Source: a virus. From it: a stretch of DNA of 31,149 nt. The translations under genes and the position numbers were made by a program. Under the pieces are notes generated by a model. That model had not been told where the DNA came from. It did no database searches and was given only the letters and a program-made list of their open reading frames with translations. Positions within the stretch are counted from its first letter, which is position 1. Each line of letters opens with the position of its first letter. This document shows positions 1 through 31,149 of the stretch, in pieces. Where the stretch lies: UHGV virus genome UHGV-0093339. The stretch is one strand, 5' to 3'.

Positions 1-29
1 GCGCTCCGGATGAATATGATGATCTCATA

Positions 30-209
30 TCAGGAACTTGTTCGCACCTTCCCTATCACCTGTGTACGATTAATCGTTATCTCCCCATCTTCGGTCTTTA
101 TCGTTTTGTTATGATTAACGACCGTACGATCAGAGATCTTAGTCTTGTTCTGGTTGATAACGTAAATAATCACCGCAACCACACCAACAACTATCCAGAA
201 AACTTCCAT
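30..209 (-). CDS. hypothetical small membrane protein (59 aa)
   Basis: Read by hand on the minus strand: ATG at 209-207 with GAGG about 8 nt upstream, stop TGA at 32-30; N-terminus MEVFWIVVGVVAVIIYVI is a probable TM helix; below the ORF-track length cutoff; dyad at 230-244 lies just upstream. Confidence 0.4.
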   Translation of the reverse strand: MEVFWIVVGVVAVIIYVINQNKTKISDRTVVNHNKTIKTEDGEITINRTQVIGKVRTSS

Positions 210-229
210 TGCTTTTCCTCACAATAACA

Positions 230-244
230 TTACCTTAAAGGTAA
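230..244. promoter_or_regulatory. operator-like dyad TTACCTTAAAGGTAA
   Basis: Perfect 15-bp palindrome of the TTACC-N5-GGTAA class, about 20 nt upstream of the start of the minus-strand small gene. Confidence 0.45.
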
Positions 245-293
245 TATCTTGCTTTCAGGTGATCAAGCGTTAAACGCAATCAACCAAATACGG

Positions 294-337
294 TTGATTT
301 TAATGTTTCTTCGCGCTTATCATTACCTTTACGGTAA
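294..337 (+). promoter_or_regulatory. candidate promoter (TTGATT -35 at 294-299, TATCAT-like -10 about 318-323) with overlapping dyad TTACCTTTACGGTAA at 323-337
   Basis: Sigma70-like hexamers with about 18-nt spacer read by eye; perfect TTACC-N5-GGTAA dyad immediately downstream of the -10. Confidence 0.35.
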
Positions 338-430
338 ATTTACATCGCACTCCTCTTGTGCCATAGTAATCGGGCACTGGCAAAATCCAGTGCCGGGATT
401 GGCGTCCCGGATTACTACAGAGGCACATAT

Positions 431-451
431 GCCGCATAAGCGGTTTTTTTA
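431..451 (+). terminator. putative intrinsic terminator in the antirepressor leader
   Basis: Short GC stem (ccgc/gcgg, loop ataa) followed by a run of seven T; preceded by nested dyad symmetry at 365-416. Confidence 0.4.
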
Positions 452-603
452 TGTGTAAAGCGCACCTATTCTATGGTGGGCTGTGTGGGGGCACCGAAAG
501 GTGCGCCGGGTCCTTTGTAGCCGGTTACGCCAACCCTGCACAGTTCACCACCAACCGATTGGCGTCGGTAGTGGTGATTAACCTAACTACAAAGGTGATC
601 ACT

Positions 604-1290
604 ATGACTGCTAACGTAACCCCATCTGTTTTTCATTTTGAATCAGAAGCAACCATTCGAGCCATTGTTATTGATGGAAATCCTTGGTTTGTTGCCAAAG
701 ACGTTATTAAAGCTCTTCAACTGACAAACCCCACTATGTCAATAAAATCTCTTGATGATGATGAAAGGGCTAAATTTAACTTAGGCCGTCAAGGCGAAAC
801 CAATATTATCAACGAGTCAGGCCTCTACACACTGATCCTCCGCTGCCGCGATGCGGTGACACCAGGCACTATCCCATACCGCTTTCGTAAATGGGTTACA
901 GGTGAGGTTCTTCCTCAGATCCGCCGCACCGGAAGTTACATTAAAAACTCGCTCCCGCAAGAAGAACGCATAAAGATGGTTGCCGACCAGGTAGCCAACG
1001 CCACGGCGTCAGCAGTGATGCAGGCAATGAAGATAGAGAACAAAACCTACAGCGCCCCACTGAAGCCCGGCTACCGTAGCCTGATTCATTCGCCGTCTGG
1101 TGTTCTCGGCCTGACGGAGAACTCACTGCTGATGAATCTGCTGAACCAGTTACAGGACGACGGGCACGACGTATCGGGAGCGGCGGCGGAGCTGACCACC
1201 ATGTTCTGCTACATCGTTGGTGTGAGCAAATGCCTGCGTGATATCCAGACCCACGCGGAGTACATCAACGACAAAGCAGGGTTCTTCTGA
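604..1290 (+). CDS. Bro-N domain protein, antirepressor-like
   Basis: ORF-track 451..1290, start trimmed to the ATG at 604 preceded by AAGGTGA; N-terminal segment FESEATIRAIVIDGNPWFVAKDVIKALQL matches the Bro-N pattern as I recall it. Confidence 0.7.
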   Translation: MTANVTPSVFHFESEATIRAIVIDGNPWFVAKDVIKALQLTNPTMSIKSLDDDERAKFNLGRQGETNIINESGLYTLILRCRDAVTPGTIPYRFRKWVTGEVLPQIRRTGSYIKNSLPQEERIKMVADQVANATASAVMQAMKIENKTYSAPLKPGYRSLIHSPSGVLGLTENSLLMNLLNQLQDDGHDVSGAAAELTTMFCYIVGVSKCLRDIQTHAEYINDKAGFF

Positions 1291-1356
1291 CGGGCGGCGG
1301 CACAGGGATGTGCCTTTAAAATAATCATTGGCGATGTGATGTAGATTCGCGTAATA

Positions 1357-1371
1357 TTACCTTAAAGGTAA
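1357..1371. promoter_or_regulatory. operator-like dyad TTACCTTAAAGGTAA abutting the RBS of the 1384 ORF
   Basis: Identical 15-mer to the site at 230-244; immediately followed by AGGAGG and the ATG at 1384. Confidence 0.45.
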
Positions 1372-1383
1372 AGGAGGCGCGAT

Positions 1384-1551
1384 ATGACAGCGTTGAAAAA
1401 TCGTACTCAGCACAATGAACAAGCCAAGCAATGCTGGGATGTCATTGGAAAAGTTATGCTTGGTCGCGCAAGCAAAGAGCGCGACAAGGATATGGTTTAC
1501 CAGACAGGAACATCTTTTAGCGACTTCAAGGCGGCATTTCGCTCCAAATAG
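1384..1551 (+). CDS. hypothetical small protein (55 aa)
   Basis: Read by hand: AAAGGAGG RBS 6 nt upstream of ATG 1384, stop TAG 1549-1551; translation MTALKNRTQHNEQAKQCWDVIGKVMLGRASKERDKDMVYQTGTSFSDFKAAFRSK; not in ORF track (short). Confidence 0.5.
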   Translation: MTALKNRTQHNEQAKQCWDVIGKVMLGRASKERDKDMVYQTGTSFSDFKAAFRSK

Positions 1552-1571
1552 AAGCACATCAGGAGTTTTCC

Positions 1572-2015
1572 TTGAAGTTTAACATTAGAATATCTAATAG
1601 TTTTCTACATGGGGAAAGCAACACCCCTTTCGCTGTAGACGGACCTTTCCTTACTGATGATGAAATAAAAATCATACAAAGGTTTTTAGAGGATGTTGCC
1701 AATGGAAGGGCGCTTGTTGGAAAAAACAAGCCCTCGTGGGTTGATGATAACCATGATAAAATTCCCGGCTCAGACAATTATGAGCAAGAGAATTATTGGC
1801 ATTATCATTGTGGGCCAACATGGTATCCAAACACATTTAAGAATTATACCATTAACTTAAATTTCAACCCTGGCGGAATGCATTCTAATGAATGCATTCA
1901 TTATGCAAAAAATGATAATGAAATTGTCATTGTTGGATTTTCAAGAGAACACATACCTTTCCTTTCATCAGATGGAAACAACAATCCGCTTTTTAATGAT
2001 GAAGAAGAAGAATAA
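1572..2015 (+). CDS. hypothetical protein (147 aa), AT-rich moron gene
   Basis: ORF-track 1572..2015 with TTG start 7 nt after AGGAG; markedly AT-rich codon usage compared with neighbours (by eye); acidic EEEE tail; terminator directly downstream; no family recognised. Confidence 0.6.
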   Translation: MKFNIRISNSFLHGESNTPFAVDGPFLTDDEIKIIQRFLEDVANGRALVGKNKPSWVDDNHDKIPGSDNYEQENYWHYHCGPTWYPNTFKNYTINLNFNPGGMHSNECIHYAKNDNEIVIVGFSREHIPFLSSDGNNNPLFNDEEEE

Positions 2016-2037
2016 GCCCGCGCTGCGGGATTTTTTG
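2016..2037 (+). terminator. intrinsic terminator after the AT-rich gene
   Basis: cccgc-gct-gcggg hairpin followed by TTTTTT, directly after the stop at 2013-2015. Confidence 0.6.
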
Positions 2038-2108
2038 TGGACGAAACAAAAGTCAGTGCTACACTCATTGACGCCACATTGAGGTGGCTTATAGATGGAA
2101 ATTTCACA

Positions 2109-2270
2109 ATGAAAAAAGCATTTGCTGCACTGTTCGTTTTGTTGTCTCTGGTAGCTTCAACTCAGGCCTTTGCCGGTCGTTGTCAGCACGACAGCGATAC
2201 TGCCGCTGACGGCTCCCGCTGCGGTGGGCGTTCTGCGGATTCCCGCCCGGGAGGCGGTGGCATTCGTTAA
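2109..2270 (+). CDS. hypothetical small secreted protein (53 aa) with signal peptide
   Basis: Internal ATG of ORF-track 2037..2270 (the listed start is a GTG inside the terminator); MKKAFAALFVLLSLVASTQAFA looks like a Sec signal peptide with an AFA cleavage site; Gly/Arg/Asp-rich mature part. Confidence 0.45.
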   Translation: MKKAFAALFVLLSLVASTQAFAGRCQHDSDTAADGSRCGGRSADSRPGGGGIR

Positions 2271-2301
2271 AAACAAGGCCGCGAAAGCGGCCTGTGACAT
2301 G

Positions 2302-2598
2302 TCACGTTCCTTTTCTGAATGCTAGCCATTCGAAAAATGATGACATTCCACCGCAGACAATAGCAAAGATGATCCCACCAAAGAAGAGAAGGCCAGCCTG
2401 CCACCACTCCCACCGCCATACATCCACAGCGCCAACCATACCAACAATCGCTCCAACAAATGGAATATAGCTCACGATGAAAGCAATGGGGGCTGCAATT
2501 ATCCAGTGCAATCCCCACCATGATTCAAGCCCAGCCATAATTGCTGCCAACTGAAAAAGACCAACGACGATATAAACAATGAATCCTATAGCTTGCAT
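2302..2598 (-). CDS. hypothetical integral membrane protein (98 aa)
   Basis: ORF-track 2302..2751 trimmed to the ATG at 2598 with AGGTGA 5 nt upstream; several hydrophobic helices and W-rich loops; last gene of the leftward virion operon. Confidence 0.55.
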   Translation of the reverse strand: MQAIGFIVYIVVGLFQLAAIMAGLESWWGLHWIIAAPIAFIVSYIPFVGAIVGMVGAVDVWRWEWWQAGLLFFGGIIFAIVCGGMSSFFEWLAFRKGT

Positions 2599-2794
2599 GT
2601 AGTCACCTAATTTACCCAGTAAAAATAAGAGGCCTCCCCTCAATAAGGCTTGCAACAAGAACGACTCCCTGCACAACAAAGATGAACCAGCAAATAGCTT
2701 GAGTCTGAGGGTTAAGAAAATATTTGTAGCGGTCAATAAATAACAATCCACCAGAAATTATCACACTCAAAATAATTAAAAACACAACACTTCC

Positions 2795-5269
2795 TTATTG
2801 CGGAGTGACATCCTGTGGTCGCCACCAGTATGTCTGGTTAAACTCTTTCTTCGAACGTTGCTCCATTTTACGCAAATAACCTGGTGAAAAATACTCCTGC
2901 ATCTGGTTAAAGATCATGTGATCGAGAGCCGCCTTTAAGTACCAGAGATTCGCACCTGGCATCAGACCTTTCCCCAGCTTAACCAGATCACCACCAGTCT
3001 GCTCATTCTTCCCTTCCACAGCATTTAACGGTATGCCCTGAGCAATCTTCACTACGTCATCAACCAGACCAGCTACCGGGCCAAGCATCGACGCCAGCGC
3101 GCCGCTTCCGTACCTAGTGTGATCTGACAATAAAAAGTCACCGTAAAGGCCAAGACCACCACCTTTCAGTAGAGCACCAAGCCAAAATTTAGCAGCATCT
3201 TCTCCTGTCATCTCGCGAGGATTACGACCAGACGCAAGGTCGTTAAGTTGCTGCGACAAAGCGCCAAGAATGGTCGTACTGGCAATAAACGTCGCAATAT
3301 ATGCCGCACGCCCACCAGCAGACGGCATACCCATAGCGCGTGACCAGTGACGCATAACCACCGAGATAGGGAACGATTTAAACAGGAAAACACTTCTCGT
3401 TAATTCACCTTTCCATGTTCCACGCTGAATACCAGAACCGGTTATCAGTTGCTCACGTGCTCCCGGTGTAATAACAGCCATATCAACTTCTTCAGTTACG
3501 GCACCGAGCAGTTTACGCATTGCCTCAAATTTCACGCGTTCAGGCTCACCAAGATGTTTAACTGCTGAATCAGGGATACGCATAATGCTTTCCGGTGTCA
3601 GCATCGTATTATTGCCGTTCCCCCAGTCCTCCTGTTGCGCCAGCTTCCATACGCTCCAGTCTGTGTCAGTAATCCCTTTGCTTTTCAGGATACGAAAATC
3701 AGAATCATCGAGGCTACGAAGGTCTGGTGTCCGTGACACTACTTCTCCCAGGCTTCCCATCATGGTTACGCCATAGGCGCGCTTGTGCGCATCTGACCAT
3801 GCTGTAAGCCCACTGGCACGCATCACCGCCGTTGCAGCCCAACGAGACACAGACGGCCCCATATTATCCATCGCCCAGCGGTTAACGCTGCCAAGTAGAG
3901 ATTCCATCGCCAGACCAGCGCGGCGCGCCCGCGCAAGTTCTGTACGGTTCGTTGGGTCCATAGCTTCAAGCTGGTTGCGGAATAACTGGTTCATTGGAAG
4001 GTTGGTAACCTTCGCAGACAGATACATGGTTCCAAGATCAGAGAACGATGACAGCAACGCGGATCCGAGTCTGCTGGCAACCAGCCAGTTGCGGATATTG
4101 TCAGACCATCGCGCGATGTGCGGATTCGCTACAGGCTGTGTCTTTCCGGAAATAAAGTTGTACAGATTCTCTGTGTTGTTCGCCAGCCGCTCGACTTTAC
4201 CGGTTTTACTCGGGTTAGCTGTTGCCGTTTCTGCCTTCACCTGATCAAGAAGAGAGCGGAAAACATGATCGGGGTTTGGGCCATATGTTTCCACCAATGC
4301 AATATCTTTACTGATACCTTCAAGGTGACCGACCATGATTTCCCATAGAGAGCGATCGCCATAAAGTTGCTGATATTGCAGATAGGAATCTGCATCTTTG
4401 AAATGTATCTGTCGTGATGCATTACCACGGTTAGCACGTGCGCCGGAAATTCGCATTCCGGTATCAGTAAGCTTATTCAGCCCACCAGTAGCGATCGTGT
4501 TATAAGCCTCTCCAAGAAATGCAGACAACTCGGCATCGTTCATCAGTTGTCCATCGGCTAGGGTATAATATTTGCGATCCAGCTTACCTATAACATCGCT
4601 AACCCATTTATCTTTTGATACCGCCCCAACCTTTTCCATAGAATGATGTTGAGGGATCCCCCAGTTTTCGAGATAGCCAGTGTCCCCACCAGCATCATTA
4701 AACCGGCGGCGCAGCAGCTCTGTAACTTCTCTCCACGCCTTAGCACCTTTTCTTGCTTTAGCATTGCCAGTATTTTGCCCCCGCATTTCATATACCAGGT
4801 CACGTACGCCCGCTTCATCTTCAAACAGACCAAAAAAGCGAGGATCAACTGCTTCGAATGCCTCCTGCAATTGACTCAATGCATAATCACGGGTGGCTTT
4901 TGTTCTGGATTCAACAGAGAGGAAATTCGATTTACCGTCTGCATTAAAAGCAATAGTACGGTTAAGAGCGCCAAGTTTCCCATCAGCCCCTTGATAGCTA
5001 TTGATAAATTTATCCAATCTCTGACGTGCGGCTATAGTGAGGGCCACACGACGTTTCTTTAATGCCGCTTCTCGCTGTAATTCTTCAGATGCCAATTGTG
5101 CTGCACGATACAACCGTTCTGATTCGGAAAGTTGTCGCCACGACATCGGGTCATCACGAGCAATGGAGCGCATATTTCGATAAATGCGGTCTTCAATGTT
5201 CTGTATTTCTCGCGCCGTTAACGTGCGCTGCGCCGCCTGCTGGACCGCTTGTATACATTCCTGTCTCAT
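2795..5269 (-). CDS. virion internal/ejection-type protein (824 aa), putative
   Basis: Long ORF with GAGAGG RBS; position after the other large virion genes in a T7-like order; assignment by position and size only. Confidence 0.5.
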   Translation of the reverse strand: MRQECIQAVQQAAQRTLTAREIQNIEDRIYRNMRSIARDDPMSWRQLSESERLYRAAQLASEELQREAALKKRRVALTIAARQRLDKFINSYQGADGKLGALNRTIAFNADGKSNFLSVESRTKATRDYALSQLQEAFEAVDPRFFGLFEDEAGVRDLVYEMRGQNTGNAKARKGAKAWREVTELLRRRFNDAGGDTGYLENWGIPQHHSMEKVGAVSKDKWVSDVIGKLDRKYYTLADGQLMNDAELSAFLGEAYNTIATGGLNKLTDTGMRISGARANRGNASRQIHFKDADSYLQYQQLYGDRSLWEIMVGHLEGISKDIALVETYGPNPDHVFRSLLDQVKAETATANPSKTGKVERLANNTENLYNFISGKTQPVANPHIARWSDNIRNWLVASRLGSALLSSFSDLGTMYLSAKVTNLPMNQLFRNQLEAMDPTNRTELARARRAGLAMESLLGSVNRWAMDNMGPSVSRWAATAVMRASGLTAWSDAHKRAYGVTMMGSLGEVVSRTPDLRSLDDSDFRILKSKGITDTDWSVWKLAQQEDWGNGNNTMLTPESIMRIPDSAVKHLGEPERVKFEAMRKLLGAVTEEVDMAVITPGAREQLITGSGIQRGTWKGELTRSVFLFKSFPISVVMRHWSRAMGMPSAGGRAAYIATFIASTTILGALSQQLNDLASGRNPREMTGEDAAKFWLGALLKGGGLGLYGDFLLSDHTRYGSGALASMLGPVAGLVDDVVKIAQGIPLNAVEGKNEQTGGDLVKLGKGLMPGANLWYLKAALDHMIFNQMQEYFSPGYLRKMEQRSKKEFNQTYWWRPQDVTPQ

Positions 5270-5274
5270 TTAAT

Positions 5275-7077
5275 TTAACCTCTCAAGAAACACGCCACAG
5301 CAACATCAAACAGGCTGGAATCCTGTATTGCCTGCTCACTTTCCCTGTTCGCTTCATCCAGTACTTCACGCGCACTGCGCGATTGTGGATTACCATCATC
5401 ATCCAGCACGGTGATTATCATGTCAGGTGATTCAAGCAGCGAGTCTTCAGCTATGCGCAGATCAATATCTCCTGCCTGATCTGACATCATTTTTTGTTCT
5501 GCCTGTTGCAATATTTTATCAGGCTCAAAAGGAGCTACTTCGTCTGGCGTCCTGACCTCTGCTGTTTTATAGAATGAAACAGCCTGAGCATTAAGTTCAC
5601 TTTCTGCCTGCTGTCTCCGAGCCAGTTCTGCTCGAGCTTCAAAAAACTGACCGCCAGGCTCGTGCGGTGCCAACGCGTTACGGGAAAATTCCAGGCGTTC
5701 TTGTGCCTGCCGGATTCGTTGATCAATATCGCGAAGTCTGGCCTGTTTATCTGATCGAGCACGAGACAAAGCTTTACCGCTACCGGTTGGCTCTTCTGCA
5801 AGAATTTGTGCACGCTGTTCAGTGAGATTTTCAATAATTCGTTGGCTATTAGCGATTTCAGACTGGTAAACCTGTCTATCTCCACGCGGCAAAAGCTGCG
5901 CGGCCTGTTCTTCAAGCAACCGATTTTCTATAGCGCGCGCCGTTACTCCATCATCTACAGATGACAGAGCCTCATTAACTGCCTGAGACAGCAGACTCTT
6001 GCGCCCAGGAATTTCACTGAAAGATGCAGACTCAACAATGCTGGCAACGTCTACAGGTCTCCCCTGGCTAACATCAGACATAGCTTTTCGCAGAGCCTGA
6101 ATGTGAGAATTGCGCGAAAGCACGTTGATCGGCACGCCGGGCGCAATATCAATTTCAGCATGATGAGCGGCATTCGCCGCCAGTGCAGCATCGATATCAA
6201 CTGGTGAAAAATTTGGTGCGTTTGTAGACTCGCCGCGAGAGTTAATAAATCTGCCGACACCACCAAACGCCACCCCAAGAACAGCATCAATAGCAATTGC
6301 CTGTCGATCCAACACATCATACTGGTTAGCCATTTCGCTATAGCCACCATCACGAAGTGTTTTTGCAGTAAGCCCACGCTGTGCCATACCGAACGCAATA
6401 TTTGTACCTGCGGCATAGGCAATATCTGGCGTTGCACGTACTGCTGTTGCTGCGGCGCGTCGCACTGAACTCTCACCCGTCCGCGCAAGCTGAGCCGCCA
6501 CACCTTCCGCCAGCGCACCACCAGCACGTAACCCGAGGCTCATAGGGATCAGCGTTCCGGCACCAGCAGTAATGCCCTGCACTAATCCCGCTTCCTGCGC
6601 CGTCCTGAAATCAACACCCTGTGCTGTCAGCCGTTCAAACTCAGAAAAACCCTGTAGCGAAGTTACCGCCGCTGCACCTCCGGCAGGACCACCGAGCGTT
6701 GTACCGACAACAGCCTGCCCGCCCATATCGAACAACCCATAAAGAACCTGCCCAGCGGTTCCGGTTGTCGCGGCATCAGGCGTCAGCCGCTTAACCTGCT
6801 GCTCTGCTAGTTTTCTCTGCTCGGCAATGTATGAAACTGAAGTATCATTGAGCGAGGTGTTTTCGTTAACAAACTGAGCAATCGGGGATACGATTTTATC
6901 CATCCCTGCCCATAGCAACTGATCTGGCTTTGCCACCAGCCCGGAGTACAAACCAGACAATGCCGCTCCTACAGCATTGTCGAAAAAACCAACATCGCTG
7001 TTAAAGCCAGCTGGATTTGATGCTGCTTCGTCAAGCTGCTGATTCTGGTTTACTGGATTAAGGCCAAAGTAACTCAT
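5275..7077 (-). CDS. virion internal/ejection-type protein (600 aa), putative
   Basis: ORF-track; start ATG overlaps the upstream stop (ATGA); Ala/Gly-rich with coiled-coil-like C-terminal part. Confidence 0.5.
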   Translation of the reverse strand: MSYFGLNPVNQNQQLDEAASNPAGFNSDVGFFDNAVGAALSGLYSGLVAKPDQLLWAGMDKIVSPIAQFVNENTSLNDTSVSYIAEQRKLAEQQVKRLTPDAATTGTAGQVLYGLFDMGGQAVVGTTLGGPAGGAAAVTSLQGFSEFERLTAQGVDFRTAQEAGLVQGITAGAGTLIPMSLGLRAGGALAEGVAAQLARTGESSVRRAAATAVRATPDIAYAAGTNIAFGMAQRGLTAKTLRDGGYSEMANQYDVLDRQAIAIDAVLGVAFGGVGRFINSRGESTNAPNFSPVDIDAALAANAAHHAEIDIAPGVPINVLSRNSHIQALRKAMSDVSQGRPVDVASIVESASFSEIPGRKSLLSQAVNEALSSVDDGVTARAIENRLLEEQAAQLLPRGDRQVYQSEIANSQRIIENLTEQRAQILAEEPTGSGKALSRARSDKQARLRDIDQRIRQAQERLEFSRNALAPHEPGGQFFEARAELARRQQAESELNAQAVSFYKTAEVRTPDEVAPFEPDKILQQAEQKMMSDQAGDIDLRIAEDSLLESPDMIITVLDDDGNPQSRSAREVLDEANRESEQAIQDSSLFDVAVACFLRG

Positions 7078-9587
7078 TGCGGAATATCTCCGGAGAATCT
7101 CTGACGCTTCTGTGTCAGATTAAGAACAACGGGAGAACCATCATCTTTCAGCAGATAACCAGTACCAAGTTTCACCAGGTACTGACTATCGCCGTAACTT
7201 TGCAAACCATACTGACCAGGCGGTGTTTTTATCCCAGAGCCGACAACTTGTTCATTCCAAGCCTGATTAACCTGCTTATCGAATTGCTCTGCAGACATTC
7301 CCCACGGCAAAAGGACATTCCCCATTCCGTTATAGTCATGCACGCCACCTGTAGCTACGTTAACAGCCTGTTTCCAGACATCATTGTCAATTTCGCCTGA
7401 TACCACGCCTTTTTTCGCCATCACACCAGCGTAATAATCCTTTGCGATCTCGTATGCCATTGATGCCCCCTGAGCGTCACCAGCAAATGCATCCTTCACC
7501 ATGTCAGAAAACTCAAGGCGAAGATCAGCATCTTTAGGCATCGGAATACCTTTCGCATCATCAGTACCTTTACGAGCCGCCGCGCCAGCAAGAATTGTCT
7601 GCGCAGCGGTTTCAGGAGACACGGAAACATCCGGATTAAACCAGTTTTTTTCTGCCAAAATACCACCGGGCTTATCCATCAGTATCCCGGCAACGGCAGC
7701 AGATGGAGCGTTGGCACTGATCTGCTGTAGTGCTGACATATACACCTGCCCACCACCAGTGCTCTGCCTGATGGTATCGAGATATGCTGCCTGTTGGGAA
7801 ACTGGAGCATCACGAAAGAAAACACCGATCTGATTGGCCTCGTCTTTGGAAAAGAACGTCAGTGGAGTGCCATATGACTTAGCAAGGTCACTGACCTGAG
7901 CGGCACGCAAGGCAACGCTCTGTCCAAAGTTATCCTTATTGCTCATGTCGATAGGCTTTGCCTGTCCGGAGGCAAGAGAGAACTGCACAGGATCCGACTG
8001 CCGCTGCTTTATCACCTGATTTGCAGCCGAAACAACGTTGTCATAAAGAGCTGCGCGTGCCGCATACCCCTCCCCTGTATCACCAGTATCCGGGCGTAAT
8101 TGCTCAACATATGCTGTAATGCTGCTTGTCGGCATGTTGCGGAAAGAGCCTATATACTGTCCGGCGATTTGCGTATTTCTGAACTCGGTATATCGCAGGC
8201 TTCCTTCTCTTACTCCATAAGCTGCAATAAAATCAGCCTCACCAGGTGGGTTAGGAAATTCAACGCCACGCATATACGCAGCTGTCGCATCGCGAACCTG
8301 GCTGTCAATCATCGTTTTATATTCAGCCTGCTGCTGCCGACGCAGTTGATCCGCCTGTCGCATAAAACTTGCCTGCGCCTCAGGAGATGCCGCATCGAAT
8401 GCTGCATTACCGGTATAGCGTTTGGTGTTGGTTGGAATTGTTGATAAACCAAGTGCTGCACTGACACCAGCAGTTAACTGCTGATCACTGTATGGCTGGC
8501 TACCGTTCTCATGATGGATAATGGCTGCACAAAGCGCCTTCAGGGTATCAGGATTAGATGCATCGAGAGGCTCATCAGCAGAAACGCCAAGTTGTTCGCA
8601 CACTGCTTTGATATACGACATAGTGTCATTTTTATCAGTAGGCGGTGCCCAGCGATTAATTATCTCGCTGACGGTATCAATACCCTGCCTCTGATACGAC
8701 ATCAGGTTTCGCCCTAATGCACGAATCCCGTGTTCAGGTGTTTCGAATTTAGCAAATCGACCATCATCACCGGTCTGGCCTACCCACGGATTAGTTTTGC
8801 TGTATTCGAGATTTCCTGGGTTATTGTTGCGTATGCCACGGGCACGCTCGGAAGAGTCACTATCTGCTACAGCACGGCGAGCTCCAGCAGCAGTATCACT
8901 TAACTCGCCATTACTTTGGATGAATGCGGTCGCATTGTTTGCCGACCACTGGGACAATGCGGCATCAGCAACCTTCTCTTTAAACTCGACTTTCTTGGCC
9001 TGGATTTGCTCGTCGCTCCAGCCATGCGCAATGCCGTAATCCTCAATTTGCTGGAAAGTTTGCTTATTAGCCAATACGTATGCGGCGTTGTCGCCATACA
9101 ATGCTGCGGCATTTTTACCATTGTTCAGCAGCGTAGCCTGAAACTGGCCTTCTTCGTAGGCGTTTATTTGCCCTATCTCGTGCCGCCCTGCCTGCGTAGT
9201 GAACTGAATGCGCTGCTGCTGCGCCTGCTGCATGAAAGCATTACGAGCCTGTTCATCCGGCAGCGACATAGCCAGTTGTTCGACCTGAGCATCAAACTGC
9301 TGCGTATACTCATGGCCTTTTCCAATAGCATTTTTCCCTTTCAGGTTAAGCAACCCTGTTTCAGGGTTATTCAGCAGATCGCTGCTTATCTGACTGAGGT
9401 TAAGAGATGCCTCCTGAGCCAGAGCGATATTGGCACGCTGTTTTGCCTGACCAAAAACATCAATAGTCTCTGCCCCTGCCCGAACAAAAGCATCACCAAT
9501 ACCTGGCTGAGAAAACGTCTGCAAGCCTGCTGACTGAACTCCACGGCTCTCAACCTGACGTCCGGATACTGTTGGTACGACTGGCAT
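7074..9587 (-). CDS. virion internal protein (837 aa), putative
   Basis: ORF-track 7074..9662 trimmed to the ATG at 9587, which overlaps the upstream stop (TAATG) and follows GGAGGA; contains the segment GIRNNNPGNLEYSKTNPWVGQ that I could not assign to a family. Confidence 0.5.
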   Translation of the reverse strand: MPVVPTVSGRQVESRGVQSAGLQTFSQPGIGDAFVRAGAETIDVFGQAKQRANIALAQEASLNLSQISSDLLNNPETGLLNLKGKNAIGKGHEYTQQFDAQVEQLAMSLPDEQARNAFMQQAQQQRIQFTTQAGRHEIGQINAYEEGQFQATLLNNGKNAAALYGDNAAYVLANKQTFQQIEDYGIAHGWSDEQIQAKKVEFKEKVADAALSQWSANNATAFIQSNGELSDTAAGARRAVADSDSSERARGIRNNNPGNLEYSKTNPWVGQTGDDGRFAKFETPEHGIRALGRNLMSYQRQGIDTVSEIINRWAPPTDKNDTMSYIKAVCEQLGVSADEPLDASNPDTLKALCAAIIHHENGSQPYSDQQLTAGVSAALGLSTIPTNTKRYTGNAAFDAASPEAQASFMRQADQLRRQQQAEYKTMIDSQVRDATAAYMRGVEFPNPPGEADFIAAYGVREGSLRYTEFRNTQIAGQYIGSFRNMPTSSITAYVEQLRPDTGDTGEGYAARAALYDNVVSAANQVIKQRQSDPVQFSLASGQAKPIDMSNKDNFGQSVALRAAQVSDLAKSYGTPLTFFSKDEANQIGVFFRDAPVSQQAAYLDTIRQSTGGGQVYMSALQQISANAPSAAVAGILMDKPGGILAEKNWFNPDVSVSPETAAQTILAGAAARKGTDDAKGIPMPKDADLRLEFSDMVKDAFAGDAQGASMAYEIAKDYYAGVMAKKGVVSGEIDNDVWKQAVNVATGGVHDYNGMGNVLLPWGMSAEQFDKQVNQAWNEQVVGSGIKTPPGQYGLQSYGDSQYLVKLGTGYLLKDDGSPVVLNLTQKRQRFSGDIPQ

Positions 9588-10132
9588 TATAATCCTCCGG
9601 GTAATCTGGTTCCTGCTGCTGCCCCGATTGGCGCAGGAGTGCTTTGAGTAAACGGACTCCACGTCCCACCAAACATCTGGTACGCACCGTATGCCTTCAG
9701 AGGCGCAGTGAGCAATGTTGTTGCTGCTCCCACATTCCCCTGTTTACGGGCTGAACTGGCTTCTGCTTTATAGTTGGCAGCCTGAACCTGATAACCGTAA
9801 GCCTCGCGTTGCGCGTTATTCACCGTCGTCAGCGAATCAAGAGCGCCAAACTGGGCAGTGTCGCCAAATATATCCAGCGCGTTACCTGTAGATAAATCAG
9901 CGCCGGTAGCCCCCATTGTCGCCGCTTGTGTACCAAGCCGCTGTCGGGTCTCTCTGCGCCGTTGCTCAGCTTCAGCGTTACCTCTGTTTATTGCATCATT
10001 TGCCTGAGCAGTGGCTATATCTGCGTTCGCTTCTGCAACCTTCGAGGCATACTTTCCCTGTTGGTACTGGGTGTATGCCTGAATGCCACTCATGGCGAGC
10101 ATTGCGCCACCAGCAATAACCGGATCGCACAT
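9587..10132 (-). CDS. virion internal protein (181 aa), putative
   Basis: ORF-track; TAATG start/stop overlap with both neighbours; size and position comparable to T7 gp14. Confidence 0.45.
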   Translation of the reverse strand: MCDPVIAGGAMLAMSGIQAYTQYQQGKYASKVAEANADIATAQANDAINRGNAEAEQRRRETRQRLGTQAATMGATGADLSTGNALDIFGDTAQFGALDSLTTVNNAQREAYGYQVQAANYKAEASSARKQGNVGAATTLLTAPLKAYGAYQMFGGTWSPFTQSTPAPIGAAAGTRLPGGL

Positions 10133-10596
10133 TATTTTCTCTCCATGTGAAATCTGTGGAAATTAAGACCAAGAGCACCATAAGGCGCGGCTTCTTCAAG
10201 CCTGAATCCAAGCCAGTGCAGCCATGCTTTGGCAACATGGTTTCGCTCGTCGACATAGTTTTCCAGGCGCGGATAAACTGCCAGCATCTGCTGCAATACA
10301 GGGCGGCAGTGGCGAAGAAATGTCTTCTGATATTTTTCGATACGGCTGGTTCCGACCAGCCAGGGCGTACCATTGCCACCGATCATTGACGCCGGAGATA
10401 CGCCAAACATGGTTACCAGTTCTCCGTTCGCGAACCCTGACCAGGCCATAGTCGCAGTGCGAAGACCAACACGCAGCGCATCTTCGGTAGTCATCAGCGA
10501 TACCGCATACAGTTCGTCAATATCAGCCTGACGAACATCCGGCAAAATCATCTGAAGATGCTCTTCGGTGGCGGGAATAATTCGAACATCGATCAT
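10132..10596 (-). CDS. virion internal protein (154 aa), putative
   Basis: ORF-track; start overlaps the nozzle gene stop; size and position comparable to T7 gp13. Confidence 0.45.
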   Translation of the reverse strand: MIDVRIIPATEEHLQMILPDVRQADIDELYAVSLMTTEDALRVGLRTATMAWSGFANGELVTMFGVSPASMIGGNGTPWLVGTSRIEKYQKTFLRHCRPVLQQMLAVYPRLENYVDERNHVAKAWLHWLGFRLEEAAPYGALGLNFHRFHMERK

Positions 10597-13067
10597 CAGA
10601 ATCCCCCAACAGTAAGGCGAGGAATAACGGCAAGAACAGACAGCGGCAACGGGTCAAGCTGACGGATTCTTACACGTCCGTTTTTGCCCCAGTTACTGTC
10701 CAGTTTCACTTCTACTTTTCCGGTAGCGTCATCAACAGGATCATCGTAGAACTCGAATTCACGCTGTGGATATTCGTACCATTTACCGCCGGGCGTAGTC
10801 GCCCAGATGCCGCGGCTGGCATTCACAACCAGAGTAACGGATGGGATCACCTGTTTTTTGTCCAGCAGCGTTTCCTGTCCGTTAATGTTGATATCCAGTG
10901 TTTCGAATTCAGCAGTTATTGGCAGGCCGATGTGCACTACAGCCCCCGGTGATTCCAGCGTAACGGCACCTCCGAAAACTACTTTCTGTGGTTCCACGTT
11001 CGCATCAGAGAGGATGTTTACGGTCTGTCCTTCAAGATGAGACAGGCCTCCAAATGTCCGGCGCGCCATCTGCCAGTTCGTGGTGGCCACATTCCTGAGG
11101 AATGGTGGGACGTTCCTGTTAGCACGAACCACTACAGCGGTATTGCTGGTTACAGAAATAATGTCGCAACGTAATTCTTTTGACACTTCATCTCCAGTAT
11201 CAGGAACAGTTCCGGTATAAGGGAACTGTAGTTGCGCGCCGACATCACTACTGGTGAAGTACGCACCACCAGAAACACTGATTGTATATTCCGCACGGTA
11301 ATCCCATTCACCAGAACCACCAGTGATGGTCATCGTTCTGTCAGACGTATTTCTTCCATCATAGCTAAGGCCAGAATCAACAAAGAAAGCATCTTCATCG
11401 CTGGTAAATAAACGGCTGGACAGTCTCTCGATGTATCTCACTGTTTGCCCGTTAACGGTTCTGTTAACGACGAAATACACCGCATCTTCATTGCCTTCGC
11501 TGATACTGCATGTGCTTTCATATTTTCCGGTACTGGATTGTGGTGCCCATGCAAAAACCTGCTGATCACGCAAATAGGTCATCACCAGTAATTTACCGTC
11601 ATCACGAATGCAGAAGGCGCTGGAGTAAGGGACAATAGAGAAGCACCAGTCAACAATGCTGTGCTTCTGAAAAAGATGATTGGCAAGGATGGTCAGGTCG
11701 TTCCCCTGATAGCCGTCAACATCGAATGAGTAGGCCAGATCACGGACAACACTGCCTTTCTCCTGGACGAACAGAGCAATATTCGCCACGGCAATTGGTG
11801 GGACATTGCTCGAGCCATTTGATCCCTGAGAGCTGAATGCAAATGATGATGGGGTTAACACTTTGTTCTGGTCGCCGGTGATGACGTACTCACCTCCGGA
11901 AGTCAGTGCCACCAGCGAACCGACATCAATCAGGTGGCGGATCTCATTAACCTGACGCCCGGCATAGGTGTAGATAATTCTGTCGTCATCCTGCGTAGGA
12001 TTGCTTTTGCCAAAATCCTTATAATCCCCGGTACGGCTGGCCCAGATAGTCTGAGGGAACGCAGTCGATGCGGCGAAGTAAAGACGTTGTTGATAATAAA
12101 CAACAGTGCCAGGATAACCATTAACACTGTTCCAGGCATATTTAGCCCATTTATAGCTGGCATTATCCTCGCCAACTACCTGCGAAGGGATATAGGAAAT
12201 CACCTCGGCAGTTGCAGTAGTTCCATTTGCAGCAGTGATACGGGCAATGCCAAAACCACTGTGCAGATATTCCCACTCAATGCCAGTATCATCATCACCG
12301 GATCCGCCCCAGCCATCCCATGATGTGCCTTCTGTATGCGAAGGGCGCAAAGTACCTGTTTTGCCTGCTGTAACGGCGCGATAGTAGTTACTGTCTGCAC
12401 GGCGAATATCGCCAATCGACGTACTCTTACTGGTTTCCCATACCGGCACAGAATCCACTGCAGGCTGTTCCAGATAGAACAATTTGCCTACCAGCTCCGC
12501 GCCAAAAATAGAGGCGCTTGCCGTTAGCGTAATTGTCCCGGTGCTGGCGCTGGCATAAACCGTCACTGACTCGTCAATATTGATATCTTCAAATGGCCCG
12601 TTCTTCGTTACCACATCAACCAGTTGCCAGTTGTCATGCGCATAGCGGCGCAACTCTTTCGGCGGGTATGCCGGATGAACCAGCGTAAGCACGTCTGCGC
12701 TTTGCGTGAATTTAATTCGGAACAGATCGGCTTCAGTATATGGCGTGGCAATTTCATAAATAACATTGCTGCTGTTCAGCACCAACGCACTATCTTTGAT
12801 AACGCGCATGTACTGGTGTCCGAACTCCAGAGCATAAGTCTGAACCGTCGAGAACTGGAACGGGATCAGGCGGCATTTCCGATTTGGGTATTTGGCGGCA
12901 CCGACAAAACGCGTACCAGGTCGATTCTCAACGCCGCCATACTGCCGCACGATAAAGTTATCGCACTTGCGCAATGCCACCTGGTACTTCGCCATGTCGA
13001 TACGTCCGTACAACGACGGTCCAATCTCACCACCGGCAAAGCTGGGCTGGATCCAACTGATAGCCAT
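10596..13067 (-). CDS. tail nozzle protein (T7 gp12-like tail tubular protein B)
   Basis: 823-aa ORF; N-terminus MAISWIQPSFAGGEIGPS...VENRPGTRFV resembles the T7 gp12 N-terminus MALISQSIKNLKGGISQQP...LQKRPPLVF as I recall it; directly follows the adaptor-like gene. Confidence 0.6.
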   Translation of the reverse strand: MAISWIQPSFAGGEIGPSLYGRIDMAKYQVALRKCDNFIVRQYGGVENRPGTRFVGAAKYPNRKCRLIPFQFSTVQTYALEFGHQYMRVIKDSALVLNSSNVIYEIATPYTEADLFRIKFTQSADVLTLVHPAYPPKELRRYAHDNWQLVDVVTKNGPFEDINIDESVTVYASASTGTITLTASASIFGAELVGKLFYLEQPAVDSVPVWETSKSTSIGDIRRADSNYYRAVTAGKTGTLRPSHTEGTSWDGWGGSGDDDTGIEWEYLHSGFGIARITAANGTTATAEVISYIPSQVVGEDNASYKWAKYAWNSVNGYPGTVVYYQQRLYFAASTAFPQTIWASRTGDYKDFGKSNPTQDDDRIIYTYAGRQVNEIRHLIDVGSLVALTSGGEYVITGDQNKVLTPSSFAFSSQGSNGSSNVPPIAVANIALFVQEKGSVVRDLAYSFDVDGYQGNDLTILANHLFQKHSIVDWCFSIVPYSSAFCIRDDGKLLVMTYLRDQQVFAWAPQSSTGKYESTCSISEGNEDAVYFVVNRTVNGQTVRYIERLSSRLFTSDEDAFFVDSGLSYDGRNTSDRTMTITGGSGEWDYRAEYTISVSGGAYFTSSDVGAQLQFPYTGTVPDTGDEVSKELRCDIISVTSNTAVVVRANRNVPPFLRNVATTNWQMARRTFGGLSHLEGQTVNILSDANVEPQKVVFGGAVTLESPGAVVHIGLPITAEFETLDININGQETLLDKKQVIPSVTLVVNASRGIWATTPGGKWYEYPQREFEFYDDPVDDATGKVEVKLDSNWGKNGRVRIRQLDPLPLSVLAVIPRLTVGGF

Positions 13068-13672
13068 CAGGACAACCTCGCAATGGTAAACTCGTCAACC
13101 GGTGGCTGTGGTTCCTGTGATTCATTCTGGCTATGCGAGCCAGCACTAAGAATCACGCGATTGTACATATTGAGGGCAAACGTACCGAGGTCTGCATTCC
13201 CAGTCAGCGCCATGTTAATAGCTGCCGCAAGACGCCAGGCCAACGCCTCCATAAAAATGGCATCAAACATGTTCACATCTGTAACGCGAGAGACATACTT
13301 GAGCCATGCCTGAGGCTGGTCTGTGTAGATCAACTTTCCTGTTCCGTTGGTGTCTGCACCAACTTCGTACTGAACGCGCATTGCTGCTGTTGGATTGCGT
13401 ACACCAGGAAGCATAATTTCAGTAATGCGCAGACAATCTGACGGGTACTGGTACGCATATTCCCAGTCAGGCGGTGGATTGCTCGTATCTGCAAGCGCCA
13501 CGCGTTTGGTAGCAAAGTTCCAGTCAAAATCAGAAAGCACAGCATCACGGCAGGCCTCAAAGTGCAGCGAACATTCCCCCGCTTCCTTGCTGGCTTCCGT
13601 CAGGCTGTTAATGCTGCGGCTATTGCCAATATTGGACAGCGCACGATTACAGATCTCTACTACAGAGGCCAT
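13067..13672 (-). CDS. head-to-tail adaptor protein (T7 gp11 / P22 gp4-like)
   Basis: ORF-track 13067..13675, ATG at 13672 overlapping the upstream stop (TGATG) and preceded by GGAGGTGA; N-terminal pattern EICNRALSNIG...DW resembles adaptor proteins from memory. Confidence 0.55.
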   Translation of the reverse strand: MASVVEICNRALSNIGNSRSINSLTEASKEAGECSLHFEACRDAVLSDFDWNFATKRVALADTSNPPPDWEYAYQYPSDCLRITEIMLPGVRNPTAAMRVQYEVGADTNGTGKLIYTDQPQAWLKYVSRVTDVNMFDAIFMEALAWRLAAAINMALTGNADLGTFALNMYNRVILSAGSHSQNESQEPQPPVDEFTIARLS

Positions 13673-13995
13673 CACTCACCTCCGTTACCGTACAGAGTTT
13701 CAGCCGCTGATTTTTCTACATCCCCGGAAACAGGAGCGATCGCCATATCAGTGATCTGCAGATCGGCGCTGCGATTAACACCATCGTCAGTTTCTCTGGC
13801 AGACAGGCCTCGAATAACAGCCTTTGCAGTTATCATCACTTCTGTTCCGACGCCCTGAGGTTGCACCTTCAGCCTATTCAATGTGTCGTTATTAAGAGTG
13901 ATGCACAGTCCCCACGGGTATTCATCGCGAGTTCTGGTTTCTCCGCTCTCATCCTGGTAGCTGTCAGTGCCGGTTTTGAGGTTTACGAGTTCCAT
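13672..13995 (-). CDS. hypothetical virion-module protein (107 aa)
   Basis: ORF-track 13672..14001 trimmed to the ATG at 13995 with CAGGAG 5 nt upstream. Confidence 0.5.
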   Translation of the reverse strand: MELVNLKTGTDSYQDESGETRTRDEYPWGLCITLNNDTLNRLKVQPQGVGTEVMITAKAVIRGLSARETDDGVNRSADLQITDMAIAPVSGDVEKSAAETLYGNGGE

Positions 13996-14006
13996 ATACA
14001 CTCCTG

Positions 14007-14029
14007 CAATAAAGGGGCCGAAGCCCCTT
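14007..14029 (-). terminator. putative intrinsic terminator inside the virion operon
   Basis: aggggc-cgaa-gcccct hairpin followed on the minus strand by TTTATT, between the 111-aa and 107-aa genes. Confidence 0.45.
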
Positions 14030-14045
14030 GTCTGATCCGCGAGGC

Positions 14046-14381
14046 TTACACGCCCAGTTCTTTACGCTTATCTGCGATCTTCTCGCGGAGCGTTTCGGCT
14101 TTGGCGTTATGGTGTGGCTTCTCGTTAAAGAGCAATTCGTACTCTTCACGGAGCTTATCCAGTTCACCATCATCTGACACATCGTTGATGATTTTGGTGC
14201 TGGTTGCTGCCATAGACACCTTTCCTGCTACCTTTGCTTTTGCCTGTCTGGCTGCATCGTTAACAGGTTCCAGTGCGCTACCAGGCTCACCTTCGTATTC
14301 GATTTCTGCCCCCTCCGGCCACAGTGTGTTATGGATATGAGAGAGGCGCAGAACGCGGTATCTTGGTTTCTCACCTGACAT
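14046..14381 (-). CDS. hypothetical head-module protein (111 aa)
   Basis: ORF-track 14046..14390 trimmed to the ATG at 14381 with AAGGTGA upstream; coiled-coil-like C-terminus. Confidence 0.5.
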   Translation of the reverse strand: MSGEKPRYRVLRLSHIHNTLWPEGAEIEYEGEPGSALEPVNDAARQAKAKVAGKVSMAATSTKIINDVSDDGELDKLREEYELLFNEKPHHNAKAETLREKIADKRKELGV

Positions 14382-14391
14382 CGATATCACC

Positions 14392-14829
14392 TTAACCAGT
14401 TACTTTTGAGCGGATCGGATACGGCGTATTGGCATCAACATCAAGACTGATACCAGCAGTGAATTCGCCAGCCGTTAGTGGGCCAGTTGCGACGGAGTAG
14501 TTAACACGCAGATATCGCTGAACACCGGCAGGCACCTTTGCAGAAACAACTCGTTTACCTGCTGTCAGGGCGGTCTTTGCCAGTGCGCCACTATCATAAA
14601 TAGTGGTCCATGAGCTGTTATTCTCACTCGTCTGCAACTGGATGTTTACAGTTGCATCACCGCTTGCCGCGGCGGCTGTGTTAACCAGCGCCCAAAACTC
14701 AAGCGGGTAACCCACGCCGATATCACGACGTTTTCCGTCAATTGGACCGAGATCGATTACGTCAGTAGAAGCCGCGGTATTCGTAACCGCCTGAGCTTCG
14801 GAGAACATCAACAGTTTGTCGGTGATCAT
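14392..14829 (-). CDS. head decoration-like protein (145 aa), putative
   Basis: ORF-track; GGAG RBS; C-terminal segment TAGEFTAGISLDV resembles the lambda gpD C-terminus (AFAGTAISIV) from memory; low-confidence family call. Confidence 0.4.
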   Translation of the reverse strand: MITDKLLMFSEAQAVTNTAASTDVIDLGPIDGKRRDIGVGYPLEFWALVNTAAAASGDATVNIQLQTSENNSSWTTIYDSGALAKTALTAGKRVVSAKVPAGVQRYLRVNYSVATGPLTAGEFTAGISLDVDANTPYPIRSKVTG

Positions 14830-14880
14830 CTTCTTTCTCCATTAGTGGGTCTGTTACGACCCACAGGTTAATAACAGGCG

Positions 14881-16450
14881 TTACACCACGCGGGCTTCTG
14901 TTTCCAGAAGCGCATCAGTTTCACGGATTGGTACACCACGGAATGAAGTCCACCACTCGCCTTCTGTCTCTTTTACGCTGATCGCCAGAGATGTTTTCTC
15001 CAGAGATTGCAGATCAAGAGCCTGGCCTACAGTGCGGTTCATGTAGAACACCGGGCGACCCATGCCACGGTTTGGAATTCGATGCAGTGCTTTAACCATC
15101 AACTTCGCAATATTTGCGGCAGAGGAAGGTTCTGAAAGATTGCTGACATCGATGTTTGCAATGCGAACAACATAACGCCAGTCACGCAGAGCAAGTCCGT
15201 TATCCCATTTGTAATGGGTGCGATAGCCTTCGTACTTGCCGCCATTAGCATCTTCCAGTGTCACCTGGCCTTTATCTTCCATCTGGATGCCAGCCTTCTG
15301 CCCTTTCGGGAAGATGCCATGCACGGTGTTTTCGCCCCACACCACTAACCAGATTGAGGTGTTATCTGTACCCGTGCCACCAGCATCAATGATGTTCTGA
15401 GCATTACCCGCAGACAGGCTGGAATAGCGGGAGGACAGTCCCATAAACTGCTGAGGGTTAACGCTGGAATCACCATAAAACAGCGTCTGCGCCATCTGCT
15501 GATTCATCGCTTCAATAAATGCGCGGTCTTCAGACAGGCGGAATTCGGCGGTATTGCCGTTCAGATCAGCCAGTGACTTATCGACTTCAGCATAGGTTTC
15601 CAGCATGCCCACGGAATCGGTTACCCGGGCATGATGATCCATAAACATCTTCGCCGTTAACTTCCCAGCGCGGAGCCATAATTGGAAACTCATCGAATCC
15701 GGACTCACGCAACAACTTGTCGTTATCGCCACCAACCTCGTAATAAACCGATTTGAATGGCTTGTTCTTGCTATCCAGCTTCGATGTATCGCGGTCAATG
15801 TTCGGGTAAACCGAATGCATCACTTCAATCCACTTCTCGTAGGTGCCGCTTTCCCACATGCTTTTTACGGATTCGCTGACGTTATTTAGCCCGAACTCCT
15901 GAACAAGCTGACGAACAGTCATAGCGAACTTGCGAAAACAGGTGTCCACACTGCCACGAGGTGAGTTAGCCAGGTAGTAACTGCCTATCGGGAATGGCAT
16001 TGTGCGAATGATGTCCTCGTCATCTTCCAGCACTGCCATTGCACCAGTGCTGTATGTGCCGAGGCTTCCGTATAACTGCGGCAGCGACTGATAGAGATTC
16101 GACTTATTGAACATATCGTTCATGCGGTTCTGCACCGCCTCAAGCCACAACTTAACAGGGCCATAATCCATCATTTCAGGATCTGGCGTAGCCAGGCGAA
16201 ACCACGGACGCGCGGGGCTTGTGATGCCTGACACCATGCCGCTGGCGAGAGTGCGCGCCGCCATAGTCCCGGTCGAATCAATAATGCGTGTATTGCGTCG
16301 ATCGTTACGGTTGACCTCAGAAGTCAGAAAGCGGGAACCACGCGGGTTGATGTAATCACTCAACTCGCGCCAGTGCGGCTCGAACGACTGACGCTCGCTT
16401 TCAAGTTGTGCGAACTGTTTGTTCAATCGCTCTTTAGTTGTTTCCGCCAT
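14881..16450 (-). pseudogene. portal-like head gene split between two reading frames near 15620-15650
   Basis: ORF-track 15587..16450 and 14881..15798 overlap by about 70 codons in different frames; protein-like sequence ends in one frame at ...PRWEVNGEDVYG and resumes in the other at ...ARVTDSVGMLETYAEV; N-terminus and the GE(D/S)YG region resemble the T7 portal from memory; the listed start of the second ORF is a TTG. Confidence 0.45.
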
Positions 16451-16464
16451 TTCAATGACTCCGG

Positions 16465-16671
16465 TTACTGACCAAGCAGCGTTTTACCGCTGGTATTAGC
16501 GGTTGATGTGTCGCCCTGAGAACCGGTAAGCAGCGTAGAACTACGACCAGCAGCAGCGCGACGGCGACGAGTTTCTTCGTCGCGGGCATCAACAACGGCG
16601 GCATCCTGCTCCTGTGGTGCTGCCTGAACTTCTGGTGTTGCAGGCACTGACGGTGAGCTACCCATGCACAT
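16465..16671 (-). CDS. hypothetical low-complexity small protein (68 aa)
   Basis: ORF-track; ATG preceded by the same cggagtcattga element that precedes the portal-like start at 16450. Confidence 0.35.
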   Translation of the reverse strand: MCMGSSPSVPATPEVQAAPQEQDAAVVDARDEETRRRRAAAGRSSTLLTGSQGDTSTANTSGKTLLGQ

Positions 16672-16761
16672 ATCAATGACTCCGTACGCAATTAAATTAT
16701 TACCAATTTAACCACATATGATTTATTTATCGTAGATAGTTGACATTTAACGCACAAATTA

Positions 16762-16776
16762 TTACCTTTCAGGTAA
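16762..16776. promoter_or_regulatory. operator-like dyad TTACCTTTCAGGTAA upstream of the head operon
   Basis: Perfect TTACC-N5-GGTAA; a TTGACA hexamer on the plus strand lies at 16740-16745. Confidence 0.4.
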
Positions 16777-17098
16777 CCAAAGAGTTCATTCCGGTTACTA
16801 ACCTGACTGGCTTGTCGTTAAATTGAACAGGTGGAGTGAGCTTTTATTTTGAGCAGTACGGCGTATGGCACATGCGCCGATAGCGGTCTGGATACGTTTA
16901 AGGGGCACCCTCCCTTGCTCGGGCAAACGAACCAGGTAGCCGGAATGTGCAAGTCGAGCGGTTTTATTCCGCGCACGGGGATTCACCATCCCGGCGATTC
17001 GGTGTGACGCCTCGGAAGAGACGAGGGTACAACGATGAGAGCATTTATGGAGCCGCGACAAAGTGTGGTGCCTTAACAGGCTAAGTGCTCTCAGCGTT

Positions 17099-17175
17099 GT
17101 GGCATTAGCTCAGTTGGACAGAGCAACCGCCTTCTAAGCGGTTGGTCGCAGGTTCGAATCCTGCATGCCACGCCA
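17099..17175 (+). tRNA. tRNA-Arg (anticodon TCT)
   Basis: Cloverleaf folded by hand: 7-bp acceptor stem gtggcat/atgccac, D-arm gctc-agttggaca-gagc, anticodon stem accgc/gcggt with loop cttctaa (anticodon TCT at 17133-17135), T-arm gcagg-ttcgaat-cctgc, discriminator G and encoded CCA. Confidence 0.85.
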
Positions 17176-17218
17176 GAATCACGCCTAAGGACCGTGATGC
17201 CAGAAGTTCCAGGGGCTT

Positions 17219-17260
17219 GGCGGTGATGGTTTCCCTTGAAGGACTATCACCGCCCTTTTT
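17219..17260 (+). terminator. putative intrinsic terminator downstream of the tRNA
   Basis: ggcggtgat...atcaccgcc stem followed by TTTTT. Confidence 0.5.
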
Positions 17261-17338
17261 ACAGCAGGACGCCATTGCGATGACTTCATGCTGTAAACCA
17301 GTACAGCCACGGAAGGCATAACTCATTGCTTCCAGTTC

Positions 17339-17362
17339 GCCCGGTTCGCCGGGCATTTTTTT
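17339..17362 (+). terminator. intrinsic terminator
   Basis: gcccgg-ttcg-ccgggc hairpin followed by seven T. Confidence 0.6.
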
Positions 17363-17378
17363 AAGGTGAGATTAGACT

Positions 17379-17750
17379 ATGAGTGACAAAGACATTGAAT
17401 CTGAAATTCAGGCTAAAGGTTTAGCCGCGCCGCGCGTTACGCCAGACCATATCGAGAGCATTATTGCTCAGGAGGCATATTTCACAGCAGAAGATGGTGC
17501 CTTTGGCGTAGCCATAAAAGCGAAACATACTGGCGGAGAGGTAAACTACCAGCCGCACGAATCACTTTCTCTGCTGACGTTCTGCGTCCTGGTGCTGCGC
17601 AACGGCTTCACCGTCACCGGAGAGAGCGCCTGTGCAAGCCCGGAAAACTTTGATGCAGAAATTGGTCGGAAGATTGCCCGACAGAATGCTGTAAACAAAA
17701 TCTGGATGCTTGAAGGTTACTTGCTGAAGCAGAAGTTAAGCGAGCAATAA
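17379..17750 (+). CDS. hypothetical protein (123 aa), moron gene
   Basis: ORF-track; AAGGTGAG RBS; plus-strand gene embedded between the terminase gene and the head genes, both on the minus strand. Confidence 0.6.
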   Translation: MSDKDIESEIQAKGLAAPRVTPDHIESIIAQEAYFTAEDGAFGVAIKAKHTGGEVNYQPHESLSLLTFCVLVLRNGFTVTGESACASPENFDAEIGRKIARQNAVNKIWMLEGYLLKQKLSEQ

Positions 17751-17840
17751 CACCGTGACATATCACAAACAGCCAGCCTATGAGCTGGCTTTGTTTTATC
17801 CTCATCAGAGGATATCAACAACATTATCCCCTCAAGCGGA

Positions 17841-19316
17841 TTAAGCATAGGGATCGTAATCTGTGATGGCCTTGCCTTGCTGGTTCTGCTGCCCGGGAAT
17901 TCGCAGACGCTTAGACACAGGGAACGCAAACGTCAGCAGTAGCGCATCGCCTTTACCCGGCGAACGCCCAAGCCGCTCCTTGATATCTTCCTTCGGTTCG
18001 ATAACGATTTTACCGTCCACGCGAACTTTGTACTCTGCCGCCGACAGATCGTCCGCTGTTTCCTGGTCATCCAGCATCCCTCCCAACCTCAGCCATGTCT
18101 TGCATGAGTTGAACATCTCCCCACGCTTGTTAAGCATCTGCGGGTCAGTGGACGCACCGCCGAACGGAACAAGTTGCCATGTACGACCCCAGCCATCACC
18201 GATTGACTTCAGACCGGTTCCGTAACCGAAGTCAATGAACACCGCGTCAGCATTGTACTGGTCTTCAAAGTCAGCGATACGCTTCGCCATAATCAGATCG
18301 TCAGTGGTCTTGTTGCCAGTCCATAGCATCTTACTATGCAACCCCTGCCGCAGGTATATCACCGCGTCATCAACGCCGGAGTATGCCGGGTCAACGCCGA
18401 TTATCACCGGAGCATGTGCAACCTGCGCAGCGGTTACCACCCGTTTCATTGCCTCATCAGTAAGACCGGTAGGGATAAACTGCAATTCAGATGCATCAGG
18501 GAATATGCCGCGCACACGGATTTTAACGAAGTCGCTGTCTTCCCCGTAGTCATCAACCCATTTCTGCAACTGCTGTTTGTTAGTGCCTTCCACCGTCCGG
18601 CTGTCAATCTGCGCAGTTTTCCAGCGGTGTTTATATTTGCGGAAACATTCGCGGAAACGCCCGGTATTACGCGTCGGGTTCCCGAACGCCACCCAGATGA
18701 TTTCGGTGTCTTCGTCCGTCAGCGCACCCTCTGCTACCTCCCACACCAGATCGGCAATGTTGGATGCTTCGTCGAAAACCACGATGATGCGTTTGCGCTC
18801 GTTGTGTAGTCCGGCGAATGCCTCAGTGTTGTGCTCAGACCAGGGGATTGCGTCAGCTCGCCACCGCTTGTCGTGCCCAGGATCATTGCTGTACATCGCG
18901 GTAGCGGTACAGGTAAACCAGTCTTTCGTGATGGCAAGGTTCGACCACTTGATAATTTCCGGCCAGGTCTTCGTTCGTAGCTGGTTGTCGGTGTTGGCGG
19001 TCACCACGACCTTACAATCCTCGCAAGTGGACATGCCCCAGTTGATCAGCATTGAGATGAATGCGGATTTACCAATACCGTGACCAGAAGCGCGTGCCAG
19101 CATAAGCGGCTGATAGCGCGTCTCTGGATTCTGCAGGTGATCACGTATCTCTCGGAACGCATCGGCCTGCCACTGACGTGGACCGGTAGCATGTGCCAGT
19201 TCAGTCCCCTCTTCCCCCCAAGGGAACGCATAGAGGGCATAGCCAAGCGGATCGTGAGTGAACCCTGCAATATCTTCGATTAACTGCTCTTCAGGAGATA
19301 ACGCTGCATCTGTCAC
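17841..19316 (-). CDS. terL: terminase large subunit
   Basis: 491-aa ORF with an N-terminal ATPase-like region (GHGIGKS P-loop-like, VVFDEAS Walker B-like) and a C-terminal nuclease-like half; overlaps the small-subunit gene stop. Confidence 0.8.
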   Translation of the reverse strand: MTDAALSPEEQLIEDIAGFTHDPLGYALYAFPWGEEGTELAHATGPRQWQADAFREIRDHLQNPETRYQPLMLARASGHGIGKSAFISMLINWGMSTCEDCKVVVTANTDNQLRTKTWPEIIKWSNLAITKDWFTCTATAMYSNDPGHDKRWRADAIPWSEHNTEAFAGLHNERKRIIVVFDEASNIADLVWEVAEGALTDEDTEIIWVAFGNPTRNTGRFRECFRKYKHRWKTAQIDSRTVEGTNKQQLQKWVDDYGEDSDFVKIRVRGIFPDASELQFIPTGLTDEAMKRVVTAAQVAHAPVIIGVDPAYSGVDDAVIYLRQGLHSKMLWTGNKTTDDLIMAKRIADFEDQYNADAVFIDFGYGTGLKSIGDGWGRTWQLVPFGGASTDPQMLNKRGEMFNSCKTWLRLGGMLDDQETADDLSAAEYKVRVDGKIVIEPKEDIKERLGRSPGKGDALLLTFAFPVSKRLRIPGQQNQQGKAITDYDPYA

Positions 19317-19945
19317 TGATTACCATCCTGACGTTCTTTGAGTCGCTTCCTGGCTGCTGCTATGCGATCAGCAATTGTCACATTCACATTAACATCCAGG
19401 CGTTCTTTGAATGCGTTGACGTCGACGTGCTTACCGATGAGCTCGAGGTTTTTCACCTTGTCGGGCCATTTCACCTTCTTCAGGATATGCTCGACATCCT
19501 CAACAGAGAGATCCGCCTCGCCATTCTCTTTTTGCAGGGAAGCCTGGGTTGTCTTGATGGTAGCGATATCCATAGCACTGAGAGAGGTACGCCAGACCTT
19601 CGGCCATTCAGCGATCGGCTTCATCCCGCCGTCATCGTTCAGTATATCCAGCACGTCCATCTGGTCTATTTCCACCAGGCGCATGAGAACGTAATCAGCA
19701 CTGACGCGCATTCGTTTGTTGCGCTCCTCCATCAACTCGGCAATCCGTTTTTGAATGCGTTCATCGCGCATCATGACACTGGCTTTAACTGCCGCTGTAT
19801 TTGGGGAGAATCCTGCATTAATCGCTGCCTGAGTCTGGTTTTCAGGCGTTTTGATGTATGACTGGCAATAAGCCTCCTGCATTGCTGTTAGTGGCTTAAA
19901 TTGCGTTGATTTGCGTTTATAGGTTTTAGGTTCAGCAGGCATCAT
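19313..19945 (-). CDS. terS: terminase small subunit
   Basis: ORF-track 19313..20023 (listed start is a TTG) trimmed to the ATG at 19945; sits immediately upstream of terL; resembles small-terminase proteins from memory. Confidence 0.65.
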   Translation of the reverse strand: MMPAEPKTYKRKSTQFKPLTAMQEAYCQSYIKTPENQTQAAINAGFSPNTAAVKASVMMRDERIQKRIAELMEERNKRMRVSADYVLMRLVEIDQMDVLDILNDDGGMKPIAEWPKVWRTSLSAMDIATIKTTQASLQKENGEADLSVEDVEHILKKVKWPDKVKNLELIGKHVDVNAFKERLDVNVNVTIADRIAAARKRLKERQDGNQ

Positions 19946-19952
19946 AACCACC

Positions 19953-19984
19953 GTGGTAATAGTTACCGTTGTGGTAATAGTACC
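19953..19984. repeat. tandem 14-bp repeats GTGGTAATAGT(T)ACC upstream of terS
   Basis: Two near-identical copies at 19953-19967 and 19971-19984; each has internal dyad symmetry (GGTAA-TAG-TTACC and TGGTA-ATAG-TACCA). Confidence 0.5.
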
Positions 19985-19986
19985 AT

Positions 19987-20014
19987 GCAAAATAAAGCCG
20001 CCATAGTTGGCGGC
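19987..20014 (-). terminator. intrinsic terminator upstream of the packaging genes
   Basis: gccgcc-aactat-ggcggc hairpin followed on the minus strand by TTTATTTT. Confidence 0.55.
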
Positions 20015-20063
20015 AGTATTCAAAACCCATCAAATTCATCATGCATAATCTACTCGTGACATG

Positions 20064-20402
20064 TCACACTATTAATTTCGTTTCATGCCAGCCTTTAGTC
20101 ACCCAGCATTGCGAGTCACCATTACACGGGCATGAATTCACAGGAACTCTCTCGCCGCACTTACCGCAACGTTTTCTGCTGATCGATTTTATACGCCCGT
20201 GCGCGCGAGCATCATCCTGGCGGATAAGTAACGCAATATACTCACCAAATTCGTAAGGCACACGCCCGGGGCGACGCGTGGCGCAGTTCCGCTCCAGCAT
20301 TTCAATTTCCTGAGCATCAAGCACAATCTCCAGCTTACGTACACCGGATGCAGCTTGTCTGGCTCTCTGAGCGGCTTTGCGCTCTGCTGCTGATTTAGCC
20401 AT
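20064..20402 (-). CDS. hypothetical Cys-rich protein (112 aa), possible late-gene regulator
   Basis: ORF-track; basic N-terminal helix plus C-terminal cluster CGKCGERVPVNSCPCNGDSQC; sits directly upstream of the terminator and the terS repeats. Confidence 0.5.
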   Translation of the reverse strand: MAKSAAERKAAQRARQAASGVRKLEIVLDAQEIEMLERNCATRRPGRVPYEFGEYIALLIRQDDARAHGRIKSISRKRCGKCGERVPVNSCPCNGDSQCWVTKGWHETKLIV

Positions 20403-20760
20403 TCTGATTTTCCTGCATCATGAGAAATACAATCATGGCGGCTCGGAGGGGATTTTCATGTATAGCTCGCTTAGATTTACAGTAGGCCACACCGCGTGCA
20501 CCCCACTCGTCTTCATCGAGATTGATAATGCTAATCCTGTATTTTTCAATAATCGGCCATGCGTCTGCTGGGTTTGCGCATGGGTTAAAGGATCCGCGCT
20601 CAACTTCTACTTCAACTGCGTCTCCGTTTACAATGTCTCCCTCAAATGAGACAAACACCATATCGCCATTCTCACCTTCTTTGTAATCCGGTGATCCGTT
20701 ATGAATGGCTTCGAATACCGCCACGTTAATTTCAAAATCACTTAACTGTGAATAGTCCAT
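20395..20760 (-). CDS. hypothetical protein (121 aa), possibly DUF2591/NinX-like
   Basis: ORF-track 20395..20763 trimmed to the second ATG, which overlaps the upstream stop; N-terminus MDYSQLSDFEIN recalled from lambdoid nin-region proteins; family name uncertain. Confidence 0.5.
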   Translation of the reverse strand: MDYSQLSDFEINVAVFEAIHNGSPDYKEGENGDMVFVSFEGDIVNGDAVEVEVERGSFNPCANPADAWPIIEKYRISIINLDEDEWGARGVAYCKSKRAIHENPLRAAMIVFLMMQENQNG

Positions 20761-21944
20761 CACTTAACCTCCTGCTGCGGTGCTGCTGGCATTTCACGCC
20801 AGTGCGTAACTGAGTGCGGATCCGGATATTCGGTGCCATCATCCCAGCGATTGCCATTCCACATTGCAGACCACATCTCACCGTCTTCATACATGACCAT
20901 TACCGGAATTAACTTATCCGGCATTCGCTCACTACAGCTTATCCAACCATCCGGAATTACCGGAGAGTTGCCATTTACCAAGTCAGCTCGAACATATAGC
21001 GTGTCATCATGGTGCTGATTGTGGCTGCACCATGTTAATTCGCTTAACTCGCCATCTTCTGGCCATACTCCAGCTGTTTGCAGCCAGATATGGGCTGGCG
21101 CATCCTGGCAAGGTGTATTAACTGGAAACTTGTAAGTTTGGCTTACAGGTTGGCTACCCTGAAGCATGGCAGCGTGGCAGGCATACTCAACGCCCTTAAC
21201 TGCATCTGCGCAGTAGTTATAGCGATTGCATTCCACTAATTTCCGTTTGAGTTTTTCAATTGCCTGCGCGACATCAGCCTGTATTACAGGAACTGGCGGA
21301 ACGGCTGTTTGCTCTCGAACGTCATTAGTCGCTATCGGTTCTGCTGCCAACTGACTGGCATATTTGTTAATGGTAACGATAAGCTCTTGCTCAGCCTCAT
21401 CCAGACAATCACCGATACCTCGCCTGTCACCGTCAAAATCATCGAAATCGGCACGAATCTTGGCAACCTTCAGGATTGCGGACAACACCTCACTAGGAAT
21501 TACCGGATAGTTGGTTGACGTTTCCGCGATTTCCCGAAAATTATTGGTTGACGAATTCTTGTTTTCCCGAAAGTTTCCGGACTGAAGCATGGCGGCGCGA
21601 TAGGCGTTCCAGCCGACAGCTTTTCCGTGTTCAAACGCGCTGTCAAAGTCATCATCAATTTCCATCGCAGCGGGCACAGATACCGGCGCCGGATGGGCGG
21701 TGTACAAGCGAGTTCCATCCTTGAAGTTTTCCCAATCAGCCTGTCCATCAGCGGCTATGCACACCACCTTCGCATCCGGGTGGCATCCGCAATCGTCATA
21801 CTCACCGAGGACAACCTCGCCAACAGCCTCCGCTTCGAGCAATGCCAGCGCGATACGCGCCAGCTCTGCAATTTCTTCGCCGAGAATAGCCCCGACATTT
21901 TCACGTCTGGATAATTCCGTCAGTCTCTCTTTGGTGAATGTCAT
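20760..21944 (-). CDS. DUF551 domain protein with Ea22-like N-terminal region
   Basis: ORF-track; GGAGG RBS; C-terminal segment ...WISCSERMPDKLIPVMV...THWREMPAAP resembles DUF551 from memory. Confidence 0.55.
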   Translation of the reverse strand: MTFTKERLTELSRRENVGAILGEEIAELARIALALLEAEAVGEVVLGEYDDCGCHPDAKVVCIAADGQADWENFKDGTRLYTAHPAPVSVPAAMEIDDDFDSAFEHGKAVGWNAYRAAMLQSGNFRENKNSSTNNFREIAETSTNYPVIPSEVLSAILKVAKIRADFDDFDGDRRGIGDCLDEAEQELIVTINKYASQLAAEPIATNDVREQTAVPPVPVIQADVAQAIEKLKRKLVECNRYNYCADAVKGVEYACHAAMLQGSQPVSQTYKFPVNTPCQDAPAHIWLQTAGVWPEDGELSELTWCSHNQHHDDTLYVRADLVNGNSPVIPDGWISCSERMPDKLIPVMVMYEDGEMWSAMWNGNRWDDGTEYPDPHSVTHWREMPAAPQQEVK

Positions 21945-21947
21945 GGG

Positions 21948-22478
21948 TTAGTCCTCCCCGTTGATGCGGATGCCAGCGTCGTGCAGCGCCTCAAGCACTT
22001 GATGCTGCTTATAAACCATTTCCGCTTGATACGGCTCGTCGAAATCAGTTCTATGAAGCATGCTGTAGCGCTGCGGGAGCTTCACCTCGCGCGCCTCCAG
22101 CTCGGCCACGCGCTTCTCTGAGTCTTCTGTTTTTCTCCTTAACGCCTCGCTACAACCCTCAGCTTTTCGGATTGCTAACTCCAAGTGTTTATTCAGTGCT
22201 TCTGCGGCTTCCAGCTCATCCAGCAGTGCCAGCACGGTAGCCGGATTGGCTGCGGCGATGAATTCAGCATTGGCCTGCTGTTCCATTTGAAAATCTTCAT
22301 CGAAACCGCTTTCAGGATGCGCCCCTTCAATTCTGCAAATGGGAAGATATCCAACAACTTCACGATGAATTAGCGCATCACCAGCATCAAATCTCTCCTC
22401 TCCATATTCGAGCGACCACACACCACACGTTGCTTTCTCTGCCTTTTCACGCAGTGCCTGATAGTTAATTTTGGTCAT
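21948..22478 (-). CDS. Ead/Ea22-like family protein
   Basis: ORF-track; motifs QALREKAEKAT and AANPATVLALLDELEAAE recalled from lambdoid Ea22-like proteins. Confidence 0.55.
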   Translation of the reverse strand: MTKINYQALREKAEKATCGVWSLEYGEERFDAGDALIHREVVGYLPICRIEGAHPESGFDEDFQMEQQANAEFIAAANPATVLALLDELEAAEALNKHLELAIRKAEGCSEALRRKTEDSEKRVAELEAREVKLPQRYSMLHRTDFDEPYQAEMVYKQHQVLEALHDAGIRINGED

Positions 22479-22479
22479 A

Positions 22480-23142
22480 TCACATCACCCTGAAGCCGTT
22501 GCATTTACGTAAAAAATCGCAGATATAGCCCTTCATTTTTTCTTGCCAATCTCGATCATTCCCATTGCACCAACCATCAGGTGGAGTCCAGTTTTCTATC
22601 AGAGCAGCCATTTTCTTTGCTTTCGTCGGAGTAGCTGTTGCGGTATCACATACGACCCAGTACATAACCGGATGTCGCCACGGGAATCTTTCGGGACCAC
22701 CAGGATATAAACTTTTTTCCTTGCTGTACCGGTGAAACTCCGCCATCACATCGTCAATGGTGACGCCAAGAACCATCTTGCTGTCTTTACACCACTTGAT
22801 GAATTGCCCTGGCGACGGCCAGAACGGAGACTCACTGGCGCGGGCGTGGCGCATACCAGCAGAAACCTGTTCACGGGTTCGGATCCCCCCTTCGGCAAAC
22901 GCAGCAATCCACTGCTGTTTTGCAGCAACTTCCTGCTCTGGCGTCTTCAGGTTGGTTACCACTGCCGCCGGAAACAGTTGTTTCAGCTGTTTGAAAAGGG
23001 CATCAACAAGCCTCTCTGCTGACATGTTCACCACGTTGTCATTGTTGGTGTACTGATGCTCATAACCTGACATGCGAGAAAGGGCTTCTCCGTCACGGTT
23101 TTGTATCGCGGTAAAAACGTTGTTCACAAGAAATCCTCCCAT
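22480..23142 (-). CDS. replication protein P homolog (helicase loader)
   Basis: Segment QLFPAAV...QQWIAAFAEGGIRTREQVSAGMRHARASESPFWPSPGQFIKWCKD parallels lambda P (...QWVLAFRENGITTMEQVNAGMRVARRQNRPFLPSPGQFVAWCRE) from memory; start overlaps the O-like gene. Confidence 0.75.
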   Translation of the reverse strand: MGGFLVNNVFTAIQNRDGEALSRMSGYEHQYTNNDNVVNMSAERLVDALFKQLKQLFPAAVVTNLKTPEQEVAAKQQWIAAFAEGGIRTREQVSAGMRHARASESPFWPSPGQFIKWCKDSKMVLGVTIDDVMAEFHRYSKEKSLYPGGPERFPWRHPVMYWVVCDTATATPTKAKKMAALIENWTPPDGWCNGNDRDWQEKMKGYICDFLRKCNGFRVM

Positions 23143-23939
23143 GCTTCAGGGCTGTTCCAGTGCGGAACGTTGTTATCAGGTAATGTTGATTGCTTCTGTC
23201 TGCTAATCTGCAGCCGCCTTGCCAGCTTCTGCTCCCACTGTGCCTGATGGTATGCCTTACCCTCAGCCATCCAGTAAATTCTGAACTCTGCAAGTTCCTG
23301 TGCCGTTGGCAGACTGTCCAGGTAGATCCCCTGCAATGAGCTTTTCCGAAGAAAGTCATCTGATGGCTGCCATTGTTCATGCATGACAAATTTGCCTAAT
23401 TGCCCTGGCCCACCAGGAGGAACAAAGTTATTCATCACGGCGTTGTTTGCGCCGGGGTCATGATGCACAGAATCCCCGTTTTTTGTCCTGCTCTCCCTCT
23501 CTTGGTTAAATGACTGGTTATATGACTGGTTCTGGATCCCGTTTTTGGGATCATTCAACATCCCGTTTTTGGGATCATTCAACATCCCGTTTTTGGGTAT
23601 ATTCCCGTTTTCGGTAACATTACCGTTTTCGGGTTCATTGCCCCCCTCCCGGTTGCCTTTAATGTTCCCGTTTTTGGTTATATTAAGAGAGAAAACCCGC
23701 ACTCTTTTTGTCGCTCCCTTTCTCTCTCCGGTATCTGAAATAAGCCCCATTTTCATGAGCGATATAAGCCCGGCCTGCACGGTTTTTTTATTCAGGCAAG
23801 TGTCTTTAACGAGGCGTTCTATGCTGGGGTAGCAGAGGTTATATTCATCGGCTCTGTCAGCCATCGAGAGCAGTATGAGCTTTAATGATGAGCTACCTGG
23901 ATCTGTCTCCCAGGCCCAATCTGTTGCATGTCTGCTCAT
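23124..23939 (-). CDS. replication initiator, lambda O-like
   Basis: ORF-track; GGAG RBS; N-terminal HTH-like region; central peptide repeats (PKNGMLNDPKNGMLNDPKNG) encoded by the DNA iterons at 23536-23684; immediately upstream of the P homolog. Confidence 0.65.
   Translation of the reverse strand: MSRHATDWAWETDPGSSSLKLILLSMADRADEYNLCYPSIERLVKDTCLNKKTVQAGLISLMKMGLISDTGERKGATKRVRVFSLNITKNGNIKGNREGGNEPENGNVTENGNIPKNGMLNDPKNGMLNDPKNGIQNQSYNQSFNQERESRTKNGDSVHHDPGANNAVMNNFVPPGGPGQLGKFVMHEQWQPSDDFLRKSSLQGIYLDSLPTAQELAEFRIYWMAEGKAYHQAQWEQKLARRLQISRQKQSTLPDNNVPHWNSPEAWEDFL
23536..23684. repeat. candidate replication origin: iterons with core CCCGTTTTTGG
   Basis: atcccgtttttgggatcattcaac at 23536-23559 and again at 23560-23583, then degenerate copies (cccgtttttgggtatatt, ccgttttcgg twice, ttcccgtttttggttatatt), all inside the O-like gene. 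Confidence 0.6.
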
Positions 23940-23954
23940 GATTAATCTCCGCTA

Positions 23955-24155
23955 TCAGCTTGAATGTTGTGGGGAGGAATTAATCATGATCTGCTTAATC
24001 TCTGCCCTGATGCGACGGTTTGATTCCATGGTGCACTCAACACAGTGTCCGTTGTAAACCCAGCGTTCACTGTCATGTCCGTGCTTACATGGTTTTCCGG
24101 TGTAGTAGCGTTTAAGTCCGCGCTTTGCGGCATCAATACGTGTAATGATTTCCAT
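23955..24155 (-). CDS. hypothetical Cys/His-rich small protein (66 aa)
   Basis: ORF-track 23955..24218 (listed start is a TTG) trimmed to the ATG at 24155; motif KPCKHGH...GHCVEC; occupies the cII position between the Cro-like and O-like genes. Confidence 0.45.
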   Translation of the reverse strand: MEIITRIDAAKRGLKRYYTGKPCKHGHDSERWVYNGHCVECTMESNRRIRAEIKQIMINSSPQHSS

Positions 24156-24235
24156 GGTAAGCCCTGTTATTAGTATTGGGATTACGGTTATTTTGTGCTG
24201 ACACAAAAAAAAGATCAACCAGATTTGGTTTTTTA

Positions 24236-24250
24236 TTACCTTTGAGGTGC
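24236..24250. promoter_or_regulatory. operator-like half-conserved dyad TTACCTTTGAGGTGC
   Basis: Left half-site perfect, right half GGTGC as in the OR site at 24604-24618; lies between the Cro-like gene and the 66-aa gene next to a gaccg...cggtc hairpin. Confidence 0.3.
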
Positions 24251-24305
24251 GAATAGATATGAAAAGACCGCCGGATGACGGTCTACAGAGGGTTGTGGCT
24301 GGATA

Positions 24306-24536
24306 TCATGAGTAGAAGAAGTATGCCAGTTCTGCTTTTGAGCGCAGCCATTGTCTTGTTTTACAGGCTTTAAAAAGCCCATTCATCAATACCTTACCTG
24401 GCATTTTGCGCTTACCTGTTAAGTGAGTCTGGATATAGTGACTCGTCGTTCCGGCTTCCTGTGCGAAGGCTTCACGCTCATCCGGAGTAAGTGCAAGCCA
24501 GTGCTTTTTGAAATCGAAATGTCCGTTATCGCTCAT
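24306..24536 (-). CDS. Cro-like HTH regulator (76 aa), putative
   Basis: ORF-track; HTH-like segment REAFAQEAGTTSHYIQTHLTGKR; transcribed divergently from the CI-like gene across the operator cluster. Confidence 0.55.
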   Translation of the reverse strand: MSDNGHFDFKKHWLALTPDEREAFAQEAGTTSHYIQTHLTGKRKMPGKVLMNGLFKACKTRQWLRSKAELAYFFYS

Positions 24537-24572
24537 AGCTATTGCCTGATATTTATTTCAGATAATAAATAT

Positions 24573-24635
24573 TCACCCATAAGGTAACAAAAATCAAGGA
24601 TAGTTACCCATGGGGTGCATTTACCTGTTGGGTAA
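24573..24635. promoter_or_regulatory. OR-like operator cluster, three dyads between the divergent Cro-like and CI-like genes
   Basis: Sites at 24573-24587 (tCACC-cataa-GGTAA), 24604-24618 (TTACC-catgg-GGTgc) and 24621-24635 (TTACC-tgttg-GGTAA); a leftward TTGATT -35 candidate at 24597-24592. Confidence 0.6.
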
Positions 24636-24690
24636 TATTGCTTTAAATTGAATCATCTACTGATTCATATATGAGGCGATTTTCCAGAAA

Positions 24691-25275
24691 ATGAAAAGTA
24701 TCCAGGACGTCCGCAGGCAAAATCTCAACGACTTGATCGACCGTGAATTCAATGGTGTTCAGACGCGGATGGCAGAAAAACTTGGAACTCAGGCAAATCT
24801 GGTAAACCGCTGGGCTCTTGGCAAGAAGGTTATCGGCGACCAGGTTGCGCGAAAAATTGAAGCTGCCGCCAATAAACCCCGTAACTGGCTTGATATCGAT
24901 CGCTCGCTTTCTCAGGAAGGTTTTCAGCCTGTCGGACCAAGCGACATTGGTCAACTGGCGGCTCACAACCTGGAACGCTGGATGAGCGAAAGCCGCGACC
25001 TTTCAACACAGGGAAAACTTCACCGCGCATCCGGCGTCGCCCAGGTGACAATCAGCCGCCTGTTAAACAATGAGGTCAGCGTTTCCATTTCCACCCTGGA
25101 GAATGTTGCATCCGCATTCGGGCGTCACGGCTATGAATTACTGATTCACCCGCACGACCCTGCGACCATCAACTATGACCGCTCGCGCTACGCATTGTTA
25201 CCCGAAACCGAGAAAGCAAAGATCGAAAGTTACATTGAATTTGTCATCAACCAGAACGAAAAAAACAAACAATAA
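24691..25275 (+). CDS. CI-like prophage repressor with two HTH domains and no peptidase domain
   Basis: ORF-track; two XRE-type HTH-like segments (QTRMAEKLGTQANLVNRWALGKK and LHRASGVAQVTISRLLNNEVSVS); no Ser/Lys autocleavage module seen; flanked by operator clusters and followed by a terminator. Confidence 0.6.
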   Translation: MKSIQDVRRQNLNDLIDREFNGVQTRMAEKLGTQANLVNRWALGKKVIGDQVARKIEAAANKPRNWLDIDRSLSQEGFQPVGPSDIGQLAAHNLERWMSESRDLSTQGKLHRASGVAQVTISRLLNNEVSVSISTLENVASAFGRHGYELLIHPHDPATINYDRSRYALLPETEKAKIESYIEFVINQNEKNKQ

Positions 25276-25297
25276 AATCATACTTTTCAGTAAGTAA

Positions 25298-25320
25298 GCC
25301 GCCTTCTGGCGGCTTTTTTA
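25298..25320 (+). terminator. intrinsic terminator after the repressor gene
   Basis: gccgcc-ttct-ggcggc hairpin followed by TTTTTTT. Confidence 0.7.
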
Positions 25321-25332
25321 CTGCCTGTTCGA

Positions 25333-25409
25333 TTACCTGTCGGGTAATTTTTTTAACTCATATCTATTGACATCAAACCAAATACGAATAATCATTACCT
25401 CAACGGTAA
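25333..25409 (+). promoter_or_regulatory. PL-like early promoter with two flanking dyad operators
   Basis: Perfect dyads at 25333-25347 (TTACC-tgtcg-GGTAA) and 25395-25409 (TTACC-tcaac-GGTAA) bracket TTGACA at 25367-25372 and an A/T-rich -10 region around 25387-25395. Confidence 0.6.
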
Positions 25410-25428
25410 CAAACCGAGGTAACAAGTT

Positions 25429-25581
25429 ATGCAGTGGAAAATCATCAACGGTTGGTACTGCGTTACTGCATGCGGATTCATGAGCTGGAAGTTCCGCACC
25501 TTACAGGAAGGTATTAAGTGGGCTTTCGTCAGCAAAGAAGCTCGCGATGTGGCCAACGATAACGAGATATGGGAGGGCTGA
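25429..25581 (+). CDS. hypothetical early small protein (50 aa)
   Basis: Read by hand: ATG at 25429 after GAGGT, stop TGA at 25579-25581; translation MQWKIINGWYCVTACGFMSWKFRTLQEGIKWAFVSKEARDVANDNEIWEG; first gene after the PL-like promoter. Confidence 0.45.
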   Translation: MQWKIINGWYCVTACGFMSWKFRTLQEGIKWAFVSKEARDVANDNEIWEG

Positions 25582-25583
25582 TA

Positions 25584-25883
25584 ATGAACGTTAATCAGCA
25601 GAAAAATCTTCAAAAAATCATGCTGGCATTCGACAAGGACTACCGCCTGTCAGAACAGCTATATGACCGACAAGTTGAACTGATCGAAAGCATCCGGCTT
25701 CATCAACTGGCCTCAACTTTTGACGCTGTAACAGTTAAAGGCGTTCGCCAGGAAGTGCTGGAGGCAGCTAAAGACAGCCCTGAGTTCGAAGAACTGATGG
25801 ATGCCTACCGGCGCGAGGCAATGGCAATTATCGCCCGCTGGGATCTGGCGGATCGGATTGATGGGCAGAGGGAAGCGGCATGA
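25584..25883 (+). CDS. hypothetical early protein (99 aa)
   Basis: ORF-track 25569..25883 trimmed to the ATG at 25584, 2 nt after the upstream stop; stop overlaps the exonuclease start. Confidence 0.55.
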   Translation: MNVNQQKNLQKIMLAFDKDYRLSEQLYDRQVELIESIRLHQLASTFDAVTVKGVRQEVLEAAKDSPEFEELMDAYRREAMAIIARWDLADRIDGQREAA

Positions 25884-26701
25884 AACCGGGAATTTATTTC
25901 GACATCAGCAACGAAGACTACCACGCCGGTGACGGCGTGAGTAAGTCGCAACTGGACATGGTTGCCAAGAATCCGGCGCTTCTTAAATGGGTTCAGGCAG
26001 CACCAGAAGACGAAGAGAAAAAGTCTGCACTGGATATGGGAACCGCATTGCACTGTCTGCTTCTGGAACCTGGAGAATTCGACAAACGCTTCATCGTTTC
26101 ACCGAAATTCGATCGTCGGACAAAACAAGGTAAAGCTGACGAAGAAGCATTTCTTCGTGATGTGGCGGATATGGGTATTACGGTACTTGATGTCGAGCAG
26201 TGGCGAAAACTGGAGCTGATGCGTGATAGCGCAATGGCTCATCCGGCGGCACGCTGGATGTTGGAAGCACCTGGTTACTGCGAAGCATCAATGTACTGGA
26301 ACGATGAAGATACGGGTGAGTTGTGCCGAATTCGTCCAGACAAATGGCTGAACGAGCACAACGTGATCGTCGACGTGAAAAAGGTTGCAGATATGGACCG
26401 TTTTGCACGTCACATCGAGGAATTCCGCTACCACGTGCAGGACGCAATGTACCGCGAAGGCGCAATGAGAGTTACTGGTCAGCCGCATGGTTTTTTCTTT
26501 CTTGCCGTGAGCGAAAGCATTGATTGTGGTCGGTATCCGGTACGCGTGTTCGAGCTGGATGCGCCGGATGTCGATGCCGGGCACGCTCTGTTCCGCCGGG
26601 ATCTGAATACCTATCACGAATGCCGCATCAACGATGAATGGGGCGGTGTGGAAATCATTAAACGCCCTGAGCGGGCACGCAAACAGGATATGTACATATG
26701 A
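25880..26701 (+). CDS. PD-(D/E)xK-type exonuclease, recombination partner of the RecT-like protein
   Basis: ORF-track; GAGGGAAG RBS; putative catalytic motifs IRPD and IVDVKK; ATGA overlap with the recombinase gene. Confidence 0.65.
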   Translation: MKPGIYFDISNEDYHAGDGVSKSQLDMVAKNPALLKWVQAAPEDEEKKSALDMGTALHCLLLEPGEFDKRFIVSPKFDRRTKQGKADEEAFLRDVADMGITVLDVEQWRKLELMRDSAMAHPAARWMLEAPGYCEASMYWNDEDTGELCRIRPDKWLNEHNVIVDVKKVADMDRFARHIEEFRYHVQDAMYREGAMRVTGQPHGFFFLAVSESIDCGRYPVRVFELDAPDVDAGHALFRRDLNTYHECRINDEWGGVEIIKRPERARKQDMYI

Positions 26702-27639
26702 GCAACGACATCGCAAACATCAACGCACCAGTAGACACAGCAATCGCTGGAACTGCTGCAACTATTTTCAGCCCAGACGGCTTGAACCAACTGATGAAAT
26801 TCGCCGAGGTAATGGCGCAAAGCCGCGTAACGGTACCGGCGCACCTCGCCGGGAAACCAGCTGATTGCATGGCCGTGGCAATGCAGGCTGCGCAGTGGGG
26901 AATGAACCCGTTTGCCGTGGCTCAGAAAACCCATGTTGTGAACGGCACGCTAGGTTATGAAGCCCAATTAGTAAACGCAGTTATCTCAACGATGTCGCCA
27001 ACAAAAGATCGCATCAACTACGAGTGGTTCGGGCCGTGGGAACGCGTGATCGGTAAGTTTGTTGAGAAAACATCCAAAAACGGCAATCCATATATCGCAC
27101 CAGGCTGGACTCTAAAAGACGAAGAAGGCTGCGGTGTTCGCGTATGGGCAACCATGAAGGGCGAGGATCAACCTCGAGTGCTTGAGTTAATGCTGTCTCA
27201 AGCACAGGTAAGAAACTCCACACTTTGGGCCAGTGATCCGAAACAACAACTCGCATACCTTGCGACAAAACGCTGGTCTCGCCTGCACTGTCCTGACGTA
27301 ATCATGGGCGTCTACACCCCAGACGAATTACAGGAAACGGCACCGCGCGTTGAGCGAGACATTACTCCGCAAACGACCACTGCTGCGGGAATGAACAGTC
27401 TGATCAACGCTAAACCAGCGAAAAAGCCTGATGAGCAAACGCGTAAAGCGGATAGCCGTGATCCAGAAGAAATGCTGATGGCCTTTACCAGCGCAGCGAT
27501 GAATTACAGCACTGTCTCCGAACTGGATAAGGCTTACAAATACATTGCACAAAAACTTTCAGATGATGACGAACTGCTGGCAAAAGCCACCGACGTTTAC
27601 AGCGTTCGTCGGGAAGAATTAAACGAAACATCTATGTAA
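26698..27639 (+). CDS. single-strand annealing recombinase, Bet/RecT family
   Basis: Segment CMAVAMQAAQWGMNPF parallels lambda Bet (FIALLIVANQYGLNPW) and VERDITP parallels Bet PERDITP, from memory. Confidence 0.7.
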   Translation: MSNDIANINAPVDTAIAGTAATIFSPDGLNQLMKFAEVMAQSRVTVPAHLAGKPADCMAVAMQAAQWGMNPFAVAQKTHVVNGTLGYEAQLVNAVISTMSPTKDRINYEWFGPWERVIGKFVEKTSKNGNPYIAPGWTLKDEEGCGVRVWATMKGEDQPRVLELMLSQAQVRNSTLWASDPKQQLAYLATKRWSRLHCPDVIMGVYTPDELQETAPRVERDITPQTTTAAGMNSLINAKPAKKPDEQTRKADSRDPEEMLMAFTSAAMNYSTVSELDKAYKYIAQKLSDDDELLAKATDVYSVRREELNETSM

Positions 27640-27688
27640 CCACCACCGCGGCGACACGCGCGCCGCACTGCAACCAAGAGAGGTATTT

Positions 27689-27937
27689 ATGAAAGGTGCA
27701 TTAGGTAAGAAGGAACTCCTGGCGGTGGTGCCACTGTCATGGAGCACTATCGATCGTATGGAGCGCGCAGGTGAATTTCCTAAACGCTGGTATATCACTG
27801 ACAAACGCTGCGCATGGAACCGTGACGAAGTTGAGCGTTGGCTTGATGAACGTCAGGCAGCAAGCCCGGCAGAGTTCCAGGGTAAAAAGCCTCCTGTTCA
27901 GCAACGTGTATATCGTCCTGTGAGCAACGCTGCATGA
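27689..27937 (+). CDS. AlpA-family phage transcriptional regulator / excisionase-like protein
   Basis: 82-aa ORF; pattern LSWSTIDRMERAGEFPKR...WNRDEVERWL matches the AlpA/Vis family as I recall it. Confidence 0.7.
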   Translation: MKGALGKKELLAVVPLSWSTIDRMERAGEFPKRWYITDKRCAWNRDEVERWLDERQAASPAEFQGKKPPVQQRVYRPVSNAA

Positions 27938-28094
27938 GTGTGCTGCTAAGGCACTGGAGCAAATGGTCAGGATGGTACTTATTCCTGGCCTCTGTTTCAG
28001 CATGGCTTTATCTGCTGGCATTAATTTTAAGAGAGGGTTTGATTAAGTGAGAAAGTTAAGCCGACTTGAAAAATATCACATGAATAAGGTTTCA

Positions 28095-28346
28095 ATGCGT
28101 AGTCCGTCAAAGATTGTCGCCGTTACTCCTGCGGCGATAGAGATCGAAAAACGCGCGATTGAAAGAGAGAAAAAAGGGCAGTTCCGCATTGCCGCTCACC
28201 TTTGGCTTCAGTGTATGGATGTTGCTTCTGGTGATGTTGAACGTGCAAGGATCGCGGTTCGCAGGGACCAATGTATCACAAAAGGTAACGGCCTTCGCCG
28301 TGGCGACTATAGCGGCATAGGATGTTGTGGGGTGGTTTATGACTAA
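28095..28346 (+). CDS. PerC-family transcriptional regulator (Pch-like)
   Basis: ORF-track 28047..28346; start placed at the ATG at 28095 with AAGG upstream (28047 or 28080 also possible); segment IEREKKGQFRIAAHLWLQCM...RRDQC matches the PerC/Pch pattern from memory. Confidence 0.55.
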   Translation: MRSPSKIVAVTPAAIEIEKRAIEREKKGQFRIAAHLWLQCMDVASGDVERARIAVRRDQCITKGNGLRRGDYSGIGCCGVVYD

Positions 28347-28989
28347 GAAATACACACTAATCTATGCAGATCCACCCTGGGTATACCGGGACAAAGCCGC
28401 AGATGGTAATCGCGGGGCCGGTTTTAAATATCCGGTTATGAGTGTGCTGGATATCTGCCGCCTTCCTGTGTGGGATTTGGCCGATGAAAACTGTCTGTTG
28501 GCCATGTGGTGGGCGCCAACACAACCACTCGAAGCACTAAAAGTTGTTGAAGCCTGGGGATTCCGTCTGATGACCATGAAGGGCTTCACGTGGATAAAAT
28601 GTGGTAGTCGACAACCAGATAAACTGGTTATGGGTATGGGTCACATGACTCGCGCCAATAGTGAAGATTGCCTGTTTGCAGTAAAGGGAAAACTACCTAC
28701 GCGCATTAATGCAGGGATCGTTCAGTCATTTACCGCACCGCGGCTTGAGCATTCAAGAAAACCAGATATCGTTCGTGAAAAACTTGTGCAATTGTTAGGC
28801 GATGTTTCTCGCATTGAACTGTTCGCCCGCCAGTCGTCTCATGGTTTCGATGTTTGGGGTAATCAGTGCGAAGACCCGGCAGTGCAACTACACCCTGGAT
28901 ACGCGTTGGATATTGCCAGATTAACAAATGCATTCAGCAATGCTCCGCTGTCACCAACAGACAACCAGGGGCGGGAGCGTGCAGCATGA
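28339..28989 (+). CDS. MT-A70 family DNA adenine methyltransferase (orphan)
   Basis: ORF-track 28327..28989 trimmed to the ATG at 28339; DPPW motif in [10 protein letters not shown]; no adjacent restriction endonuclease gene. Confidence 0.7.
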
Positions 28990-29645
28990 ACCTATATCAA
29001 CGCATCAATGGCGCTGACTGGTGCAATATCTTCGTCGTCGGCGATCTGCATGGGTGCTACACGCTGCTGATGAACGAACTCGACAAAGTTTCATTCGACC
29101 CGGCGCGCGATTTGCTTATTTCCGTTGGTGACCTTGTTGACCGCGGCGCTGAAAACGTCGAATGCCTGGATTTGATTACTATGCCGTGGTTCCGAGCTGT
29201 TCGTGGCAACCATGAGCAGATGATGCTGGATGCACTGGTCAACGGCGGAAGTTTCGGACATTGGATGTCAAACGGCGGTGGATGGTGGCACCAACTTGAT
29301 TCTGAGCAGGATGTGCAACTCAAATACCTTCTGCCAAAGGTTACCAACCTCCCGATGATTATCGAACTGGTTACCGGCAATAAGAAGGTCGTCATCTGCC
29401 ACGCAGACTACCCGCACAACGAATACGCATTCGATAAGCCAGTACCGGAAGAAATGGTGATATGGAATCGTGAGCGGGTTAGCGACGCGCAGGACGGTAT
29501 TGTCTCGGAGATAACCGGTGCCGATTTGTTCATCTTCGGTCATACGCCAGCACATCACCCACTGGTGTATGCAAACCAAATGTACATCGACACCGGCGCA
29601 GTGTTCTGCGGAAATCTGACGCTTACCAAAGTCCAGGAAGGATAG
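28986..29645 (+). CDS. Ser/Thr protein phosphatase (lambda-type metallophosphoesterase)
   Basis: ORF-track 28866..29645 trimmed to the ATG at 28986, which overlaps the methyltransferase stop; motifs GDLHG, GDLVDRG and GNHE. Confidence 0.75.
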
Positions 29646-29647
29646 AA

Positions 29648-30904
29648 TTATTTATTACTGTCTTCCATCCACTTCTCAAACTTCGACGGGGAGAACGGAA
29701 TCAGATCCGTATGCTCCCCGTCAATCCAGGAATCAATCATATCTGCCCACTGCTGCAACATGTAGGCGCGCTGTCTGGCGTATTCCGCTTTGTTATATAC
29801 GGCGCGCACACCTTTCTGCTCATGTGCCAGAGCCTTTTCAATCCAGTCTGAAGGATAACCAGCCTCATGCAATAACGTACTGGCTGTACGGCGCATATCG
29901 TGTACGGTGAAGTCCTGAATATGCTCACCATTTTCATTTATTATTTTCACCGTTCTGTCGATCAGAGAGTTCAGCGCGGCATTAGATAATGGCTTCCGGA
30001 AGTTGTAACGACCAGGAACCAGATATTCACTTCCACCAGCGCACATCTGCAGCCCGACCAATATATCCTGTGCCTGTTTAGGCAGGTAAATAACGTGCGC
30101 CCGGCTTCCCTTCATGCGGTCTGAAGGAATTGTCCATGTCCATTTTTTAAAATCTATTTCATCCCACGTTGCATTGGTGAACTCGCCTTTACGAACCATA
30201 GTGATAAGCACCAGCTTTAAAGCCATTTTCATAGTGCCCATAGCACCAATGGCATCCAGCGTGCGGAAGAACAGGCCAATTTCTTCTGGTGTCAGTGTTC
30301 GCTCTCTTGGTTTAAATATGGCGATAGACGAAGGTTTAATGTCAGCCGCAGGATTAAACAAACCATGACCACGGTCATTGGCGTGACGGTATACGCTGCT
30401 GATGATCTCCCTTGCCTGTACTGCTGTTGCCCGACCACCGCGTTCGACAATCCGGTCACACAAATCACGAACCATCGATGTGGTAATTTCAGTCATCATT
30501 TTGTTGCCAAGAACTGGAAGTATGTCACGGTCGATCACCGCCTGCTTCATTGCGCGGGTACTGTCAGCCAGGATGACGTGTTTCATATAACTGTCGGTAT
30601 GTACCGTAAACGTCTCGGCACCACGAATCTTTTTGATACCGTCACGTTTAGCCGCAGCCGGTGACTGGCCTGCTTTAAGCAGCTTCTTTGCAGCAATCAG
30701 TTCTTCTCGCGCTTCTGCCAGGCTGATACCGTCACGCCCATACTGCCCGATTACCAGTGTTTCGCGGCGACCGTTGATACGGTAGTCATAGCGAAACGAG
30801 ACCGTACCTGACGTAAGCACAGCTACATACAGCCCGTCACGATCGGAAACTTTGTACAGTTTGTCCTGTGGCTTGAGGTTCTTTAATTTTGTATCGGTAA
30901 GCAC
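29648..30904 (-). CDS. int: site-specific tyrosine integrase (P4-like)
   Basis: 418-aa ORF with GTG start preceded by GGGTGA; C-terminal catalytic region with HDMRRT...LAHEQKGVRAVY (His/Arg/Tyr); convergent with the early operon at the right end of the element. Confidence 0.8.
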   Translation of the reverse strand: MLTDTKLKNLKPQDKLYKVSDRDGLYVAVLTSGTVSFRYDYRINGRRETLVIGQYGRDGISLAEAREELIAAKKLLKAGQSPAAAKRDGIKKIRGAETFTVHTDSYMKHVILADSTRAMKQAVIDRDILPVLGNKMMTEITTSMVRDLCDRIVERGGRATAVQAREIISSVYRHANDRGHGLFNPAADIKPSSIAIFKPRERTLTPEEIGLFFRTLDAIGAMGTMKMALKLVLITMVRKGEFTNATWDEIDFKKWTWTIPSDRMKGSRAHVIYLPKQAQDILVGLQMCAGGSEYLVPGRYNFRKPLSNAALNSLIDRTVKIINENGEHIQDFTVHDMRRTASTLLHEAGYPSDWIEKALAHEQKGVRAVYNKAEYARQRAYMLQQWADMIDSWIDGEHTDLIPFSPSKFEKWMEDSNK

Positions 30905-30946
30905 AATTCACCCGTATAGAAACCATTTTCATGACGGTATGAGAGT

Positions 30947-30961
30947 ATACCTTTAAGGTAA
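30947..30961. promoter_or_regulatory. operator-like dyad ATACCTTTAAGGTAA upstream of int, nested in a longer inverted repeat
   Basis: One mismatch to TTACC-N5-GGTAA; flanked by tgacggtat / ataccgtca inverted arms (30932-30969); about 45 nt upstream of the int start. Confidence 0.4.
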
Positions 30962-31028
30962 TACCGTCACCTGTACCGCCAAAAAATATGGTGTAGAGTG
31001 AATAGAAATGAATACATAAAAACAAAAA

Positions 31029-31048
31029 CCCTCTGCAAAAACAGAGGG
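31029..31048. terminator. GC-rich hairpin, possibly a bidirectional terminator
   Basis: ccctctg-caaaaa-cagaggg flanked by A/T runs on both sides. Confidence 0.35.
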
Positions 31049-31149
31049 TTGAATTAGTATCTGAATAGGAATGAGTTGCTATGAGTTAGCTGTTAATCAT
31101 TCCCACTCAATGGTAGCTGGCGGCTTGCCGCTGATGTCATACACCACGC

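Follow-up and report, generated by a model that had tools for sequence, protein, structure and literature searches.

Palindromic sites dispersed over a defective phiV10/epsilon15-type prophage as the probable operator set of its own immunity repressor

When a short palindrome recurs in a prophage both at the immunity region and far from it, two questions have to be asked: are the copies more numerous than chance would allow, and do they belong to one regulator? The DNA considered here (the window, 31,149 nucleotides of the viral genome UHGV-0093339) is a defective prophage of the phiV10/epsilon15 type (Uetakevirus) adjoining guaA. An exact search of the window for the dyad TTACC-N5-GGTAA returned 8 perfect copies, at 230, 323, 1357, 16762, 19963, 24621, 25333 and 25395; together with the copies at 19945, 24573 and 30947 (one mismatch) and at 24236 and 24604 (two mismatches) taken from a mismatch search, this makes 13 sites, 8 perfect and 5 degenerate. 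The initial annotation had reported seven of the perfect copies and four of the degenerate ones, all of which were recovered, and had overlooked 19963 and 19945. Its view that the repetition is not due to chance holds against both shuffled and host controls. Dinucleotide shuffles predict 0.01 perfect copies in the window; since shuffled controls underestimate the true background, the density in host DNA is the stricter baseline. In 150 kb of the unrelated E. coli ML35 chromosome only 2 perfect copies are found, both within genes, which corresponds to 0.42 copies per window and, for the 8 observed, to a Poisson P of 1.5e-8. The repeated dyad is thus real and non-random. The count of degenerate copies in the window shows no enrichment (one mismatch, 3 versus 1.66 expected; two mismatches, 24 versus 18.5, 22 of the 24 lying within genes), so that support for the degenerate sites comes from their position and from homologous sites in relatives.

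All 13 sites fall in non-coding DNA, which makes up 9.1% of the window, and occupy 8 of the 20 intergenic gaps (Table 1); for 19945 and 19963 this status depends on correcting the terS start to the ATG at about 19942, and with this correction the earlier statement that every copy is intergenic is borne out. The companion statement, that every copy is promoter-proximal, is true in part: several dyads abut a -10 element, whereas no sigma-70-like promoter was found at site 230 for the leftward membrane-protein gene and no acceptable promoter at site 30947, and site 16762 is ambiguous, its sole candidate promoter (ATGTCA-17-AATCAT) placing the dyad at -64..-50, about 57 bp upstream.

Table 1. Dyads, predicted signals and genes of the window
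Feature	Position	Strand	Remarks
Perfect dyad TTACCTTAAAGGTAA	230..244		21 bp upstream of leftward membrane-protein gene (ATG 209); dyad 323 is 93 bp away
Sigma-70-like promoter TTGATT-18-TATCAT of isrK/C4/BRO-N cassette	294..323	+	last base of -10 is first base of dyad 323
Perfect dyad TTACCTTTACGGTAA	323..337		about -6..+8 of cassette promoter
isrK-family sRNA, terminator at its end	374..450	+	Rfam RF01394, 76.8 bits; terminator-like site 431-444
C4 antisense RNA	469..555	+	Rfam RF01695, 79.5 bits
Antirepressor gene, Bro-N (aa 18-104) and SPC32H-Ant-like domain (aa 147-223)	604..1290	+	Pfam, PHROGs, BLASTP 38% identity
Promoter-like TTGGCG-18-TAATAT with perfect dyad 1357-1371	1328..1371	+	-10 ends on first base of dyad
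Perfect dyad	16762..16776		5' edge of ~95-bp leader of gp3-like/head operon (ATG 16671, minus strand)
Two dyads at a distance of 18 bp: 19963, perfect, and 19945, with one mismatch	19945..19977	-	between terminator and terS ATG (~19942)
Extended -10 TGgTACTAT	19977..19985	-	predicted; last T is first base of dyad 19963
Rho-independent terminator	19997..20014	-	predicted; closes preceding early-right segment
Degenerate dyad, 2 mismatches	24236..24250		past cro terminator (24265-24284), ahead of next gene
Cro-like gene, 76 aa	24306..24536	-	phrog_35 transcriptional repressor, E = 5.6e-13
PR-like promoter TTGTTA-17-TATTAT	24562..24590	-	predicted
OR1-like dyad, TCACC variant, 1 mismatch	24573..24587		between -35 and -10 of PR
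OR2-like degenerate dyad, 2 mismatches	24604..24618		17 bp from OR3
OR3-like perfect dyad	24621..24635		adjoins rep; overlaps weak -35 (TTTACC) of candidate PRM
Rep, 194 aa, two HTH	24691..25275	+	PDB 5D50_A full-length match, E = 4e-42
OL2-like perfect dyad	25333..25347		about -68..-54 of PL
PL-like promoter TTGACA-17-AATCAT	25367..25395	+	predicted; preceded by rep terminator 25296-25315
OL1-like perfect dyad	25395..25409		-6..+8 of PL; 62 bp from 25333
One-mismatch dyad	30947..30961		43 bp upstream of int; flanked on both sides by GTGACGGTAT repeats in inverted orientation

These dyads recur at about 10 homologous positions in five phages (phiV10, Tyrion, epsilon15, Kp4865-1 and SPC32H), where the arms are conserved and the spacers vary. 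Eleven loci with a rep gene, taken from 11 further species, each have between 5 and 9 perfect dyads, arranged in a stereotyped way; of 43 close dyad pairs, 26 are spaced by 62/63 bp. Repressor-binding sites of Salmonella phage epsilon15 were reportedly predicted by Kropinski et al. in 2007. The GenBank record of this phage (NC_004775) contains 7 protein_bind features ascribed to the repressor, all of the form ATTACC-N5-GGTAAT, at terS, gp3, the tail fibre gene, the OL side and past the replication genes, as compared to 15 dyad copies found here in the same genome. Two of the annotated sites are homologous to sites in the window, namely 2931-2947 to site 16762 and 12-27 to the terS pair. Hence, this is a well-supported ordinary case and not a discovery, the site set being already annotated in a related phage.

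The regulator is suggested by the product of rep, which is 100% identical to the Rep proteins of phiV10 and ZX5, a full-length homologue of the crystallised Rep of SPC32H (5D50), and matches only HTH families in Pfam, with no peptidase domain. Its recognition-helix residues N36, L37, R40 and W41 stay the same in homologues with as little as 41% identity, in keeping with the invariant half-site of the dyad. The Rep-Ant switch of SPC32H (PDB 5D50/5D4Z) is said to have been described by Kim and Ryu in 2013 and by Kim et al. in 2016. SPC32H Rep occupies palindromic sites as a tetramer, which Ant takes apart (PMC9638917), and the fold of the C-terminal domain of this Rep is one of DNA-looping tetramerisation (PMC9986798); overexpression of the ZX5 repressor, the identical Rep, abolished free phage and lowered holin and endolysin mRNA by 99.97-99.99% (PMC9782041). 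It appears very likely that the dyads serve the prophage's own immunity repressor, a Rep of the epsilon15/SPC32H type, as its set of operators, located at the head of almost all lytic operons. The earlier suggestion that one regulator serves both immunity and dispersed operators is the best-supported explanation, in view of the homology to SPC32H Rep, the epsilon15 annotation, the conserved positions and the abutment on -10 elements; that Rep itself binds the dyads we infer from annotation, homology and position.

With epsilon15 and SPC32H the present system shares the dyad ATTACC-N5-GGTAAT, its positions at terS, gp3, OL, OR and int, a homologous Rep (E = 4e-42) whose recognition helix is invariant, a homologous Ant and the genome architecture. 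Unlike epsilon15, this prophage has extra operator-bearing units, namely the isrK/C4/BRO-N::Ant cassette (323), the leftward membrane-protein gene (230) and an accessory cassette (1357), as well as G/C-containing spacers in the immunity operators, and the window has lost, by deletion and truncation, the ant/tailspike site and the post-replication pair, which in 13 of 13 cases follows the order terminator, dyad, promoter, dyad, ATG. Rep, the Cro-like protein and other conserved family proteins always co-occur with the dyads, and such co-occurrence cannot tell binders apart.

The following scheme can be envisaged. The full operator would span about 17 bp, A-TTACC-NNWNN-GGTAA-T, and would be recognized by a tetrameric, non-self-cleaving Rep with two HTH domains per subunit, which is inactivated by an antirepressor. 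In this phage family there would be no single lambda-like cascade from OL and OR; instead, the genome would be split into short transcription units, a terminator being followed by the unit's own promoter with one or two Rep sites, so that in the lysogen Rep would directly shut many promoters: PL, PR and those of the post-cro unit, the terS/late unit, the accessory cassettes and the second antirepressor cassette, and probably also the head unit and int. Each of these predicted promoters would presumably fire when free of Rep. Three geometries may be distinguished. Firstly, the final base of the -10 hexamer is also the first of the dyad, which would cover the transcription start (323, 1357, 19963, 25395); before terS, TGnTA(C/G)TAT abuts a dyad in 10 of 10 upstream regions examined, and the second dyad overlaps the Shine-Dalgarno sequence GGTGG. 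Secondly, an extra dyad may lie 62 bp upstream and the promoter is then bracketed by the pair (25333/25395), which would fit one tetramer holding both; across the family, 13 of 13 OL pairs bracket TTGAC(A/T)-17-NATNAT, and its -10 ends on the dyad downstream. Thirdly, dyads may abut at 17-18 bp (OR2/OR3, the terS pair). The OR spacing of 17 + 30/31 bp repeats the pattern of epsilon15 (33341/33358/33388), the cro-proximal site is the TCACC variant in every genome examined, and site 24236 has homologues with one mismatch in phiV10 (33112), Tyrion (35365) and Kp4865-1 (7637). The gp3-like/head leader is near-invariant across the family. A conserved regulator, phrog_536, is encoded just upstream of terS.

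Induction, in this scheme, would be antirepression. In the intact relative ML35 a small Ant, 86% identical to that of SPC32H, lies behind a LexA box and would be controlled by LexA; its gene maps just beyond the edge of the window. Inside the window, dyad 323 has homologues in phiV10 (20497), Tyrion (21393) and TL-2011b, the latter also keeping the 93-bp spacing between 230 and 323, and the BRO-N protein encoded behind it has an Ant-like domain that matches chain E of PDB 5D50 (E = 1.9e-13). Because dyad 323 sits at a cassette encoding such a protein, Rep probably represses a second antirepressor through this site; the BRO-N::Ant-like fusion may itself bind Rep. Overexpression of ZX5 ORF4, annotated as a BRO-N anti-repressor in a phage with the identical Rep, lowered lysogeny (PMC9782041). 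Since dyad 323 would control the whole isrK-C4-(BRO-N::Ant-like) unit, loss of Rep should release the second antirepressor and result in positive feedback, which would be damped at translation by C4 RNA: its segments 512-520 and 527-533 show complementarity to 587-595, where the Shine-Dalgarno region of the BRO-N gene lies, as well as to 559-565 and 399-405. Dyad 1357 directly precedes AGGAGG and then an ATG at 1384; at the equivalent place TL-2011b has other flanks and another downstream cargo, and TAnTAT and the dyad arms are retained.

Could the dispersed dyads with AT spacers be bound mainly by a protein other than the one bound to the immunity dyads, such as the 76-aa Cro-like protein or the phrog_536 regulator? 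The window does code for a Cro-like repressor and one further regulator, and Cro proteins of the lambda type share operators with CI. Moreover, in the phiV10-like clade the spacers of the immunity operators contain 2.30 G+C per 5 bp versus 1.33 in the others, at a p = 2.6e-5 that ignores shared ancestry. However, the epsilon15-like clade shows no such difference (0.70 versus 1.02, p = 0.2), and yet its layout is equally dispersed; the two classes do not differ in their arms, central W or flanking A/T, and the epsilon15 annotators gave both to the repressor. A division of labor of this kind is unlikely. The two spacer classes that the initial annotation had noticed are accordingly confined to the phiV10-like clade, and nothing in the analysis points to the two binding proteins that it had considered.

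Very unlikely, too, is that some dispersed copies serve another DNA function, the int-proximal one as part of an Int arm array in attP, the terS pair as a mark of packaging initiation, or the copies at large as recombination linkers where mosaic modules meet. The GTGACGGTAT repeats around 30947, putative Int arm sites with which this dyad overlaps, are Int arm-type sites in the epsilon15 annotation, and the GGTAT variant of this dyad is found in phiV10, Tyrion, epsilon15 and SPC32H as well as in a one-mismatch copy at position 140 of Kp4865-1; the int region being about 90% conserved overall, conservation of this dyad is uninformative. BLAST homology blocks start or end at dyads 323 and 1357, and breakpoints near dyads are about 5 times the uniform expectation (24 versus 4.6), but among intergenic breakpoints alone the excess is gone (4 of 27 versus 12.2% expected, P = 0.42). 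The terS dyads, in turn, abut a conserved extended -10, and one motif is common to all copies and the bona fide OL and OR sites. That the dyads, perfect inverted repeats found in several 5' leaders, are RNA hairpins (terminators or processing sites) or a compositional accident has a very low probability, inasmuch as such hairpins are predicted to be weak (-3.5 to -6.4 kcal/mol), with no U-tracts after them, real terminators adjoin the dyads as separate features, the stem sequence rather than its pairing is conserved, with zero compensatory changes, and the enrichment over host DNA speaks against accident.

Operators of the immunity repressor scattered in this way, which the initial annotation had contrasted with those of lambda, are not new, being annotated for epsilon15 and having precedents in P1 C1 and the L5 stoperators. 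As in lambda, a tripartite OR lies between divergent cro-like and repressor genes, there are multiple OL sites, a terminator and then PL follow the repressor gene, and a repressor oligomer would bridge sites; in lambda, however, operators are found at two loci only and late genes depend on antitermination, and Rep, for its part, has no peptidase domain and would not be cleaved by RecA. The 20-30 repressor sites of L5 (PMC6550527), as compared to ~13-15 here, also extend to virion-gene regions; the L5/Bxb1 stoperators, however, are asymmetric, oriented with transcription, mostly off promoters and block elongation, whereas the sites here are symmetric, confined to operon starts and abut -10 elements. 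The C1 repressor of P1 has 22 operators dispersed over the genome (PMC8546580), likewise a single immunity repressor with many genome-wide sites. The operators of P1, however, are 17-mers that lack symmetry (ATTGCTCTAATAAATTT), and there is no relationship between C1 and Rep, whereas the sites here are palindromic and often form pairs with a 62-bp spacing, and the antirepressor has an SPC32H-Ant-like domain. In the immI operon of P1 (c4-icd-ant), a C4 antisense RNA/antirepressor cassette stands behind a promoter under the primary repressor. The cassette behind dyad 323 would be arranged in the same way, with a C4 RNA recognized by Rfam that would pair with the ribosome-binding site of the antirepressor gene.

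An exact search of the 31,149-bp window yields eight perfect copies of the 15-bp dyad TTACC-N5-GGTAA (starting at 230, 323, 1357, 16762, 19963, 24621, 25333 and 25395), which, together with one-mismatch copies at 19945, 24573 and 30947 and two-mismatch copies at 24236 and 24604, make up the 13 mapped sites. All seven perfect copies reported in the initial annotation are among them, and its description of the two-mismatch dyads 24236 and 24604 is correct, but its list was incomplete, the perfect copy at 19963 and the one-mismatch copy at 19945 having been overlooked; a search of the window at up to three mismatches gave no additional copy of apparent meaning. Dinucleotide-preserving shuffles of the window predict 0.01 perfect dyads; such shuffles, being 3-4-fold too low for real enterobacterial DNA, were replaced as the background by an unrelated 150-kb stretch of the E. 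coli ML35 chromosome, which contains two perfect and eight one-mismatch dyads, both of the former and most of the latter within coding genes. At this host density, 0.42 perfect dyads would be expected in the window as compared to the eight observed (Poisson P = 1.5e-8), so the earlier conclusion that the copies are not due to chance holds, and the proposed pattern search, run on the element, on host DNA and on shuffles, places the window, in perfect dyads, far above both backgrounds. By number, degenerate dyads are not enriched in the window (three one-mismatch copies vs 1.66 expected; 24 two-mismatch copies vs 18.5, with 22 of the 24 inside genes). Hence, the degenerate sites listed previously show no excess by count and rest, instead, on their position and on homology to the sites of related phages.

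The proposal that every copy is intergenic is borne out, all 13 sites falling within the non-coding 9.1% of the window and being spread over eight of its 20 intergenic gaps, once the start of terS is corrected. The pair 19945/19963 seems to lie inside terS because the annotated ORF is over-extended, namely by 27 codons (window 19943-20023), in both the PGAP annotation of ML35 and the annotation of phiV10. In five terS proteins, including those of epsilon15, SPC32H and Tyrion, homology sets in with MPAEPK, at codon 28 of the over-long ORF (ATG at about 19942), and the extra 27 residues (…TITTTVTITTVV…) are translated operator dyads.

The main reading of the initial annotation, one regulator with dispersed operators, was right, but in epsilon15, which is the type phage of this genus, the phenomenon had already been annotated. 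The GenBank record of epsilon15 contains seven protein_bind features labelled 'repressor / lysogeny', all of the form ATTACC-N5-GGTAAT, and the dyad of the window is identical in sequence to these sites, which are located upstream of terS, upstream of gp3 (head operon), in the gap separating gp19 from the tail fibre gene, next to the repressor gene on its OL side (three sites) and past the replication genes (one site). Full-text literature searches returned no further description of the operator. Epsilon15 also carries copies of the motif that lack annotation (at 24704, 33341, 33358, 33388 and 35969 of that genome), namely three in OR, one ahead of the lysis cassette and one that completes the post-replication pair.

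The dyad is conserved well beyond epsilon15. The genomes of phiV10, Tyrion (Enterobacter), epsilon15, SPC32H (Salmonella) and Kp4865-1 (Klebsiella) contain 14-18 dyads each (at most one mismatch) vs 0.5-0.7 expected, at roughly ten shared positions (see the table), with the arms kept and the spacers varying between phages. Two of these positions, the ant/tailspike region and the post-replication pair, are occupied in ML35; truncation and deletion have removed them from the window. Eleven additional species each contributed one rep-encoding locus, chosen from an alignment of 17 Rep homologues, and all 11 loci contain 5-9 perfect dyads within at most 20 kb, in the same arrangement around rep. 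The logo of 135 perfect sites reads A-TTACC-NNWNN-GGTAA-T (flanking A/T, 65%; central W, 94%), and close pairs of dyads are separated, centre to centre, by 62/63 bp in 26 of 43 cases and by 17/18 bp in eight of 43. The N-terminal recognition helix of Rep (N36, L37, R40, W41) is invariant down to 41% identity, which fits the invariant half-site; because both partners are invariant, a covariation test of the Rep-dyad pairing is not possible.

Rep, the 194-aa CI-like protein of the window, shares 100% identity with the repressors encoded by phiV10, ZX5 and numerous other E. coli phages and is a full-length homologue of the SPC32H Rep (PDB 5D50_A, E = 4e-42, residues 1-190); Pfam detects in it HTH families only, with no peptidase (S24) domain. 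Papers that summarise the original SPC32H work (among them PMC9638917) describe Rep as a tetramer that binds palindromic sites, with induction proceeding without Rep cleavage, and Ant as a tetrameric antirepressor that dismantles Rep and is encoded by a gene controlled by the host LexA. The C-terminal domain of Rep has a tetramerisation fold linked to DNA looping (PMC9986798). Upon overexpression of the ZX5 repressor, free phage was abolished and the holin and endolysin mRNAs decreased by 99.97-99.99%, and overexpression of ZX5 ORF4, an annotated BRO-N anti-repressor, cut lysogens about 1000-fold (PMC9782041). Since the Rep of ZX5 is identical to that of the window, these results bear on the window and, by analogy, support both the repressor and the antirepressor roles proposed here. 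Taken together, the shared motif, the adjacent Rep homologue, the homologous positions and the Ant-type antirepressor suggest that the window sites belong, as putative operators, to the epsilon15/SPC32H family of Rep operators.

Four of the sites show a common promoter geometry, whereby the first base of the dyad is the last base of the -10 hexamer and the dyad spans about -6 to +8 (see the table); at terS, the extended element TGnTA(C/G)TAT is kept in 10 of the 10 upstream regions examined. A second arrangement involves pairs: relative to PL, dyad 25333 occupies -68..-54, and the 62-bp pair 25333/25395 flanks this promoter. All 13 OL pairs bracket TTGAC(A/T)-17-NATNAT, as compared to 11% of shuffled controls, and all 13 post-replication pairs are arranged as terminator, dyad, TTGAtt-17-TTTAAT, dyad, ATG, with the downstream dyad doubling as the Shine-Dalgarno sequence. 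In OR, the TCACC site is located between the -35 and -10 elements of the PR-like TTGTTA-17-TATTAT, and the perfect, rep-adjacent site overlaps a weak candidate PRM. With the three terminators of the window in place, the genome can be pictured as a series of short segments, in which a terminator ends one unit and a predicted Rep-controlled promoter starts the next.

Positions and layout of the promoter elements, terminators and RNAs in the window, and dyad positions shared among the five related phages
Feature	Window position	Sequence or spacing	Remark
Predicted promoter, site 323	323	TTGATT-18-TATCAT	-10 ends on dyad base 1
Predicted promoter, site 1357	1357	TTGGCG-18-TAATAT	-10 ends on dyad base 1
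PL-like promoter, site 25395	25395	TTGACA-17-AATCAT	-10 ends on dyad base 1
Extended -10, site 19963	19963	TGgTACTAT	last base is dyad base 1
Terminator ahead of PL	25296-25315		
Terminator ahead of post-cro site	24265-24284		
Terminator ahead of terS pair	19997-20014		
isrK-family RNA	374-450		Rfam; between dyad 323 and BRO-N gene
C4 antisense RNA	469-555		Rfam RF01695; 79.5 bits vs gathering score 45
Shared: pre-terS pair		18 bp apart	
Shared: site ahead of gp3			single site
Shared: ant/tailspike intergenic region			
Shared: lysis cassette			
Shared: int			invariably the GGTAT variant
Shared: OL pair		exactly 62 bp apart	
Shared: three OR sites		17 and 30/31 bp	cro-proximal copy always TCACC
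Shared: post-cro site			
Shared: post-replication pair		62 bp apart	

The statement that every copy is promoter-proximal thus survives in part: it stands for 323, 1357, 19963 and 25395, which abut a predicted -10 hexamer, but no acceptable promoter was found for 230 and 30947 among the sigma-70-like candidates examined, and 16762 is ambiguous, its sole candidate promoter setting the dyad at -64..-50. At the int site, the best sigma-70 candidate, GTGACG-15-TATACT, was ruled out, the spacer being too short. Ahead of gp3, upstream regions that cannot otherwise be aligned become homologous from the dyad onward. The gp3-like leader (16672-16761, minus strand), about 95 bp from dyad 16762 to the start codon, is near-invariant across five phages and includes a lone GGTAAT, placed like the right arm of a would-be dyad whose start is exactly 62 bp downstream of 16762. 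The opposite strand of this leader carries a perfect TTGACA, which could alternatively be part of a promoter for the divergent tRNA/gp49-family unit. The int-proximal near-dyad (region 30926-30975) is nested between two inverted repeats of GTGACGGTAT, the 10-mer annotated in epsilon15 as an integrase arm-type site, and Rep could be either a competitor or a partner of Int at this place; the operator status of this dyad is uncertain because the whole region is about 90% conserved.

The spacers of the window dyads had been divided into two classes, a division that holds within one clade. In the immunity region the spacers are TGTTG, TGTCG, TCAAC and CATAA, and at the dispersed sites TTAAA, TTTAC, TTAAA, TTTCA and TTTAA, and the spacers of the terS pair (GTTGT and ACCGT) group with the immunity set. 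Among phiV10-like genomes, the mean spacer G+C is 2.30 at immunity sites vs 1.33 at dispersed ones (p = 2.6e-5, with shared ancestry ignored); in the epsilon15-like clade, there is no difference (0.70 vs 1.02, p = 0.2). The bias is a trend of one lineage rather than a feature of the whole system, although an effect of the spacer on affinity is possible. We found nothing that would require the second binding protein suggested earlier.

Two other roles for the dyads were considered besides that of operators. A role as junctions of mosaic recombination was appealing at first, as homology blocks start or stop at 315/333 and at 1371/1372 and breakpoints near dyads are about five-fold over the uniform expectation; it was rejected, since this excess disappears once the comparison is restricted to intergenic DNA (4/27 vs 12.2%, P = 0.42). 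A role as RNA hairpins or terminators is unlikely and was likewise rejected, the predicted structures being weak (-3.5 to -6.4 kcal/mol) and devoid of U-tracts, with sequence rather than pairing conserved.

As operators, the dyads appear to front exchangeable cargo. TL-2011b keeps all three dyads equivalent to 230, 323 and 1357, but past the 1357-type dyad its flanks and genes differ, with a YafO-family toxin cassette vs phrog_8607 and phrog_5954. Since the TAnTAT element and the dyad arms of this site persist despite the changed genes, the same predicted Rep-controlled promoter design would front different cargo. This suggests that the genes of the accessory cassettes are silent in the lysogen; given the Rep site, the cassettes by the BRO-N gene are probably lytic-phase genes and not genes of lysogenic conversion.

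Among these units, the cassette behind dyad 323 deserves a closer look. Its predicted promoter (9/12 consensus) has the dyad at -6..+8 and is followed by the isrK-family and C4 RNAs. There is exact complementarity between C4 bases 512-520 and the Shine-Dalgarno region of the BRO-N gene (587-595; ATG 604), and bases 527-533 are complementary to 559-565 as well as to 399-405 within isrK, a pairing layout that mirrors the a1/b1, a'/b', a2/b2 arrangement of P1 immI. The BRO-N protein (604-1290) is a fusion, with a Bro-N domain (Pfam) at residues 18-104, and its residues 147-223 align to the entire 86-aa SPC32H Ant with 38% identity; this Ant-like domain matches PDB 5D50 chain E (E = 1.9e-13), that is, the SPC32H Ant crystallised bound to Rep, and phrog_450 is common to both proteins. 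In ML35, a separate small ant gene lies just left of the window (7057-7406 of the ML35 locus); its product is 86% identical to SPC32H Ant, and it is preceded by a perfect Rep dyad (7057-7071) and by a LexA box close to the consensus (TACTGTATAAATATACAGTT, 7109-7128). This induction module is not in the window. Judging from these sequences, the phage lineage seems to possess two Ant-type proteins, one under LexA and the other under predicted control by Rep and C4 RNA. A LexA box for the BRO-N cassette was sought and rejected, the sole two CTGT-N8-ACAG matches in the window being elsewhere and at chance level. These matches are at 14851-14866 and 17291-17306 (0.5 expected), one of them in the tRNA-Arg/gp49-family gap.

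Rep appears to repress the BRO-N fusion as a second antirepressor, which would form a positive-feedback loop. Tentatively, and we consider the joint reading rather doubtful, the Rep network can be envisaged as a combination of a built-in latch, a timing code and small promoter loops. In the latch, Rep would directly repress the BRO-N::SPC32H-Ant-like fusion, gated by the isrK/C4 RNAs; P323 would be freed by Ant under LexA control, or by whatever else lowers Rep activity, and the fusion protein would strip the leftover Rep, making induction irreversible. The timing code, in the phiV10-like clade, would consist of G/C-containing OL/OR spacers vs A/T spacers at late and accessory sites, which would set affinities and thereby the order of derepression. 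Finally, one tetramer would keep each 62-bp-bracketed promoter in a small loop.

In comparison with other phages, the C1 repressor of P1, with 22 dispersed, asymmetric operators (PMC8546580), resembles the present case in the dispersal of the operators and in the C4/ant cassette, but the window sites are palindromic. The stoperators of L5 are less alike, being asymmetric, oriented with transcription and mostly away from promoters (PMC6550527), whereas the window sites are palindromic and located solely at operon starts, several of them adjoining -10 hexamers. In lambda, the operators are confined to OL and OR, unlike the set described here. Current concepts are unchanged, given the existing annotation of both motif and dispersal in epsilon15, and what is new is modest, namely the full site map of a phiV10-type prophage (13 sites in eight control regions), the rule that the -10 ends on the dyad, the 62-bp promoter-bracketing rule, the putative Rep-controlled BRO-N::Ant-like cassette and the clade-specific spacer bias. 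Through these putative operators, the phage family would silence nearly every lytic operon directly and not by a cascade, so the map bears on predicting which prophage genes stay off in lysogens; it also yields compact, predicted Rep-controlled promoter parts, and the combination of Rep with a second, RNA-gated antirepressor is a testable feature of the circuit.

Prophages of the phiV10 type are common in E. coli: in a set of 5426 complete genomes, 216 have a match that spans 80% or more of the window's first 25 kb. The window itself is a phiV10/epsilon15-type podovirus prophage (genus Uetakevirus) inserted at the 3' end of guaA and is essentially identical to the ML35 prophage apart from three differences. 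First, it opens with 52 bases that are absent from ML35 at this place and cut a leftward membrane-protein gene (242 aa in ML35); they resemble the terminal sequence of an IS5-family element (reverse complement GGAAGGTGCGAACAAGTTCCTGATATGAGATC...), and this junction is absent from every complete E. coli genome in the collection searched. Second, 2.1 kb is gone at 15622-15625, with the major capsid gene fused to the portal gene and the protease lost. Third, 1.45 kb is gone at 22642-22647, including part of an ead/Ea22-like pseudogene, two hypothetical genes, a DUF1064 gene, the 3' part of the P gene and the post-replication operator pair, which in ML35 consists of two perfect dyads. Both deletion junctions show an overlap of 4-6 bp. 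Given the 52-base junction and the two deletions, the prophage is defective. As to the host range of the system, a contig labelled Pseudomonas lundensis (JAWQUI010000010.1) encodes a Rep homologue with 52% identity and contains five perfect dyads; all other Rep hits are from Enterobacterales, and this case could reflect either contamination or a real host jump.

Follow-up and report, generated by a model that had tools for sequence, protein, structure and literature searches.

The hairpins that lie 5' of the antirepressor gene (ant) in the window, i.e. the whole 31,149-nucleotide stretch of virus genome UHGV-0093339 that was analyzed, are the small RNA IsrK and the C4 antisense RNA, a pair already known from P1, P7 and Gifsy-1. 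With a probability of roughly 0.85, the locus represents a secondary-immunity module of the immI type, carried by an E. coli prophage similar to phiV10 and epsilon15 and homologous to the c4-icd-ant region of P1 and P7 and to isrK-STnc1160-anrP of Gifsy-1. An Rfam scan places two curated families within positions 294-603, isrK and C4 antisense RNA, each matched over its full length and above its threshold (Table 1). This family membership, the complementarities between the RNAs and their targets, and the three-way co-variation of the pairing sites were all obtained here and form the basis of the assignment. As the hairpins are a well-known small RNA pair that holds an antirepressor off, the finding is real yet ordinary; it is already known, and the picture drawn for P1, P7 and Gifsy-1 is unaltered by the present data.

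Table 1. Elements of the isrK-C4-ant region and associated sites in the window
Element	Position	Strand	Basis and remarks
Operator-type palindrome TTACCTTAAAGGTAA	230-244	.	Separates isrK-C4-ant from a gene in divergent orientation on the minus strand (start 209)
Predicted upstream promoter-like site	294-323	+	TTGATT (294-299), 18-nt spacer, TATCAT (318-323); 9/12 match
Operator palindrome TTACCTTTACGGTAA	323-337	.	Between the -10 of the upstream promoter-like site and the -35 of the predicted isrK promoter
Predicted isrK promoter	339-367	+	TTTACA (339-344), 17-nt spacer, (TG)CATAGT (362-367); consensus match; predicted +1 at about G374
IsrK (a1b1 element of the c4 system)	374-450	+	Rfam RF01394, 76.8 bits (GA 50), model positions 1-77 of 77
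a1 TTGGCGT, loop of IsrK stem-loop 2	399-405	+	Complementary to a' of C4; perfect in 71/72 loci
b1 CTACAGAGG	414-422	+	Complementary to the b' loop of C4, 9 bp including one G-U
C4 antisense RNA	469-555	+	Rfam RF01695, 79.5 bits (GA 45), model positions 1-87 of 87
b' CCTTTGTAG, loop of C4 hairpin 2	512-520	+	Complementary to b1 and b2
a' ACGCCAA, single-stranded junction/internal loop of C4	527-533	+	Complementary to a1 and a2
a2 TTGGCGT, downstream target of a'	559-565	+	7-nt exact complement; at least 7 nt Watson-Crick in 72/72 loci
b2 CTACAAAGG, target of b'	587-595	+	9-nt exact complement; overlaps the ant Shine-Dalgarno sequence (AAGGTGA); ends 8 nt before ATG 604
ant, BRO-N family antirepressor, 228 aa	604-1290	+	Pfam Bro-N 5e-20; PHROG 130 'anti-repressor Ant' 5e-56; RefSeq start 604
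Candidate trans factor, HTH (Cro/C1-type) repressor gene	24691-25275	+	Flanked by operators at 24621, 25333 and 25395

IsrK, its predicted promoters and operator

IsrK is built from stem-loop 1 (374-393), stem-loop 2 (394-409) and a terminator hairpin (431-450), and its fold has a z-score of -2.5. The c4-a1b1 model (RF03163) also matches at 361-413 with 45.1 bits against a GA of 46.7 (E = 7e-10), the corresponding scores being 51.0 bits for P1 and 48.1 bits for Gifsy-1; conversely, the a1b1 region of P1 matches the isrK model with 35 bits. Both stem-loops had been described in an earlier note on positions 294-603, and they appear in the minimum free energy (MFE) fold and in the Rfam isrK consensus, stem 1 showing in addition compensatory changes in 4 of its 7 pairs among 27 homologues. 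The hairpin and T-run at 431-450, which the same note had pointed out, is the isrK terminator, recovered by a terminator scan (match at 431-444 plus the T-run). The note had correctly recognized a discrete small RNA 5' of the antirepressor gene with an intrinsic terminator of its own, confirmed by Rfam and the terminator scan, and with a promoter and an operator, which are predicted from sequence motifs; the predicted length of IsrK is 77 nt and not the ~120 nt that had been proposed. On inspection of homologues, the outer dyad (364-377/404-417) showed no convincing compensation; its 5' arm precedes the +1 of isrK.

Two predicted promoters precede IsrK; they and the terminator were called here as consensus matches only, and promoter-like sites within positions 1-1500 are not enriched over shuffled sequence (3 versus 2.1 +/- 1.6). 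The upstream site, on which the earlier note had settled, does exist; its -10 adjoins the operator, and its -35/-10 pattern is kept in phiV10-like loci. However, the predicted promoter that fits the 5' end of IsrK is the downstream one, whose -10 keeps a constant distance to isrK although the sequence ahead of it comes in 68 versions among the related loci, and whose spacing is the same in Gifsy-1. The P1 GenBank record likewise has tandem c4 promoters, 40 nt apart as compared to 44 nt here; the upstream site is the positional analogue of P2c4/P51a and the downstream one the analogue of P1c4/P51b, with whose -10 its own -10 aligns through the c4-a1b1 model.

The dyad between the two promoters, previously proposed to be an operator, proves to be one of eight exact TTACC-N5-GGTAA palindromes in the whole window, where 0.01 would be expected; the palindrome at 230-244 is another. 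In related loci the half-sites at 323-337 are conserved and the central five nucleotides vary. The promoter-like sites, together with an operator type that is repeated eight times and also found beside the HTH repressor gene, are compatible with control of the C4 promoter by the main repressor, and we infer that the HTH protein may be the factor that acts at the TTACC-N5-GGTAA operators.

C4 and the co-variation of its pairing sites

The strongest element of the interval is C4 (87 nt; fold z = -3.6 to -4.3), which the earlier note, while right about most of the features that it listed, had overlooked together with its two targets and its pairing with the ribosome binding site. By analogy to the mature ends given in the P1 GenBank record, the mature RNA is predicted to extend from about 475 to 552/553 (~78 nt). 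It has a tRNA-like acceptor end, with U-1/G+1 and ...A-CCA past the stem, and the base 3' of CACCACC is an A in 67 of the 72 loci. In P1/P7, C4 is an RNase P substrate, a result attributed to Hartmann 1995 where PMC11143913 cites that work. In the homologue alignment, the long closing stem around the two hairpins is 99-100% paired with 4-5 compensatory pairs, and in hairpin 1 all pairs (5/5) are compensatory. Taken over the entire intramolecular structure, 95.9% of cells are paired with 16 compensatory pairs, a result equaled by none of 500 shuffles and contrasting with 34-42% for slid controls.

IsrK/C4 elements are carried by 72 distinct related loci from IMG/VR. These were gathered by a pattern that fixes loop 1 and stem 2 of IsrK, so enterobacterial relatives are over-represented, many of them related by descent. 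The loci contain 23 different b' loops and 4 a' heptamers; every b' loop has a b1 and a b2 of its own that fit it, and one locus is a mismatched chimera. The mean cognate complementarity is 8.4 nt for b'-b1, 8.9 nt for b'-b2, and 7.0 nt for both a'-a1 and a'-a2, whereas non-cognate combinations average 4.4-6.2 nt. As the MAFFT alignment misplaced some of the a2 sites and the variable b regions, b'-b1/b2 and a'-a2 were judged alignment-free by this comparison of cognate with non-cognate partners, and counting in the alignment was limited to the a1-a' helix, which is 100% paired, 2 of its positions showing compensatory changes (27 homologues). The b1:b' duplex has a calculated energy of -12.7 kcal/mol. 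Positions 557-566, which include a2, directly repeat the 10 nt at 397-406 in the loop region of IsrK. Among the 72 loci, b2 ends 7-11 nt upstream of the ATG in 64 and extends over it in 5. Separately, 30 inverted-repeat pairs occur within 1.6 kb, and the one at 410-428/1308-1326 (79% complementary) was taken as chance.

Comparison with known systems

The arrangement is not an orphan; it is homologous to both the P1/P7 immI c4 module and the Gifsy-1 isrK-STnc1160-anrP region. A blastn search gave no match to P1, nucleotide identity being too low; P1 was therefore compared through the Rfam models, and its architecture was taken from the GenBank annotation. That record lists Oc4, P2c4, P1c4, a1, b1, c4, a2, b2, icd and ant, an order that matches the present one, as does, roughly, the spacing. 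The present locus and P1/P7 immI agree in their layout: a putative operator of the main repressor next to two predicted promoters in tandem is followed by a1 within the loop of a hairpin, by b1, by a second hairpin ending in a T-run, by C4, and by the a2/b2 sites ahead of a regulated reading frame, the regulated output being an antirepressor. The C4 fold is identical, with b' in the loop of hairpin 2 and a' in the junction, and the spacings agree: 7-8 nt between a1 and b1, 21-22 nt between a2 and b2, and 5-6 nt between b' and a'. One difference concerns icd, which in P1 lies between C4 and ant, whereas here the ant ATG follows 8 nt past b2 with no intervening reading frame. In P1, ant is repressed indirectly through a block of icd translation and Rho termination; as icd is absent here and b2 coincides with the Shine-Dalgarno region of ant itself, repression can be direct. 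As regards icd, the present locus is a c4-type module and not a P1-type operon. Further differences are that the operator, for what appears to be an HTH repressor, is a 15-bp palindrome located between both promoters, whereas P1 has an asymmetric 17-bp C1 operator over the upstream -35; that Ant is a BRO-N protein, unlike in P1; and that the module resides in an integrated prophage of the podovirus type, as compared to the plasmid prophage P1.

In Gifsy-1, isrK, C4, a2 and b2 are arranged equally, immediately 5' of the ATG of the antirepressor-like anrP, and the a' type (ACGCCAA) is identical. As is proposed for the present locus, short and read-through isoforms arise there from one promoter and IsrK pairs with the C4 region, a pairing demonstrated by compensatory mutagenesis of IsrK G28/G31 versus C162/C159 (PMC4825925); anrP is activated by IsrK in trans (Hershko-Shalev et al. 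2016, PMC4825925). In the model for that prophage, orf45 is translated through C4 and coupled to anrP (PMC4825925). Gifsy-1 orf45 has 45 codons and a stop that overlaps the anrP ATG, whereas the frame that opens here at ATG 473 has 15 codons and stops at 518-520 in the b' loop; across the 72 loci this frame ranges from 3 to 66 codons, and just 1 ends on the downstream ATG. As the frame is short and unconserved, orf45 coupling was rejected as the mechanism here, and what is published on mechanism does not carry over to this locus in full. The two loci also differ in that AnrP is unrelated in sequence to Ant, the b' specificities are unlike, and the present module adjoins tail genes, whereas that of Gifsy-1 adjoins the Q antiterminator. 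No isrJ downstream of ant, where Gifsy-1 has it, was detected at either Rfam threshold.

P22 sar resembles the present RNAs in being a small RNA that represses antirepressor synthesis within a secondary immunity region. It is, however, a true cis-antisense transcript off the opposite strand, whereas the RNAs described here share the strand of ant and pair via short dispersed patches. The earlier note was right to deny homology to sar: the two show no sequence relationship, positions 1-1500 contain no promoter-like site on the minus strand, and the conserved structures are on the plus strand. The seqA-CI RNA (seqB)-seqC system of P4 is alike in that a processed small RNA is located between upstream and downstream complementary sites in the same transcript. 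The analogy is that of the IsrK authors, by whose account P4 CI causes premature transcription termination of the P4 replication genes and does not block an antirepressor ribosome binding site (PMC4825925).

Proposed mechanism and alternatives

The proposed mechanism borrows RNase P processing, translational repression and activation in trans by IsrK from the work on P1 and Gifsy-1. Transcription would start at the predicted promoter at 339-367, and possibly at 294-323 too, gated by the prophage repressor at 323-337, and would either halt at the weak terminator, yielding the 77-nt IsrK, or continue into C4 and ant. A C4 RNA of ~78 nt would then be excised from the read-through RNA, its 5' end being formed by RNase P in P1. 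Pairing of its b' with b2 and of its a' with a2 in the ant leader would cover the Shine-Dalgarno sequence and block antirepressor translation, so that Ant would be kept off in the lysogen even with a leaky promoter. The ant leader also folds strongly when alone (z = -4.7), and the modeled fold may occlude the start region even without C4. IsrK, whose a1 and b1 copy the target sites and are spaced for a near-continuous duplex with C4, would most likely rival the leader for C4, either as part of the precursor (in cis) or as a separate short RNA (in trans), and this competition would fix the threshold of ant expression.

How IsrK acts on C4 is a matter on which we infer, tentatively and at somewhat less than even odds, that it serves as a dedicated, higher-affinity decoy (an anti-antisense RNA) for its linked C4, with the level of ant set by the IsrK:C4 ratio, specificity lying at three co-evolving places, and orf45 coupling a lineage-specific add-on. 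The 8-nt a1-b1 spacing of IsrK mirrors the 6 nt between b' and a' of C4, making possible a near-continuous duplex of ~50 nt with a calculated energy of -55.6 kcal/mol, as compared to -37.2 kcal/mol for C4 with the leader, where the true target sites are 21 nt apart. If the decoy reading is true, antirepressor expression would be set by the extent of read-through at the IsrK terminator. A simple decoy does not predict that in Gifsy-1 the cis pairing of IsrK with C4 (structure A) is translationally inactive (PMC4825925).

A second possibility, which we regard as unlikely but deserving of weight, is an autoregulation like that of P4 CI, in which C4 pairs with the nascent a1/b1, promotes termination at 431-450 and thereby limits its own synthesis and that of ant, with no decoy in trans. 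Hershko-Shalev et al. raised the analogy to seqA/CI/seqC for Gifsy-1 (PMC4825925), and the layout agrees with it: b1 ends 8 nt ahead of the terminator stem, G422-G423-C424-A425 can, judged by eye, pair with U430-G431-C432-C433, which would rival the terminator as long as b1 is free, and a helix around the terminator (423-429/450-456) co-varies. However, co-expression of STnc1160, the C4 region of Gifsy-1, enhanced IsrK toxicity and gave no relief (PMC4825925), and such autoregulation is compatible with the decoy model and not exclusive of it. Distinctly less probable is that IsrK is mainly an Hfq-dependent RNA that acts in trans on host mRNAs and is unrelated to C4 or ant; Rfam does label the isrK family an Hfq-binding RNA and the 3' end of IsrK is U-rich, as is typical of Hfq clients, but its two single-stranded patches follow the loops of the linked C4 through 23 specificity types, which is unexpected under selection against fixed host targets.

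The earlier note had offered a choice between a small RNA and a transcription-attenuation leader, and had called two hairpins (374-394 and 393-410) mutually exclusive; in an attenuator these would decide whether the terminator at 431-451 forms. The region is both at once, a small RNA gene and a leader, because read-through of the terminator is the likely source of ant mRNA, as was found experimentally for the Gifsy-1 homologue, in which a fraction of isrK transcripts reads through (PMC4825925). The terminator indeed stands between the predicted promoters and ant, such that transcription of ant from these promoters needs read-through. The attenuator logic itself is very improbable and was rejected: the hairpins lie side by side with no more than one base (C393) in common, both form together in the Rfam consensus as well as in the MFE and centroid folds and hence are not mutually exclusive, neither overlaps the terminator stem, and both are retained together in all 72 homologues. 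Finally, the proposal that 451-603 is coding, with an ATG at 451 opening a 279-aa reading frame in the frame of ant and the 'C4' region being an N-terminal extension of the antirepressor, can be practically dismissed although the frame is open throughout 451-1290, as RefSeq starts ant at 604, behind a good Shine-Dalgarno sequence, the C4 model is matched over its full length within 451-603 and base changes there are compensatory, the C4-internal frame from ATG 473 (a frame other than that of 451) is so variable in length among homologues that it gives no sign of conserved coding, the 451 frame of phiV10, judged by eye, meets a stop codon within C4, and no Pfam or PHROG domain begins ahead of residue 1 of the 604 form.

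Distribution and significance

The module is common: among 5,426 complete E. coli genomes, 958 contain related sequence, and so do 235 phage records, many of them from Stx-converting phages. E. coli ML35 and 118UI match the window with 100% identity over positions 200-1400. The locus needs annotation, as neither IsrK nor C4 is marked in the RefSeq record of E. coli ML35 or the GenBank record of phiV10. For researchers working on IsrK and C4, the three-way co-variation over 23 specificity types may be of use, as may the observations that orf45 is unconserved and that IsrK mimics the target of C4 in a colinear arrangement. In the prophages that carry it, the module probably sets a second threshold for induction and cross-immunity between co-resident prophages.

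IsrK and C4 RNAs precede the antirepressor gene

An E. coli prophage of the phiV10/epsilon15-like kind (Uetakevirus-type) has its edge at the left end of the window. Positions 200-1400 show 100% identity with E. coli ML35, 118UI and other strains, and 91-96% identity with TL-2011b, phiV10 and related phages. A comparison of the whole window with Rfam at curated thresholds yielded three matches: isrK, C4 antisense RNA and a distant tRNA-Arg. The isrK and C4 RNAs, which are unannotated in RefSeq and in the phiV10 record, precede the antirepressor gene ant (table). C4 forms the strongest structure in the interval (folding z = -3.6, and -4.3 for its predicted mature form). Of 5,426 complete E. coli genomes, 958 carry related sequence, as do 235 phage records, many Stx phages among these.

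Features of the isrK-C4-ant module and operator-type sites (window positions)
Feature	Position	Strand	Description
Candidate isrK promoter	339-344, 362-367	+	TTTACA-17-CATAGT with upstream TG; puts +1 at G374, the isrK model start
c4-a1b1, RF03163	361-413		'a1/b1 targets of C4 antisense RNA'; 45.1 bits (GA 46.7), permissive threshold
isrK, RF01394	374-450	+	76.8 bits (GA 50), full length
a1	399-405	+	loop of IsrK stem-loop 2; exact complement of a'
b1	414-422	+	CTACAGAGG in IsrK; 9 bp with b', one G-U included
C4 antisense RNA, RF01695	469-555	+	79.5 bits (GA 45), full length
b'	512-520	+	CCTTTGTAG, loop of C4 hairpin 2
a'	527-533	+	ACGCCAA, single-stranded junction of C4
a2	559-565	+	TTGGCGT, exact complement of a'
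b2	587-595	+	CTACAAAGG, exact complement of b'; overlaps ant Shine-Dalgarno, ends 8 nt before ATG
ant (BRO-N protein)	604 (ATG)-1290	+	PHROG 130 'anti-repressor Ant'; start agrees with RefSeq
TTACC-N5-GGTAA	230, 323, 1357, 16762, 19963, 24621, 25333, 25395		eight exact sites; 0.01 expected in window

The earlier note had described this region as a structured leader or small RNA. Its hairpins at 374-393 and 394-409 are two of the three IsrK stem-loops (Rfam match and fold), and its hairpin with a T-run at 431-450 is the third (Rfam match and terminator scan). The first two had been read as mutually exclusive, but they are neighbours that share at most C393, and both are present in the MFE and centroid folds; the C4 RNA was absent from the description. 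By the tests of both families the element is C4 and isrK, and the target-site architecture that defines immI of P1/P7 is present. Moreover, c4 and isrK have been noted together upstream of BRO-N genes in APSE phages (PMC7313666), a 2010 catalogue already includes the a1b1 motif (PMC2864571), and the analogy with P4 seqA/CI/seqC was drawn by the IsrK authors (PMC4825925). The note was therefore a true sighting of real structure, partly misread, that belongs to an already known system.

Two further observations concern the prophage itself. The window departs from ML35 left of approximately position 52, being identical from there up to 5400, and a minus-strand gene (30-209, start 209; PHROG 6762) encodes 59 aa as compared to 242 aa in ML35, so that the prophage appears truncated at its left end in the source genome, right beside the isrK-C4-ant module. 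The tRNA-Arg (anticodon TCT, 17099-17175) lies within the prophage and adjoins the operator copy at 16762; Gifsy-1 likewise has a tRNA-Arg close to its isrK locus.

The pairing scheme is shared with P1 and Gifsy-1 and covaries

IsrK and the ant leader each contain sites complementary to C4, and a 10-mer, GATTGGCGTC, is directly repeated at 397-406 and 557-566. Judged by sequence, this is the a1/b1 - a'/b' - a2/b2 arrangement annotated in P1, whose GenBank record lists Oc4, P2c4, P1c4, a 'putative a1 target site', a 'putative b1 target site', c4, a2, b2, icd and ant1/ant2 in that order. The a1-b1, b'-a' and a2-b2 spacings are 7, 5 and 22 nt in P1 and 8, 6 and 21 nt in the window, respectively. 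The P1 a1b1 segment also scores against isrK (35 bits, E = 7e-6), which indicates that IsrK and 'c4-a1b1' are one element under two names. Gifsy-1, where IsrK was characterised, contains, in this order, isrK, a full C4 match, GATTGGCGTC and, immediately 5' of the anrP start, a b2 site (ATCACCG), so that 'orf45/STnc1160' of the Gifsy-1 paper is the C4 homologue. The only features that the element lacks are icd, specific to P1, and the orf45 feature, specific to Gifsy-1.

Related loci were collected from IMG/VR with a search pattern in which IsrK loop 1 and stem 2 alone were fixed. The 120 stretches obtained comprise 72 distinct sequences from isrK to the ATG, one of which is that of the window. 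These loci contain 23 different b' loops in 27 combinations with four a' heptamers (ACGCCAA, AGACCAA, ATGCCAA and AGGCTAA). Complementarity was measured as the longest contiguous run of Watson-Crick and G-U pairs between each C4 loop and the sites. Cognate means were 8.4 (b'-b1), 8.9 (b'-b2), 7.0 (a'-a1) and 7.0 nt (a'-a2), as compared to 4.4, 6.2, 4.6 and 4.7 nt against sites of loci with different loops, and a' pairs with a2 over at least 7 Watson-Crick nt in 72/72 loci. In an alignment of 27 sequences, pairing reached 95.9% for the intramolecular structures together with a1-a', and 16 pairs had changed on both sides; slid controls were 34-42% paired, and 0 of 500 shuffles were as good, a control that overstates significance because the sequences share descent. 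IsrK stem 2 and loop 1 are uninformative for covariation, as the search pattern set them. The stronger evidence is the contrast between cognate and non-cognate sites, together with the many independent loop types.

Two other complementarities involve IsrK. A 7-bp helix (GCACATA/TATGTGT, 423-429/450-456) encloses its terminator; across 27 homologues 91.9% of it is paired, and two positions show compensatory changes. Because it uses sequence past the T-run, the helix is formable only in read-through RNA, where it may contribute to arranging the precursor for processing. The b1 region (410-428) is 79% complementary to 1308-1326, just past the ant stop codon, which is probably chance, given that 1.6 kb yielded 30 inverted-repeat pairs, this one included; an isrJ homologue was not detected there, downstream of ant.

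Candidate promoters and operators

The -10-like hexamer of the candidate isrK promoter recurs at a fixed distance before isrK in 68 different upstream contexts. It aligns, via the c4-a1b1 model, with the -10 of P1c4 (P51b) in P1, and the -10-to-isrK spacing is equal in Gifsy-1. The promoter proposed earlier at 294-323 does match the consensus at 9/12 positions, but matches of such quality are not enriched in the region; it is the positional counterpart of the second, upstream c4 promoter of P1, the two -10 boxes being 44 nt apart in the window and 40 nt in P1. Its -35 hexamer falls in the 3' arm of a dyad at 278-299, AATCAACC-N6-GGTTGATT followed by TTTTAAT, which has a terminator-like score on the + strand, has no + strand gene upstream and is kept only in a subset of phiV10-like loci.

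The dyad reported at 323-337 is real and far above chance, being one of the eight TTACC-N5-GGTAA copies. Together, these palindromes are probably the operators at which the prophage's main repressor binds, a counterpart of the C1 operators dispersed through P1. Three bracket a Cro/C1-type HTH gene (24691-25275), whose product is thus likely the repressor, and three others surround the ant unit. The 323-337 site follows the -10 of the upstream promoter and precedes the -35 of the downstream one, so that a single bound repressor dimer could silence both predicted promoters. Beyond the ant stop codon are a hairpin, GGCACAGGGATGTGCC (1299-1314), followed by TTTAAAA, and an operator copy (1357-1371) directly 5' of a strong Shine-Dalgarno and a 55-aa ORF (1384-1551, PHROG 8607), which looks like a separate small gene under repressor control. 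In six loci (L017, L022, L028, L030, L110 and L111), the terminator-to-C4 gap is 65 nt as compared to 22-28 nt elsewhere, and the extra sequence contains a near-consensus -10, GGTATAATCC; here C4 may have its own promoter, independent of terminator read-through.

Probable action of C4 and possible role of IsrK

It is established for P1/P7 that a C1-controlled promoter drives joint transcription of c4 and ant, that C4 is excised and receives its 5' end from RNase P, and that C4 blocks expression of the downstream genes when it pairs with the a2/b2 sites around the ribosome-binding site (Citron and Schuster 1990, summarised in PMC8198154 and PMC12197685; Hartmann 1995, cited in PMC11143913). The sequence requirements of this mechanism are all present in the window, the tRNA-like acceptor end included: U474/G475 aligns with the mature P1 C4 5' end, A550-C551-C552-A553 comes after the stem, and the A after CACCACC is kept in 67/72 loci. 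With no icd, and with b2 placed on the ant Shine-Dalgarno, C4 could repress ant directly by occluding its start. The leader alone (556-620) folds unusually well (z = -4.66); the conserved GGUGGUGA (570-577) pairs with the Shine-Dalgarno-to-AUG spacer, so that b2 keeps its 5' part in a loop. This predicted fold suggests that b' first makes contact loop to loop and that the basal state is 'off', which the translationally silent long isoform of Gifsy-1 would fit. A second complement of GGUGGUGA is the 3' strand of the C4 stem (545-551), so GGUGGUGA could switch partners before and after C4 excision.

The coupling step through Gifsy-1 orf45 is inapplicable here, as the frame from ATG 473 ends after 15 codons within the b' loop; such frames span 3-66 codons in the 72 loci, and only one of them ends on the downstream ATG. 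In Gifsy-1, compensatory mutations (G28/C162, G31/C159) showed that the middle part of IsrK pairs with the C4 region, and short IsrK in trans raised anrP translation >100-fold (PMC4825925). The duplex predicted for IsrK:C4 is nearly colinear and stronger (-55.6 kcal/mol) than the two-site C4:leader duplex (-37.2 kcal/mol), which, with the Gifsy-1 data, favours IsrK as a competitor for C4, a reading to which we assign a probability of roughly 0.4-0.5. Alternatively, as in P4, C4 bound to nascent a1/b1 would promote termination at 450, and this could coexist with competition by IsrK.

The genes downstream of the loci have 33 different N-termini, and similarity between AnrP of Gifsy-1 and Ant of the window was undetectable; the RNA cassette thus is a portable regulator set before diverse antirepressor genes. 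An IsrK-side shortfall was found in two loci. L027 has a b'-b1 match of only 5 nt with a'-a1 intact at 7 nt, and L083 is a natural chimera, with a crossover within the terminator, that joins an IsrK of another specificity type (a1 TTGGTCT, b1 CTACAAAGG) to a C4 (a' ACGCCAA, b' CCGTTTAG) that still fits its own leader. L083 would serve as a natural test case for the contribution of IsrK.

Follow-up and report, generated by a model that had tools for sequence, protein, structure and literature searches.

The window, meaning the whole 31,149-nucleotide stretch of virus genome UHGV-0093339 that was analysed, is by its sequence most (~31 kb) of a Uetakevirus (phiV10/ε15/SPC32H-like) E. coli prophage. 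Its induction would proceed by antirepression as in SPC32H, and not by repressor cleavage, with a separate small LexA-controlled ant gene as the SOS sensor. The Bro-N::Ant gene at 604-1290 would be a second antirepressor, restrained both by the repressor and by an antisense-RNA cassette of known type. This explanation is, as a whole, probably correct, and it draws on directly observed homologies, site positions, covariation of RNA loop and target, and conservation of architecture. The features are collected in Table 1.

Table 1. Features of the window; for promoters, operator function and RNA processing the table gives predictions.
Feature	Position	Strand	Remarks
IS5-like ISKpn26-family insertion sequence, terminal 52 bp	1-52		Left window edge
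5′ remnant of 242-aa hypothetical gene	53-209	-	IS-cut; WP_021537563.1 in ML35 and 118UI
Predicted repressor operator	229-245		Perfect dyad ATTACCTTAAAGGTAAT; interval between divergent 242-aa gene and Bro-N leader
Predicted repressor operator	322-338		ATTACCTTTACGGTAAA; abuts -35 hexamer of leader promoter
Predicted sigma-70 promoter "PisrK"	339-367	+	TTTACA-17-CATAGT, upstream TG; predicted start ~374
IsrK-type sRNA, a1/b1 target region of C4	374-450	+	Rfam isrK, c4-a1b1
Box a1	399-405	+	UUGGCGU; first six bases form loop of hairpin 394-409
Box b1	415-423	+	CUACAGAGG
Predicted intrinsic terminator of IsrK	431-450	+	
C4 antisense RNA	469-555	+	Rfam C4 RF01695, full length
C4 antisense loop b′	512-520	+	CCUUUGUAG
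C4 single-stranded a′	527-533	+	ACGCCAA
C4 target a2/b2 on mRNA	555-598	+	Complementarity to b′ and a′
Box a2	559-565	+	UUGGCGU; carried by hairpin 555-568
Box b2	587-595	+	CUACAAAGG; overlaps Shine–Dalgarno AGGUGA, 593-598
Putative two-domain antirepressor gene	604-1290	+	Bro-N aa 18-104; SPC32H-Ant-like aa 147-223 (nt 1042-1272)
Predicted repressor operator	1356-1372		Before RBS of next + strand genes (1384-1551, 1572-2015)
Cro-position gene, divergent from rep	24306-24536	-	phrog_35 "transcriptional repressor", 5.6e-13
Predicted leftward promoter-like site of Cro-position gene	24590-24562		
Predicted repressor operator	24620-24636		Divergent rep/cro control region
Rep, SPC32H-type two-HTH non-cleavable prophage repressor	24691-25275	+	Pfam, 5D50_A match
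Terminator after rep	25296-25315		
Two predicted repressor operators	25332-25348, 25394-25410		Flank/overlap early promoter
Predicted early promoter	25367-25395		TTGACA-17-AATCAT

Phage Identity and the Left Edge

DNA identity to phiV10 and its relatives is 98%, and in E. coli ML35 the aligned segments are 100% identical to window positions 53-25000. The first 52 positions recur with 100% identity at 5511 sites across 1828 E. coli genomes, and the genomic copies adjoin a gene annotated as "IS5-like element ISKpn26 family transposase". In IS-free relatives, the phage DNA runs on leftward from position 53. Searches of the complete E. coli genomes, IMG/VR and GTDB representatives did not find the exact IS junction. 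It may be that the small ant of this particular prophage was lost in an IS-associated deletion. A listed ORF, 30-209, extends into the IS.

The Repressor and Its Predicted Operators

A Pfam search of the 194-aa repressor returned HTH families only (HTH_3, 1.2e-9, aa 106-147; a weak YdaS/HTH match, aa 21-61), with no Peptidase_S24 at E ≤ 0.1. Residues 1-190 align end to end with the solved SPC32H repressor (PDB 5D50_A, E 4e-42), and there is therefore no space for a peptidase module. Identity of the protein is 100% to phiV10 p40 and 42% to SPC32H Rep. The original prediction had described two HTH-like segments without a Ser-Lys peptidase module and considered RecA-stimulated self-cleavage unlikely. 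Both statements agree with these results, and from its domain content such self-cleavage of the window repressor appears implausible.

The dyad ATTACC-N5-GGTAAT, at up to two mismatches, occurs 12 times in the window against 0.82 expected, and none of 100 shuffles reached 12. The phage dyad operator that had been placed in the leader is present there in two copies. The one at 229-245 is retained in relatives, and the one at 322-338 lies at the same place in phiV10, Tyrion and most of the IMG/VR relatives, with the half-sites kept and the 5-nt spacer free (TTTAC, TTTGC, TCACA, AAAAT). Most relatives checked also carry an operator at the place equivalent to 1356-1372.

The Bro-N::Ant Gene

The product of 604-1290, earlier described as Bro-N antirepressor-like, contains Bro-N (PF02498, 5.2e-20, aa 18-104 in Pfam) and matches several PHROG "anti-repressor" families. 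It also matches phrog_450 (6e-36), which is labelled "unknown function", and the phiV10 record annotates the gene as a "putative anti-immunity protein". The evidence for an antirepressor is the C-terminal Ant-like domain, not the Bro-N domain. The C-terminal ~80 aa match the SPC32H Ant chain PDB 5D50_E, "Anti-repressor protein" (E 1.9e-13, residues 3-79 of 86), and the alignment reveals conserved columns shared with stand-alone Ants. The Bro-N protein is thus plausibly an antirepressor. With an identity of only 38-42% to SPC32H Ant and phiV10 p24 (tblastn), the fused domain might target another repressor. An SPC32H-type Rep accompanies it in almost all 32 phage records that contain the domain. 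Since phiV10 and the O157 typing phages 9 and 10 have a frameshift in the fused domain, the gene can be dispensed with, and an amplifier role is not essential.

The Leader RNA Cassette

The Bro-N::Ant gene appears, from the sequence elements of its leader, to be gated by a Rep operator at the promoter and by the C4/IsrK RNAs. The Rfam isrK match (76.8 bits, gathering score 50) begins at 374, and the promoter-to-isrK spacing is equal in the window and Gifsy-1. The c4-a1b1 model (RF03163) matched at 45.1 bits (E 7e-10), slightly below its gathering score of 46.7, and C4 at 79.5 bits (gathering score 45) with a fold that fits the consensus structure. By direct complementarity, b′/b2 form 9 bp over the Shine–Dalgarno sequence of 604-1290 and a′/a2 form 7 bp.

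Among 65 unique C4 loci, which fall into 32 loop classes, changes in the C4 loop are matched by changes in its target. Downstream, the longest complement of the loop averages 8.35 nt, compared with 2.66 when loops are swapped (maximum 3.58 in 200 permutations), and the upstream values are 7.0 and 3.1. The downstream site lies from a few to ~15 nt before the start codon, over or beside the Shine–Dalgarno sequence. Energy-based duplex scans gave no discrimination. C4 cassettes elsewhere precede antirepressor-type genes with pRha, ORF6N, Bro-N or P22_AR_C domains. The small upstream ORF in the window leader is only 15 codons long, ending in the b′ loop; details of the regulation may therefore differ from those of Gifsy-1 and P1.

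The LexA Box and the Small ant

No CTGT-N8-ACAG box had been seen in 1-603, and a pattern search of this interval allowing up to one core mismatch gave none except a GC-rich chance match at 481-496 inside the C4 RNA. With a LexA position weight matrix, on whose scale training sites score at least 12.9 bits and phage LexA boxes 25-28 bits, the best score in 1-1400 was 2.8 bits. Over the entire window the top score was 11.1 bits, while the maxima of 40 shuffles averaged 11.4, i.e., no LexA box above chance. Comparison with relatives indicates that this is a window-edge effect, as the window starts in the IS and the LexA-controlled module lies farther left in relatives.

ML35 and 118UI both have, 873 bp left of window position 53, an operator for the repressor, a LexA box that is perfect (TACTGTATAAATATACAGTT, 28 bits) and an ant gene encoding an 85-aa homologue of SPC32H Ant. 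TL-2011b, phiV10, SPC32H and Tyrion likewise have a LexA box (25-28 bits) together with a small ant, and this box is the sole strong one in each of the complete phiV10 and SPC32H genomes. The module of operator, LexA box and small ant occurs in 7/7 IMG/VR relatives with enough upstream DNA. In each of the relatives examined, the 85-aa ant is preceded by a Rep operator and a perfect LexA box and adjoins the tail-fibre gene. Judged from the closest genomes, a DNA-damage-controlled antirepressor would lie just outside the window.

SPC32H makes its Ant once LexA has cleaved itself during the SOS response (PMC7380047); as a tetramer, Ant breaks up the Rep tetramer that binds palindromic DNA (PMC9638917). 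This is the antirepression route of Kim & Ryu 2013, as summarised in both papers. The route of the window phage is, on present comparisons, non-lambda, yet this already described one. The original prediction of non-classical induction therefore holds in part: the route is non-lambda and self-cleavage is implausible, but the proposed bypass of a LexA-controlled antirepressor is unsupported, given the LexA box and small ant upstream in ML35/118UI and all seven IMG/VR relatives. Its suggestion that the antirepressor is tied to the prophage's own repressor or leader RNA is consistent with the operator at the -35 hexamer and the pairing of the C4 loop with the Shine–Dalgarno sequence.

Comparison with Known Systems

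The SPC32H Rep/Ant switch was reportedly described by Kim & Ryu (2013, J Virol) and Kim et al. (2016), with structures PDB 5D50 and 5D4Z. The window resembles it in a repressor that is homologous over its full length, with two HTH and no S24, in the same dyads scattered genome-wide (12 in SPC32H at up to one mismatch), in an Ant-homologous domain and, in relatives, in the operator, LexA box and small ant by the tail-fibre gene. However, the only Ant-like sequence of the window is fused behind Bro-N under an operator-controlled promoter and C4/IsrK, with no LexA box. SPC32H has no C4/IsrK cassette, and the stand-alone LexA-controlled ant of the window's relatives falls outside the window.

The immI operon of P1/P7 consists of c4 antisense RNA, icd and ant, with promoter P51 under the C1 operator Op51. 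The primary repressor C1 is non-cleavable and has many scattered operators, one of them at the antirepressor operon promoter; in P1, translation passes through the small upstream ORF icd. The window shares a non-cleavable repressor, scattered operators with one at the antirepressor promoter, and a C4 RNA (RF01695) derived from the leader of the mRNA that it targets, with a1/b1 upstream, a2/b2 downstream, b2 over the ribosome-binding site and the antirepressor gene next. It differs in having no icd-like coupled ORF, the C4 loop pairing directly with the antirepressor Shine–Dalgarno sequence, and in an intrinsic terminator after a1/b1, which gives an IsrK-type sRNA. In addition, its antirepressor domains are Bro-N and SPC32H-type Ant, and its repressor is unrelated to C1.

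The isrK–orf45 (STnc1160)–anrP–isrJ locus of Gifsy-1 was described by Hershko-Shalev et al. 2016: IsrK turns on translation of the antirepressor-like gene in trans, and AnrP induces the prophage (PMC4825925). We found the same RNA layout there as in the window, i.e., isrK/c4-a1b1, C4, an a2 hairpin (CCGAUUGGCGUCGG) and a b2 box over the RBS, before the antirepressor-like anrP. In Gifsy-1, a 45-codon ORF overlaps C4 and is translationally coupled to anrP (AUGA overlap), whereas the window ORF ends after 15 codons. AnrP is of the ORF6N type, unlike Bro-N::Ant; the Gifsy-1 promoter has no Rep-type dyad, and the window has no isrJ downstream.

In phage ZX5 (vB_EcoP_ZX5), ORF4 is the anti-repressor and ORF21 the repressor, its sequence reported identical to phiV10 ORF40 and hence to the window Rep (Li et al. 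2022, PMC9782041). Overexpression of the Bro-N protein ORF4 lowered lysogeny, with prophage titres falling from 1e9 to 1e6, and so promoted the lytic state (PMC9782041). ORF4 and the window gene share 98.9% identity in the C-terminal domain, while the N-terminal Bro-N part of ORF4 is mosaic relative to the window. The ZX5 paper makes no mention of an Ant-like domain at the C-terminus, of a C4/IsrK leader, of operators or of a small ant under LexA control (PMC9782041). Tum of phage 186 and the Gifsy/Fels-2 antirepressors similarly achieve SOS induction via a LexA-repressed antirepressor acting against a non-cleavable repressor; the proteins are unrelated, and their equivalent in the window lineage would be the small SPC32H-type ant, not the Bro-N gene.

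The Proposed Switch and Its Alternatives

During lysogeny, Rep would bind the dyads at about 10 places in the window. The cassette runs from the Rep operator at -35 through the promoter, IsrK (a1/b1) with its terminator, C4 and a2/b2 over the Shine–Dalgarno sequence to 604-1290. Its promoter would be shut by Rep, and C4 RNA from leaky transcripts would block ribosome binding. Upon DNA damage, LexA cleavage would release synthesis of the small Ant, which would disable Rep and open the leader promoter. IsrK, carrying the same target boxes, would then compete for C4 and allow Bro-N::Ant to be made. We infer that the fused domain binds the window Rep and, as a feed-forward latch, strengthens its inactivation. 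A second, RNA-based immunity specificity would come from the C4 loop.

It is unlikely, in our estimate, that the Bro-N antirepressor is instead the primary inducer, answering to its own repressor/leader RNA circuit without a LexA-controlled step, for example when stationary phase or low Mg2+ acts on IsrK as in Gifsy-1. The window itself has no LexA box, the homologous Gifsy-1 isrK-anrP drives SOS-independent stationary-phase induction (PMC4825925), and ZX5 lysogens induce spontaneously at high titre, with ORF4 overexpression lowering lysogeny (PMC9782041). It would also be the sole route left in this copy if the IS insertion deleted the small ant. Against this, a LexA box and small ant stand upstream in every relative with sequence available, and the Rep operator on the leader promoter means that the gene cannot fire first unless leaky. 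Moreover, the fused domain is frameshifted in the viable temperate phiV10 and typing phages 9 and 10, and SPC32H, without a Bro-N cassette, needs only its LexA-controlled Ant (PMC7380047, PMC9638917).

A somewhat less probable reading is that Bro-N::Ant works mainly in trans on other prophages or incoming phages, in anti-immunity or cross-induction like P22 Ant, P1 Ant and the Gifsy antirepressors, with the resident C4 chiefly silencing the ant of superinfecting relatives. The divergence of the fused domain from the cognate small Ant (38-42% identity), the 32 different specificities of C4 loops and their matching targets, as heteroimmunity classes predict, the phiV10 annotation and documented antirepressor cross-talk in Salmonella (PMC7380047) point this way. 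The Rep operator nevertheless links the gene to its own repressor, and overexpression in ZX5 affected the cognate phage with the same Rep (PMC9782041). This role is compatible with the SPC32H-type explanation and does not exclude it. Very improbable is a Bro-N protein that is no antirepressor but a DNA-binding regulator or toxin-like moron, its Ant similarity only structural, with the repressor inactivated otherwise, e.g., by a host protease. Bro-N function is poorly defined and PHROG 450 carries no functional label, but the near full-length match to the Ant chain of a solved Rep-Ant complex, the co-occurrence with SPC32H-type Rep in nearly all 32 records, the functional effect in ZX5 (PMC9782041) and the antirepressor-type genes behind C4 cassettes elsewhere all argue for an antirepressor.

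The SPC32H-type switch, with Bro-N::Ant as a possible amplifier, makes the finding a largely ordinary one for this phage: a known antirepressor switch, the SOS part of which would lie off the window.

The Repressor and Its Operators

The 194-aa repressor (Rep) stands outside the autocleaving repressors of the LexA/lambda-CI kind, as it has no C-terminal Peptidase_S24 domain. A Pfam search returned HTH-type matches only, with no Peptidase_S24 module (Ser-Lys dyad) at E<=0.1. Residues 1-190 can be aligned with 5D50_A, the solved repressor of SPC32H (E 4e-42; 42% identity by tblastn), and the second half of the protein matches 5D4Z, a C-terminal domain whose structure was solved separately. Because the two domains of 5D50_A account for all 194 amino acids, there is no room for a cleavage module. 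The domain search proposed with the original prediction thus bears out its picture of a repressor with two HTH segments and no LexA/CI-type peptidase.

The dyad ATTACC-N5-GGTAAT, allowing up to two mismatches, occurs 12 times in the window against 0.82 expected. Matches in the leader, as had been predicted, and near the repressor gene are regarded as putative Rep operators (see table), and the dyad at 25394 overlaps a strong early promoter. Outside the immunity region, dyads are found at 1356-1372, at 16761-16777 before a head-region gene, at 19944-19978 at the start of the terminase small subunit and at 30946-30962 upstream of the integrase. Scattered dyads occur likewise in phiV10, SPC32H and Tyrion, and the layout recalls the multiple operators of P1 C1.

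Coordinates of the features identified in the window
Feature	Position	Basis or remark
IS5-like ISKpn26-family element end	1-52	5511 places in E. coli genomes; adjoining transposase gene
Putative Rep operators, leader	229-245, 322-338	Dyad match
Predicted promoter TTTACA-17-CATAGT	339-367	Start ~374; -35 at 339-344
a1,b1 targets of C4	361-413	RF03163 c4-a1b1, 45.1 bits, E 7e-10, 1.6 bits under gathering score
isrK	374-450	Rfam RF01394, 76.8 bits, gathering score 50
Intrinsic terminator of IsrK	431-450	
C4 antisense RNA	469-555	Rfam RF01695, 79.5 bits, gathering score 45, full-length model
Bro-N gene	604-1290 (+)	
Putative Rep operator, downstream of Bro-N gene	1356-1372	Dyad match; precedes moron-like gene cluster
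Rep gene	24691-25275 (+)	
Putative Rep operators near repressor gene	24620, 25332, 25394	Dyad match

Prophage Identity and the Left Edge of the Window

Over the repressor region, the identity to Escherichia phage phiV10 and to further Uetakeviruses (podoviruses resembling ε15) is 98%, and the gene order is that of phiV10 in reversed orientation. The prophage of E. coli ML35 aligns with window 53-25000 in segments of 100% identity and contains ~3.5 kb of additional DNA. A 242-aa minus-strand hypothetical gene is interrupted by the insertion sequence in the window (53-209) and is intact in ML35 and 118UI. Since positions 1-52 are the end of an IS inside this gene, the window represents the prophage from the IS to its integrase end, and the tail-fibre, O-antigen-modification and lysis segment is missing. 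The exact IS/phage junction is absent from complete E. coli genomes, IMG/VR and GTDB representatives, and the left flank was thus not recovered.

In ML35, 118UI and TL-2011b, the 242-aa gene separates the small ant gene from the Bro-N cassette. It is absent from phiV10 and Tyrion, where the small ant lies directly beside the cassette. Elsewhere in the window, a tRNA-Arg(UCU) gene at 17099-17175 (+) is overlapped by a homologue of the phiV10 ORF p04 at 17105-17356 (-), which is probably not a real gene.

The SOS-Controlled Antirepressor Module

The Bro-N gene has no LexA box upstream of it, in keeping with the original prediction. A consensus scan found nothing credible in 1-603. The position weight matrix (PWM) scan proposed for 1-1400 reached 2.8 bits there and 11.1 bits anywhere in the window, where shuffled sequence gives a mean maximum of 11.4 bits and genuine boxes score 12.9 to 28; the matrix was built from E. 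coli sites and is validated only by phage boxes (24-28 bits) and by its agreement with the consensus scan. Perfect CTGT-N8-ACAG cores occur twice, at 14851 and 17291; neither was accepted as a LexA box, their scores being at or below chance (10.2 bits at 17289) and no promoter lying there.

The further suggestion, that the route is not wired directly to SOS, is not supported once the relatives are examined. SPC32H is annotated in GenBank with rep and with a small ant (86 aa) next to the tailspike gene. Upstream of this ant, and likewise of phiV10 p24, a dyad of the Rep type occurs together with a perfect LexA box. According to a secondary account of SPC32H, self-cleavage of LexA in the SOS response permits the synthesis of Ant, which inhibits the repressor through protein-protein contact (Kim & Ryu 2013, via PMC7380047). 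The DNA-binding Rep tetramer is described as being broken by an Ant tetramer (PMC9638917). In ML35 and 118UI, the corresponding module of operator, LexA box and 85-aa ant (ATTACCTTTTAGGTAAT ... TACTGTATAAATATACAGTT ... ant) is located 873 bp to the left of the base equivalent to window 53, and its LexA box scores 28 bits. The box of this module is the sole strong one in the complete phiV10 and SPC32H genomes. The module is present in all seven IMG/VR contigs of the window's type that have enough upstream sequence, and again in Tyrion, with the LexA box TACTGTATAAGCATACAGTG. A LexA box at the ant promoter, as in SPC32H, is therefore lacking in the window and found outside it, for a separate small ant, in all relatives examined. 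The apparent antirepressor without SOS wiring is a product of where the window was cut.

Tyrion gp21 (21439-21603, 54 aa) is an N-terminally shortened annotation of the small ant, as tblastn aligns 82 residues (21690-21445). Locus L004 has a weak second LexA-like site, TACTGTGAATATAAATAGAT, at 4036-4055 (12.1 bits), ~70 bp upstream of the strong box on the tail-fibre side.

The Fused Bro-N::Ant Protein

The product of the gene at 604-1290 contains the Bro-N domain that had been predicted (5e-20; 72.3 bits against a Pfam gathering cutoff of 25.6). Its residues 147-223 match 5D50_E, the Ant chain in the structure of the Rep-Ant complex (E 1.9e-13), covering 3-79 of 86 residues. This region is 38-42% identical to SPC32H Ant and phiV10 p24, matches phrog_450 at 6e-36 and has the invariant columns common to stand-alone Ants; the protein is therefore a fusion of Bro-N and Ant. 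It is the sole Ant-like sequence in the window, being fused as opposed to the stand-alone 86-aa protein.

The Ant-like domain occurs in 32 of 50,697 phage records, nearly all of them Uetakeviruses. Among these, the E. coli phages, some Enterobacter phages and some Klebsiella phages have two or three copies (one fused, one stand-alone), and the Salmonella phages have one. The fused copy is frameshifted in phiV10 and the O157 typing phages 9 and 10, and so is dispensable. In phiV10, the frameshift in p23 (Bro-N; 19551-20230) falls within the Ant-like domain, and the tiny p22 appears to be the displaced C-terminus of p23; typing phages 9 and 10 give the same two-piece match. At 6426-7610, not far from its Bro-N cassette, TL-2011b has a P22-type "anti-repressor Ant" together with an Arc-like repressor and a YafO toxin. 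As this P22-type Ant is additional to the others, TL-2011b holds three antirepressor-type genes.

Functional information comes from phage ZX5, where overexpression of the Bro-N protein ORF4 lowers prophage titres a thousand-fold and reduces repressor transcription (PMC9782041). The C-terminal domain of ORF4 is 98.9% identical to the one described here. The ZX5 repressor has been reported as identical in sequence to that of phiV10 (PMC9782041), and hence to the Rep of the window. These data lend indirect support to the view that Ant may bind Rep and so release it from DNA.

The Leader RNAs and Their Pairing

The Bro-N gene is preceded by a leader of the P1/P7 immI type: C4 lies in the leader, with an a1/b1 copy upstream and a2/b2 boxes downstream, b2 covering the ribosome-binding site. 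The putative operator at 322-338 abuts the -35 element (339-344) of the leader promoter. This position is kept in phiV10, Tyrion and most IMG/VR relatives, with conserved half-sites and a free spacer. The loop of C4 hairpin 2, CCUUUGUAG (512-520), is a perfect 9-bp complement of CUACAAAGG (587-595), a box that overlaps the Shine–Dalgarno sequence AGGUGA (593-598) of the ATG at 604. With one G-U pair, this loop also pairs with CUACAGAGG (415-423) in IsrK. In addition, the single-stranded ACGCCAA (527-533) pairs over 7 bp with UUGGCGU at 559-565 and 399-405, each copy of which is held in a hairpin with the six-base loop UUGGCG.

In P1 and P7, immI is a c4-icd-ant operon under the C1 operator Op51. 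The window resembles it in four respects: the repressor is non-cleavable and has multiple operators, an operator (here predicted) lies at the operon promoter, C4 is made out of its own target's leader, and there are a1b1/a2b2 boxes. The layout is also that of Gifsy-1, in which isrK/c4-a1b1 and C4 are followed by an a2 hairpin and by a b2 box that covers the anrP ribosome-binding site. However, in Gifsy-1 the conserved AUG within C4 is the start codon of orf45, which reaches into the start of anrP, whereas the frame from this AUG (473) in the window ends after 15 codons at a UAG (518-520) within the loop. A coupled ORF of the icd/orf45 kind was thus rejected as the main translation route, and C4 would act directly on the antirepressor's own Shine–Dalgarno sequence.

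Just past the IsrK terminator, an ATG at 451 shares the reading frame of the Bro-N gene, and no stop codon intervenes through 451-603. The resulting 279-aa ORF through C4 was dismissed as the main route, since it lacks a Shine–Dalgarno sequence and begins directly after the terminator U-tract. This ORF probably arises as a side effect of the structured, GC-rich leader.

Covariation of C4 Loops and Their Targets

RNA duplex scans based on energy, in which C4 segments were set against window tiles, did not discriminate because GC-rich stems dominate, and they were replaced by exact complementarity with a swapped-loop control. For this, 120 IMG/VR loci were retrieved by a pattern anchored on the a' region; 65 unique loci were compared, which between them have 32 different loops in hairpin 2. 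Among the 65, the longest stretch exactly complementary to the loop of the same locus has a mean length of 8.35 nt on the downstream side and 7.0 nt on the upstream side. When loops are swapped between loci, the averages fall to 2.66 and 3.09, with maxima of 3.58 and 3.85 over 200 permutations. The downstream match lies from a few to ~15 nt before the start codon, over or beside the Shine–Dalgarno sequence. This comparison strongly supports the loop and the ribosome-binding site as a functional pair, with loop variants as specificity classes. Together with the putative operator at the -35 element, it supports the part of the original prediction in which the Bro-N gene may be tied to the prophage's own repressor or leader RNA.

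Behind the C4 cassettes lie short ORFs or genes whose products have an N-terminal pRha, ORF6N or Bro-N domain, in some cases together with P22_AR_C. Bro-N::Ant is preceded by two loop classes only, GTCCTTTGTAG and GTCCTTTTAG. Overall, the IMG/VR loci (L005-L124) contain at least 32 hairpin-2 loops, each matched by a box of its own at the ribosome-binding site downstream and usually by another one upstream. They represent a large natural collection of orthogonal antisense/target pairs before pRha-, ORF6N- and Bro-N-type genes.

A Proposed Induction Circuit

The system is a combination of known kinds, the SPC32H Rep/Ant pair and a P1/Gifsy-type C4 cassette; we know of no explicit description of the two together. 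Of the original interpretation, the wiring of the Bro-N gene to the repressor and to the leader RNA is retained, and the absence of SOS control is not. In the most likely mechanism, Rep would sit on the operator of the leader promoter in the lysogen, while C4 from residual transcripts would block the Shine–Dalgarno sequence. Upon DNA damage, cleavage of LexA would allow small Ant to be made and Rep to be disabled. The leader promoter would then open, and IsrK, carrying the same boxes, would compete for C4. Bro-N::Ant could now be translated, reinforcing the inactivation of Rep as an amplifier.

Other, less likely roles for the cassette can be considered. By analogy with Gifsy-1, it may be an SOS-independent trigger. 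In Gifsy-1, experiments have shown that the IsrK terminator is read through, that short IsrK activates translation in trans and that AnrP induces the prophage (PMC4825925). The shared layout favours this possibility; the LexA-controlled small ant of the relatives speaks against it. The cassette may instead serve anti-immunity or cross-induction, and the diversity of loop classes favours this option. Least likely, the Bro-N gene is not an antirepressor; the Ant-like domain and the ZX5 overexpression data argue for an antirepressor.

A more far-reaching reading is a two-stage antirepression relay in the E. coli, Enterobacter and Klebsiella Uetakeviruses, which we put forward tentatively and consider somewhat less probable than its converse. 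The same Rep-binding domain would be used twice under orthogonal control. The LexA-gated 85-aa Ant would act first. Once Rep is lost, a promoter under operator control would open, and its transcript would carry the translational blocker C4 along with the decoy IsrK. Bro-N::Ant would be made only above a threshold and lock in lysis, or alternatively provide SOS-independent entry. The variable C4 loop would constitute a second, RNA-encoded immunity specificity over that of the protein repressor.

The analysis assigns this prophage to the SPC32H family of switches, which has been characterised by experiment, and proposes a concrete circuit, in which one antirepressor domain appears once under LexA control and once under repressor and C4/IsrK RNA control. 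Its pairing partners are defined per nucleotide, with natural covariation of loop and target in support. SPC32H Ant, P1 immI and Gifsy-1 IsrK, usually handled apart, are linked by this circuit, which could explain the commitment to lysis or the high spontaneous induction of widespread gut E. coli prophages.

Follow-up and report, generated by a model that had tools for sequence, protein, structure and literature searches.

What is the nature of the AT-rich stretch that separates the antirepressor gene from the virion genes in a temperate phage of Escherichia coli? We analysed a window of 31,149 nucleotides (UHGV virus genome UHGV-0093339), which is an epsilon15/phiV10-like E. coli prophage of the genus Uetakevirus: over positions 1300-2300 it shares 97-99% identity with the Escherichia phages HEMP4 and phiv142-3 of this genus and 100% identity with the chromosome of E. 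coli 118UI, and the window also carries an integrase gene (29648-30904), replication genes, virion genes and an immunity region. A preliminary description placed an accessory cassette between the antirepressor gene and the end of the virion operon, antiparallel to the virion genes, and this position stands. The upstream neighbour is a Bro-N antirepressor gene at 604-1290; on the other side the minus-strand gene at 2795-5269, a homologue of the phiV10 virion protein gp20, forms the 3' end of the virion operon, whose terminator lies on the same strand at 2276-2293 (-16.7 kcal/mol, z = -3.75).

The first gene (1384-1551, plus strand) begins with an ATG at 1384, six nucleotides downstream of the Shine-Dalgarno sequence AAAGGAGG (1370-1377), the near-perfect ribosome-binding site that had been pointed out before, and encodes a basic 55-aa protein (pI 9.8) that would serve as antitoxin or partner. 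The second (1572-2015, plus strand) has the TTG start previously assigned to it, at 1572 and six nucleotides downstream of an AGGAG (1561-1565), and encodes a 147-aa protein of RelE/ParE fold, the putative toxin. Twenty nucleotides separate the two genes, which share one promoter-like site and one terminator. Judged by their conservation, both ORFs are real genes, since for the 147-aa protein a profile search through 1.84 billion cluster representatives yields 119 relatives at E<=1e-3, and the coding frame of its gene is the only one open in all homologues, while the 55-aa protein belongs to phrog_8607 at 3.6e-39, a PHROGs family of unknown function. In E. coli 118UI, PGAP calls these two ORFs and the 53-aa ORF that follows them. 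The AT-richness of the 147-aa gene, earlier judged by eye, is borne out by calculation: its G+C content is 35.4% (GC3 30%) against 49.7% for the whole window (GC3 of the flanking genes, 55-58%), and 1572-2015 is the minimum among all 444-nt stretches of the window (sd 3.3%).

Two nucleotides past the stop codon of the 147-aa gene begins the intrinsic terminator that closes the locus (2017-2036, plus strand), with a CCCGC-GCT-GCGGG stem-loop at 2017-2029, a single A and a run of six T at 2031-2036. It is canonical but short. The terminator itself is thus as had been described, but calling it strong was an overstatement, because the energy of its five G-C pairs (-8.3 kcal/mol) is indistinguishable from that of shuffled sequence. 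We dismiss a match to the Trp leader at 1928-2038 (E 0.31, under the gathering score) as a chance hit.

Comparison with related prophages shows that the locus is a site of exchange. In phiV10 the whole stretch from the antirepressor stop codon to the last codons of the 53-aa gene is absent, whereas TL-2011b, EC.W1-9 and Phi05_2388 keep the left flank, with its promoter-like element and operator, and the right flank, with the terminator and the 53-aa gene. In TL-2011b the slot holds a 59-aa basic protein together with a 181-aa protein matching Pfam YafO_toxin (8.1e-6), a pair with the same charge polarity as the one described here; elsewhere it holds a 113-aa protein with a DUF2335 membrane protein, a 124-aa with a 63-aa protein (Phi05), or DUF4760 and further cargos, and all cargos seen at the slot are two-gene units. 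The operator dyad precedes every cargo type and the terminator at 2017-2036 is kept 3' of all of them. A query made of the right flank (terminator and 53-aa gene) matches 498 of 5426 complete E. coli genomes, and the cargos in front of it differ; counted by cargo in the same set, the present pair occurs in 77 genomes, the YafO pair in 61, the DUF2335 pair in 72 and the Phi05 pair in 93.

The absence from phiV10 and the replacement by other cargo in other prophages support the proposal that the module is accessory and is exchanged horizontally at a site of variable content. Together with the deviant G+C content, the module's own terminator and the location between conserved modules, they are the marks of a prophage moron. 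Moron hotspots are familiar from the P2 orf30, Z/fun and tin-old sites and from the lambdoid nin region, where AT-rich cargo, likewise exchanged horizontally and closed by a terminator of its own, occupies a fixed position between modules, and homologues of the present pair are themselves located in a P2-like late region and a lambdoid nin region. Unlike those hotspots, the Uetakevirus slot supplies a conserved promoter and an immunity-type operator, and only two-gene cargos have been seen in it.

The small secreted peptide had been counted as part of the cassette. Its gene (2109-2270, plus strand; phrog_14503) does follow the terminator, is preceded by a putative promoter of its own (TTGACG-N16-TATAGA, 2068-2095, plus strand), and encodes a 53-aa secreted or membrane-associated peptide with the signal-like N-terminal sequence MKKAFAALFVLLSLVASTQAFA. 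The gene is found with at least four other cargos, and strain Br_54_kylling carries an intact 55+147 pair without an adjoining 53-aa gene. The supposed three-gene cassette therefore resolves into two units, the 55+147 pair and an independent, widespread 53-aa gene, and the latter can be dismissed as a member of the module.

What, then, does the 147-aa protein do? Annotation resources gave no name to it. The protein falls into phrog_5954 (function unknown) and has no match in Pfam, NCBIfam or PADLOC; a first homologue search returned 36 clusters in Enterobacterales and Pasteurellaceae, a second profile search with a broad alignment added few relatives and no family names, none of the 73 relatives scanned belongs to a relevant Pfam family or matches NCBIfam or PADLOC, and a PDB sequence search was uninformative for either protein of the pair. 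A known defence system, one of the guesses made for this locus, finds no support either, as in PADLOC-DB v2 the 55-, 147- and 53-aa proteins have no match at E<=0.1 and the other slot cargos none at E<=0.01.

Structure is more informative than sequence in this case. The 147-aa protein has the compact alpha/beta, microbial-RNase-like fold typical of the RelE/ParE superfamily, in which an antiparallel sheet of three to five strands packs against N-terminal helices, and we regard its assignment to the RelE/ParE fold as sound at Foldseek E-values that are weak (0.1-1); the viral structure library BFVD returned no match. Type II toxins of the RelE/ParE superfamily (RelE, YafQ, YoeB, HigB; PDB 1wmi, 4q2u, 2a6q, 7nbu) are likewise encoded by a small gene 3' of a small partner in one operon, and they carry a conserved histidine just past the last beta-strand, as does the 147-aa protein with H127. 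The histidines of the known toxins, YoeB H83, YafQ H87 and HigB H92, occupy the same place as H127. The 147-aa protein differs from these toxins in its length, in a roughly 45-residue N-terminal extension of a strand plus helices, in being acidic (pI 4.8) rather than basic, and in having no detectable sequence similarity to them.

The conservation of individual residues adds a functional dimension to the fold. Among 73 relatives, some of them as little as about 22% identical, H77, H79 and H127 never vary, and G50, N52, K53, Y78 and Y111 show at least 90% conservation; the family motifs read GKNKPSW, WHYHCG, ECIHY and IVIVGFSxxH. The set of conserved His, Lys and Tyr suggests that the protein may be an active enzyme, and the conservation of H77, H79, H127, K53 and Y111 in particular hints at a catalytic role for them. 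Toxins of this superfamily inhibit growth by cleaving mRNA (RelE type) or by poisoning gyrase (ParE type); the 147-aa protein would act as an RNase and may be toxic.

The likeness to YafO deserves separate treatment, because membership of that family (PF13957) was our first hypothesis, raised by similar motifs and by the cargo of TL-2011b. YafO proteins (E. coli yafNO; gp45-gp44 of TL-2011b) are similar in size, at 132-181 aa, and by eye share an order of motifs with the 147-aa protein: a helix LT..E...F, G(K/R)(N/D), an xHxH strand, xxHY/LVY, a hydrophobic strand and a His. The YafO-family pair of sister prophages also sits in the identical slot and likewise has a basic upstream partner of about 59 aa. 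The top hhalign alignment does share the register of this motif order. Its statistics are nevertheless unsupportive: hhalign against the YafO alignment gave E = 0.13 and a probability of 0.5%, with E 0.023 reached only on an irrelevant segment, BLASTP against YafO gave E 1.3, hmmsearch between the two families was not significant in either direction, and Pfam YafO_toxin matched neither the 147-aa protein at E<=10 nor any of the 73 relatives at E<=0.01. The AlphaFold model of E. coli YafO available for comparison is poor (pLDDT 51). We therefore file the 147-aa protein not with YafO but as a new RelE-fold family, one that has no annotation and no sequence link to characterised toxins.

The partner gene provides a further line of evidence. 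At all 18 confidently matched loci among the 19 genome loci, a co-directional ORF ends 0-30 nt upstream of the relative of the 147-aa gene or overlaps it, and the same upstream pairing recurs in three further contexts, in Vibrio, in Klebsiella and in a metagenome; one homologous pair overlaps by four nucleotides (ATGA). The contexts of the homologous pairs are mobile or accessory: the Uetakevirus slot, a lambdoid nin region, a P2-like late region and the neighbourhood of an integrase. In Erwinia the partner at the same position is clearly homologous to the 55-aa protein, whereas the partners in Pasteurellaceae, Neisseriaceae and Klebsiella are longer (102-211 aa) and align with the 55-aa protein over their last 40 or so residues; the match with the Haemophilus partner, 38% identity over 42 aa, reaches the C-terminus. 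A tail motif, [ST]x[DE][DE][FIL][KR], is common to the partners of E. coli, Erwinia, Pasteurellaceae, Neisseriaceae and Klebsiella, while the lengths of the partners (55-211 aa) and their N-termini vary, and Aeromonas and Enterobacter adelaidei have unrelated small partners instead. The Pasteurellaceae and Neisseriaceae partners of 160-210 aa have a signal-peptide-like N-terminus, which is odd for a cytosolic antitoxin.

Several features of type II toxin-antitoxin systems are thus present. Here and in the homologous loci, two small adjacent genes run in the same direction with the partner first, and the pairing is kept across lineages in which the partners are modular and swapped. A conserved toxin-side gene accompanied by modular partners that retain a C-terminal motif of apparent interaction type is the pattern of a type II system. 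One expected feature is missing, namely an autoregulating antitoxin with a DNA-binding domain: no such domain is recognised in the 55-aa protein among Pfam and NCBIfam models at E<=10, nor any other domain of these collections at that threshold, and the operator in front of the pair is of the prophage-repressor type. In this respect the 55-aa partner is unlike RelB, DinJ, YefM and HigA, as it has no RHH, Phd or HTH domain. Of the functions guessed earlier, namely superinfection exclusion, toxin-antitoxin and defence, a toxin-antitoxin role gains from the RelE/ParE fold, from the coupled and conserved partner and from the YafO pair at the same slot.

The same data bear on whether the protein is a toxin at all. 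A RelE-fold protein with no enzymatic or toxic role, be it a binding or adaptor protein or the decayed remnant of a toxin-antitoxin pair carried as neutral cargo, would agree with the acidic pI of 4.8, with the missing sequence link to characterised toxins, and with the fact that the gene was disrupted at no cost in LB. Such a protein would hardly be expected to keep three histidines invariant, and Lys, Asn and Tyr residues conserved, among 73 relatives so divergent, or so strict a pairing with a partner gene across taxa; nor does decay agree with the integrity of the E. coli copies, all 77 of which cover at least 80% of the pair, 55 of them at an identity of at least 99%. We consider this explanation very improbable.

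How is the module controlled? The promoter-like element on the plus strand at 1328-1357 consists of a -35 hexamer TTGGCG (1328-1333), an 18-nt spacer and a -10 hexamer TAATAT (1352-1357), and it lies below the threshold of a consensus scan; the element before other cargos reads TTGCAG-N17-TACTAT. The last T of the -10 (1357) is the first base of the dyad TTACCTTAAAGGTAA (1357-1371), of the form TTACC-N5-GGTAA, which adjoins the ribosome-binding site as reported earlier, overlapping it by two nucleotides. The dyad had been taken for an operator of the cassette, but it is not private to it and belongs to a family centred on the immunity region: with at most one mismatch, TTACC-N5-GGTAA occurs at 11 sites in the window against 0.41 expected. 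An OR-like pair (24573 and 24621, with a weaker third site) lies between a divergent cro-like gene and the gene for a 194-aa HTH repressor (24691-25275, plus strand; Pfam HTH_3, 1.2e-9), and an OL-like pair (25333 and 25395) lies just beyond the repressor gene and ahead of the early operon, an arrangement that reads as the lambda-like OR/OL layout. Further sites lie ahead of the antirepressor operon (323), a minus-strand gene (230), the integrase gene (30947) and a tRNA region (16762). We reject the interpretation of the dyad as an autoregulatory antitoxin operator because it marks the promoters of the immunity region and others in the prophage.

The register of these sites is also shared. At the PL-like promoter (25367-25395, TTGACA-N17-AATCAT), the antirepressor-operon promoter (294-323, TTGATT-N18-TATCAT) and the cassette promoter, the first T of the operator is also the last base of a -10-like hexamer, which a -35-like hexamer precedes at a distance of 17-18 nt. 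The immunity region shares 98% identity with its counterparts in phiV10 and vB_EcoP_ZX5, and overexpression of the ZX5 repressor cut the transcription of lysis genes by 99.97-99.99% (PMC9782041). The 194-aa repressor would presumably bind the TTACC-N5-GGTAA sites, and the slot apparently supplies operator control of the repressor type to a swappable two-gene cargo.

Control of this kind raises the possibility that the module helps the lytic cycle: the slot would stay off in lysogens, fresh infection or loss of the repressor would turn it on along with the antirepressor, the RNase would then aid the phage, for example by shutting off host mRNA or countering a competitor, and the 55-aa protein would serve as a timer or chaperone. 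The overlap of the promoter with a repressor-type operator, the retention of this operator by all cargo types, the location of the module directly behind the antirepressor gene with a weak hairpin alone between them, and a rise of transcription in serum shared with most other prophage genes can all be read in this way. Against it, lytic growth does not require the slot, which is missing or filled with unrelated cargo in phiV10 and other viable relatives, and the phenotype reported for lysogens grown in LB implies that the module is expressed under repression. A lytic helper is in our estimate unlikely.

The phenotype just mentioned comes from a published knockout that was aimed at a different reading frame. 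Li et al. 2020 studied 'orf10' of phiv142-3, a 52-aa ORF (PMC7724020), which lies out of frame inside the 147-aa gene. As a gene this ORF can be discarded, since all homologues interrupt its frame with 8-13 stops and keep the 147-aa frame open. The recombineering arms map to positions 1642-1701 and 1861-1920 of the window, and the deletion (1702-1860) removes codons 44-97 of the 147-aa gene, including the GKNKPSW and WHYHCG motifs. As orf10 is an out-of-frame mis-call, the published virulence result, which linked it to serum resistance and chicken colonisation, can be re-read as a phenotype of the RelE-fold protein or of its operon.

The study reported that chicken serum induced the transcript 2^4.12-fold, as it did most prophage genes, and that the deletion caused no growth defect in LB. 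Survival of the mutant fell to about 60% in 50% chicken serum, its kpsF/E/C/M transcripts fell about 2-fold and its blood and heart loads fell to 7-8%, phenotypes that a plasmid restored (PMC7724020). These data show that the gene is expressed in lysogens and can be lost at no cost, with effects on the host. That deletion of codons 44-97 is tolerated is expected if a toxin is lost and its antitoxin kept, and the induction in serum alongside most prophage genes fits control by the repressor; taken together, the serum, LB and kps results fit a toxin-antitoxin-type RNase that tracks prophage derepression, short of proof.

Could the 147-aa protein instead be a lysogenic-conversion factor that alters host expression, for example by raising K1 capsule transcripts, and confers serum resistance with no growth-arresting toxicity? 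The lowered serum survival, kps transcripts and blood and heart loads of the deletion mutant and their restoration by a plasmid would follow directly, as would a transcript detected in lysogens and induced about 17-fold by serum (PMC7724020). The effects are modest and indirect, though, the complementation rested on a study aimed at the 52-aa out-of-frame ORF, and conversion would leave the RelE-type fold, the invariant histidines and the obligatory partner in phages of Pasteurellaceae, Vibrio and Neisseriaceae unexplained. The conversion phenotype could follow from RNase activity at a low level, so this explanation, which we find rather unlikely, is compatible with the toxin-antitoxin reading.

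We hypothesize that positions 1328-2036 carry a type II toxin-antitoxin-like pair of a RelE-fold probable RNase and a neutralising partner, in which translation favours the partner and the prophage repressor gates transcription, a proposal in which we place slightly better than even confidence. The 147-aa product would most likely be an mRNA-interferase-type endoribonuclease using His77-x-His79, His127, Tyr111 and Lys53, and the 55-aa protein most likely its cognate partner, neutralising it through the conserved C-terminal helix SFSDFKAAF. Translation would favour the partner, with AAAGGAGG and ATG in front of its gene against AGGAG and TTG for the toxin. Transcription would start from a weak sigma-70 promoter whose -10 abuts the TTACC-N5-GGTAA operator, possibly supplemented by read-through from the antirepressor gene; since this operator is of the same type as the OR- and OL-like sites, the prophage repressor would hold the module low and derepression would raise it. 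Neutralisation by the 55-aa protein is presumed, and the biological pay-off might lie in prophage retention, abortive defence or stress tolerance.

Some observations run counter to the toxin-antitoxin reading: the 147-aa protein has no sequence-level link to any known toxin family, and an acidic protein with a basic partner is the reverse of RelE/RelB pairs. It is also paradoxical that a toxin-antitoxin operon should be shut off by the prophage repressor, which clashes with the classical model of a labile antitoxin. A classical module of that kind under an immunity repressor would activate itself in new lysogens, so either repression is leaky or the logic is not the textbook one; the published LB phenotype suggests that repression of the module is leaky.

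A precedent for part of this logic exists. In PaaR-PaaA-ParE systems a short antitoxin without a DNA-binding domain accompanies a toxin of RelE/ParE fold, and a separate phage-type repressor controls transcription; these three-component systems of E. coli O157 prophages were reportedly described by Hallez et al. in 2010. The present pair resembles them in its short partner without a DNA-binding domain, its RelE/ParE-fold protein and its presumed control by a separate repressor, and is unlike them in that regulation would fall to the prophage's immunity repressor, whose gene lies 23 kb away, that the operator is common to lytic promoters and that the toxin family differs.

A bolder possibility, to which we give little credence, is that the locus is an immunity-gated cargo slot, in which swapped toxin-like two-gene modules are freed together with the antirepressor when immunity collapses, acting as a dead-man switch or abortive-infection device. 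If this is true, the slot would be a device triggered by loss of the repressor, for example through the antirepressor of a superinfecting phage, rather than by antitoxin decay, and the 147-aa protein would be the founder of a family of ribosome-targeting RNases whose partner is non-canonical and sometimes exported.

The enigmatic cargo of this Uetakevirus prophage is thus most likely an accessory module of toxin-antitoxin type and not something radically new. Its fold and the logic of its gene pair are already known; new are the unannotated family, the partner with its tail motif, the slot with an immunity-type operator and interchangeable cargos, and the correction of orf10. The RelE/ParE-type fold and the partner offer a structural and functional handle on a family that every annotation resource tried calls hypothetical and that extends from 77 of 5426 complete E. 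coli genomes to prophages of Enterobacterales, Pasteurellaceae, Vibrio and Neisseriaceae. With a slot that is equipped with a repressor operator, lies behind the antirepressor gene and accepts at least five alternative cargos, these prophages lend themselves, as a small natural model, to the question of why accessory toxins are coupled to the immunity circuit.

The dyad TTACC-N5-GGTAA recurs in the window far beyond expectation, with 11 sites found against 0.41 expected, each spanning 15 nt and beginning at 230, 323, 1357, 16762, 19945, 19963, 24573, 24621, 25333, 25395 and 30947; a third, weaker OR-like site near 24604-24618 is additional to these. Over a stretch of 18 nt the dyad at 230-244 shows 94% complementarity to the operator region of the cassette, and it lies 21 nt from the start codon of a 59-aa minus-strand ORF (30-209) that runs past the window start. 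E. coli 118UI carries the full gene, of 242 aa, at L026 4182-4910, and the ORF is its beginning. Within the minus-strand late region, a plus-strand tRNA-Arg gene with anticodon TCT (17099-17175) is preceded on its own strand by a perfect TTGACA (16740-16745) and by another operator-type dyad (16762-16776).

The repressor-type operator at 323-337 stands ahead of an RNA module and the antirepressor gene. Rfam matches to the Hfq-binding RNA isrK (374-450, 76.8 bits) and the C4 antisense RNA (469-555, 79.5 bits), together with a near-threshold c4 a1/b1 target (361-413), all on the plus strand, lie in the segment 361-555 directly 5' of the Bro-N gene. The antirepressor therefore appears to belong to a module resembling P1/P7 immI and controlled by antisense RNA. 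Directly 3' of its stop codon, the plus strand carries the hairpin GGCACA-GGGA-TGTGCC (1299-1314) followed by TTTAAAAT. The hairpin is kept in all sister phages, and its energy of -10.1 kcal/mol is not separated from that of shuffled sequences. Since it would terminate transcription weakly at best, read-through from the antirepressor into the slot is possible.

What do the sister phages carry at this position? In phiV10 (L003 3490-3530) the 3' flank of the antirepressor is fused straight to the final codons of the 53-aa gene, and this junction, gacgggcgg followed by aggcggcattcgttaa, suggests that the phiV10 state arose by deletion between short GGCGG repeats. In TL-2011b (L002 3790-3850) there is an additional antirepressor gene in inverted orientation, and on its 3' side the same flanking sequence recurs in reverse. 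The 53-aa peptide gene (2109-2270, plus strand) has its own promoter-like site at 2068-2095 and encodes a signal-like N-terminus followed by a 32-aa Gly/Arg/Asp-rich tail containing two Cys; its PHROG label is 'membrane associated protein'. A match to the query block containing this gene is present in 498 of the 5426 complete E. coli genomes, with at least five different cargos ahead of it.

Serum resistance has been ascribed to orf10 of phiv142-3 (PMC7724020). This reading frame (QGF19616.1; L001 3409-3567) equals 1702-1860 of the window and was rejected as a gene in its own right, being an out-of-frame ORF inside the 147-aa gene, which itself has no annotation in the phiv142-3 record MN187550. 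In Pasteurellaceae and Neisseriaceae (loci L006-L018, L020 and L021), the pairs lie immediately ahead of the baseplate V gene in P2-like prophages, and the partner ORFs upstream of the RelE-fold gene measure 160-211 aa. Their signal-peptide-like N-terminus (e.g. ...VVLSAQA|K) is unexpected for a cytosolic antitoxin.

For the prophage as a whole, the layout of the operator sites suggests that a single repressor governs the lytic promoters as well as the operon of the antirepressor, the slot for the cargo, the integrase and further promoters.

Follow-up and report, generated by a model that had tools for sequence, protein, structure and literature searches.

The window analysed here, a stretch of 31,149 nucleotides of viral DNA (UHGV virus genome UHGV-0093339), presents a puzzle: a tail module in T7-like order for which the capsid genes seem to be missing. 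The original prediction found neither a scaffold nor a major capsid gene between terL and the adaptor. It offered three alternatives without choosing among them: capsid genes lying outside the window, a head-module deletion leaving the prophage defective, or an unrecognised small capsid set. We therefore asked what has become of the head module.

Judged by its sequence, the element is a temperate podophage prophage of the phiV10/epsilon15 type (Uetakevirus), residing in Escherichia coli and adjoining guaA. The 3' end of guaA occupies positions 31097-31149, as it does in E. coli ML35, and the 418-aa integrase is of the tyrosine type (PF00589 plus arm-binding domains). Matches to the Uetakevirus capsid set (PF20911, PF21628 and PF12236) were far above the cut-offs, those of the capsid and portal proteins being partial. 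The ML35 prophage (NZ_CP025747.1, about 3,576,800-3,617,200) shares both the guaA integration site and the gene order, and showed four mismatches in total to window positions 53-31149 (blastn). None of these lay in the block from 53 to 15625, which was 100% identical; the other two aligned blocks contained two each.

Uetakevirus phiV10 (NC_007804) is about 98% identical to the window at the nucleotide level and collinear with it in the terminase, head, tail, internal-virion, immunity and integrase regions. Its alignment to positions 2792-15625 ran for 12.8 kb at 98.2% identity with zero gaps (blastn), and the ORF lengths there equal the phiV10 gene lengths. The terminase, immunity and integrase blocks were 96-98% identical, whereas the early-gene and moron cassettes (about 1300-2790, 20400-22640 and 28990-29665) differ in part. 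In the intact relatives, the order is terS, terL, a short interval (Gp49-family gene, tRNA-Arg, small ORF), portal (559 aa), a Bbp19-like gene (98 aa), peptidase (231 aa), major capsid protein (328 aa), Bbp16 cement, gp9, gp10 staple, adaptor and nozzle.

The portal-capsid junction

Synteny comparison with these intact relatives pinpointed the missing DNA. Using blastn against phiV10 and ML35, we located a deletion junction at 15622..15625, where 2102 bp are absent and one copy of TACC is kept. The intact parent ML35 carries this 4-bp motif at both ends of the corresponding segment (nucleotides 26367-28468 of the ML35 locus, L010, bounded by ML35 positions 3,598,366 and 3,600,468). The flanks of the junction were 100% identical to ML35 across 15.6 kb to the left and a minimum of 5.9 kb to the right, and in the 8.8 kb compared around it, identity was again 100% apart from the missing 2102 bp. 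The head-module deletion listed by the original prediction was thus borne out against both relatives. A full-length module is the usual state: at least 80% of it lay in one piece in 522 of the 546 complete E. coli genomes carrying it, and the junction was found in none of 5426 complete genomes.

The segment lost takes in portal codons 277-559, all of the Bbp19-like and peptidase genes, and capsid codons 1-81, corresponding to phiV10p07 (3' half), p08, p09 and p10 (first 81 codons). All of this is present in the ML35 prophage, which has an intact portal, Bbp19-like, peptidase and capsid segment. In the lineage of the window, a single 2102-bp deletion between the two TACC copies has fused the front half of the portal gene to the last three quarters of the capsid gene. 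Such a short repeat suggests illegitimate recombination through microhomology, or slippage during replication.

The portal remnant (15626..16450, minus strand; PF12236 and tblastn) comprises codons 1-276 of 559. Its ORF (15587-16450, minus strand) matched positions 2-270 of 489 in PF12236 (E = 2.9e-103), and residues 1-276 of the phiV10 portal were found at 16450-15623 with 98.9% identity (tblastn), residues 277-559 being absent. Because 2102 is not a multiple of three, the portal frame ends 11 codons past the junction; these out-of-frame codons, derived from capsid-gene DNA, encode NRFRGHAGNLC after codon 276 and give a truncated product of 287 aa. The full-length phiV10 portal covers PF12236 from 2 to 488, so that the window ORF falls well short of the full coverage of a functional T7-type portal.

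The major capsid gene remnant (14881..15625, minus strand; PF20911 and tblastn) comprises codons 82-328 of 328. Within the ORF at 14881-15798 (minus strand), residues 56-305 matched positions 61-313 of 313 in PF20911, the epsilon15 GP7 family (E = 1.1e-115), and residues 81-328 of the phiV10 capsid protein were found in the window at 99.2% identity (tblastn). The upstream part of this ORF, to 15798, is portal DNA read in another frame, and the portal and capsid ORFs overlap by 212 nt. Intact phiV10 capsid protein covers PF20911 from 1 to 313 and matches the solved structures 3J4U (E = 1e-128), which we take to be the BPP-1 capsid protein, and 3J40, epsilon15 gp7 (E = 3e-85). The window ORF has neither the full PF20911 coverage nor the start of its own that a functional GP7-type (HK97-like) capsid gene possesses, and its native ribosome-binding site is also gone. 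Some truncated capsid product could be made from the ATG at 15646-15648, from which Prodigal-type gene callers predicted a 255-aa capsid fragment in independent contigs. Automated annotation of this locus will yield a "portal protein" of 287 aa and a "major capsid protein" of 255-305 aa, gene remnants that both need to be labelled as pseudogenes.

The peptidase is the only scaffold or protease candidate of the head module. tblastn searches with the phiV10 Bbp19-like and peptidase proteins gave no match anywhere in the window; the latter query, phiV10p09, belongs to PHROG 458 (head maturation peptidase/scaffold), and its gene lies wholly inside the deleted segment. A role for the peptidase as protease and/or scaffold is taken only from its PHROG and RefSeq names, and neither phmmer against solved structures nor a Pfam search gave a match for it. 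The predicted lack of a capsid or scaffold gene between terL and the adaptor therefore holds for an intact capsid gene and for any scaffold/protease gene, but a capsid gene is recognisable there by its PF20911 match, though truncated.

Intact head-region genes and other lesions

Upstream of the portal remnant, the large terminase subunit gene terL is intact (17841..19316, minus strand; 491 aa; PHROG 2 'terminase large subunit', E = 3e-53), collinear with phiV10p02 and 100% identical to the ML35 copy. A two-way hairpin terminator at 17770..17790, with terminator-like matches on both strands, separates it from a Gp49/Sf6 gp66-family gene on the opposite strand (17379..17750, plus strand; 123 aa; PF13876, E = 2.4e-35; equivalent to phiV10p03). 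A terminator is annotated at the corresponding position in phiV10. ARAGORN detected a tRNA-Arg (anticodon TCT) at 17099..17175 (plus strand), where related phages and prophages are also annotated with one. Just upstream of the portal lies a conserved 68-aa ORF (16465..16671, minus strand), by phiV10 synteny a homologue of phiV10p06 and epsilon15 gp3, which was also called as a gene in independent contigs. The tRNA, the Gp49-family gene and the 68-aa ORF had been omitted from the earlier list of features between terL and the portal.

Downstream of the capsid remnant, the 145-, 111- and 107-aa ORFs are present just as originally described. The first (14392..14829, minus strand) is an intact Bbp16-family capsid cement, or decoration, protein (PF21190, E = 4.7e-47; also the RefSeq name in relatives). 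The second (14046..14381, minus strand) is a conserved homologue of epsilon15 gp9 and phiV10p12 (PHROG 590, E = 3.9e-61, and phiV10 synteny); PHROG 590 carries no assigned function. We considered this protein as a capsid protein and ruled it out, as it is conserved beside an intact capsid gene in viable relatives. The third (13672..13995, minus strand) is an intact capsid staple protein of the epsilon15 gp10 type (PF21628, E = 2.5e-51; RefSeq 'capsid staple protein'). The terminator predicted between the 111- and 107-aa genes corresponds to a GC-rich hairpin at 14012..14029 (minus strand; AAGGGGC-UUCG-GCCCCUU followed by UAUU). From its sequence and fold it is weakly terminator-like, but it was not flagged by a simple consensus terminator scan. 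The adaptor/tail protein, a 201-aa homologue of epsilon15 gp11, is intact (13067..13672, minus strand; PHROG 394 'tail protein', E = 4e-87, with a weaker match to PHROG 9239 'tail tubular protein' and phiV10 synteny). NCBIfam gave no matches for the small head proteins, peptidase, adaptor, nozzle or terL.

Two further lesions were found outside the head region. Comparison with ML35 by blastn, together with inspection of the junction, revealed a second deletion at 22642..22647, which removes 1452 bp of the replication module in frame; phiV10 homology also breaks there. In ML35 this module encodes a P-like protein of the full 261 aa, a DUF1064 protein and two hypothetical proteins, whereas the replication protein P homologue of the window element is truncated. 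Positions 1..52, which precede any ML35 match, form one end (52 nt) of an IS5-family insertion sequence that has landed in a prophage gene; the ML35 copy of that gene is unbroken. This 52-mer occurred in 4175 plasmid records, and in one inspected record it lay 17 nt past the CDS for the transposase of an IS5-like element (ISKpn26 family). The 1452-bp deletion and the IS5-family insertion mark the element as decaying. Measured against ML35, decay has so far brought two deletions at microhomologies, an IS insertion and four substitutions.

Consequences for the phage and alternative readings

Essential morphogenesis genes are disrupted in comparison with phiV10 and ML35, the 2102-bp deletion affecting four head genes, and the prophage is almost certainly defective. 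Lacking a functional portal, protease/scaffold and capsid protein, it would be expected to form no procapsids and to package no DNA. The prophage alone would thus yield no virions, despite its intact terminase genes. The tail and internal-virion genes also keep their full length and the phiV10 order. We assign a probability of about 0.93 to the reading that an otherwise ordinary phiV10/epsilon15-type prophage has lost part of its head module, makes no virions alone and is decaying. A co-resident related prophage could supply the portal, peptidase and capsid protein in trans.

The loss from portal to capsid may have been favoured rather than accidental, if selection acted on head-less derivatives as harmless carriers of serotype conversion or immunity, or if they persisted with the aid of intact relatives that package them. 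At least three independent deletions have occurred in the same few kilobases of phiV10-like prophages (the window lineage, ETEC1748 and EECO1006), each sparing the terminase genes and immunity functions. We nevertheless regard this reading as very improbable.

It is also very unlikely that the deleted element spreads as a passenger, packaged into the heads of a co-infecting or co-resident phiV10-like phage. Intact terS and terL, the complete tail and internal-virion genes and the retention of most regulatory genes would suit such a lifestyle, as would the supply of potential helpers: the head module occurs in about 10% of complete E. coli genomes, some with up to four matching places. The same deleted element was also found under several accessions. 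However, those copies are 99.8-100% identical to the window, which fits clonal inheritance, and the truncated P homologue and the IS landing fit decay. The element carries no satellite gene set of its own of the P4-like or PICI kind; positions 53-31149 hold nothing that is absent from the intact ML35 prophage, of which the element is a copy minus two segments.

It is very improbable that misassembly, in the form of a collapsed or chimeric contig, created the junction and hides an intact head module. The window seems to be a contig ending inside an IS element, which suggests short-read assembly. A 30-nt junction pattern had no exact match in viral_contigs, metagenome_contigs or genome_contigs, the last holding one genome per species. 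Against an artefact, an exact-protein look-up placed the 287-aa truncated portal product on six public contigs. All four of those that were read (accessions ERZ27307110, ERZ27256583, ERR3451242 and ERR912168) contained the identical 60-bp junction. They came from different assembly pipelines, namely ENA contigs with k141 and k119 in their names, and Logan. Taking k from the ENA contig names, a breakpoint repeat of only 4 bp should be far too short to collapse a de Bruijn assembly graph at k141 or k119. The junction is a real inherited allele, because the same junction stands on contigs of four other run or assembly accessions, although these may represent one strain sequenced repeatedly and not be fully independent.

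There is next to no likelihood that the phage is viable, with its capsid, scaffold and portal genes elsewhere on the element or replaced by a set of novel small capsid proteins. The element extends about 6 kb beyond the window, and the 145- and 107-aa capsid accessory proteins are intact. However, neither the deleted DNA nor its proteins have a homologue elsewhere in the window, and the ML35 counterpart of the outlying part contains only tailspike, holin, endolysin, DUF2514-protein and hypothetical genes. As seen in cryo-EM structures of BPP-1 and epsilon15, Bbp16- and gp10-type proteins are accessories bound to a GP7-type shell. Their presence beside a GP7-type capsid remnant speaks for a known capsid system and gives no support to an unrecognised one. 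Nor does the proposed portal-like gene of about 520 codons survive: the overlapping ORFs would together reach 520-590 codons, near portal size, but a single portal gene broken by a frameshift (programmed or due to a sequencing error), with the capsid gene absent for some other reason, is refuted by the Pfam and tblastn assignment of the downstream ORF to the capsid and by portal homology that stops exactly at the deletion junction.

Comparison with known systems

Compared with viable phiV10, which has a complete head module, the window element lacks one. With the epsilon15 and BPP-1 capsid systems it has in common the gp10-type staple and Bbp16-type cement; its capsid remnant falls in the epsilon15 GP7 family of Pfam, and the lost 98-aa gene is of the Bbp19-like kind. 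Both the capsid and the portal genes are complete in those phages, whereas here the N-terminal quarter of the capsid protein and the C-terminal half of the portal are gone. The puzzle of a T7-like tail module without a capsid gene thus comes down to a deletion inside a prophage of a well-known type and matters little beyond annotation, where completeness tools relying on hallmark-gene counts would mistakenly rate the element intact.

A decaying, head-defective prophage of this kind is ordinary, and defective prophages are reportedly a general phenomenon in E. coli. DLP12, Rac, Qin, e14 and CP4-57 are cryptic, defective E. coli prophages that likewise combine internal deletions and IS insertion with the retention of many genes. 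In contrast to these, the window element stands at a very early stage of decay, four substitutions from an intact relative and with most genes full length, and its comparison with ML35 shows with unusual clarity how prophage decay begins.

Gene order and identity of the overlapping reading frames

All structural genes were located on the minus strand, with transcription running from high to low coordinates. The small terminase gene (19313-20023, minus; PF03592) and the large terminase gene (17841-19316, minus; PHROG 2) were followed by two plus-strand features, a Gp49/Sf6 gp66-family gene (17379-17750; PF13876) and a tRNA-Arg(TCT) gene detected by ARAGORN (17099-17175). An 83-aa ORF (17105-17356, minus), annotated as phiV10p04 in Escherichia phage phiV10, overlaps the tRNA gene in antisense and is probably not a real gene. 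Next came a 68-aa ORF conserved by synteny (16465-16671, minus) and two overlapping ORFs of 287 aa (15587-16450, minus) and 305 aa (14881-15798, minus). The tail side comprised the adaptor gene (13067-13672, minus; PHROG 394), a gene for an 823-aa nozzle-type protein (10596-13067, minus; PHROG 376) and, downstream of it, genes for internal-virion proteins, one of which belongs to the T7 gp14 family.

The original prediction had joined the two overlapping ORFs into one portal-like gene, and this was ruled out by their profile matches. Of the 489 positions in the portal profile PF12236, the 287-aa ORF covered just 2-270 (E = 3e-103), while residues 56-305 of the 305-aa ORF corresponded to positions 61-313 of 313 in PF20911, the profile for the GP7 major capsid protein of epsilon15 (E = 1e-115). 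The full-length phiV10 proteins matched the same profiles at positions 2-488 and 1-313, respectively. The phiV10 capsid protein also matched the solved capsid structures 3J4U (E = 1e-128), presumably the capsid protein of Bordetella phage BPP-1, and 3J40, epsilon15 gp7 (E = 3e-85). The two ORFs are thus remnants of different genes, portal and capsid.

An unrecognized set of small capsid proteins had also been considered. This idea did not survive: besides the PF20911 capsid remnant, the region encodes a 145-aa Bbp16-family cement protein (14392-14829, minus; PF21190, E = 5e-47) and a 107-aa epsilon15 gp10-type staple protein (13672-13995, minus; PF21628, E = 2.5e-51). Between them lies a gene for a 111-aa protein of PHROG 590 with no assigned function (14046-14381, minus).

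A 2102-bp deletion from portal to capsid

Window positions 13000-19400 aligned with phiV10 over 100% of their length at 98.3% identity, but spanned 8503 bases in phiV10 versus 6401 in the window, and pairwise blastn placed the break at 15622-15625. The closest intact relative found was a prophage adjoining guaA in E. coli ML35, which was 100% identical to window 53-15625 and differed by two mismatches in each of the blocks 15622-22647 and 22642-31149. The segment absent from the window measured 2102 bp in ML35 (L010 26367-28468) and was bounded at both ends by TACC, of which the window retains a single copy. The deletion probably arose by microhomology-mediated illegitimate recombination or slippage.

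According to the phiV10 and ML35 annotations, the lost DNA encoded portal codons 277-559, a 98-aa Bbp19-like protein (PF25181), a 231-aa protein named protease/peptidase in PHROG 458 and 'peptidase' in RefSeq, and capsid codons 1-81. As 2102 is not divisible by three, the portal frame stops 11 codons past the junction. The first ~57 codons of the 305-aa ORF, which is longer than the true capsid remnant, are portal DNA in another frame. The tblastn matches in the window were confined to residues 1-276 of the portal and 81-328 of the capsid protein, with no match to the Bbp19-like or peptidase proteins; the earlier observation that capsid and scaffold genes were missing therefore held in part, a partial capsid gene being present. 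Capsid genes lying outside the window, another proposed explanation, were not supported, as the deleted DNA had no second copy elsewhere within the window and the part of the ML35 prophage beyond the window's left end (tailspike, two holins, endolysin, a DUF2514 protein and hypothetical genes) contained no head genes.

Occurrence of this and other head-module deletions

The exact 287-aa product, including its frameshifted tail, was found on six public contigs. Four of the six were read (ERZ27307110, ERZ27256583, ERR3451242 and ERR912168, whose mutual independence is uncertain); all four carried the identical 60-bp junction and were 99.8-100% identical to the window across 3.9-20.9 kb. Because the junction is common to four accessions and, by our reasoning, a 4-bp repeat cannot collapse an assembly, we take the deletion to be a real, inherited allele.

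Among 5426 complete E. coli genomes, 546 matched the phiV10 portal-to-capsid segment, 522 of them with 80% or more of its length as a single piece; none of the 5426 contained the window's junction. Two further genomes carried different deletions in this segment, which are independent events in related prophages. ETEC1748 lacked ~1.7 kb with a 13-bp microhomology (L002 3679-3681 and 5392-5404), so that the C-terminus of the peptidase is fused to the portal at about residue 218; in addition, a second deletion extended from Bbp16 into the nozzle gene. In EECO1006 (L003 5059), ~2.55 kb was missing from the capsid-gene start to approximately portal codon 46, removing nearly all of the portal gene together with the Bbp19-like and peptidase genes.

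Separately, the 517-position profile phrog_30010 matched the peptidase (phiV10p09, L001 3483-4178) at positions 23-192 and the nozzle protein (window 10596-13067) at positions 188-461. Since one profile matches both proteins, a chimeric ORF present in some other deletion derivative seems to underlie the family.

Remainder of the element and its status

Window 2792-15625 aligned with phiV10 without gaps, the tail and internal-virion ORFs had the same lengths as in phiV10, and the integrase was complete. At the right-hand edge of the window, positions 31097-31149 belong to the 3' end of host guaA. Because phiV10 homology extends to 31111, within this stretch, the attachment core and the final guaA codons appear to overlap.

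Two further lesions were present. Relative to ML35, an in-frame deletion of 1452 bp with a 6-bp microhomology (GGTATC) lies at 22642-22647 (ORF 22480-23142, minus), where phiV10 homology also breaks. The resulting fusion begins with residues 1-~161 of a lambda-P-like replication protein and continues into the final 55 residues of a hypothetical protein of 99 aa; P has thereby lost its 100 C-terminal residues, and a DUF1064 gene and one more ORF are gone. Window 1-52 derives from an IS5-family element, of which it comprises the terminal 52 nt (reverse complement GGAAGGTGCGAACAAG...). The ML35 gene at this site, encoding a 242-aa hypothetical protein, is uninterrupted, and these 52 nt therefore mark an IS insertion into the prophage, which is probably also why the contig ends here. 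In the ORF for a DnaT-like replication initiator (23124-23939, minus), we also noted a 24-nt copy-number difference at 23574-23597: the repeated PKNGMLND motif occurs twice in the window and ML35 and once in L005 and L007, two contigs carrying the window's head deletion.

The head-module deletion that had been proposed was borne out by the 2102 bp missing relative to both phiV10 and ML35. Lacking the peptidase, the N-terminal quarter of the capsid protein and a complete portal, the element would be unable to build procapsids or package DNA, and we infer that the prophage is defective and at an early stage of decay. It is possible that a co-resident relative complements the missing head functions.

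The element belongs to a phage genus that is already well described. It differs from phiV10 in a cassette at ~1300-2790, flanked by the Bro-N gene and the last internal-virion gene, which phiV10 lacks; phages HEMP4 and phiv142-3 are 98-99% identical to this cassette, and in phage TL-2011b a partly matching region carries an annotated YafO-family toxin. Prophage inactivation through internal deletion and IS insertion is a textbook phenomenon, reportedly described, for example, by Bobay, Touchon and Rocha (in PNAS, 2014). A head-deleted prophage such as this one is ordinary and of a kind already known.

Follow-up and report, generated by a model that had tools for sequence, protein, structure and literature searches.

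A conserved pseudoknotted RNA and a long hairpin precede tRNA-Arg(UCU) in a gene island of a phiV10-like prophage

The window analyzed here, the whole 31,149-nucleotide stretch of virus genome UHGV-0093339, derives from a phiV10-like (Uetakevirus) prophage. It contains an island sandwiched between terL on one side and the head genes on the other, and, as the initial annotation had described, this island has an orientation of its own: its elements lie on the plus strand, and both flanks lie on the minus strand (Table 1). In plus-strand order, it comprises a candidate promoter, a leader hairpin (B'), module A, module B, tRNA-Arg(UCU), terminator T1, an sRNA-like module with terminator T2, an SD sequence, and an Acb4-family gene. 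The stretch of about 300 bp between the promoter region and the tRNA, for which there had been no explanation, consists of the leader hairpin, a 169-nt pseudoknotted RNA (module A), and a long hairpin (module B), and it contains two widespread, unannotated RNA families.

Table 1. Features of the island and its flanks (helices of module A are numbered with 16858 as 1).
Feature	Position	Strand	Details and basis
Portal gene	15587-16450	-	Flanking gene
Small ORF	16465-16671	-	Flanking
Candidate sigma-70 promoter	16740-16768	+	TTGACA (16740-16745)-N17-TACCTT (16763-16768); read from sequence
Leader long hairpin B'	16780-16846	+	Module-B type; AAAGAGUUCAUUCC ... GGUGGAGUGAGCUUU; fold -22.9 kcal/mol, z -1.66
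Module A, conserved 169-nt pseudoknotted RNA	16858-17026	+	Covariance model R1
Module A, P1	2-9/15-22	+	Helix
Module A, P2a	27-30/82-85	+	Helix
Module A, P2b	31-34/75-78	+	Helix with variable extension
Module A, variable hairpin	about 99-118	+
Module A, P4	121-125/131-135	+	Helix
Module A, PK1	127-130/144-147	+	Loop pseudoknot
Module A, P6	153-157/165-169	+	Helix
Module A, invariant block	16935-16953	+	GGUAGCCGGAAUGUGCAAG; 19 nt
Module B, long hairpin	17030-17099	+	CAAC-GAU-GAGAGCAUU / apex / AAGUGCUCUC-AGC-GUUG; fold
tRNA-Arg(UCU)	17099-17175	+	Anticodon TCT; ARAGORN, Rfam tRNA model
tRNA trailer ending in T1	17176-17262	+	Stem 17219-17254, then CUUUUU; fold -31.5 kcal/mol, z -2.58
sRNA-like module ending in T2	17263-17362	+	Stem 17339-17354, U7 17356-17362 (A+T7)
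123-aa ORF (Acb4 family)	17379-17750	+	PF13876; SD AAGGUGA 17363-17369 straight after the T-run
Bidirectional terminator-like hairpin	17771-17790		Between the convergent Acb4-family gene and terL; terminator scan
terL	17841-19316	-	Flanking gene

The most familiar element of the island is the tRNA. The initial annotation had read it as a complete tRNA-Arg(TCT) antiparallel to the virion genes, and both ARAGORN (anticodon tct, position 35) and covariance scoring agree: the match to RF00005 spans 17099-17172 with 73.3 bits and an E value of 1.9e-14, against a gathering score of 29. The CCA end is encoded (sequence end ...ATGCCAC-G-CCA). The accompanying idea that this tRNA serves AGA codons holds up in a codon count over the 30 ORFs of the window, where AGA and AGG occur at 6.8 and 4.5 per 1000 codons (11.2% and 7.3% of Arg codons); taking the generally known averages of E. 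coli K-12 (about 2 and 1 per 1000 codons) as the host value, usage in the phage is roughly three times higher. As in other phage tRNA-Arg(UCU) genes, the cloverleaf is standard, the anticodon is UCU, the CCA is encoded, and the phage is rich in AGA. Unlike in those genes, the 5' end of the tRNA is fused to a conserved hairpin, and homologous arrays place non-tRNA, acceptor-like domains in its slot. In relatives, the slot is taken by a tRNA-like or acceptor-like domain with a GUUGUGG...CCACAAC closure. The junction of the window itself, between GTT and GTGGCAT, recurs in 27 of 127 module-A loci and in 21 of 120 LLS-type module-B loci.

A terminator scan of positions 16400-18000 returned six sites, with 1.7 expected. 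The two intrinsic terminators described downstream of the tRNA, T1 and T2, are both predicted, each as a GC-rich stem followed by a U-run, and both are conserved. The tRNA trailer that ends in T1 could be an sRNA-like unit, and in relatives an RprA-like sequence precedes the same kind of terminator at this position. The module that ends in T2 is kept across Uetakevirus-type loci in two alternative "seed" versions; its segment 17308-17362 resembles RyhB at a level that is not significant (18.1 bits against a gathering score of 55, E = 2.2), the identity being 13 nt, CAUUGCUUCCAGU, plus the terminator. Together with the SD sequence that immediately follows it, T2 forms a conserved socket, into which at least seven different cargo ORFs are fitted in relatives; this cargo varies between close relatives. 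In the window, 17 nt separate the T-run from the ATG.

The small gene in this socket has the good ribosome-binding site ascribed to it at first (AAGGTGA in the DNA), and its 123-aa product could be identified by profile. It matches PF13876 (Phage_gp49_66) over positions 1-82 of 82 with an E value of 2.4e-35 (121.3 bits against a cut-off of 27). RefSeq lists the protein as "Gp49 family protein," and PHROG 322 gives its function as unknown. Acb4 of SPO1 belongs to PF13876, and this Pfam family is the Acb4 family (PMC11722364); on the strength of the profile match, the 123-aa protein belongs to the Acb4 family, and a role as an anti-CBASS sponge is predicted. The similarity to the solved chain of SPO1 Acb4 (PDB 9e4w_A) is low (E = 0.0068, 42 aligned residues), but the aligned part includes the conserved motif T-CV..N.F.V.G.S....ENF..EIGR; an N-terminal extension of about 20-60 residues in the window protein lies outside the match. 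Acb4 sponges are tetramers that take up cyclic di- or oligonucleotide signals and block CBASS.

At the upstream end of the island, the candidate promoter overlaps an alternative, TAGATA-N18-AATTAT. Close relatives score 9/12 with the promoter sequence TAGACA-N18-AATTAT, whose -10 hexamer ends 95 nt upstream of module A. The head-operon promoter claimed in the initial annotation did not emerge from a consensus scan at its threshold, and the candidate at 16740-16768 scores below that threshold.

Three identities had been offered for positions 16800-17098, namely a degenerate tRNA, a small RNA, or the remnant of a deleted gene, and the small RNA came closest. The observation that this region has no convincing ORF stands: in 16780-17098, either strand offers only ORFs of 45-87 aa, and such tiny ORFs are annotated inconsistently, on both strands, among related phages. 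Indels in homologues fall within the variable hairpins and are not multiples of three. A coding sequence was rejected on the strength of the short, inconsistent ORFs and the non-triplet indels. No protein-family signal was found in 16780-17098; the region is not a gene remnant and did not turn out to be the 3' end of a recognizable host or phage gene, and a degenerate tRNA was excluded by the lack of any signal there from the tRNA model or ARAGORN. The Rfam 15 covariance models gave nothing on the plus strand of 16780-17098 and only two spurious matches on its minus strand, both to eukaryotic families with E>3. Modules A and B were matched by nothing in a gathering scan of the whole window, in a permissive scan of 16600-17850, in seven related loci, or in the leader of phage LLS.

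What the region does contain are conserved structured RNAs on the plus strand, modules A and B. The self-complementarity noticed within it exceeds chance and is kept, with compensatory base-pair changes, in unrelated phages. The covariance model R1 detects a single copy of module A in the window (139.7 bits, E = 7.5e-45). Among 54 distinct homologues, 95% of the pair cells are paired, and double (compensatory) changes are seen at 14 pairs, compared with 2-7 in slid controls and none reaching this in 500 shuffles. The loop pseudoknot PK1 takes part in this covariation: its pair C127:G147 is replaced by A:U in 6 of the 54 sequences, with no mismatches, and the switch occurs both in the lambdoid clade and in Buttiauxella, the latter on a different P4 background. 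Because G-U pairs are found at U7-G17 (51/54) and U30-G82 (53/54), the functional strand is the plus strand. The 19-nt block is identical throughout the collected sequences, with the exception of a diverged second copy in locus L023; it was already invariant in the phages found by BLAST before it served as a probe. A second pseudoknot, PK2, between the P1 loop GCAC and GUGC at 90-93, is near-invariant; however, it is broken without compensation in loci L153 and L090 and was set aside as unsupported. Module A has no Rfam family and no annotation, none of 40 sampled matches had a RefSeq feature under it, and no description was found in the literature, either by sequence or by topic.

Module B abuts the tRNA so closely that the final G of the hairpin is G1 of the tRNA. 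Its fold (-35 kcal/mol, z -4.49) was equaled by none of 200 shuffles, and RNAalifold on 18 diverse members supports 17 pairs, 9 of which show compensatory changes, the stem being represented by paired strand variants. The 39-nt apex, which forms two small hairpins, is hypervariable, with multiple alleles, and one apex contains a hammerhead-like motif. A guide or antisense role for the apex was dropped, as its longest complementarity within the 31-kb window is 10 nt, inside the shuffled range. The 3' strand UGCUCUUU was also considered as boxA-like and rejected as weak, because the variable position (variants GCGCUU or GCCCUU) covaries with its pairing partner. The GUUG at the base of the hairpin has alternative partners, either the CAAC of hairpin B or a distal CCACAAC. 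The fold of B' taken alone is weak, and at its position Salmonella phage PAT1 has a 13-bp stem, AAAGCGCGCUUCA/GGAGUGCGCUUU, with z -3.1.

Module A is present in 1,834 of 5,426 complete E. coli genomes (34%), and its 19-mer is confined to Enterobacterales. Its vehicles are phage-plasmids of the P1 type, Uetakeviruses, and lambdoid prophages, Stx prophages among them, which accounts for this abundance. Its carriers (lambdoid and Stx prophages, P1/P7, Uetakeviruses, and Klebsiella phage SopranoGao) represent four array contexts, and no protein neighbor common to all contexts examined was seen. In 47 of 130 loci, a strong sigma-70 promoter lies ahead of module A, the end of its -10 hexamer being 6-125 nt from the module, and in SopranoGao the module begins at about +1 of a promoter. 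A tRNA lies directly 5' of module A in 17 of 127 loci and directly 3' of module B in 27 of 127. In P7 and P1, module A is found without module B between tRNA-Ile and ban, 18 nt past the tRNA; in P1-type loci, the ribosome-binding site of ban follows directly on its 3' side, and there is no 3' bracket. In the main lambdoid class, the array has no directly following terminator or recognized processing site. The arrays of relatives include tRNA-like domains, RprA-, DicF-, or RyhB-like sRNAs, and the hammerhead-like motif, and one contig carries two tandem copies of module A. Conversely, 110 of 121 places with an LLS-type module B have no module A 19-mer upstream.

Our preferred interpretation, to which we assign a probability of roughly 40%, is that the island is a processed noncoding-RNA array in which module A is a stable, trans-acting accessory RNA. 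The plus strand would then be one small transcription unit, noncoding RNAs followed by one anti-defense gene, and its anatomy suggests that processing divides the precursor into several stable RNAs. A cut by RNase P may fall at the 5' end of the tRNA, the nucleotide that also closes hairpin B, and an endonuclease for double or single strands, RNase III or E, might act, by analogy, at or beside the B-type hairpins. The product containing module A, bracketed by B' and B, would be a stable species of about 170-250 nt, active in trans on a conserved enterobacterial component. In this respect, it may be host-manipulating cargo like its neighbors in the arrays: the tRNA-Arg for AGA-rich genes, the RprA-, DicF-, and RyhB-like sRNAs of relatives, and the Acb4 sponge. 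The Acb4-family gene appears to have no room for a promoter of its own, and it would be translated solely from transcripts that pass both T1 and T2.

Several features bear on this interpretation. The brackets of module A (B', B, the tRNA, tRNA-like domains, and the hammerhead-like motif) look like processing signals. The hairpins of phage early transcripts that are punctuated by RNase III include the T7 R sites and the lambda N-leader hairpin. B and B' appear comparable to these, being hairpins of roughly 17-20 bp with an internal loop that separate functional units within untranslated early or leader transcripts and recur in tandem in some leaders. They differ from RNase III hairpins in that not just structure but also sequence is kept in the base, CAAC/GUUGUGG, and in part of the stem, and in that the 3' strand of B is partly shared with the acceptor strand of a tRNA or tRNA-like domain. 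The pairing of tRNA G1 inside hairpin B might hinder RNase P instead of helping it. The four contexts, along with similar arrays that do without module A, suggest that it is modular and optional, as cargo would be. The tandem copies on one contig, the lack of a common protein neighbor, the T2-SD junction, the AGA-rich genes, and the confinement of the 19-mer to Enterobacterales also count in its favor. Against it stand the lambdoid arrays with no terminator or recognized processing site directly after them, the P1-type loci with no 3' bracket, and the lack of significant complementarity of the B apex within the window. In addition, module A is mostly the first structured element after the promoter, a position that would suit a leader acting in cis no less well.

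The main rival takes up this last point and sees in module A, with or without B, a processive antiterminator that works in cis. While still being made, the RNA would fold and attach to the E. coli RNA polymerase transcribing it, and the enzyme would then read past T1 and T2 and on into the Acb4-family gene; in lambdoids that lack N, it would act in the same way at the terminators of the early-left operon. Module A would in that case be a functional analogue of the put RNA of HK022 and HK639, although larger, and might be distantly related to it. We regard this as rather unlikely. In lambdoid phages without N, put RNA lies directly past the early-left promoter (PMC9378689). Module A in lambdoid and Stx prophages comes directly after cI, its terminator, and a pL-like promoter, which is the nutL/N or putL slot. 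No N gene was found in the lambdoid and Stx carriers examined, including the full annotation of mEp460, whose first ORF downstream of module A is acidic and unlike N, and Pfam gave no match for the ORFs downstream of module A in lambdoid carriers. In phage Ayreon, the annotation runs from promoter to module A element, genes, terminator, and further genes; more generally, strong terminators separate the element from co-oriented ORFs without promoters of their own. The put-type position, just past an early promoter in a phage without N, is thus seen in the lambdoid relatives, but the window, a podovirus island among virion genes, has a candidate promoter only, and in P1 module A lies deep in the ban operon, where it follows the annotated ban operator/promoter site at a distance of about 2.4 kb and immediately precedes the last one or two genes. 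A put-like RNA has been suggested by Casjens and colleagues for the N-less phage LLS (PMC12315714). LLS has a similar array and the same kind of terminator-containing leader, yet module A is missing from it; the antiterminator idea is weakened because LLS would be expected to carry the module. Arrays composed of module B, a tRNA, and a terminator are also mostly without module A, and therefore read-through in them cannot depend on it.

The RNAs themselves can also be compared. Put acts independently of factors, suppressing terminators through the zinc-binding domain of the RNA polymerase beta' subunit. Both put and module A are phage-encoded, do without a dedicated protein gene close by, and have terminators downstream, and ACGGCG...CAUGCGUCG occurs both in helix P1 of module A and at the base of stem I of the HK022 and HK639 put RNAs. 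However, these shared words, all within a single GC-rich helix, come to about 15 nt and may be due to chance. R1 gave no match at the annotated putL-like RNA of HK639, BLAST of module A against the pL region of HK022 returned only words of 9-13 nt, and neither search indicates put homology. Put is about 70 nt long with two stem-loops (PMC9378689), or 126 nt as annotated in HK639, whereas module A has 169 nt and a different topology that includes a loop pseudoknot and at least four helices. Finally, HK022 has two copies of put, one on the pL side and one on the pR side, but module A is found only once in each genome; neither the complete mEp460 genome nor the window contains another copy on the pR side.

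A third possibility, that module A is a ligand-sensing, riboswitch-like aptamer acting through alternative pairing of GUUG (with the CAAC of hairpin B or the distal CCACAAC) or through the terminators, seems to us quite improbable. Its build is aptamer-like, combining a pseudoknot with hairpins that vary at the periphery and with junctions and loops in which many nucleotides are invariant; it occupies a 5' leader position, and the GUUG does have alternative partners. However, no consistent downstream gene or expression platform goes with it, since what follows may be a tRNA, the ban ribosome-binding site, a tRNA-like domain, or sRNAs; no ligand is indicated, and no Rfam riboswitch matches module A. 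A stretch with no function at all, be it a tRNA in decay, what is left of a gene, or simply a recombination junction that traveled with the tRNA, would agree with the variable, moron-like slot, whose cargo beyond T2 differs between close relatives, and with the hypervariable apex of B, but this reading is scarcely credible, being already contradicted by covariation (14 pairs in A, 9 in B, and PK1), as well as by the invariant block outside the L023 copy, the spread through a third of E. coli genomes, and the absence of tRNA or protein-family signals in 16780-17098.

At a more general level, we give about even odds to the view that module A represents an undescribed class of compact, pseudoknotted phage RNA with a specific function on a host machine and that module B is a second new family that punctuates the arrays. 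Within this view, module A may be a new RNA-only antiterminator that replaces N in many lambdoids, or it may be a trans-acting RNA for translation takeover or defense evasion, an enterobacterial counterpart of ROOL and GOLLD. Should module A prove to be both functional and undescribed, annotation will have missed a structured RNA that is common in the bacterial host studied best and in such classic phages as P1, phiV10, and the Stx phages. It would offer either a testable candidate for early-left operon expression in lambdoids without N or put, or a tractable system in E. coli for studying those phage RNAs near tRNAs that still lack an explanation. As it stands, module A is absent from RNA databases though widespread, and the small gene adjacent to it belongs to a known anti-defense family. 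The combination of noncoding-RNA cargo, terminator, and SD "socket" is a recurring design that delivers anti-defense genes such as Acb4 homologues. The other parts of the island, a tRNA-Arg for AGA codons, terminators, and a moron gene, are ordinary, confirmed, and ready for proper annotation.

ROOL and GOLLD are pseudoknotted phage and prophage RNAs that often lie beside tRNAs, sometimes with tRNAs embedded in a variable linker, and that have no protein partner or known function (PMC12286853). Module A differs from them in being limited to Enterobacterales and in its size, 169 nt (about 240 nt with B) as opposed to 580 to more than 800 nt; moreover, the models RF03087 and RF01998 gave no match at E<=10 in 16600-17850 or at E<=1 in the seven related loci. 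The likeness lies in its occurrence in phages and prophages, its pseudoknot, its position next to tRNA-Arg or tRNA-Ile/Met, and the tRNA-like inserts of its arrays. Locus L094, for example, has in the tRNA slot a tRNA-like element with a 64-nt insert that scores 43.9 bits with the Rfam tRNA model.

The stretch between the proposed head-operon promoter and the tRNA, for which the initial annotation had noted no convincing ORF and offered a small RNA as one explanation, indeed holds just short ORFs (45-87 aa, either strand, in 16780-17098) and encodes a conserved structured RNA, with compensatory changes in base pairs of both the pseudoknotted module A and module B, the long hairpin that follows it.

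Features of the island and its surroundings, and elements of module A (module A numbering, 16858 = 1)
Feature	Position	Strand	Remark
Portal gene	15587-16450	minus	
Small ORF	16465-16671	minus	
Candidate promoter	16740-16768		TTGACA-N17-TACCTT; below scan threshold
B' leader hairpin	16780-16846	plus	
Module A	16858-17026	plus	169 nt
Module B	17030-17099	plus	
tRNA-Arg	17099-17175	plus	anticodon TCT
Terminator T1 (stem)	17219-17254	plus	
Terminator T2 (stem)	17339-17354	plus	
123-aa ORF	17379-17750	plus	
Bidirectional hairpin	17771-17790		terminator scan
terL	17841-19316	minus	
P1	2-9/15-22		module A numbering
P2a	27-30/82-85		module A numbering
P2b	31-34/75-78		module A numbering; extension of variable length
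Variable hairpin	~99-118		module A numbering
P4	121-125/131-135		module A numbering
PK1	127-130/144-147		module A numbering; loop-to-strand pseudoknot
P6	153-157/165-169		module A numbering

The helices of module A were defined by alignment, and PK1 emerged from an all-against-all column scan. Among 33 representatives, 93.8% of pair cells were paired and 13 pairs had changes on both sides, versus 1-7 in slid controls; none of 500 shuffles matched the pairing percentage or the covariation score, and one matched the count of doubly changed pairs. A second test on a model-based alignment (60 matches, 54 distinct) gave 95.0% paired cells and 14 doubly changed pairs versus 2-7 in slid controls, the observed values being reached in 0 of 500 shuffles. 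PK1 was left out of the covariance model R1; at its pair C127:G147, 48 sequences have C:G and the other 6 have A:U, without a single mismatch, and the A:U form was found in the lambdoid clade and in a Buttiauxella prophage on a different P4 background. Read from the opposite strand, the frequent G-U pairs would turn into A-C mismatches, so the plus strand is the functional one. R1 scored the window copy at 139.7 bits, with one copy per genome. Another candidate pseudoknot, PK2 (P1 loop with 90-93), was unsupported, being invariant except where broken.

A sensitive BLAST search with 16855-17102 matched 83 phage records, in nearly all of which the matched stretch is unannotated, a few having 'hypothetical protein' only. 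A 19-nt block (GGTAGCCGGAATGTGCAAG, 16935-16953) is identical in all of these phages, whether lambdoid, P1-type, Uetakevirus, or SopranoGao. In the lambdoid and Stx phages (mEp460, cdtI, 2H10, Ayreon, Stx2c and Stx2a phages, and mEp390) and in a Stenotrophomonas phage, the element opens the early-left operon just downstream of a cI-type repressor gene, with which it shares its strand; for example, the annotated order in Ayreon is cI, terminator, promoter, the element, genes, terminator, genes. It is also carried by P1, P7, D6, SJ46, and RCS47, and in P7 it is located between tRNA-Ile and ban, within the C1-controlled ban operon. The Uetakeviruses Tyrion, SPN1S, and PAT1 have it in the same island as the window, and in Klebsiella phage SopranoGao it adjoins a promoter near the genome end. 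In 47 of 130 loci, module A is preceded by a strong sigma-70 match ending 6-125 nt before it: one, TTGACA-16-CATAAT, ends 52-53 nt upstream, and others end 6-7 nt upstream, so that transcription would begin with the module's first base. A promoter scan of the window's island found nothing at or above threshold.

Used as a probe, the 19-mer detected more than 120 IMG/VR loci (107 distinct versions) and, in 185,579 species-representative genomes, 24 loci, which belong to Enterobacterales except for two metagenome-assembled contigs labeled Oscillospiraceae and Bacillota (L142 and L154). Both contain the exact 19-mer, and L154 also gives a 161-bit full match; mis-binning of enterobacterial phage contigs is the probable explanation, not a true host of either kind. 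The 169-nt core was present in 1,834 of 5,426 complete E. coli genomes at 2,465 places, 554 of them on plasmids, and the annotation beneath 40 of 40 sampled matches was 'None'. Tandem copies lie about 800 nt apart on the minus strand of locus L023 (4000-4153 and 4807-4958); the second, at 119 bits, is the only sequence seen with changes within the 19-nt block (GGAAGCUGG), and these, together with U30 to C, preserve the P2a pairs.

Module B follows P6 with the pattern CAAC-GAU-GAGAGCAUU [apex] AAGUGCUCUC-AGC-GUUG and folds at -35 kcal/mol (z -4.5). Its stem has many compensatory variants, among them GAGAGCA/UGCUCUC, GAGAGUA/UACUCUC, AAGCGCAC/GUGCGCUU, and GAUGGCU/AGUCAUC, and RNAalifold on 18 diverse members gave 17 pairs, of which 9 show compensatory changes. 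The apex is hypervariable among otherwise near-identical loci (about 30 alleles), and the window's allele also occurs in lambdoid phages. The B' hairpin in the leader upstream of module A is module-B-like, more clearly so in phage PAT1. Module B is a family of its own, independent and very common: the 3' strand of its variant in phage LLS (pattern GTGCGCTYCCAGTTGTGG; L161 7700-8380 minus, with L162-L240 and further loci) retrieved more than 120 further IMG/VR loci, and at LLS-type places module A was upstream in only 11 of 121 and tRNA-Arg(TCT) came next in 21. One pL leader also contains B-type hairpins repeated in tandem. A separate conserved motif, GG...GGU(U/G)UG..AC, characterizes the LLS-type apex.

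The conserved 3' end of module B, GUUGUGG, overlaps the 5' acceptor strand of the next element. This is tRNA-Arg(UCU) in the window and 26 other module A loci, always with the same junction, and many lambdoid loci have GUUGUGG(UGA) paired to (UCA)CCACAAC 90-280 nt downstream, closing a variable domain. In L094 the slot holds a tRNA-like element that has both D and T arms, carries a 64-nt insert, and scores 43.9 bits with the Rfam tRNA model. P1-type loci are reversed: a CAT-anticodon tRNA ends 18 nt before module A, module B is absent, and the ban ribosome-binding site comes next. Phage-encoded look-alikes of host small RNAs lie downstream of the modules. RprA-like 3' halves with a terminator, sharing the 24-nt identity AUUGCUGUGUGUAGUCUUUGCCC, scored 50.2 bits in L127 (2631-2750) and 40.8 bits in LLS (L161 7894-8030 minus) against a gathering score of 70, and a DicF-like segment in L081 (802-854, minus) scored 27.7 bits. 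The 173-nt B apex of L058 contains a hammerhead-like core (384-430, plus; CUGAAGAG ... CGAAAC ... GUC) that scores 28.7 bits (E 0.004; gathering score 34).

Our leading reading, to which we give a probability of about 40%, is that module A is an optional cargo, set free as a stable RNA that acts in trans. Lying between hairpins and tRNAs, it would be cut out of a polycistronic noncoding precursor, by RNase P at the tRNA and by RNase III or E at the B-type hairpins. The modular presence and absence of module A, its four contexts, its tandem duplication in L023, and the company it keeps in the arrays point this way. A cis-acting antiterminator similar to put is a less likely, second-ranked explanation. 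On the one hand, in lambdoids that lack an N gene the element occupies the pL slot (mEp460 lacks N, and its first downstream ORF has no likeness to it), promoterless ORFs lie behind terminators, and helix P1 is identical to the base of put stem I of HK022 and HK639 in ACGGCG...CAUGCGUCG. On the other hand, put has no real homology to module A and is very unlike it in size and topology (PMC9378689). Moreover, the leader of LLS, where experts suspect a put-like RNA (PMC12315714), has B modules, the tRNA-like slot, the RprA-like RNA, and a terminator, yet no module A, even though LLS lacks N; most B-tRNA arrays are also without module A, and in phage P1 about 2.4 kb separates the annotated ban operator/promoter site from the element downstream. 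That module A is a riboswitch-like sensor is improbable, and a stretch with no function is essentially excluded.

Modules A and B belong with the phage-borne structured RNAs of early or moron transcripts. Module A resembles ROOL and GOLLD in lifestyle and differs from them in sequence. Both modules are absent from Rfam 15 (no family matched module A in the window or related loci), unannotated in every record inspected, and without mention in a text search of the literature; it is as likely as not that module A represents a genuinely new class of RNA.

Genomes of the phiV10 type are already known to carry the whole island, and there is nothing unusual about its tRNA or its 'gp49' gene. The window itself is an E. 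coli prophage of phiV10/epsilon15-like (Uetakevirus) type; 16680-17850 is 100% identical in E. coli ML35, where RefSeq annotates only 'Gp49 family protein', tRNA-Arg, and terminase, and 98% identical in phage phiV10 and O157 typing phages 9 and 10. The island runs on the plus strand, opposite to its neighbors. ARAGORN confirmed the tRNA-Arg as the single tRNA in the window, and it passed covariance scoring (Rfam tRNA model, 73.3 bits; gathering score 29). Across 30 window ORFs without mutual overlap (8,506 codons, crude ORF calling), AGA and AGG occur 6.8 and 4.5 times per 1,000 codons and make up 11.2% and 7.3%, respectively, of those for Arg. E. coli averages about 2 and 1 per 1,000; this roughly threefold excess supports the proposal that the tRNA supplements codon supply.

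A terminator scan recovered both tandem terminators of the initial annotation and found six sites in all in 1.6 kb versus 1.7 expected. T1 closes the tRNA trailer, and a conserved module of about 100 nt is closed by T2, which is present in every Uetakevirus-type locus 400-735 nt downstream of the 19-mer. T2 (GCCCGGTTCGCCGGGC plus T7) is immediately followed by the Shine-Dalgarno sequence AAGGTGA, forming a conserved socket (window 17339-17381; same junction in L003-L145) behind which at least seven different ORF starts or N-termini occur, some loci having no gene there. The T-run lies only 17 nt from the ATG in the window; thus, expression of the 123-aa gene seems to require transcripts that read through T1 and T2. 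This gene, described earlier as independently oriented and with a good ribosome-binding site, stands as such, its Shine-Dalgarno sequence beginning right at the end of the T7 run. Its product matches PF13876 (Phage_gp49_66) across the full profile (E 2.4e-35), and the PHROGs entry of its family gives the function as unknown. The sole solved relative is anti-CBASS 4 (Acb4) of Bacillus phage SPO1 (PDB 9e4w; E 0.0068, clear common motif), which was placed in PF13876, a family whose 1,331 members were treated as cyclic-nucleotide sponges (Chang et al., PMC11722364). We therefore predict from family membership that the gene encodes an anti-CBASS sponge; its Acb4-family assignment rests on work from 2024-25.

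What occupies the slot between T2 and terL differs between phages: in phage PAS61 (L160 1125-1547) an unrelated 140-aa gene replaces the Acb4-family gene (window 17313-17748), and the 143-aa ORF of PAT1 has no Pfam match. The T2-terminated module (17308-17362, plus) contains, just upstream of the terminator, 13 nt identical to the RyhB core (CAUUGCUUCCAGU), a likeness that may be due to chance, as the Rfam RyhB score is only 18.1 bits (E 2.2); relatives have the alternative 'seed' CAUCAUCCCUG instead. At the window start, an isrK Hfq-binding RNA (374-450, plus; 76.8 bits) and a C4 antisense RNA (469-555, plus; 79.5 bits), both above their Rfam gathering scores, indicate a P1 immI-type antirepressor control region, and in mEp460 (L001 706-894) the same pair adjoins the Rha/antirepressor gene. 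Finally, the prophage looks defective: compared with PAS61, about 2.1 kb of minus-strand genes is absent at ~15587-15800, namely the portal gene's 3' part, a small gene, the endoprotease gene, and the major head gene's first 240 nt; the 287-aa portal fragment continues directly into head-gene sequence.

Follow-up and report, generated by a model that had tools for sequence, protein, structure and literature searches.

A putative repressor-controlled extended -10 promoter behind the terminator upstream of terS in an epsilon15/phiV10-like prophage

Background

In the virus genome UHGV-0093339 the terminase genes are preceded by an intergenic region that carries a hairpin with a T-run and, behind it, two similar short repeats. 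The question raised by this region is how expression of the terminase genes is controlled, and what part is played by the hairpin, the repeats and the small Cys-rich protein encoded directly upstream. The preliminary description, made from the sequence alone, saw here the arrangement of Q-type antitermination in lambdoid phages, with the 112-aa Cys-rich protein as a candidate late regulator and the repeats as either a regulator binding site or part of a packaging recognition site. The whole stretch of DNA analysed, 31,149 nucleotides in length, is referred to here as the window. The explanation that best accommodates the evidence, with a probability of roughly 0.68, is that the region is the end of the early-right operon followed by an extended -10 promoter for terS-terL, which would be repressed by the prophage repressor Rep.

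The prophage and its terminase genes

The window as a whole is an epsilon15/phiV10-like (Uetakevirus) prophage of E. coli. Positions 17000-24500 share 95-97% identity with phiV10-type Escherichia phages (genus Uetakevirus, type member Salmonella phage epsilon15) and between 19700 and 20500 the sequence matches that of an E. coli ML35 prophage at 100% identity. The order of genes on the minus strand is a cro-like gene, DnaT-like and P-like replication genes, an Ea22-like gene, a DUF551 gene, a NinX-family gene, the 112-aa gene (20064-20402), terS (small terminase, 19313-19942) and terL (large terminase, 17841-19316), which overlaps the terS stop codon. In this prophage the early-right operon ends with the 112-aa gene. 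Past terL there are a convergent Gp49-family gene and a tRNA-Arg gene, followed by the structural genes.

The terS product matches Pfam Terminase_2 (E = 5e-28). The gene begins at the second of two ATG codons (19942), which is kept in relatives that have lost the first, and it lies directly behind the repeats, as had been described. The RefSeq (PGAP) annotation of the identical ML35 prophage places the start at a TTG equivalent to 20023, with the consequence that the terminator hairpin and both of the operators described below fall inside the terS coding sequence. The start of terS should be annotated at the conserved ATG, not at an upstream TTG that swallows a terminator.

Compared with the otherwise near-identical ML35 prophage, the window is without at least about 1.9 kb around 15622, where the portal gene match ends after residue 276 (at 15623) and the sequence picks up within the gene for the major capsid protein (ORF 14881-15798). 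The nin-like region is also short of 1.44 kb (about 22642-22650). These deletions, if real, would leave the prophage unable to make particles. Two tandem copies of TGGGATCATTCAACATCCCGTTTTTGGG are found within the DnaT-like replication initiator gene (23546-23589) and may be origin iterons.

The terminator upstream of terS

The hairpin GCCGCC-AACTAT-GGCGGC is located at 20014-19997 on the minus strand and is followed by the tail TTTATTTT at 19996-19989, as identified by a terminator scan and a repeat finder. The RNA fold has an energy of -16.4 kcal/mol (z = -3.15 against shuffles), and the structure has the features of an intrinsic terminator, with a 7-bp stem containing 6 G-C pairs, a 4-nt loop and the tail UUUAUUUU. 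By both its fold energy and its U-rich tail, the hairpin noted in the preliminary description is a good intrinsic terminator (19988-20014, minus strand), closing the early-right operon.

Conservation of this region was assessed in 156 related loci from viral contigs, which gave 63 distinct 90-nt sequences upstream of terS. The hairpin is found in 41 of these 63 and its stem is near invariant, with one G-U variant, so that covariation is uninformative. When present, it is always upstream of the TGnTAnnAT/O1 module described below. The remaining 22 variants have no hairpin; in its place is a moron that carries a LexA-box promoter together with a umuD-like gene, which reaches the promoter/operator module. 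The terminator is most readily understood as closing whichever transcription unit lies before terS, not as part of a late switch.

The 50 nt separating the 112-aa gene from the hairpin are the remnant of a 77-codon ORF, which is intact in at least 25 close relatives with 186 bp more at this place. What is left is an 8-codon sequence encoding MHDEFDGF and a stop (20020-20046, minus strand), the two intergenic variants being 310 nt and 124 nt. Across the relatives, the interval from the 112-aa gene to terS is a hot spot of moron insertion. Loci L026, L052, L058, L066 and others have the extra 186 bp, with the 77-codon ORF present in some relatives, and L089, L126, L145 and others have about 350-550 bp extra. 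Some relatives carry a near-perfect LexA box (TACTGTTCATATATACAGTA) followed by the umuD-like gene, with no terminator before terS.

Tandem repeats before terS as probable operators

Tandem repeats are present between the terminator and terS, as had been reported, with a period of 18 bp and an exact common core of 11 nt, ACTATTACCAC, on the minus strand (repeat finder). Copy 1, GGTA-CTATTACCAC, is 14 nt long (19984-19971) and copy 2, GGTAACTATTACCAC, is 15 nt long (19967-19953). The two copies are therefore not both 14 bp with an A/C substitution, as first described, and instead differ by a 1-nt indel. Nor are the TTACC and GGTAA half-sites inverted relative to the operator dyad, since across the junction of the copies they read TTACC-ACAAC-GGTAA, which is the form of the operator elsewhere in the window.

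This dyad, O1, occupies 19963-19977, an interval that includes the final base of the -10 hexamer as well as the predicted start of transcription. The second dyad, O2 (TTACC-ACGGT-GGTTA, one mismatch), is at 19945-19959, with a centre-to-centre distance from O1 of 18 bp, and covers the Shine-Dalgarno sequence GGTGG (19952-19948). Of the 63 distinct relatives, every one has a perfect O1 and 56 have O2. The repeat unit as originally drawn was considered as the functional unit and rejected, the gap from GGTAA to the next TTAC varying from 3 to 5 bp among the relatives. The 5' GGTA of the first copy is really the G-n-T-A of a TGnTA sequence, and the pair of tandem repeats is a by-product of a layout made up of a -10 element, O1, 3 bp and O2. 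The suggestion that the repeats are a regulator binding site very probably holds, although in a different register from the one proposed, and the regulator predicted to bind there is most likely the prophage repressor Rep.

The dyad in the window and its association with Rep

The window contains eight matches to TTACC-N3-8-GGTAA, all with a spacing of N5. By chance 0.06 would be expected, and none of 100 shuffles reaches eight. The dyad at 24621, accompanied by weaker sites at 24604 and 24573, is between rep and the cro-like gene (O_R), while those at 25333 and 25395 are just downstream of rep and ahead of the leftward operon (O_L). Two more (230 and 323) precede the region of the C4/isrK RNA and the antirepressor, one (1357) is downstream of the antirepressor-like gene and one (16762) is upstream of the gp3-portal operon. 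The dyad at 19963, upstream of terS, is identical in form to those flanking rep (24621, 25333 and 25395).

The rep gene (24691-25275, plus strand) encodes a homologue of the SPC32H repressor (PDB 5D50, E = 4e-42). As in the SPC32H Rep/Ant system (PDB 5D50, 5D4Z), an antirepressor gene also appears to be present, the window containing a Bro-N antirepressor-like gene at 451-1290 together with C4/isrK RNAs. Epsilon15 has 11 copies of TTACC-N5-GGTAA and Tyrion has 9, whereas N15 and ZF40 have none. Since N15 and ZF40 do encode homologues of the 112-aa protein, the distribution of the dyad follows immunity of the Rep type, not the presence of the 112-aa family. Pairs of dyads in tandem, 17-18 bp apart, are restricted to O_R and terS in the window, and the same is true of epsilon15 and Tyrion. 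SPC32H Rep has been described as a tetramer that binds palindromic sites via domain pairs from different dimers (PMC9638917). By analogy, a Rep tetramer with two such domain pairs fits the tandem dyad layout. The half-sites are identical in all 156 related loci, which are thus without heteroimmune variation of the operator against the repressor.

Other features are associated with these operators. Rfam matches place isrK at 374-450 and the C4 antisense RNA at 469-555, just downstream of operators 230 and 323 and partly overlapping the Bro-N antirepressor-like ORF. This arrangement has the appearance of an RNA layer of the P1/P7 type superimposed on a Rep/Ant switch. On the plus strand, a perfect TTGACA is found 17 nt from a TACCTT that is inside operator 16762, directed toward the tRNA-Arg(tct) gene and the Gp49-family gene (16740-16776, 17099-17175). 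Because this promoter-like match overlaps the operator, the tRNA-Arg(tct)/Gp49-family morons also appear to be repressor-controlled. For the gp3-portal operon, no convincing promoter was found on the minus strand.

An extended -10 promoter signature adjoining O1

Directly behind the terminator is the sequence TGgTACTAT (19977-19985, minus strand), with the TG at 19985-19984 and the hexamer at 19982-19977. T-8, G-7, T-5, A-4, A-1 and T0 are the same in all 63 distinct relatives. Position -6, in contrast, varies fully (G in 23, T in 22 and A in 18), and position -3 varies too. This pattern of conservation upstream of O1 reads as an extended -10 signature, TGnTAnnnT. The bases A-1 and T0 could alternatively be conserved as flanks of the operator and not as -10 bases. 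No -35 sequence is conserved in the expected region among the 63 relatives, and it is because there is no -35 that a generic promoter scan made no call at TGgTACTAT.

The last T of the hexamer is also the first T of the TTACC of O1. This fusion of a -10 sequence and an operator recurs at three other operators in the window, all of which have good -35 boxes. They are the sites at 323 (the ant promoter, TTGATT-18-TATCAT), 1357 (TTGGCG-18-TAATAT) and 25395 (P_L, TTGACA-17-AATCAT). O1 likewise adjoins the core of the putative terS promoter. From these sequence elements, the over-representation of the dyad, its pattern of conservation and the homology of Rep, we infer promoter activity, a transcription start and Rep binding at terS.

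The sequence of events would be as follows. Early-right transcription on the minus strand would stop at the intrinsic terminator (20014-19988), and directly behind it TGgTACTAT (19985-19977) would act as a -35-independent extended -10 promoter, its last base being the first base of O1. In the lysogen a Rep tetramer of the SPC32H type, with its two DNA-binding pairs, would be positioned on O1 and O2. Its occupancy of these sites would block RNA polymerase at the -10 and at the start site, keeping terS-terL silent. Removal of Rep by the antirepressor would then allow the promoter to fire alone, without read-through of the terminator.

If there is a delay of the late genes relative to the early genes, control of terS by Rep alone would give no explanation for it. 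The leftward early operon contains a small PerC/ANR-like regulator (28047-28346; Pfam PerC E = 6e-7, and an NCBIfam ANR_neg_reg match at E = 3e-5 that is below the cut-off), which is another candidate for control of later genes.

The epsilon15 reference genome (NC_004775) already includes predicted annotations of a homologous terminator and repressor site, as a 'rho-independent terminator' at 39646-39672 and a 'protein_bind repressor' at 12-27. Epsilon15 has the same hairpin, the same TTACC-N5-GGTAA upstream of terS and a gp49-type gene before terS. However, the predicted annotation has one site only and names no promoter, whereas the window has a second, near-perfect site. New here, beyond the epsilon15 annotation, are the extended -10 reading and the conservation data.

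Alternative explanations for the region

Of the other explanations, the one that survives best is that there is no promoter at the dyads, so that terS would be transcribed by read-through from upstream and the dyads would serve only as a Rep roadblock or a block in the translational region. The absence of a -35 element and of a call by the generic promoter scan is consistent with this, as are the overlap of O2 with the ribosome-binding site and those moron-bearing relatives in which no terminator separates the upstream gene from terS. However, the TG and TA upstream of O1 are invariant amid positions that vary freely, and the identical fusion of -10 and operator is found at three sites with good -35 boxes. 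In addition, the strong terminator before the dyads in 41 of the 63 variants would starve terS of transcripts. Read-through as the source of terS expression is therefore rather unlikely.

It has also been suggested that the repeats could belong to a packaging site, and they might be, or overlap, a pac site bound by TerS. Their position immediately upstream of terS would suit such a role, and this junction is where the GenBank records of phiV10, epsilon15, Tyrion and SPN1S begin, with the terL of the epsilon15 record annotated as HHpred-similar to the Sf6 large terminase gp2. The opening point of a record may, however, be a convention, and these records are without information on DNA ends. The same dyad also occurs at seven other places, including both sides of rep. 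A pac site is quite improbable. A literature search on Uetakevirus packaging found nothing, and the ZX5 paper and the epsilon15 packaging paper contain nothing on late control or DNA ends.

In a Q-type system, a constitutive late promoter before the hairpin would produce a short terminated RNA, and the 112-aa protein would modify RNA polymerase so that it reads through into terS. There is a likeness to the Q/qut/tR' arrangement of lambda in that a terminator does stand between the early genes and the late (terminase) genes, a weak σ70-like match (GTGACA-18-CATGAT, 20067-20038) is present upstream of the hairpin, and no other late regulator is evident in the interval from rep to terS. However, this σ70-like match sits in the remnant of the deleted ORF, where many relatives have 186 bp of coding sequence, and since that ORF is intact in relatives the match is rejected as non-conserved. 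The sole conserved promoter-like element, TGnTAnnAT, is downstream of the hairpin, so late transcripts starting from it would never meet the terminator. The order is thus terminator then promoter, not promoter then terminator as in lambda, and unlike in lambda the predicted late promoter carries repressor operators and the terminator is dispensable, being absent from 22 of the 63 variants.

A protein of the Q family is also lacking. The 112-aa protein has no match to the Q or Ogr families, with searches of Pfam, NCBIfam and PDB sequences returning no Q-family relative, and the only proteins that its structural model resembles are of the ribbon-helix-helix class. The other early genes tested included no Q-like gene. 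Position next to terS, on which the proposed role as a late regulator was based, is not a property of the family, as homologues in N15, ZF40, Pantoea phage AH07 and P2-like Yersinia phages do not adjoin terS, and N15 and ZF40 have genuine Q-like genes as well. Antitermination of the Q type, the mechanism first proposed for this locus, is highly improbable.

The 112-aa protein

The 112-codon ORF is real and its product is a member of a large conserved family. It is a homologue of epsilon15 gp49 and N15 gp46 and matches phrog_536, 'transcriptional regulator' (E = 2e-53), with 711 related database clusters, nearly all of which are unnamed. Homologues are found in the early regions of N15 (gp46) and ZF40 (gp22) and also in P2-like Yersinia phages and Pantoea phage AH07. 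The protein has a basic N-terminus and a C-terminal cluster, C79-x2-C82-x8-C91-x7-C99; C40, C79, C82, C91 and C99 are invariant across distant homologues. No Pfam family above threshold and no sequence relative in the PDB was identified, and the only NCBIfam match was a sub-threshold one to a CopB-like 'LexA regulated protein'.

An AlphaFold model built from 35 sequences has a mean pLDDT of 68.9, with helices at residues 5-18, 30-43, 52-75 and 104-111. The best fold matches of this model, which are weak, are to ribbon-helix-helix proteins, a class of regulators including CopG/Arc/MetJ, TacA and TraM. On the basis of the model, the core of the protein is probably a ribbon-helix-helix. Homology to MatP was considered and rejected, the hhalign probability being 0.2%.

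A palindrome at the stop codon of the 112-aa gene

The 12-bp palindrome GTGACATGTCAC is located at 20056-20067, where the TGA stop codon of the 112-aa gene forms its positions 2-4, and is a candidate binding site of the 112-aa protein. A second copy in the window (2294-2305) overlaps the stop codon with which the structural operon's last gene ends and is immediately adjacent to the operon terminator. A third (17755-17766), with one mismatch, follows the terL terminator at a distance of 5 nt. In epsilon15 each of the three homologous places (2142, 19517 and 39612) has a perfect copy, and Tyrion has two copies and a third that is split between the two ends of its record. The Uetakevirus copies adjoin the intrinsic terminators that close three rightward operons, which are also places of moron insertion.

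Palindromes of this type are also found in unrelated phages that encode a member of the family. ZF40 has three perfect copies (5125, 7622 and 14944), one of which follows the gp22 stop codon at a distance of 3 nt. N15, with a protein of only 35% identity, has three copies (28550, 33237 and 39269) of its own variant, GTGAC(TG/CA)GTCAC, all with its own centre dinucleotide (TG/CA) and one overlapping the gp46 stop codon. In Pantoea phage AH07, GTGACCTGTCAC is over the stop codon of the phrog_536 homologue. There are about three copies of GTGAC-N2-GTCAC per genome in ZF40, N15 and the Uetakeviruses examined, where chance would give about 0.04 per 31 kb, and no copies with a 1-, 3- or 4-bp centre are present in the window, epsilon15, Tyrion, ZF40 or N15. 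A scan of viral contigs for TGTGACATGTCACA returned 120 stretches, among which 31 encode a family member, and in 21 of these 31 the palindrome abuts the stop codon of the gene.

These associations suggest, tentatively and with the odds still against it, that the 112-aa protein, with its ribbon-helix-helix and four-Cys features, may be a site-specific binder of GTGAC-N2-GTCAC over its own stop codon. The half-sites GTGAC/GTCAC equal those of matS, for which the consensus is GTGACRNYGTCAC (PMC6907758). The palindrome differs in being 12 bp with a 2-bp centre, not a 13-bp site with a 3-bp spacing, and the 112-aa protein is without similarity to MatP. At the palindromes the protein could tune termination or read-through at operon ends, as a late switch tethered to DNA sites, or could act in MatP/matS-like bridging. 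Service as a roadblock, or as a mark for places of module exchange, are other possibilities for the role of the protein at these sites.

Conclusions

The palindrome linked to phrog_536 provides a concrete candidate DNA target for a phage protein that is widespread but functionally uncharacterised. In the many phiV10/epsilon15-like prophages, the repeated sequence ahead of terS should be annotated as repressor operators together with an extended -10 promoter. Control of terS by the repressor would be relevant to the engineering of phiV10-type reporter phages. The immunity repressor, rather than a Q-type cascade, appears to act directly in keeping the packaging genes of this group of phages silent.
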